20,423 nt of DNA from Gemmatimonadota bacterium (GCA_040905425.1 JBBDRO010000017.1:1-20423); one strand, 5' to 3'; positions 1 through 20,423 are shown, counted from the first letter of the stretch. Notes: a model not told the origin generated them from the sequence alone. Translations and numbers: made by a program.

Positions 1-10
1 CTGTTGACCG

Positions 11-2752
11 CTATTCCGCCCTCAGCGCACGTATCGGGTTCACCCGGGTGGCGCGCCAGGCCGGCAGCCAGCTGGCCAGGGCGCCCACCACCAGCAGGGT
101 GGCCGCGGCGGTGGCCAGGACCCACGGGTCGGCGGGCACCACGCCCCAGAGCCGGTTGGCCAGCAGCCGGCCCACGGCGTAGGCCACACCCAGACCGGCC
201 AGGATGCCGAGGCCGGTGCGCTTCAGCCCCTGGCGCAGGACCATCTCGCGGATCCCGCTCGCCCCCGCCCCCAGCGCCAGGCGGACACCGAACTCCCGGG
301 TCCGGGCCGCCACGCTGAAGGCCATGACGGCGTACAGGCCCACGCCCGCGAGCAGCACGGCCAGCGCGGCGAAGAGGGTGGTGAGCCGGGCCAGCATGCG
401 GTCCTCGGCCAGGGATGTAGACACCCTCTCCTCGAGCGTCATCACGTCATAGGCGGGGAGCGCGGGATCCACGCGGGCCACGGCGTCCGGCAGCCTGCGC
501 ACCAGCGTTGCCGCGCTCCCTCCGCCGCGGGCGTAGATGGTGCCCCAACTGGGGGTCCACTGCTGGCCCATCGGTTCCAGGACGAGCGCCCGCTCCTTGT
601 CCTTGGCCGAGTGCGCGCGCACGTCCTCCACGATGCCCACGATCCGGAAGATTCCCTCCCGGAACGTGAGCTCCACTTCCATGCCCAGCGCGTTCCCCCC
701 GGGGGCCAGCCGTTGCGCCACGCCACGGCTCACGAGGAGGACGTTCCGCGGGGGATCCGCCATGACCTCCGCGGGCAGAAAATCGCGACCGGCCAGCAGA
801 TCGATGCCGAGCGCTGCAATGTAGCCCTCGCTCACCTGGTTGATGTTCGCGTCCGCGCCTCCCTCACCTGCGGGCGTGCCGGCAGGTCGGACGCGGGTGT
901 CTCCCCGCTGGTTGCCATGCAGAGCCGCGCCCGCGAAGCCCGCCCCTTGCACGCCCGGCGCCGCCCGCACACTGGCCAGGAGATCGCGCCAGAGACCGGG
1001 CAGCGCTGCCGATCCGTAGCCCTGCGTCCGCGGATCCAGGGTCATCTCCGCAACCCCTGCCGGCTCGAAGCCCAGCTCCATGTCCCCCAGCGCGCGGAGT
1101 GAGTCCAGGAGGAGGCCGGCTCCCGCCAGCAGCCCCATGGAGAGCGCTACCTGCACCACTACGAGGGCCCCACGGAGGCGGCCATCCCCGCCGACCGTAC
1201 GGGTGCCGCTCCGGAGGGAACCGTCGGTGGCGCGCGCGGCGAGCAGGGCCGGGACCACCGAGAAGAGGATGCCGGTAAGCAGCGCGGTGCCGGCGGCGAA
1301 CGCCAGCACCCGCCCGTCCAGCGTCACGCCCTCCAGTGGCGGCAGGTTGCGCCCCAGCCGCTGGCCGTGGAAAACGGCCAGGAAGGTCCCCGCCAGACCC
1401 ACCCCCACCATGCCCGCCGTTGCACCCAGCACCATGCCCTCCGTCACGAGTTGGCGGACGAGGTGCCCGCGGCCCGCGCCGATGGCGCGCCGTACCGCCA
1501 GTTCATGACGGCGGGCGTGCCCGCGGGCCAGCACCAGGTTGGCGGCGTTGGCCACCGCCAGCACCAGGAGGAGCACGACCACGCCGCCCAGCACCGCCAG
1601 CATCCCCGTGATCCGCTCCTTCACCCAGGGCGTCAAACCCATCCCGACGGTCACCACCGGAACGAATTGCTCCAGCCGGCTGGCGCCTGGATTGGCCTCC
1701 ACCAGGGCCCTGCGGGCCGCGCGGAGCTGCGCTTCGGCGGCGGACGGGGACGCCCCCGGCTTCAGCCGCCCGTACAGGTTCAGGTAGAAGCCGTGATTCC
1801 GGTTGGTGAGGAGCGTCTCGTTCGCCCCGGCACCCACGGTGGCCCAGCCCTGCGTGGCTACCCAGGCGTCCACGTTGCTCATGGGATAGCTGGCGCCACG
1901 GAATTCCCGTGGAGCCACACCGACCACCGTGAACGAATGGCCATTGAATTCCAGCGTGCTGCCGATTACGCTCGGGGCGCCGCCGAAGGCCTCCTGCCAG
2001 TAGCGGTGCCCCAGCATCACGATGCGCGGGTCCTCCCCGGGGAGCGGGTCGGGGGTCCGTCCCAGGACGGGGGAGACCCCGAGGACCTGGAAATAGCCGG
2101 GCATGGCCACTTCCACCCCGCGCCGCTCGGGCGCGCCACCGCCCGGCGCCACCACGTGCGCCTGATTGATGGCCGATGCGGTGAGTCCATCCACGGCGGG
2201 CGCCGGCACGGAGGTCAGCTCGCTGGCGTCGGCATGGGAGATGAACGCGAAGCCCAGGCCCTGGCCCGCCGTCTCCTCCCGCTCGAAGCGCACCGTGAAG
2301 AGCTCCTCCGGCCCGCCCACGCCGGGCAGCGGACGCAGGAGGGCCCATTCCGCCACGCTGAAGATGGCCGTGGTGGCGCCGATTCCCAGGGCCAGCGTCA
2401 GGACCACCGCCGCCGCGAAGCCGGGCAGGCGCCGCAGGTTGCGCACGCCCACCCGCGCGTTCCGCCAGAGCCCGCCCAACCAGTCACGGCGCCGCGCCCG
2501 CCGCACCTGGCTTTCCGCCAGCCGCCGCACCTCCCCCTCCACCCGCGCCCGGTCGCCGAAGCGCCGCTCCGCCTCCCGTCGCGCCTCCGCCTGCGTCATC
2601 CCCGCGCGCAGGTTGTCCCGGATGCGCATCTGGATGTGGAAATCCACCTCGTCGTGCACATCGTCATCCACATTCCGGCCCGCCCACCCGGGCAGCCGGT
2701 CCCACAGGCCGCGCCCCTTCGGCCGCTTTCCGGACTGCCGCGGCCCCGTCAT
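11..2752 (-). CDS. ADOP-family duplicated ABC permease (MacB_PCD+FtsX x2) with N-terminal permease-prefix/HAAS-like domain, 913 aa (permease 1)
   Basis: Motifs LALGIGATTAIFSV, ANAANLVLARGHARRHELAVRRAIGA..RQLVTE, QVALSMGLLAGAGLL, RTREFGVRLALGA, PAWRATRVNPIRALRAE. N-terminus DEVDFHIQMR..GMTQAEARREAERRFG. Start moved from the ORF-track 3124 to ATG 2752, which overlaps the padR stop (ATGA). Confidence 0.93.
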   Translation of the reverse strand: MTGPRQSGKRPKGRGLWDRLPGWAGRNVDDDVHDEVDFHIQMRIRDNLRAGMTQAEARREAERRFGDRARVEGEVRRLAESQVRRARRRDWLGGLWRNARVGVRNLRRLPGFAAAVVLTLALGIGATTAIFSVAEWALLRPLPGVGGPEELFTVRFEREETAGQGLGFAFISHADASELTSVPAPAVDGLTASAINQAHVVAPGGGAPERRGVEVAMPGYFQVLGVSPVLGRTPDPLPGEDPRIVMLGHRYWQEAFGGAPSVIGSTLEFNGHSFTVVGVAPREFRGASYPMSNVDAWVATQGWATVGAGANETLLTNRNHGFYLNLYGRLKPGASPSAAEAQLRAARRALVEANPGASRLEQFVPVVTVGMGLTPWVKERITGMLAVLGGVVVLLLVLAVANAANLVLARGHARRHELAVRRAIGAGRGHLVRQLVTEGMVLGATAGMVGVGLAGTFLAVFHGQRLGRNLPPLEGVTLDGRVLAFAAGTALLTGILFSVVPALLAARATDGSLRSGTRTVGGDGRLRGALVVVQVALSMGLLAGAGLLLDSLRALGDMELGFEPAGVAEMTLDPRTQGYGSAALPGLWRDLLASVRAAPGVQGAGFAGAALHGNQRGDTRVRPAGTPAGEGGADANINQVSEGYIAALGIDLLAGRDFLPAEVMADPPRNVLLVSRGVAQRLAPGGNALGMEVELTFREGIFRIVGIVEDVRAHSAKDKERALVLEPMGQQWTPSWGTIYARGGGSAATLVRRLPDAVARVDPALPAYDVMTLEERVSTSLAEDRMLARLTTLFAALAVLLAGVGLYAVMAFSVAARTREFGVRLALGAGASGIREMVLRQGLKRTGLGILAGLGVAYAVGRLLANRLWGVVPADPWVLATAAATLLVVGALASWLPAWRATRVNPIRALRAE

Positions 2753-3087
2753 GCGCCCCCCTCCGCCGCCGCCACCCGGGACACGGCCGCCGCGAAGCGC
2801 GTCCAGTCCGCCTGCTGGCGTTTCACCTCCCGCTGGCCGGCGGCCGTGAGACGGTAGAACCTGGCCCGGCGATTGTTCTCGGATACGCCCCACTCGCTTT
2901 CCAGCAGCCCCTTCTTCTGCAGCCGGTGCAGCGCCGGGTAGAGGGAGCCCTCCTCCACGGCCAGCACGTCCTCCGTGGTGCGCTCGATCCATCGCGCCAC
3001 GCCGTAGCCGTGCATGGAGCCCCACGTGAGCGCTTTGAGGATGAGGAAGTCCAGGGTGCCGTGCAGGAGATCCAGGTCCTTGCCCAT
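2749..3087 (-). CDS. PadR-family transcriptional regulator, acidobacterial type (TIGR03433-like), 112 aa (PadR1)
   Basis: MGKDLDLLHGTLDFLILKAL..HGYGVARWI..EEGSLYPALHRL..ENNRRARFYRLT. Start chosen by family length; no clear SD, so the start is slightly uncertain. Confidence 0.93.
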   Translation of the reverse strand: MGKDLDLLHGTLDFLILKALTWGSMHGYGVARWIERTTEDVLAVEEGSLYPALHRLQKKGLLESEWGVSENNRRARFYRLTAAGQREVKRQQADWTRFAAAVSRVAAAEGGA

Positions 3088-3152
3088 GATGCATGCGGGG
3101 TTCGGGTAGGGATGGCGCCGGCAAGCGGTGGGAGGCCGCCCGGCAGCGTCTT

Positions 3153-3202
3153 CCATAGAGCGTCTATGGTAGGGTACAGCGGTTCCCATAGACGCGCAAG
3201 GG
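3153..3202 (-). promoter_or_regulatory. Putative sigma70 promoter of padR1 with two operator-like palindromes
   Basis: Minus strand TTGCGC (3194-3199), 17 bp, TACCCT (3171-3176). Perfect CCATAGA-N3-TCTATGG at 3153-3169 and degenerate CCATAGA-CGC-GCAAGGG at 3186-3202. Confidence 0.7.
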
Positions 3203-3236
3203 GAGCGCAACCGGGGGGGGAGTTGCGGTACCCCAC

Positions 3237-3254
3237 ACATCGATATATCAATGT
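3237..3254. promoter_or_regulatory. AT-rich near-palindrome upstream of padR2, candidate operator
   Basis: ACATCGATATATCAATGT: 18 bp with one mismatched pair, ~40 bp before the padR2 start in otherwise GC-rich DNA. Confidence 0.45.
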
Positions 3255-3295
3255 CTGGAGTAAGCGACGTCCCCACGCACCTCCAGGAGCGCCCC

Positions 3296-3634
3296 ATGCC
3301 GCCGCGCCACCTCCGCCTCACACCCACATTCTTCCATCTCCTGCTGTGCCTGGCCGAGGGGCCCAAGCACGGCTACGCCATGATGGGGGAGATCGAGGAG
3401 CGAACCGGGGGGAAGCTCTCCCTGGGCCCGAGTTCGCTGTACTACTCCCTGGGCCGCCTGGAGGACGCCGGGCTGATTGCCGAAACCTCGGTGGCCGCCG
3501 CGGACGACGAGGTCCACGGCGAGCGGCGCCGCTACTACCGGCTGGCACCCGCAGGCCGGCGGCGCCTCCGCGAGGAGGTGGCCGTGCTGGAGGGCGTCAT
3601 GGATCACGCGCGCGCCCGCCGCGTGCTGGGCTGA
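3296..3634 (+). CDS. PadR-family transcriptional regulator, 112 aa (PadR2)
   Basis: LTPTFFHLLLCLAEGPKHGYAMM..LGPSSLYYSLGRLEDAGLI..ERRRYYRLAPAGRRRL. SD AGGAG at 3285-3289 supports ATG 3296 over 3251. Confidence 0.92.
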   Translation: MPPRHLRLTPTFFHLLLCLAEGPKHGYAMMGEIEERTGGKLSLGPSSLYYSLGRLEDAGLIAETSVAAADDEVHGERRRYYRLAPAGRRRLREEVAVLEGVMDHARARRVLG

Positions 3635-3643
3635 GGAGGGACC

Positions 3644-6256
3644 ATGCGTGACCCGGCACACATCCGCCTGCTGCGCCTGCTGCTCCTGCTCTATCCCCCA
3701 TCCCTCCGGCGCCGCTCCGGCCGGGAGATCCTGGCCAGCGCTCGGCGCGCGGCTGCCGCGGGGCACGGCCGCCCGGCGGCCGTGCTGGCGGACGGCGTGC
3801 TCACCCTCGGGCGTGCCTGGGCCCGGGCCGTGATCGAGGCCTTCACGGAGGTGAGTCCCCGGCGCACGGCGTCCGCGTTGCACCGCGATGCCGTGCTCAC
3901 CCTGCGCGGGCTGGCGCGTCGCCCGCTGCAGGGCGCGGTCATCGTGCTCACGCTTGCGGTAGCGCTGGGGGCCAACGCCGCCATCTACACGGTGACCCAC
4001 GGGGTCCTGCTCGAGACGCTCCCCTACGAGGACATCGACCACGTCATGCGGGTGGAGGCGCCGCCGCTCCGCATGGTGGGAGGTGCCGATGGCCCGTACT
4101 GGCTCGTGGGGCAGGCGCTGGCGGAGCATCCCGGCGTGGCATCCGCGGCCACCTTCTACCGGGACGCCGCCGCTAATCTGGTCGAGGGAGCGGACGCCAG
4201 CCGGGTGCGCATCACGCAGGTGTCGGATGCCTTCTTCCAGGTACTGGGCGCACCCATGCTGCTGGGGCCCGGTATTCGCCCGGGTGACGACGCAGCGGAT
4301 CAGGCCGTACTGAGCTATCCCCTGTGGCAGCGCGCCTTCGGCGGCGAGCGGGATGTCATTGGCCGCACGCTGCGGCTCAACGGCCGGAGCTTCCGCGTGG
4401 CGGGCGTGGCCGTGCAGGGCGTGGACTTTCCGGCGGGCACGGAGCTGTGGCTCTCCGACCCGCCGATCGGTGAGTTCTTCGGCGGTGCGCTCGGGCCGGA
4501 TGTGGTGGCGCGGCTCCGGCCCGGCTACGGGAGCAGTGTCACGGACGCCATGCGGTCCTACGCGGCGTCGACCCGGGAGGAGGCTGGACCGGAGTACGCC
4601 GACCGCATACGCGATCCGGTGCTGATCCCGGTGCGGAGCGAGCTCATGCAGGACGTTCGCCTGCCGCTGCTGGTGCTCTCCGCCGCGGCCGCCGCGCTCC
4701 TGCTGCTGGGGTGCGTGAACGTGGCGGGCGTGTCGCTGGCCCGGCTCTCCGTGCGCCGTGGCGAGCTGGCCATGCGGCGGGCGCTGGGTGCCAGTGGCGG
4801 GCGCATCTTCGGGCAGCTCATGGCGGAGCTGGGCGTGTTGGCGCTGGTGGCCGGCACGCTGAGCGTGCTGCTGGCGGCGGCCATGGTGCCGCTGCTGGTG
4901 GCGCTCCTGCCGGCCGCCACGCCGCGCCTGGACCAGATCCGGCCGGGCTTGTGGACGCTGGCCTTCACGGCCGCGGCCACCTGCGCGGCCGCGCTCCTGG
5001 CGGGCCTGCCCGCCGCCATCGCGGCCGCCCGGGGCGCGCGGAGCGCACCGCATCCCGACCGCGTGCGCCCGGACGACGTGGGCGGGTTGCGCTTCCAGGG
5101 GGTCCTGACCGGCGCGCAGGTGGCGCTGGCCGTGGCCCTCGTGGTGGTCGCCTCCCTGCTGGGCCGGAGCCTGGCCGAGCTGCGCGCCGTGCCGCTGGGC
5201 TACGACACGCGGGGCGTGCTCACGTTCCAGGTGCGGTTGCCGGACACCGCCTACCCCGACGGCGCCTCGCGCCAGACGTATGTCGAGACCGTGCGCGCAC
5301 GCCTGGCGGCGCTTCCGGGCGTGGCGGCCGTGGGCGTCACGGACCGGCTGCCGCTCGCCGACGGCATGGGCATCGGCGGCCGGGTATGGCGCGCTGAGGC
5401 CGCCGCAGACACCGAAACGGGCATGACTCAGCTGGCGGTGAACGCCGGCTTCTTCGACGCCATGGGGATCGACCTGGTGGAGGGCAGGGCGTTTCAGCCC
5501 GGCGACGAGGAGAGCGGTGCGGTCATCGTGGCGCGCGAGCTGGCCCGCACGCTCTTCGGGGAGACGTCGGCGGTCGGCCAGAGGCTGGCCGTGCGCAGCT
5601 TCCGGACGCCGGAAAGCGTGCACGTGGTGGGCGTGGCCGGGGACGTTCGCCTGAGCGGCATGGACACGGAAGGCCACGCTCCGGTGATGTACGAGCCGCT
5701 TGCGGCGGCGCGCATAAGCTGGCCAGCGTTCGCCGTTCGCACCGCCGGTCCGCCCACCCGCCTGGCGCCGGAGGTGCGGGCCATCCTGGCGCAGATCGAC
5801 CCGGCGGTACCGCCCTTCGACATCCGCACCACCGGGGACGCCGTGGCCGAATTGCTGGCGGCCCGCCGCGCAGTGGCGCTCCTGGCGGCGCTCTTCGGTG
5901 CGGCGGCGCTGCTACTGGCCGCGCTGGCCGTCTACGGCCTGCAGGCGCAGGGCGTGGCACGCCGCCAGCGGGAGCTCGGCATCCGCCTGGCACTCGGCGC
6001 CACCGCGGGTCAGATCCAGCGTTTCGTGGTTGCCAGGGGACTGGCCTGGACGGCGCTGGGCACGGTTGCTGGGCTGCTGCTCGGTCTGGGCGCCGCGCGG
6101 CTCCTGGAGGGGCTCCTCTTCGGCGTTGCGCCCCGCGACCCGCGCCACTTCGCCGCCGCCGCGCTCGCGGTATTCCTGGCGGCCGCGTTCGCCTCGTGGC
6201 TGCCGGCGCGGCGTGCGGGGCGAACCGATCCGCTGGGCACACTTCGCGGGGAGTAG
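3644..6256 (+). CDS. ADOP-family duplicated ABC permease, 870 aa, with LLLLLYPPSLRRRSGREI-type N-terminal prefix (permease 2)
   Basis: SD GAGGAGG before the ATG. Motifs LALGANAAIYTV-like TM1 (VALGANAAIYTV), GCVNVAGVSLAR..RRGELAMRRALGA, QVALAVALVV, RQRELGIRLALGA, PARRAGRTDPLGTLRGE. Confidence 0.93.
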   Translation: MRDPAHIRLLRLLLLLYPPSLRRRSGREILASARRAAAAGHGRPAAVLADGVLTLGRAWARAVIEAFTEVSPRRTASALHRDAVLTLRGLARRPLQGAVIVLTLAVALGANAAIYTVTHGVLLETLPYEDIDHVMRVEAPPLRMVGGADGPYWLVGQALAEHPGVASAATFYRDAAANLVEGADASRVRITQVSDAFFQVLGAPMLLGPGIRPGDDAADQAVLSYPLWQRAFGGERDVIGRTLRLNGRSFRVAGVAVQGVDFPAGTELWLSDPPIGEFFGGALGPDVVARLRPGYGSSVTDAMRSYAASTREEAGPEYADRIRDPVLIPVRSELMQDVRLPLLVLSAAAAALLLLGCVNVAGVSLARLSVRRGELAMRRALGASGGRIFGQLMAELGVLALVAGTLSVLLAAAMVPLLVALLPAATPRLDQIRPGLWTLAFTAAATCAAALLAGLPAAIAAARGARSAPHPDRVRPDDVGGLRFQGVLTGAQVALAVALVVVASLLGRSLAELRAVPLGYDTRGVLTFQVRLPDTAYPDGASRQTYVETVRARLAALPGVAAVGVTDRLPLADGMGIGGRVWRAEAAADTETGMTQLAVNAGFFDAMGIDLVEGRAFQPGDEESGAVIVARELARTLFGETSAVGQRLAVRSFRTPESVHVVGVAGDVRLSGMDTEGHAPVMYEPLAAARISWPAFAVRTAGPPTRLAPEVRAILAQIDPAVPPFDIRTTGDAVAELLAARRAVALLAALFGAAALLLAALAVYGLQAQGVARRQRELGIRLALGATAGQIQRFVVARGLAWTALGTVAGLLLGLGAARLLEGLLFGVAPRDPRHFAAAALAVFLAAAFASWLPARRAGRTDPLGTLRGE

Positions 6257-6278
6257 GGCTGCATGTCCGGAGCATCGA

Positions 6279-7469
6279 TCACTGCTCCGGACGCGGTTGC
6301 GCCGCGATCCGAAACACCTCCAACTCATCGACGTGGGGTGCGTACTCGGGATCGTTCCTGCCAGCCGCAAACCGCTCGCGGAAGCGGGCATGATAACCGG
6401 CGGCCGCGGCCGCATTGCCCATTGCCTCTGCCGCGCTCGCGGCAATGCCCAGATTCAGGAGATTATCCGGATCGCGGATGAGCGCCTCTTCTGCGTACAG
6501 GCGCGCATGCTCTGCGGCACCGTCGATCATCAGCAGATGCGCGATGTGATAGCGGGCGTGCGGGTTGAGCGCGTGGGTCTCCACCCGCTGGTAGGCCACG
6601 GCGGCGGCCGCGCGCAGCGTTGCGGCACGGGCGGTGTCCTGCGCATCTGCGGCGATCGCCTCGCGGTAGAGCGCATGCGCGCGGCCCAGCGCATCGCCGG
6701 GCGAATCGCCGCGCACATCCGCCACGATGAGCAGAGCGAACACCACCACGACCAGGTAGACGAACACGGCGGTTCCGGCCGCCACCGCCGTGCGGAGGGC
6801 GCTCGTCCGGAAGAAGTTCCGGGCGCCATAGAACAGCCAGACCACCAGTGCGATCATCGGCACTGCGTCCAGGTTGTTCCAGGGATCCGGCAGGCGGTCG
6901 AGCGACAGCACGAGCACCATGGCAAGAAACCCCACCGCGTGCGCGTGCAGTGCAAAAACGAGATGCTCGAGGTACAGCAGGCCTGAGCCGCGCAACAGCA
7001 GGCGCGTAAAGCCCGCGAACAGCGGGACGAGCGCGAAGAGGACGGCTGCCCCGTAATTCTGCACACCCTCGCCGAGTGTCATGCTGCTGGCGATCGCACG
7101 GACCTGGACATCGGCGTTCGCCGCCTCCGGAATCCCGGCTGACGGGTCGTCGGGCAGGAGGGCCGGCAATGCGAACATCAGCACCGATGCCAGCAGGTAA
7201 AGACGCACCGGCGCGGTCCAGCGCGCGCGCCGGCCGTCCACCCATTCGCGCGCGACCAGTCCCGGTCGCAGCAGCAGCGCGCGCAGCGTGCGCGGCAGCC
7301 GCGCCTCCCACGAGAACACATCGTCGGCCAACTCGATCAGCCAGTCCCGCAGTGTCAGACGTGACGTAACTTGACGCTGGCCACAGTCCGCGCAGTAGAC
7401 GCCGACATCGGTAGCGTTGCAGTTCGGACAGCGGACGGCGGACGGCGCCGATTCGATTGTGATGGCCAT
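6279..7469 (-). CDS. DUF3667-domain membrane protein with N-terminal Zn ribbon and helical (TPR-like) C-terminus, 396 aa
   Basis: CPNC..YCADCGQ followed by RLPRTLRALLLRPG..W.DGRRARWTAPVRLYL, typical of DUF3667. Several hydrophobic segments including YLEHLVFALHAHA. C-terminus AEEALIRDPDNLLNLGIAA is TPR-like. Start at ATG 7469 is inferred. Confidence 0.82.
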   Translation of the reverse strand: MAITIESAPSAVRCPNCNATDVGVYCADCGQRQVTSRLTLRDWLIELADDVFSWEARLPRTLRALLLRPGLVAREWVDGRRARWTAPVRLYLLASVLMFALPALLPDDPSAGIPEAANADVQVRAIASSMTLGEGVQNYGAAVLFALVPLFAGFTRLLLRGSGLLYLEHLVFALHAHAVGFLAMVLVLSLDRLPDPWNNLDAVPMIALVVWLFYGARNFFRTSALRTAVAAGTAVFVYLVVVVFALLIVADVRGDSPGDALGRAHALYREAIAADAQDTARAATLRAAAAVAYQRVETHALNPHARYHIAHLLMIDGAAEHARLYAEEALIRDPDNLLNLGIAASAAEAMGNAAAAAGYHARFRERFAAGRNDPEYAPHVDELEVFRIAAQPRPEQ

Positions 7470-7555
7470 GACCGCAAGATTGGATCGAAAGGCCCGCGTG
7501 TAAACAGGAATGAGTGTTACGGGGAGCAATCTTCGAACTGCGGGCCTGTGGATTT

Positions 7556-7621
7556 AGCAGCGGCCGCGGCAGCGCCGAGGACCAGCGCCACGGCGGCGAA
7601 CGTGACGGGATCCGTGGGTCT
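7556..7621 (-). pseudogene. Fragment of the last TM segment of an ADOP/MacB permease
   Basis: Translates RPTDPVTFAAVALVLGAAAAAA, matching intact permease tails in this window (ATDPLVFAAVAGSL.., PDDPLTFAFITALLAA..). Lacks the rest of the gene and the PARRA motif. Confidence 0.6.
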
Positions 7622-7655
7622 GTAAGTGACGCCCCCCCAATACTTCCTCCGCGCC

Positions 7656-8348
7656 TCAACCGTGCGCGGCGGGCGCCTCCTCCTCCTCGGGCTGCATCCA
7701 GCCGTCCAGCAACTCCACCACCCGGTTGCCGTAGGATGCGTTCTCCTCCGAGTGGGTCACCTGGATGATGGTGGTGCCGTCATCATTGAGCTGCTTGAAC
7801 AGCTCCATGATCTCCCGCCCCTGCGCCGAGTGCAGGTTGCCCGTGGGCTCGTCGGCCAGGATGAGCTTGGGGTTGGCCGCCACGGCCCGCGCCACGCCCA
7901 CGAGTTGCTGCTGTCCGCCCGAGAGCTGGCTGGGGAAGAGGTCCTTCTTGCCGACGATGTTGAAGCGGTCGAGGATGTCGGCCACCGTGGCCGCGCGCTC
8001 CCCGCGGGGGACGTTCCGGTAGGAGAGGGGGATCTCCAGATTCTCGTAGACCGTCAGATTGTCCAGCAGGTGGTACTGTTGGAAGACGAAGCCGATGTAG
8101 CTCTTGTTCAGCTCGGCGCGCTGCTTCTGTCTCATGCGATGGACGGGCTGGTCCAGGAACCAGAACTCACCGCCCCAGTCGGCGTCCAGCATACCAAGGA
8201 TGCCCAGGAGTGTGGACTTGCCGGCGCCGGAGGGCCCCATCACCGTCACGAAGTCGCCCTGCTTCACATGCAGGTCGATGCGGCGCAGCAGGTAGAGCTT
8301 GCCGGCCTTCGTGTCGATGGCCTTCTCGAGGTTGCGGAGCTTCAACAT
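7656..8348 (-). CDS. ABC transporter ATP-binding protein, MacB/LolD/FtsE family, 230 aa
   Basis: Walker A GPSGAGKST, Q-loop FVFQQYHLL, signature LSGGQQQ, Walker B ILADEPTGNL, H-loop VTH. SD GAGGA upstream of ATG 8348. Confidence 0.96.
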   Translation of the reverse strand: MLKLRNLEKAIDTKAGKLYLLRRIDLHVKQGDFVTVMGPSGAGKSTLLGILGMLDADWGGEFWFLDQPVHRMRQKQRAELNKSYIGFVFQQYHLLDNLTVYENLEIPLSYRNVPRGERAATVADILDRFNIVGKKDLFPSQLSGGQQQLVGVARAVAANPKLILADEPTGNLHSAQGREIMELFKQLNDDGTTIIQVTHSEENASYGNRVVELLDGWMQPEEEEAPAAHG

Positions 8349-8402
8349 GCGGCGGTTCCTCGCGGTGGTCTCGGGTTCGTGCGGCCGGGTGGCCACGCCT
8401 TG

Positions 8403-8431
8403 ACGATGGGGGACTGCACGGCCGGTGTAAA
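8403..8431 (-). promoter_or_regulatory. Putative sigma70 promoter of the ABC ATPase
   Basis: Minus strand TTTACA (8426-8431), 17 bp, CATCGT (8403-8408). Confidence 0.45.
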
Positions 8432-8521
8432 GTGCTTCCTTCCTGAACGCTGCCTCCGGGGATGGTCCCCGAATCTTTGCCGGGGGCTTGTCGGCATCGG
8501 TTTCTCGCGCGATCGTAGGTT

Positions 8522-8953
8522 GTGGACTCCTTTCTGCTCTTCCCGCTCTACGTGCTGGCCGTGCTCATGGCCGGCTTGGCCTCCGTACTCATGGTGCGTT
8601 GGGTGCTTGCGCGCCGCCGCGCCCAGCGACGGGTGGTGGAGCGGCCCAATTCCCACTACACCTCCGAGGGTGTGCGGCGCAACGAGACGCGCAGCCGCTG
8701 GCACGCCATCGATCGTGCGCGGCTCCACGAAATCAACCGCGGAGAGGTGGAGCGCCTGCTCGCCCGCGTGGACGCGGCGGGTCCGGAGTCACTGCGTGCG
8801 GACGAGCGCCGCTTCCTGGATTACCTGGTCGAACTCACCGGTGGGGCGCCGGACGACGCCGCCGGGAGCGATGCGGCGGGGCCCCGCGATCCGCCCCGGG
8901 GCACCGGCGGCGCCTCCGGTGCGCGCGCCCTGCCGGACTCAGGGGGCGGCTAG
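8522..8953 (+). CDS. Small single-TM protein with DUF6576-like (rhomboid C-terminal-like) domain, 143 aa
   Basis: Hydrophobic N-terminus followed by a basic cluster (RRRAQRR). RLHEINRGEVERLLARVDAAGPESLRADERRFLD resembles the DUF6576 tail seen on some rhomboid proteases. GTG start is uncertain. Confidence 0.7.
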   Translation: MDSFLLFPLYVLAVLMAGLASVLMVRWVLARRRAQRRVVERPNSHYTSEGVRRNETRSRWHAIDRARLHEINRGEVERLLARVDAAGPESLRADERRFLDYLVELTGGAPDDAAGSDAAGPRDPPRGTGGASGARALPDSGGG

Positions 8954-9020
8954 GGGCGGGGGCCCCCGGCCCGCGCTCCTGCCTCACGATCCCGAGCTGG
9001 CCGGGGAGTGACGACGTCCG

Positions 9021-9434
9021 TTACACCGTGCCTCGGGGCACCACCCACTCGACGGACTGGCCTGTGGCTATCGCAATCTGGTCGAAATGCGCGTCGTCAT
9101 GCAGGACGACAAGACCCGCCGCCTCAGCCGCTGCCGCCACGATCAGATCCGGGATCGGCAACCGGTGTTGCCCCCTTCGCGCGAGCTCGCCCTGTACGTC
9201 CATCGCCCGGTTCAGCACCCCATCATCCACCGCGACTCGCTCATACGCCTGCGCCCGCCGGGAGCGAATTGTCCGATGATCCTTCGCATTCCGGGCGCTG
9301 TAGAGGATCTCCAGCTCGATGATCGCGCATGTTGCCGCCTGGCCCGCCTGGATCAACTGGTCCAGGCGTGCGCGCACCGACGCGTCCGGCATCCGGGCCA
9401 GCGCGCTCTTGTCCACCAGGTACCGTGCGCTCAC
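9021..9434 (-). CDS. vapC: Type II TA toxin, PIN-domain ribonuclease VapC, 137 aa
   Basis: YLVDKSALAR, ELEILYSAR, PDLIVAAAAE, LHDDAHFD. Acidic PIN residues D8, E42, D96, D114. GTG start overlaps the antitoxin stop (GTGA). Confidence 0.93.
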   Translation of the reverse strand: MSARYLVDKSALARMPDASVRARLDQLIQAGQAATCAIIELEILYSARNAKDHRTIRSRRAQAYERVAVDDGVLNRAMDVQGELARRGQHRLPIPDLIVAAAAEAAGLVVLHDDAHFDQIAIATGQSVEWVVPRGTV

Positions 9435-9646
9435 GGGCCCCAGGCTCCTGCCATCACCTCAGGATCGTCCAGGTCCATGCCCTCCATCGTGCTCAGCGCC
9501 TCGACCTCACGCCGCCGCGCCGCGTCCCGGATCACTTCCAGGAACGCCTCCTCGACGGTCTCTCTCAACGTTGCCGTGCCCAGGATCCGGCGCACCTGCT
9601 CGAACAGCGCCTCGTTGATCTCCACCGTGGTCTTTCGGCTTGCCAT
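9431..9646 (-). CDS. vapB: Type II TA antitoxin VapB (RHH-type), 71 aa
   Basis: RKTTVEINEALFEQVRRILGTATLRETVEEAF is an RHH-like N-terminus. Acidic tail DLDDPEVMAGAW. Directly upstream of and coupled to vapC. Confidence 0.92.
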   Translation of the reverse strand: MASRKTTVEINEALFEQVRRILGTATLRETVEEAFLEVIRDAARRREVEALSTMEGMDLDDPEVMAGAWGP

Positions 9647-9693
9647 ATGCCCCCGATCACACTCGCTGGATATAAGGTATTGGCTCTGAGCTA

Positions 9694-9722
9694 AATCTAG
9701 TCGATAAATATCTCGCTATCAA
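9694..9722 (-). promoter_or_regulatory. Near-consensus sigma70 promoter of vapBC
   Basis: Minus strand TTGATA (9717-9722), 17 bp, TAGATT (9694-9699), in an AT-rich patch. Confidence 0.65.
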
Positions 9723-9795
9723 TCCTACTTTCCACGGTATTCCACCGCCGGCGGGGGCGCGCTTCGGCTACGCACCCCGAACCCGCTCGCTCTCC

Positions 9796-9848
9796 CCTTG
9801 ACAAACGGAAGGACGCATCCCACCCTTCCTTTCGGAAACCGAAAGGAG
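9796..9848 (+). promoter_or_regulatory. Putative sigma70 promoter of padR3 with two operator-like sites and SD
   Basis: TTGACA (9798-9803), 17 bp, CACCCT (9821-9826). Perfect TCCTTTCGG-AAA-CCGAAAGGA at 9827-9847 overlaps SD AAAGGAG (9842-9848). Degenerate site CCTTGACAAACGGAAGG at 9796-9812. Confidence 0.7.
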
Positions 9849-9854
9849 CGACGA

Positions 9855-10235
9855 ATGAGTCCGACCGGCAGGCAGCACCCTACCCCCGAGGAGGCCCGTG
9901 GCGGTGAGGTCATCAAGGGCACCCTGGACCTCCTCATCCTGCGCACCCTGCACGTGGGTCCCATGCACGGCTGGGGGATCACCGAGCTCATCGAGTCCGG
10001 CTCGGACAATCTCCTGTCCGTGAACCAGGGCTCCCTCTATCCCGCGCTCTACCGTCTCGTGCGCAAGGGGCTGCTCCGCTCGAAATGGCGGCAGACCGAA
10101 AACAATCGGCGGGCCCGCTACTACGAGCTCACCGCCGCGGGACGTGAGGCGCTCGGCCACGAGCGCGCCACCTGGGAGCGCCTCTCCCGCGGCGTGAACC
10201 TGGTGCTGGCGGGAGGCCCGGCATGCGAACTCTGA
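9855..10235 (+). CDS. PadR-family transcriptional regulator, acidobacterial type, 126 aa (PadR3)
   Basis: IKGTLDLLILRTL..HGWGI..NQGSLYPALYRL..ENNRRARYYELT. SD AAAGGAG 6 nt before ATG 9855. Confidence 0.94.
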   Translation: MSPTGRQHPTPEEARGGEVIKGTLDLLILRTLHVGPMHGWGITELIESGSDNLLSVNQGSLYPALYRLVRKGLLRSKWRQTENNRRARYYELTAAGREALGHERATWERLSRGVNLVLAGGPACEL

Positions 10236-12856
10236 GGAGCCTCCGGGAACTGGCGCGTCGGCTGCGAGGGACGCTCGGGCGTCGTCGCCTGGAAAAGGAG
10301 ATGGACGAGGAGCTCCGCTTCCACCTGGAGCGCCTCACCGAGCGGAATCTCCGCGCGGGGATGAGCCCGGCCGAGGCGCGGCGGCGGGCCCGCCTTACCT
10401 TCGGCAACCTGGAGGGCACACGGGAGCGGGGCAGGGACGAGCAGCGCAGCAGGCACCTGGAGATGCTGGGGCAGGACGTCCGCTACGCGCTCCGGCTGCT
10501 CCGGCGGAGCCCGGTCTTCACGGCGGCGGCGGTGCTCACGCTGGCGCTCGGGATCGGGCCGAGCACGGCCGTCTTCAGTGTGGTGGACGGGGTGCTGCTG
10601 CGGCCGCTGCCCTACCCGGAGCCGGAGCGGCTGGTGGCCATCGAGGCGCTGGGCTACAAGGGCGAGCTCCTCCACCTCCAGGAGCATGCCCGTACGCTGC
10701 GCGCGGAGGCGGTGGGGTGGCCCGAGTCCTTCGACCTCACCGGCCCGGGTGATCCGGAGCGGGTGGAGGGGGTGCGCGTCACGGCCGGGGCCTTCGACCT
10801 GCTGGGGGTAACCGCCGCCCCGGGGCGCACCTTCGCGGCGGGAGAGGATCGGGCGGGCGCCGAGCCGGTGGTGCTCCTGGCCCATGACTTCTGGGTGCGC
10901 CGCTTCGGCCGGGACCGCGCGGTGCTGGAGCGCACGCTGAGCGTGGACGGCGTGGCGCGGCGCGTGGTGGGGGTGCTCCCGCCGGGGCTCCACCACCCCT
11001 TCGCCGCGCCCGAGGTGGTCCTTCCCGTGACCATGAACCCCGCGGATGCCATCGAGATCTGGAGCCAGACGGCGGGCACGCTGGTGGCGCGTCTCCATCA
11101 TGAAAGCGACGTCCAGTCCGCGACTCGCGAGCTGGCTTCCTTCCTCCCCGCCATGCGCGCTTCGTTCCCGTGGGACATGCCGCCGGACCACGGCAGCGGG
11201 CTGACCCTGACGCCGCTCCAGGAATTCATGGTGGGGGACGCGCGCCCGGGGCTCCTCCTCCTGGGGGCGGCGGTGGCCATGGTGCTGCTCATCGCGTGCG
11301 TGAACGTGGCGTCGCTCCTCCTGGCGCGGGGTGCCGCGCGGCGCGAGGAGGCGGCGCTCAGGGCGTCGCTGGGGGCCACACCGGCGCGGGTGCTCCGGCA
11401 GCACCTCACGGAGGCGCTGGTGCTGGCGGGGCTGGGCGCCGTGGCGGGCGTGGCGTTGGCCCGGGGGCTCCTGGCGCTCCTGCTGGTGTGGCTCCCCGCC
11501 GAGGTGCGGGTGGGCGCCATCGGCATCGACGCCAGGGTGCTCGGCGTCACCGCGCTGGCGTCGGTGGCGGCGGCGGTGGCCATCGGGGTGCTCCCGGCGC
11601 TGAAGGCCCGGGCGTTTGCCCTGCGGGCGGCGGTGGGCGCCCGGGGGCGGGGCGCCACGGGCTCCGGCCGCAGGCGCGCCGGCGGGTTGCTGGTGGCCAC
11701 CGAGCTGGCCGCGGCCACCGTGCTGCTCCTCTCAGCGGGGCTGGTGCTCAAGGGCTTCGCCGGCCTCCTGGCCACGGATCCGGGCTTCCGCACCGAGGGG
11801 GTGGTGGCGGCCACCGTGTCCCCGCCGCTCTACCGCTACCCCTCGGATGACGCCCTGCGCGCCCTGCACGCGGACCTCCTCGAGGCGGCGGCTGCCCTGC
11901 CGGCGGCGGAGGCCGTGGCCCTCACCGATCGGGCGCCGTTCAGCGGGCGGCCCGGCGGGAGCGTCTTCGTCATCGAGGGCCGGCCCCATCCGGCGAGCAG
12001 CGGTGGCGGCTGGCCGTGGGCCGACCTGCGGGGCGGGGTGAGCCCCGCATACTTCGATGTGCTGGACATCCCGCTGGTGGCGGGTCGGACCTTCTCCACG
12101 GCGGATGGCGCGGGGACCGAGCGCGTGGCCGTCGTCAGCCGTCAGCTCGCCGCCAACTACTGGCCGGAGGGTGACGCCCTGGGCGCCCGCTTCACCTTCC
12201 CGGGGGACACGGTGGTCACAGAGGTGGTGGGCATCGTGGAGGACGTGCGGTGGGAGGATCTCACCGGTCCCATGCCCGGCGCGCTCTACCTCTCCATGGC
12301 GCAGTGGGTGAGTCGCGGCCCGGTGGACCTGCTCGTGGCCACCGATGCGGCACCGGCCGCGCTCCGTGCTTCGCTGCGCGCCGCCATCGACCGGGTGGAC
12401 AACGCCACCACGCTGGCCGGGGTCGCGCCCCTGGGGTCGTGGGTCGGCGCCTCCATTCGGGAGCCCCGCTTTACGGCGTTGCTCCTCGGTGCCTTCGCCG
12501 CGGTGGCGCTCCTCCTGGGGGCTGTGGGCGTGTATGGCGTCATGGCCCAGGCTGTGGGGCAGCGCCGGCGGGAGTTCGGGGTGCGCATGGCGCTCGGGGC
12601 CTCCCGCGCGGGTGTGACCGGGATGGTGCTCCGCGAGGCGGGTGCGCTGGCCGTGGCCGGCGTGGGGGTGGGGACACTGGCCGGGCTCGCCGCGGGGCGT
12701 CTGCTCGCCGGGCATCTCCACGGCGTGGCGGCCACGGACCCGTTGGTGTTCGCGGCGGTGGCGGGGAGCCTTTGGGCGGTGGCCCTCACAGCGGCGTGGC
12801 TGCCGGCGCGGCGCGCGGCGCGGGTGGAGCCGGTGTTGGCGTTGCGGGGGGAGTGA
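10223..12856 (+). CDS. ADOP-family duplicated ABC permease with permease-prefix/HAAS-like N-terminus, 877 aa (permease 3)
   Basis: EMDEELRFHLE..GMSPAEARRRARLTFG; QDVRYALRLLRRSPVFT..LALGIGPSTAVFSVVDGVLLRPLPY; IACVNVASLLLAR; RRREFGVRMALGA; PARRAARVEPVLALRGE. 13-bp overlap with padR3; SD GGGAGG. Confidence 0.95.
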   Translation: MRTLRSLRELARRLRGTLGRRRLEKEMDEELRFHLERLTERNLRAGMSPAEARRRARLTFGNLEGTRERGRDEQRSRHLEMLGQDVRYALRLLRRSPVFTAAAVLTLALGIGPSTAVFSVVDGVLLRPLPYPEPERLVAIEALGYKGELLHLQEHARTLRAEAVGWPESFDLTGPGDPERVEGVRVTAGAFDLLGVTAAPGRTFAAGEDRAGAEPVVLLAHDFWVRRFGRDRAVLERTLSVDGVARRVVGVLPPGLHHPFAAPEVVLPVTMNPADAIEIWSQTAGTLVARLHHESDVQSATRELASFLPAMRASFPWDMPPDHGSGLTLTPLQEFMVGDARPGLLLLGAAVAMVLLIACVNVASLLLARGAARREEAALRASLGATPARVLRQHLTEALVLAGLGAVAGVALARGLLALLLVWLPAEVRVGAIGIDARVLGVTALASVAAAVAIGVLPALKARAFALRAAVGARGRGATGSGRRRAGGLLVATELAAATVLLLSAGLVLKGFAGLLATDPGFRTEGVVAATVSPPLYRYPSDDALRALHADLLEAAAALPAAEAVALTDRAPFSGRPGGSVFVIEGRPHPASSGGGWPWADLRGGVSPAYFDVLDIPLVAGRTFSTADGAGTERVAVVSRQLAANYWPEGDALGARFTFPGDTVVTEVVGIVEDVRWEDLTGPMPGALYLSMAQWVSRGPVDLLVATDAAPAALRASLRAAIDRVDNATTLAGVAPLGSWVGASIREPRFTALLLGAFAAVALLLGAVGVYGVMAQAVGQRRREFGVRMALGASRAGVTGMVLREAGALAVAGVGVGTLAGLAAGRLLAGHLHGVAATDPLVFAAVAGSLWAVALTAAWLPARRAARVEPVLALRGE

Positions 12857-12992
12857 GGGGATGCGCCGGGACCGGGGCGGACAGGCTCACGGATGGTCGG
12901 CCACCGCATGCCCGTTCCGGCGCCTCGCGCCCGCGGCCTGCCGCCTTTCGGATCCCGATGCACCTCGAATATGGCGGGGCGGCCGCGTGCCT

Positions 12993-13026
12993 GTCTTGAA
13001 GAAAACCCGGTTTTGAAGGAAAGCCG
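12993..13026 (-). repeat. Tandem 17-bp imperfect direct repeat just downstream of araC
   Basis: Minus strand CGGCTTTCCTTCAAAAC / CGGGTTTTCTTCAAGAC (14/17 identical). Confidence 0.6.
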
Positions 13027-13032
13027 CCCGTT

Positions 13033-13884
13033 TCAGTCGGGGCGGCGCCGGCGCCGATAGCGTCCGGGGGTCCAGCCGGTGGCCTGCCGGAAGGTCCGCG
13101 TGAGGTGCGCCTGGTCCGCGAAGCCGGCGCGGAGGGCCAGCAGGGCAATGGGCTCGTCACCGTCCACGAGGCGCTCGGCCACCCACGCCACCCGGAGGCG
13201 CCGCACGTAGGTGCCGAGTGGGACGCCGTGCGCCGCGCGGAAGGCGGTGGCCAGCCGCGCGGGCTCCACCCCCGCCTCGGCGGCCACCTCCGTCACGGTG
13301 AGGCGCTCGCGGAAGCGGTCGTGGACCAGTTCCACCACCCGCCGCAGCCAGGCGGGGTCCGGCGGCGCGTGGCGCCGGCGTGGCTCCAGGCGCGCGGCCT
13401 CCACCAGCATGCCCAGCGCCAGCGCCTCCGCCGACAGGAGACTCAGGTCGTCACGCCGCCCCACCTCTCGCGCCAGCCGGCGCCCCAGCTGTTCCACCTC
13501 CGCGTGGCGGAAGTGGCTGATACGGTCCAGCACGGCGCCACAGGCGGCGTTGACGCCCGCGTCCGGATGGGGCTGGATCACGAGCACCCGCGCCCCGCCG
13601 GCGAAGAGATGGTTGGCGTGCTTTTCCCCGGCGGGCTCGGTGAAGGTGGTGCCGGGCGGGCAGGGCAGCGCCCGCCGGCGGATCGCCGCGCTGGTGAAGC
13701 GCAGATCGAACCCGCCCTCCAGGATGAGGGCGAAGGTGGTGCGCTCGTGGACGTGCGGCTCGAGGATCGTGGCTCCGGGGAAGCGCGCCACGGTCAGGAG
13801 GAAGCTGCCGGTGTCGGAGACGCTATGCGTCCTGCTGCCCATCTGGACGGGCTCGGCTCCCGCCAGCGAGCGACTGTGGGCCAT
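13033..13884 (-). CDS. AraC-family transcriptional regulator with N-terminal cupin domain, 283 aa
   Basis: Cupin PHVHERTTFALILEGGF. C-terminal HTH pair ending GFADQAHLTRTFRQATGWTPGRYRR. SD GGAGG before ATG 13884; alternative ATG at 13842. Confidence 0.93.
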   Translation of the reverse strand: MAHSRSLAGAEPVQMGSRTHSVSDTGSFLLTVARFPGATILEPHVHERTTFALILEGGFDLRFTSAAIRRRALPCPPGTTFTEPAGEKHANHLFAGGARVLVIQPHPDAGVNAACGAVLDRISHFRHAEVEQLGRRLAREVGRRDDLSLLSAEALALGMLVEAARLEPRRRHAPPDPAWLRRVVELVHDRFRERLTVTEVAAEAGVEPARLATAFRAAHGVPLGTYVRRLRVAWVAERLVDGDEPIALLALRAGFADQAHLTRTFRQATGWTPGRYRRRRRPD

Positions 13885-14063
13885 GGATCCTCCCGCGGGT
13901 TCCGCGCAGGGGCTGCCGGTGCGCGCGCCGGGATGCCGTGTCGTGTCGGCGTCCGAACACGAGGTCCGGTCAGTTTCCCGCCATTCGACGTCACCCTCCC
14001 TGAGAACGCCCCAGCCGGCGGTGGGCTGCACAACGGAGGCCAGGCCATGGGGGACGGATCCTG

Positions 14064-16745
14064 TCACTCCTCCCGCAGCACCCCCGCCGGGTCCACACGC
14101 GTGGCCCGCCGGGCAGGAAGCAGTGCGCTCACCAGGGCCACGGCGGCAAGCAGTGCGGTGATGAAAGCAAAGGTCAGCGGATCGTCCGGCTGCACGCCGT
14201 ACATGAAGCTGCCGACCAGGCGCGTGAGGGCCAGGGCCGCGATCACTCCGGCGCCCAGCCCGAGCGCAACCGGCGCCAGCATGGTCCGGATGACTGTAGC
14301 CAGGACGCGGCCGCGGCCTGCGCCCAGCGCCATGCGTATGCCGATCTCCCGGCGTGTGCGGCCGACCGTGAAGCTGACCACGCCGTAGATCCCGACGGCC
14401 GCCAGGAGCAGCGCCAGCGCGCCGAAGAGCGTCAGCAGCGTGGCGCCCATGCGTTGGGGCATGAGCACCTGGCCGAGCTGCTCGCGCAGCGTGCCCATGG
14501 ACAGCAGCGGCACCTCCCGGTCCACCGCCCGCACCACGTCCTGGATGGCGTTCAGGAGGGGGTCCGTATCTCCGGCTGTACGGGCGAGCAGCGTGAGACG
14601 TTGCGGCGCGGGCCCCTGCGTGAGCGGCATGGTGACGAACGCCGTGCCGGGAGACTCCAGCCCGAACCACTCCATGTCCCGCGCGATCCCCACCACCCGC
14701 ACTTCGCGTGAGCCCAGCTGGAAAGAGGAGCCCAGGGCGTCCCGATCGGGCCACCAACGGGCTGCCATGCTCTCATTGATGAGGGCCACCCAGCCACTCT
14801 CCCGGGTATCGGTGGGGAGCAGCCCGCGCCCGCGGACCACCGTGGCCCCGACAGCGTCGAAGAAGCCGGGTGTCACGAAGTTGTACTCGATGCGCAGATC
14901 CTCCCCCGCCGCTGGCTGGTAGCCAGGCACCTCGATGAAAGTGCCGAACCCGCCGGGTTCGAGGGGCGCTCGCATGGCCAGCGCCGTCGCCTGGACGCCG
15001 GGGAGCCCGGCCGTCCGAGCGAGGATGCGTTCCGACAGGGCGCGCGCCGGATCGCCATCGTACCCCGCCGCGCTCACGTCGAAGGTGGCCAGCGCCAAGC
15101 CATCGGGGTCGTAGCCCTTCTCCGTCCCCATGGCATTGCCAAGGGAGCGGAGGAAGAGGCCGGAGCCGACCAGCAGGATCAGGCAGAGGGCCACCTGCAA
15201 CGCCACCAGGCCTGTGCGTAGTCCGCCACCCACGGAAGCGCCCCGCGCGCCGTCCTTCAGTGCGGAAACCACGTCCGCGCGCCCCCCCTGGAGTGCCGGA
15301 ATGAGGCCGAAGAGGACGCCCGTCAGCACCGACAGCGCGAAGGCAAAGACCAGGAGGCGCCCGTCCAGCCCCGTATTGAGCTGGCTGATGGCCACGCCGC
15401 CGGGGAGGGCGAAGGCGGACAGGGCCCGGAAGAGCGCCCACGCCACCGCCAACCCGGCAGCCCCGCCGACCACCGCCAGCAGGACGGCCTCCGTGAGGAG
15501 CTGCCGGACGAGGCGTCCCCCGCCGGCTCCCAGCGCTACCCGAATGCCCATCTCCCTGCGCCGGGCGGTTGCGCGGGCCAACAGCAGGTTGGCCAGGTTG
15601 GCACAGGCCAGCAGCAGCGTGAAGCCCACCACGCCTGACAGCAGCATCACGAAGCGGGTCATGCCGGCGCCCGCGTTGGTGGGGCGCACATAGCCGTCGA
15701 GCGGGTCGACGGTGACGGAGCGACCCTCATTCAGGTCCGGGTAGTCGGCGGCCAGCTGCCCCGCGATGGTCTCGAGCTCACCCCGCACCTGCTCGACCGT
15801 GGTGCCGGGGGCCCGCCGTCCCACCGCACGGGCAATCCACCGCTGCGCCCGACTGTCGAGCAGCGATGCATCGCGGGCACGGCCGTCGAGCAGGGCCAGT
15901 GCGTCGGTCAGCGGGACGTAGACGTCGGGCGGCCCGCCCAGATCCACCCCACGGAAGCTCTCGGGCGCCACCCCCACCACCGTGAAGGAAGCGCCGTCGA
16001 GTCGGAGCGTCCTGCCCAGGATGCCCCGATCGCTGCCGAACCGGTCGCGCCAGAGCGCGTGGTCCAGCACCGCCACGGGGTCGGCGCCCCCGGCATCCTC
16101 GTCCGCCTGTTGGATGGGGCGGCCGAGCGCCATGGACACGCCCAGCACCTCGAAGAAGTTTCCCGAAATCAGGAACGCGCCCAGGACGTCGGCACCCTCG
16201 TCGGTGGAGATGCTCGTAGACGAAAAGGTGTACGCCGCCAGTCCGGCCAGGGTCGTGGAGCGCTCCCGATAGCTCAGGTAGTCGGGCCAGGAGAGCGTGC
16301 AGCGCGGGTCCCCGTTGCGGCAGGTGGTGTAGACCATGGCCAGCTCGGCGGGTGCGCGGACCGCCGGTTGGCGCAGCAGGGCGGCGTCGGCCACGCCGAA
16401 GATGGCCGTGGTGGCCCCGATGCCGAGGGCCAGAGTGGCCACAGCCGTGACCGTGAAGCCGGGGCGGCGTGCCAGCGCCCGGACAGCGAAGCGCACGTCC
16501 TGAACGATCGATTCAAACCGGTGCCTCCACGCGGCCCGCCGGGCGTGCCGCGTGCCGATGGCGCCCAGCTCCGATGCGATGCGCTCCCGGTCCCCGAAGC
16601 GCTCCCGGGCCCGGCGGAGCGCCTCCTCGGGCCGCACCCCTTCCACCTGCTGGATCTCCTTTGCGCGGAGTTCAAGGTAGAAGTCCAGCTCCTCCTCGAT
16701 GGCCCGCTCCCGGTCCGCGCCGGGACCGTGGCCCCCGCCGCTCAT
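14064..16745 (-). CDS. ADOP-family duplicated ABC permease with permease-prefix/HAAS-like N-terminus, 893 aa (permease 4)
   Basis: IEEELDFYLE..EEALRRARERFGD; QDVRFAVRALARRPGFT..LALGIGATTAIF; LACANLANLLLARATARRREMGIRVALGA; QVALCLILLVGSGLFLRS; PARRATRVDPAGVLREE. Start at ATG 16745 overlaps the padR4 stop (ATGA). Confidence 0.95.
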   Translation of the reverse strand: MSGGGHGPGADRERAIEEELDFYLELRAKEIQQVEGVRPEEALRRARERFGDRERIASELGAIGTRHARRAAWRHRFESIVQDVRFAVRALARRPGFTVTAVATLALGIGATTAIFGVADAALLRQPAVRAPAELAMVYTTCRNGDPRCTLSWPDYLSYRERSTTLAGLAAYTFSSTSISTDEGADVLGAFLISGNFFEVLGVSMALGRPIQQADEDAGGADPVAVLDHALWRDRFGSDRGILGRTLRLDGASFTVVGVAPESFRGVDLGGPPDVYVPLTDALALLDGRARDASLLDSRAQRWIARAVGRRAPGTTVEQVRGELETIAGQLAADYPDLNEGRSVTVDPLDGYVRPTNAGAGMTRFVMLLSGVVGFTLLLACANLANLLLARATARRREMGIRVALGAGGGRLVRQLLTEAVLLAVVGGAAGLAVAWALFRALSAFALPGGVAISQLNTGLDGRLLVFAFALSVLTGVLFGLIPALQGGRADVVSALKDGARGASVGGGLRTGLVALQVALCLILLVGSGLFLRSLGNAMGTEKGYDPDGLALATFDVSAAGYDGDPARALSERILARTAGLPGVQATALAMRAPLEPGGFGTFIEVPGYQPAAGEDLRIEYNFVTPGFFDAVGATVVRGRGLLPTDTRESGWVALINESMAARWWPDRDALGSSFQLGSREVRVVGIARDMEWFGLESPGTAFVTMPLTQGPAPQRLTLLARTAGDTDPLLNAIQDVVRAVDREVPLLSMGTLREQLGQVLMPQRMGATLLTLFGALALLLAAVGIYGVVSFTVGRTRREIGIRMALGAGRGRVLATVIRTMLAPVALGLGAGVIAALALTRLVGSFMYGVQPDDPLTFAFITALLAAVALVSALLPARRATRVDPAGVLREE

Positions 16746-17077
16746 GACGCACCTCCCGCCTCCAGCACCGCCCACACGGCGCGGGCGTGCGCCTCCCAAC
16801 GCGCCCGCTCCGCCTCCATGTGTGCGCGCCCGTCGGCGGTAAGGGTGTAGAATTTGGCACGGCGGCCGGTGTCCGTCCTGCCCCAGCCGGCTTCGAGAAG
16901 GCCGCGCGCCTCCAGGCGGTGCAGGGCGGGGTAGAGCGCTCCCTCCTCCACCGCCAGGGCGTCCCCGCCCGCGGCGCGGATGGAGCGGCCGATGGCGTAG
17001 CCGTGGAGCTTCTGGCCCGCCAGGGTCTGGAGAACGAGCAGATCGAGCGTGCCGGTGAAGAGATTCGATCCGGACAT
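16742..17077 (-). CDS. PadR-family transcriptional regulator, acidobacterial type, 111 aa (PadR4)
   Basis: LFTGTLDLLVLQTL..HGYAIG..EEGALYPALHRLE..TGRRAKFYTLT. Confidence 0.94.
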   Translation of the reverse strand: MSGSNLFTGTLDLLVLQTLAGQKLHGYAIGRSIRAAGGDALAVEEGALYPALHRLEARGLLEAGWGRTDTGRRAKFYTLTADGRAHMEAERARWEAHARAVWAVLEAGGAS

Positions 17078-17164
17078 GGTTCGTCGGGGTCCAGGGGGCG
17101 GAGGCGCGGCCCGTTCGGTGCTGGGCTCGCGGAGGTGTGAGCGGGCAACGGTCGTGCCTACACA

Positions 17165-17214
17165 CCTTGCTGACTTAGGTATAAGCTACGTCGGTGATAC
17201 CTAAGTGGTCAAGG
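17165..17214 (-). promoter_or_regulatory. Putative sigma70 promoter of padR4 with two operator-like half-palindromes
   Basis: Minus strand TTGACC (17207-17212), 18 bp, TAGCTT (17183-17188). Sites CCTTGCTGACTTAGG (17165-17179) and CCTAAGTGGTCAAGG (17200-17214). Perfect inverted arms ACTTAGGTAT (17173-17182) / ATACCTAAGT (17197-17206). Confidence 0.7.
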
Positions 17215-17243
17215 GGTTTATCATGCCCGAACATCGACTTCGA

Positions 17244-18308
17244 TCAGGGCGGGGGCGTGAGGAAGAGGTCTACCATGACCTCGAAGGCAGACTGGAGCGC
17301 CGGTCCGATGGTCTGGCCGGATACGTTCCCGAGCAGGACGAGCGAGGTGCCGGAGGGAGCATGACTCAGCATGAAGGCGGTGGCGCCGGCGCCGACGCCC
17401 TGGGCGCGGTACACGTCGCCGCCCCGCAGAAAGAGGGCGGCTGCCTGGGGGCGCAGGAGGGTGCCGTCGAAGAGCGCCACGCCGAAGCGTGCCAGATCCG
17501 GTGCGGTTGCCAGATAGGCCCCCGCCCCCCACTTGCAGCGGTTGTCCACCGCTTCTTCCGGAACCACGCCGGTCGCGGTCTCGACCAGCGGTGTAGCCAG
17601 GTCGGCGGGCGTCTCAGGAGCGTCGAGGCGCGTGCGACTCATGGCGGCCGGATCCAGTACCAGGTGGTCCATGAGTTCGGGGAAGGGCTCGCCCGCCGCC
17701 ACCTCGAGCACGGCGCTCAGCAGGACGTACCCCCACGACGAGTAGGCCTCGGCTCCCGGATCCAGGGGGACCAGCGGGTCGTCGGCAAAGATCGGCAGAG
17801 CGTCATGGACCGTGGCGCAGGGGACCAGGCTGCGCGCCTCGCCTGCCCGGTAGTGCCGGATGCCGGCCTCATGGTTGGCCAGCCCCATCACGGTCACGGG
17901 CCGGTTCTTGACCGGGAAGGAGGGAAGGTAGCGCTGGACGGGGGCTGCGGGATCGAGGCGCCCCGTCTCCATGAGACGGGCGCCGGCCGCGGCCGTCATG
18001 GCCTTGGTGAGGCTGTAGACGCGGAAGAGGGTCAGCTCCGGATCAACCGGCCGGCGCCCCGCTTCGTCGGCGTTGCCGAGGCCCTCGACCCAGAGCGCCG
18101 AGGGGCCACGGTGCACCACGACGGCAATGCCCGCGCCCCGCTCGGCGATCGGGCGCAGGAGCGAGCGGACGGAGTCGATCGCGCTCCCGTAGGCCTCCGC
18201 CGCCACGACGGTGCGAACGGGCACGTCGGTCGTCGCGGTCGGAACACGCGGGCCGCACGCGGTCGCGACCAGCCCCAGGGAGGTGAGGATGGAGAGTGAG
18301 CGATTCAT
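17244..18308 (-). CDS. Serine hydrolase, beta-lactamase class C/AmpC-like family, probable lipoprotein, 354 aa
   Basis: SxxK in FRVYSLTKAMT; LANHEAGIRHY; YSSWGYVLL; signal peptide MNRSLSILTSLGLVATAC. Start at ATG 18308 overlaps the upstream stop (ATGA). Confidence 0.9.
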   Translation of the reverse strand: MNRSLSILTSLGLVATACGPRVPTATTDVPVRTVVAAEAYGSAIDSVRSLLRPIAERGAGIAVVVHRGPSALWVEGLGNADEAGRRPVDPELTLFRVYSLTKAMTAAAGARLMETGRLDPAAPVQRYLPSFPVKNRPVTVMGLANHEAGIRHYRAGEARSLVPCATVHDALPIFADDPLVPLDPGAEAYSSWGYVLLSAVLEVAAGEPFPELMDHLVLDPAAMSRTRLDAPETPADLATPLVETATGVVPEEAVDNRCKWGAGAYLATAPDLARFGVALFDGTLLRPQAAALFLRGGDVYRAQGVGAGATAFMLSHAPSGTSLVLLGNVSGQTIGPALQSAFEVMVDLFLTPPP

Positions 18309-19099
18309 GTCAGCAGGATCCAGAGGGAAGGGAGGATCAGGAACACGCCGCAGGCTATCAGCCCACGCATCGACGCGCCGGACAGGTGGACCAGAGCGGG
18401 TCCGATCAGCCGGTTGGCGAACGGCCGCCACCTCATGCCAGCCAGCCCCAGTACGGTCCACCAGGCTGCGGTGAAGACCGCCACGAGGCCCGCGATCCAC
18501 CTCCAGTACGAGGGGTCTCTGGTACCGGGGATCGGTGGCGCGCCGGGATTGGCCCAGCCATCGAGGAAGCCACCGATCTGGGCACTCGACCAGACCGCCA
18601 CCGCGGGTGCCGCGAGCAGCAGGACCAGGACCGCCAGGACCGTGAGCGTCCAGTAGGTCCGGAGGACCAGCTCGCCGAGCTCGGAGGACGCCCGATCTCC
18701 GGCCATGAGGGCCACGCGCGCCACAGCCCCTCCCGCGGCCAGGAGCGCCATCCCTGGAACGGGTCGTTCGAAGGTGGCCAGGAGTAGCCCCACGAGGCCG
18801 AGTGCGATCACCACCATGAGGGCCGTGGGGGCTCCCCGAGGCGGCGCGGCTTCCGCGCCGGCGAGGCGGGGCCCGCCCTCCCACCGCCCGGGCGTACCCA
18901 GCCGCTCCAGCACCTGGGCGAGGCGCTCCGCCGTGATCGGTGCGCCCGGATCCTCGTCGGCCAGTTCGGCCTCGACGTGCTCCCGTATGCCTGCCGCCAC
19001 GTCGTCGGCGTCCACGTCGTCCCGGGCCGCCGCAACCCGCCGCACCTCGTCCAGGTACCTTTCCAGGTGGTCCCGTGCCCTGTCAGTCAGCGCTATCAT
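18305..19099 (-). CDS. HAAS/DUF1700-like domain multi-pass membrane protein, 264 aa
   Basis: N-terminus LERYLDEVRR..DVAAGIREHVEAEL..VLERLGTP followed by ~5 hydrophobic segments. Overlaps the end of padR5. Confidence 0.82.
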   Translation of the reverse strand: MIALTDRARDHLERYLDEVRRVAAARDDVDADDVAAGIREHVEAELADEDPGAPITAERLAQVLERLGTPGRWEGGPRLAGAEAAPPRGAPTALMVVIALGLVGLLLATFERPVPGMALLAAGGAVARVALMAGDRASSELGELVLRTYWTLTVLAVLVLLLAAPAVAVWSSAQIGGFLDGWANPGAPPIPGTRDPSYWRWIAGLVAVFTAAWWTVLGLAGMRWRPFANRLIGPALVHLSGASMRGLIACGVFLILPSLWILLT

Positions 19100-19433
19100 C
19101 ACCCCTGAGTTCCTCCACTCCGCCGGTCATTGCCGCCCAGATCGCGTTCATGCGCTCCAGGGTCGCTTCGCCCACCGGGGTCAGGCGGTAGTACTTGCGC
19201 GCGGGCCCCTCCGGAGACGGCTCGAGCGAGGACTCGACCAGCCGCTCGCGCTGGAGCCGGCTCATGATCGGATAGATCGTCCCCTCGCCGATCACCAGTC
19301 CGCGCACGCGCCGCAGGCGCTTCACGATCTCGTAGCCGTAGAGCCGCTCATCGCGGATGGCGTTGAGCACCGCGAGTTCCAGGACACCCTTCCGGGCCTG
19401 CGTGGTCCAGTTCTCCGCAAATTCCTCGTTCAC
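19083..19433 (-). CDS. PadR-family transcriptional regulator, 116 aa (PadR5)
   Basis: WTTQARKGVLELAVL..YGYEIV..GEGTIYPIMSRL..SPEGPARKYYRLT. GTG 19433 is preferred to TTG 19451 because the latter lies inside the predicted promoter. Confidence 0.92.
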   Translation of the reverse strand: MNEEFAENWTTQARKGVLELAVLNAIRDERLYGYEIVKRLRRVRGLVIGEGTIYPIMSRLQRERLVESSLEPSPEGPARKYYRLTPVGEATLERMNAIWAAMTGGVEELRGDDSAD

Positions 19434-19439
19434 GAATCC

Positions 19440-19468
19440 ACTATAGTGCAATGACAGGTAGCTGGCAA
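19440..19468 (-). promoter_or_regulatory. Sigma70 promoter of padR5, probably leaderless
   Basis: Minus strand TTGCCA (19463-19468), 17 bp, TATAGT (19440-19445), then 6 nt to the GTG. No SD. Confidence 0.7.
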
Positions 19469-19494
19469 TGGGCAGGCGCTGAACACGGGGTCCC

Positions 19495-19527
19495 TTGCCT
19501 CTAAAGATCTATAAGACTATATCTTTA
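19495..19527 (+). promoter_or_regulatory. Putative gntR promoter overlapped by a palindromic operator
   Basis: TTGCCT (19495-19500). TAAAGATCTA-N6-TATATCTTTA (19502-19527; arms 9/10 complementary) ends 2 nt before the ATG. Confidence 0.6.
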
Positions 19528-19529
19528 CC

Positions 19530-20423
19530 ATGACGGCGACGAGAACCCCGGCAGGCACGGCCCCGTCCACCCTGGTGGCCCGACTGCGCGACGCGCTGGA
19601 CCGCGACGACCCGGTTCCGCTCTACCATCAGGTGGCGTCGGTGCTGCGGTGGGAGATCGGGCTCGGCCGTGCGGCGGTCGGGGAGCCGCTGCCACCGATC
19701 CGGTGGCTGTCGGAGGCGATCGGTGTGAACTACCACACGGTGCGGCGCGCGTATACGGCGCTGGCGGAGGAAGGGGTGGCGGAGCCGATGCGAGGGGTGG
19801 GAACCGTGGTGCGGGGTCGTCCGACGCGGGTGGCGTGGCGGCCCGTGGGCGCGCCGGGAACAGGGCCTGCGCCCGGGCCGGGCGCGGCCGGTCCCGGCTG
19901 CGCCGCGGGTGGCCGGGTGGTGGTGGTCGAGTGCAACATGACGCAGGCGGCGGCGCTGGCGCGGCAGGTGGCCTGTGCGAGCGGGGTGGTGACGGTGCCG
20001 TGGCTGCTGGAGGGGTACGGCGAACCGCCGGCGGGCCTGCTCCTGGGGACGACGTTCCACGAGCTGGAGATGCGCCGGCTGTGGCCGCAGCGCGAAGCGG
20101 GGATACGGGCATTGCGGCTAGAGCTGGACCCGGAGGCGGGGGATGTGGTGCGCCGCATCGCGGCGTCGCTGGGCGTGAGGCGAGTGGTGATGGTGGAGCG
20201 GGACGTGGGTACCGCGGAGTCGATTTCGGCCGAGCTGCGGGAGGCGCTGGCCGGCGCGCCGCTGGCGGTCGAGCGGATTGCGTCGCCGGCGCTGCGGCCG
20301 GCCGACGTCCCGGACGCGCTGGTGGTCTACGCGCCGCGCGTGTGGGACGGGCTGGCATGGCGCGAGCGATCGGACCCGCGGGCCATGACGCTCCGCATGC
20401 CTTTCCCCGCCGGGGAGCTTGCT
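19530..20423 (+). CDS. GntR-family transcriptional regulator (partial, runs off the window end)
   Basis: Manual translation is open for 298 codons: DRDDPVPLYHQVASVLRWEIGLG..GEPLPPIRWLSEAIGVNYHTVRRAYTALAEEG..RGVGTVV (GntR wHTH), then an effector region with VVVVECN and GTTFH. Not in the ORF track because there is no stop in the window. Confidence 0.88.
   Translation, partial: MTATRTPAGTAPSTLVARLRDALDRDDPVPLYHQVASVLRWEIGLGRAAVGEPLPPIRWLSEAIGVNYHTVRRAYTALAEEGVAEPMRGVGTVVRGRPTRVAWRPVGAPGTGPAPGPGAAGPGCAAGGRVVVVECNMTQAAALARQVACASGVVTVPWLLEGYGEPPAGLLLGTTFHELEMRRLWPQREAGIRALRLELDPEAGDVVRRIAASLGVRRVVMVERDVGTAESISAELREALAGAPLAVERIASPALRPADVPDALVVYAPRVWDGLAWRERSDPRAMTLRMPFPAGELA

Follow-up and report, generated by a model that had tools for sequence, protein, structure and literature searches.

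Does each PadR repressor of a genome that carries several of them control only its own operon and, if so, through which DNA sites and which of its residues? The question is raised by a window of 20,423 nucleotides (the whole stretch of Gemmatimonadota DNA analysed here, from whose first letter all coordinates are counted), in which padR1, padR3 and padR4, judged from gene order and translation, are each the first gene of a predicted two-gene operon with an ADOP permease:

11-2752, minus strand: ADOP1, duplicated MacB/FtsX-type permease (TIGR03434 689.2 bits; NF038403 43.6 bits), with MacB_PCD and FtsX domains
2749-3087, minus strand: padR1, 112 aa, EEGSLYP in its translation (TIGR03433 139 bits), its stop overlapping the ADOP1 start as ATGA
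9855-10235, plus strand: padR3, 126 aa, NQGSLYP (TIGR03433 133.2 bits), with a 13-nt overlap with ADOP3
10223-12856, plus strand: ADOP3, permease with prefix domain 1 (TIGR03434 768.6 bits; NF038403 52.3 bits)
14064-16745, minus strand: ADOP4, permease with prefix domain 1 (TIGR03434 835.3 bits; NF038403 32.0 bits)
16742-17077, minus strand: padR4, 111 aa, EEGALYP (TIGR03433 121.8 bits), with an ATGA overlap with ADOP4

The cutoffs are 101.8 bits for TIGR03433 (padR_acidobact, NCBIfam), 622.3 for TIGR03434 (ADOP) and 30 for NF038403. padR1, padR3 and padR4 score above the first and are thus padR_acidobact members, carrying the respective motifs EEGSLYP, NQGSLYP and EEGALYP that the first-pass annotation had read in them; padR2 (54 bits) and padR5 (59 bits) lie below it. 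ADOP1, ADOP3 and ADOP4 score above the second and are ADOP duplicated permeases, with two MacB_PCD and two FtsX stretches in the domain search, and ADOP2, at 617.1 bits, falls just short. Permease prefix domain 1 is N-terminal in ADOP1 (residues 26-76). The padR1 model (pLDDT 91) consists of helices at residues 11-22, 27-37 and 46-58, strands at 62-68 and 74-80, and a helix at 82-107; its top fold matches are Brachyspira hampsonii PadR (9qbd), 1xma, LmrR and a Listeria monocytogenes transcription factor (6abq). A length of about 110 residues and a winged helix-turn-helix followed by one C-terminal helix for dimerisation place the modelled protein in PadR subfamily 2.

The minus-strand position of padR1 and padR4 means that their promoters are read from right to left. 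The elements upstream of the three repressor genes are:

3153-3169, minus strand: padR1 site B, perfect dyad CCATAGA-N3-TCTATGG (7/7), beginning 2 nt past the -10
3171-3176, minus strand: padR1 putative -10, TACCCT, 17-nt spacer, uncalled in a strict scan
3186-3202, minus strand: padR1 site A, degenerate dyad over the -35, 4/7 self-complementary
9794-9812, plus strand: padR3 site A, over the -35 TTGACA (9798-9803), self-dyad 3/8
9821-9826, plus strand: padR3 putative -10, CACCCT, uncalled in a strict scan
9828-9846, plus strand: padR3 site B, perfect dyad CCTTTCGG-N3-CCGAAAGG (8/8), 2 nt past the -10
17165-17182, minus strand: padR4 site B region, half-site ATACCTAAGT (17173-17182) and a degenerate outer half
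17183-17188, minus strand: padR4 putative -10, TAGCTT, 18-nt spacer
17197-17214, minus strand: padR4 site A region, -35 TTGACC (17207-17212) followed by half-site ACTTAGGTAT (17197-17206)

The three promoters share a layout of TTGnnn, a spacer of 17-18 nt and TAnnnT or CAnnnT, with site A centred at the end of the -35 and site B starting 1-3 nt past the -10. The dual-site arrangement described in the first-pass annotation is therefore present at all three as regards position, one site at the -35 and another just past the -10, but most of the sites are poor dyads. Perfect palindromes are confined to the downstream sites of padR1 and padR3, where the sequences CCATAGA-N3-TCTATGG and CCTTTCGG-N3-CCGAAAGG were recovered exactly as first reported. 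The upstream sites are degenerate, those of padR1 and padR3 being made up of a good half-site directly after the -35 and a partner constrained by it: at padR1 the strong half-site TCTATGG (3186-3192) adjoins the -35 TTGCGC (3194-3199), and at padR3 the half-site CGGAAGG (9806-9812) is imperfect, matching CGAAAGG at 6/7. The palindrome CCTAAG-N3-CTTAGG assigned to padR4 has no counterpart, with 0 matches genome-wide at up to one mismatch; neither padR4 site is palindromic (3/6 each), and the site B dyad test returned no local dyad (5/10). The actual padR4 symmetry is ACTTAGGTAT-N14-ATACCTAAGT, with 10/10 matched arms, and the entire region 17165-17214 forms a single inverted repeat with 18-bp arms (15/18) that is unique in the genome. 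The centre-to-centre distance from site A to site B is 33 bp at padR1, 34 bp at padR3 and 35 bp at padR4, as calculated from their coordinates, in agreement with the earlier estimate of about 33-35 bp; the accompanying description of this distance as about three helical turns is only a loose match, as 33-36 bp is set by the geometry of the promoter and lies out of phase.

A strict sigma-70 scan (TTGACA and TATAAT, at least 4/6 each, 16-18 nt apart) called 0 of the 3 window promoters because their -10 hexamers are weak. The canonical PadR operator consensus is the palindrome ATGT-N8-ACAT; ATGT and ACAT are absent from the dyads at 3153-3169 and 9828-9846 and from the padR4 half-sites, so that these sites are not of the canonical type, and the outer tetramers at padR1, CCAT-N9-ATGG, have a geometry akin to it. 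No word matching at 7/8 was found in common between any two of the three window promoters. A perfect 7-N3-7 palindrome alone is not rare, the window containing 9 compared with 4.0 +/- 2.0 in 30 dinucleotide shuffles; the significance of the dyads derives instead from their adjacency to promoter hexamers, uniqueness in the genome, conservation in twin paralogs and family-wide own-versus-cross tests. Every dyad is single-copy in the 4.1-Mb genome, the twin paralog excepted. The padR1 site B dyad has its sole exact copy here, and between padR1 and its twin a 21-nt block at site A is identical and site B matches at 16/17 positions, the sites being kept while the rest of the spacer and the -10 have diverged. 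The padR3 site B, which abuts a GGAG ribosome site, is likewise unique, its twin at C56:18439 differing by 2 mismatches.

The layout is found again, with differing motifs, in 111 relatives (11 genomes) and exceeds cross-promoter controls, in a set (42 with validated half-sites) whose sequences are related and whose promoters were chosen by consensus score. A promoter score of at least 12 was reached by 81/111 family upstream regions, compared with 7.6% of dinucleotide shuffles, and the relaxed family consensus (TTGAC, 17 nt, T/C-A-n-n-n-T) stands well above shuffles; the spacer is 17 nt in 60/81 promoters and the start codon follows the -10 at a median distance of 39 nt. When 8-mers of the first 12 spacer bases were sought in inverted form after the -10, one was found at 7/8 or better in 32/81 promoters (cross-promoter, 7.3%) and perfectly in 14/81 (cross-promoter, 0.9%), with a Mann-Whitney p of 7e-11 for own versus other promoters. 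Around the -35, pairing between the six bases just before the hexamer and their mirror positions in the spacer reaches 2.73/6, compared with 1.93/6 across promoters (permutation p about 0.0005), defining the site A dyad. A site B dyad of at least 7 of 9-10 pairs occurs in 44/76 promoters, compared with 12.9% of shuffles, and in 20 of these 44 the A-to-B distance is 33-34 bp.

The best explanation of this arrangement is, with fairly good confidence, insulated autorepression, in which a padR-ADOP operon would be governed by paralog-specific double operators and induced through its permease. The operon would be driven by a relaxed sigma-70-type promoter with a C-rich flank, a TTGACA-like -35, a 17-18 nt spacer and a TAnnnT or CAnnnT -10. 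The putative primary operator is the dyad that begins 1-3 nt past the -10 and thus covers the predicted transcription start; the putative auxiliary operator is a weaker dyad whose axis falls on the final base of the -35 hexamer and whose outer half is constrained by that hexamer. A cognate PadR dimer on each site would block RNA polymerase, so that repressor and permease are repressed together. In duplicated cassettes the operators may have diverged along with the DNA-facing residues of the repressor, namely positions 28-31 where helix 2 begins, 45-48 and 54 in the first part of helix 3, and 71-72 in the wing tip; most paralogs of a genome would consequently have private operators, recent twins still sharing one. 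Each PadR thus probably represses only its own repressor-permease operon, and the earlier proposal that each paralog autorepresses an insulated operator fits the sequence evidence of site position, genome uniqueness and own-versus-cross matching.

Induction is probably relayed by the permease: in the prediction, its cytoplasmic N-terminal prefix domain binds PadR on the DNA-reading face and would thereby pull it off the DNA. The PadR1-prefix domain complex was predicted with an ipSAE of 0.71, the best of 3 controls reaching 0.02; the ipSAE mark is attained by 116/157 solved complexes and 2/215 mismatched pairs, a calibration set unlike the present input, which consisted of two copies of PadR and custom paralog alignments. 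Agreement between runs extends to at least 72% of contacts, with a partner pLDDT of at least 64, and the predicted PadR1 interface comprises residues 26-28, 31, 45-48, 50-51, 54-55, 58, 69, 71 and 73-76. Among 32 PadR-prefix pairs, column-pair co-variation at z of at least 4 is found for 4.0% of interface pairs compared with 1.6% of other pairs, and the top pairs (Y28-R43, S48-F65, E45-R43 and E46-D67) all lie inside the predicted interface. The predicted position of the prefix domain on the DNA-reading face suggests an anti-repressor.

The same results, with an interface that spans 28, 31, 45-48, 50-51, 54, 71 and 73-76 and holds all of the top co-varying pairs, lend themselves to another, rather improbable reading: that variation of the PadR DNA face mainly matches each repressor to the prefix domain of its own permease, operator divergence being secondary or neutral drift. 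They consist, however, of a prediction and of small, phylogenetically confounded statistics, and the strong conservation of operators in twins, together with their uniqueness in the genome, points to DNA specificity being under selection too. Prefix pairing and operator specificity are not mutually exclusive. Tentatively, and with less assurance than for autorepression itself, the two may be combined in a three-way lock, in which one variable PadR surface would read a private operator and dock the permease's own prefix domain, all three co-diversifying after duplication.

Within insulated autorepression by double operators, the role of the upstream site bears on a further alternative, that site B alone is the working operator, the -35 half-site being a remnant of promoter duplication or a weak decoy with no part in regulation. 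At all three window promoters site A is a poor dyad, the spacer element is repeated at 7/8 or better in only 42/81 family promoters (39/81 are without it), and entire subfamilies have downstream sites only, the repeated element being absent from family promoters of the ALYQ and ALYT subfamilies. We nevertheless regard this alternative as unlikely: where present, the spacer element is specific to its paralog, it agrees with the downstream site of the same promoter far better than cross-promoter controls do, and the sequence preceding the -35 co-varies with it; in the padR1 twin it is identical despite divergence of the remaining spacer.

As to which residues choose the operator, the first-pass annotation had assigned specificity to the start of the recognition helix. 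E45, E46 and S48 do lie at the start of this helix in the model (residues 46-58), and among alignment columns they rank 9th, 3rd and 6th, respectively, for correlation with operator similarity. In B. subtilis PadR bound to the padC operator, one dimer sits on a palindrome, and bases are contacted from the beginnings of helices 2 and 3 (Tyr20, His38, Ser39, Gln40, Tyr42) and from the wing (PMC5728393). In padR1, Y28 and Y50 are 22 residues apart, as are the B. subtilis tyrosines, an equivalence drawn from spacing and not from structural alignment; by this spacing E45, E46 and S48 are counterparts of the base-contacting His38 and Gln40, and the EEGS, NQGS and EEGA residues match His38, Ser39 and Gln40. 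The PadR motif of Park 2017 comprises a conserved tyrosine at the start of each of helices 2 and 3 and a basic residue of strand 2, for which R76 of padR1 is placed by spacing only. Y50 is nearly invariant; at position 28, padR1 and padR4 have Y and padR3 has W, the family as a whole showing Y, W, F or L. The columns that best co-vary with operators are 28, 71, 46, 29, 31 and 48, so that the regions described as contacting DNA in B. subtilis PadR (helix 2 and 3 starts and wing) are the top operator-covarying ones here, although that protein belongs to subfamily 1 and has a large effector domain.

The helix-start residues thus begin the recognition helix and co-vary with operators, as proposed, but positions 28 and 71 are stronger: after control for identity, the partial r is 0.31 at position 71 and 0.21 at position 28, compared with 0.06 at position 46, whose signal is thus almost lost. 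That three or four residues (EEGS, NQGS or EEGA) decide the operator of each paralog is accordingly quite unlikely, even though GALYP pairs with TTAGG-type sites and ALYT and ALYQ with other site classes. N-Q-S is present in 14/42 validated promoters and yet accompanies at least five different half-sites (CGAAAGG, TCTAGGGG, TTCGACAACA, GTCTACAG and TCTAGAGG), E-E-S occurs with TCTATGG as well as TCTGGGTA, and E45, E46 and S48 are also part of the predicted prefix-domain interface and co-vary with the prefix domain.

Very improbable, finally, is that the unit, in place of two independent dyads, is the long inverted repeat bracketing the -10, whose 10-bp arms are separated by 14-16 bp and which would either bind a dimer of dimers or form a cruciform. 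Its arms match 10/10 at padR1 (gap 16) and padR4 (gap 14), and at padR4 it is the only clear symmetry, but its half-site centres are 24-26 bp apart, too far for one PadR dimer given the geometry of about 13 bp inferred from B. subtilis PadR contacts. In most relatives the -10 is followed by a compact local dyad, and a dyad axis falls on the -35.

Transporters that report their own activity to the regulator of their own gene are exemplified by BceAB-BceRS and Mlc-PtsG; the former uses a histidine kinase, in the latter a ROK-family repressor is sequestered at the membrane, and neither involves a PadR. Insulated autorepression of padR-ADOP operons is close to the system of LmrR of Lactococcus lactis, a subfamily 2 PadR of which two dimers occupy PlmrCD and several occupy PlmrR (PMC4534193). 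LmrR is likewise a small PadR with a winged helix-turn-helix and one C-terminal helix, matched by the padR1 model, and represses transporter genes and its own gene, as predicted here from site positions; it differs in sensing drugs in its dimer pore and controlling a classical ABC exporter, in place of an ADOP permease with a prefix domain, non-consensus sites and many paralogs with private operators. For HAAS-PadR-like wHTH dyads, the N-terminal helical domain of the membrane partner is proposed to signal to PadR, and fusions to FtsX-like permeases with MacB periplasmic domains are listed (Ravi et al. 2024, PMC11237479). Such pairing of a PadR gene with one for a membrane protein is found here too, each ADOP being encoded adjacent to a stand-alone PadR, which the prefix domain is predicted by docking to contact. 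The domain itself differs: Pfam HAAS (PF22564) had no match on the four ADOP N-termini at E up to 10, hhalign of the ADOP prefix domain against the window's HAAS-like protein was unsupportive (probability 0.3), and the ADOPs carry NF038403 prefix domain 1 instead. Operators and docking on the DNA-reading face are not described in the available sections of PMC11237479. CarS of Myxococcus xanthus is described as an antirepressor that occupies the repressor's DNA recognition helix and frees the operator (PMC2926617), as predicted here for the prefix domain, although CarS is an unrelated soluble fold, whereas the prefix domain forms part of a transporter and its interaction is a predicted one.

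The PadR-ADOP pair is among the most expanded gene pairs in soil phyla, its signals and binding sites are not known to have been described, and our full-text literature searches found no paper on PadR-ADOP operators. The probable autorepression switch is of an expected kind, but is present as a large natural set of matched parts. The fixed register of the operators beside the -35 and -10 yields many aligned repressor-operator pairs per genome (111 collected, 42 with validated half-sites), suited to deriving a winged-helix recognition code and building orthogonal repressors. Docking of the prefix domain on the DNA-reading face, if true, would give a concrete mechanism for the proposed HAAS-PadR signalling and explain how 'orphan' permeases control their own synthesis. 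Should the three-way lock hold, a genome would contain at least a dozen insulated circuits, in each of which the transporter, by detaching its repressor from DNA, would signal its own state.

The genome comprises 4.12 Mb in 115 contigs with roughly 70% G+C, the window corresponding to C17:1–20423. Three small genes in the window, padR1, padR3 and padR4, exceed the cutoff (101.8 bits) of the NCBIfam paralog family TIGR03433 (padR_acidobact). Each is followed, with a gene overlap of ATGA or 13 nt, by an ADOP duplicated MacB/FtsX-type permease (TIGR03434 scores of 689, 769 and 835 bits behind padR1, padR3 and padR4, respectively; cutoff 622.3), the N terminus of all three permeases being the NCBIfam 'permease prefix domain 1'. 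Two more distant PadR genes are also present; the permease of one of them, padR2, falls just under the ADOP cutoff, with no prefix-domain-1 match among its listed hits.

PadR genes of the window
2749–3087, minus strand: padR1, TIGR03433 139 bits, helix-start motif EEGSLYP
3296–3634, divergent from padR1: padR2, a more distant PadR, 54 bits, below cutoff
9855–10235, plus strand: padR3, TIGR03433 133 bits, helix-start motif NQGSLYP
16742–17077, minus strand: padR4, TIGR03433 122 bits, helix-start motif EEGALYP
19083–19451, minus strand: padR5, a more distant PadR gene

A stand-alone ABC ATPase gene (7656–8396, minus strand, ABC_tran 101.6 bits) lies among these 'orphan' permease operons and could encode an ATPase that the ADOP permeases use in common. 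Close upstream of the padR3 promoter, a PIN-domain gene (9021–9434) and a small upstream open reading frame (9431–9646), both on the minus strand, look like a VapBC-type toxin–antitoxin pair. The membrane protein encoded downstream of padR5 (18305–19102, minus strand) has a weak Pfam HAAS match (23.8 bits, cutoff 27), and the two may form a second type of PadR–partner pair in the window. Two further symmetrical elements were observed: the palindrome TAAAGAT-N12-ATCTTTA (7/7; 19502–19527), between padR5 and a divergent GntR-family gene whose start codon it adjoins (19530), and a 16-bp AT-rich near-palindrome, CATCGATATATCAATG (14/16 symmetric; 3238–3253), over the putative −10 of padR2.

Aligned on the coding strand, the regions upstream of padR1, padR3 and padR4 have in common a C-rich flank and TTGnnn, followed after 17–18 nt by TACCCT, CACCCT or TAGCTT. 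The first-pass annotation had placed two putative operators at each promoter, one over the −35 (site A) and one directly after the −10 (site B), with a different palindrome for each PadR. The site B palindromes of padR1 (CCATAGA-N3-TCTATGG, 3153–3169) and padR3 (CCTTTCGG-N3-CCGAAAGG, 9828–9846) were recovered, each beginning 2 nt after the −10. The second sites are present at these promoters but are weaker than described, each consisting of one good half-site directly after the −35 (TCTATGG at padR1; CGGAAGG at padR3, 6/7 against CGAAAGG), whose dyad partner would be the −35 region itself (match 4/7 and 3/8, respectively). The palindrome proposed for padR4, CCTAAG-N3-CTTAGG, is absent from the genome even when one mismatch is allowed, and both 15-mers are non-palindromic (3/6 each). 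The actual symmetry at padR4 is a bracket around the −10, ACTTAGGTAT and ATACCTAAGT separated by 14 nt (10/10), within an inverted repeat with 18-bp arms (15/18) spanning 17165–17214; a like bracket occurs at padR1, where 16 nt separate GCGTCTATGG from its complement. Distances between site centres of 33, 34 and 35 bp agree with those proposed, although their description as three helical turns is loose (33–36 bp being 3.1–3.4 turns), and the spacing is set by promoter geometry. Because the sites lie over the −35 and the predicted start, a role in activation was rejected; so was an RNA hairpin, of which only one arm would be transcribed from a predicted start inside site B. In the predicted leader just 3′ of site B, a 10-nt block, CGCTGCCGGG (about 3135–3150, and locus L011), is kept between padR1 and its twin, a recent paralog in the same genome; the leader around it has diverged, with a 70-nt indel.

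A perfect 7-N3-7 palindrome is by itself unremarkable: the window contains nine, versus 4.0 ± 2.0 in shuffled sequences, and only the two PadR palindromes among them have at least three A/T per arm. None of the three promoters was called in a strict scan of 3000–17300; their assignment thus depends on a family-level test, and the case as a whole depends on uniqueness, conservation in twins and recurrence. No dyad has a second copy in the 4.1-Mb genome, and the sole near-copies precede twin paralogs (C98:17280, one mismatch; C56:18439, two mismatches). The padR1 twin encodes a protein 90% identical to PadR1, with 70% overall identity in the promoter-region comparison. An identical 21-nt block takes in the −35 together with the 3′ portion of the C-rich flank before it and the half-site after it, and site B is retained at 16 of 17 positions, the remaining spacer and the −10 having diverged. 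A search of 20 relatives gave no close padR1 ortholog, 66% being the best identity, and conservation was therefore judged on within-genome twins and at the family level only. This genome has 62 occurrences of CTTAGG and its complement where base composition alone predicts about 1158, making the padR4-type half-site unusually distinctive.

Across 21 genomes (this one and 20 relatives), the family was found in 10, with 17 strong paralogs in the present genome, 14 of which have a promoter score of at least 12. The set comprised 111 PadR genes for which 90 nt or more of upstream sequence was available (L098, L029 and L026 were left out for short upstream regions); 81 of them reached this score, versus 7.6% of dinucleotide shuffles, and 60 of the 81 promoters have a 17-nt spacer. 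Repeats were sought in these 81 promoters alone, by matching an 8-mer drawn from spacer bases 1–12 to the 37 nt 3′ of the −10, with the downstream regions of other promoters as control. An inverted copy at 7/8 or better was found in 32/81 promoters (7.3% for other promoters) and a perfect one in 14/81 (0.9%), a direct repeat at 7/8 or better in 26/81 (7.0%), and a repeat in either orientation at this threshold in 42/81. At site A, the six bases 5′ of the −35 paired with the mirrored spacer bases, about an axis at the sixth hexamer base, at 2.73/6 versus 1.93/6 for cross-promoter pairs (permutation p about 0.0005), making the upstream site a genuine dyad over the −35. At site B, 44 of 76 promoters have a compact dyad (at least 7 of 9–10 pairs) after the −10, versus 12.9% of shuffles; the distance between its centre and the site A axis is 33–34 bp in 20 of the 44 and 36 bp in 7. 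Kinship among the sequences raises cross-promoter scores, so the own-versus-cross tests are conservative on that count, though the sequences are non-independent.

Within this common layout the half-site motifs vary widely among paralogs, with TCTATGG, TCTAGGGG, TCTGAAGG, TCTACAGG, TCGACAGG, CGAAAGG, TTAGG, TTGATGGG and AAGAGTCTT types. The cores differ as proposed, the padR1, padR3 and padR4 promoters having not even a 7/8 word in common. Perfect 8-mers were used for within-genome comparison, the 7/8 threshold being too loose for this purpose (29/91 pairs), and were common to 6 of 91 promoter pairs: two twin pairs, padR4 and a paralog on contig C25, a TGTCGGAA group and an AAGAGTCTT pair. Other arrangements were also observed. 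The ALYQ subfamily (contig C2 of this genome, reverse complement 8772 and 46956; L041, L066, L069, L072 and L078 noted with ALYQ/ALYT) has no spacer half-site, its two paralogs in this genome carrying two AAGAGTCTT-like elements 13 nt apart after the −10, and the ALYT subfamily has a single dyad, CCCATSAA-N3-TTSATGGG. At L071, L036, L042, L017, L027 and L052, in several relatives, the motif type differs between the two halves of the downstream dyad or between this dyad and the spacer half-site (for example, TCGACAG paired with TCTAGAG or TCTGAAG), a hint of hybrid sites or of cross-regulation among paralogs.

The AlphaFold model of PadR1 (pLDDT 91) matches LmrR-type PadR structures, with helices at residues 11–22, 27–37 and 46–58, a wing at 62–80 and a C-terminal helix at 82–107, and places EEGS at the start of the predicted recognition helix, as the first-pass annotation had it. 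Base contacts described for Bacillus subtilis PadR (PMC5728393) involve Tyr20, His38, Ser39, Gln40, Tyr42 and the wing. The Y28–Y50 spacing of PadR1 is 22 residues, as in B. subtilis PadR, so that E46, G47 and S48 would be equivalent to His38, Ser39 and Gln40. Alignment columns were correlated with operator similarity across 42 promoters with computationally validated half-sites; the statistics are exploratory and confounded by phylogeny.

PadR1 positions and their correlation (r) with operator similarity
Position 28: 0.39
Position 71: 0.38
Position 46: 0.29
Position 29: 0.28
Position 31: 0.25
Position 48: 0.23

Position 45 ranked ninth, and all seven positions are on DNA-facing elements; mutual information gave a similar picture. 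With overall identity controlled, positions 71 (0.31), 28 (0.21) and 29 (0.17) persist and position 46 drops to 0.06. The helix-start residues, proposed as a recognition code, thus belong to the surface that reads DNA and follow the broad classes of site. As a code they are insufficient, because N-Q-S at 45, 46 and 48 is common to the PadRs of 14 of the 42 promoters, yet these have at least five distinct half-sites. The 14 proteins vary instead at positions 31, 54, 71 and 72.

Ravi et al. 2024 (PMC11237479) propose a pairing of PadR-like proteins with membrane proteins that carry HAAS, a helical domain; fusions to FtsX/MacB-type permeases are among these proteins. A Pfam search of four ADOP N termini with E values up to 10 gave no HAAS match, and an hhalign comparison of the prefix alignment with the HAAS-like protein of the window gave no support (probability 0.3); the prefix domain is therefore not classed as HAAS. 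In complex predictions that combined a pair of PadR1 chains and residues 1–100 of ADOP1, the partner permease (alignments of 69 and 32 rows), ipSAE was 0.71, 0.71 and 0.72, versus 0.02 for the best of three controls, in a set-up unlike the tool's calibration. For reference, 116 of 157 solved complexes attain this ipSAE mark, as do 2 of 215 mismatched pairs. Contacts agreed between runs by at least 72%, with a partner pLDDT of at least 64. The predicted interface comprises PadR1 residues 26–28, 31, 45–48, 50–51, 54–55, 58, 69, 71 and 73–76, which form the DNA-reading face, and ADOP1 residues 31–45 and 64–81, inside and slightly beyond the prefix domain. Among 32 PadR–prefix pairs, covariation z scores of at least 4 were modestly enriched in predicted interface column pairs (4.0% versus 1.6%), the top pairs being Y28–R43, S48–F65, E45–R43 and E46–D67. 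The modelling supports, but does not show, a role of the prefix domain as an anti-repressor that would occlude the DNA-binding surface of PadR. Given their covariation at the interface, the helix-start residues may be under two constraints together.

The closest studied system is LmrR (PMC4534193), which regulates its own gene and, with two dimers bound at the promoter, represses lmrCD. Literature searches covering main article texts returned no description of operators for the present PadR family. The double-operator arrangement of the PadR–ADOP operons is an expected kind of switch; what gives the finding value is the scaffold of two sites in a fixed register, the abundance of matched pairs, and the prediction that a permease tag docks on the DNA-reading face of the repressor.
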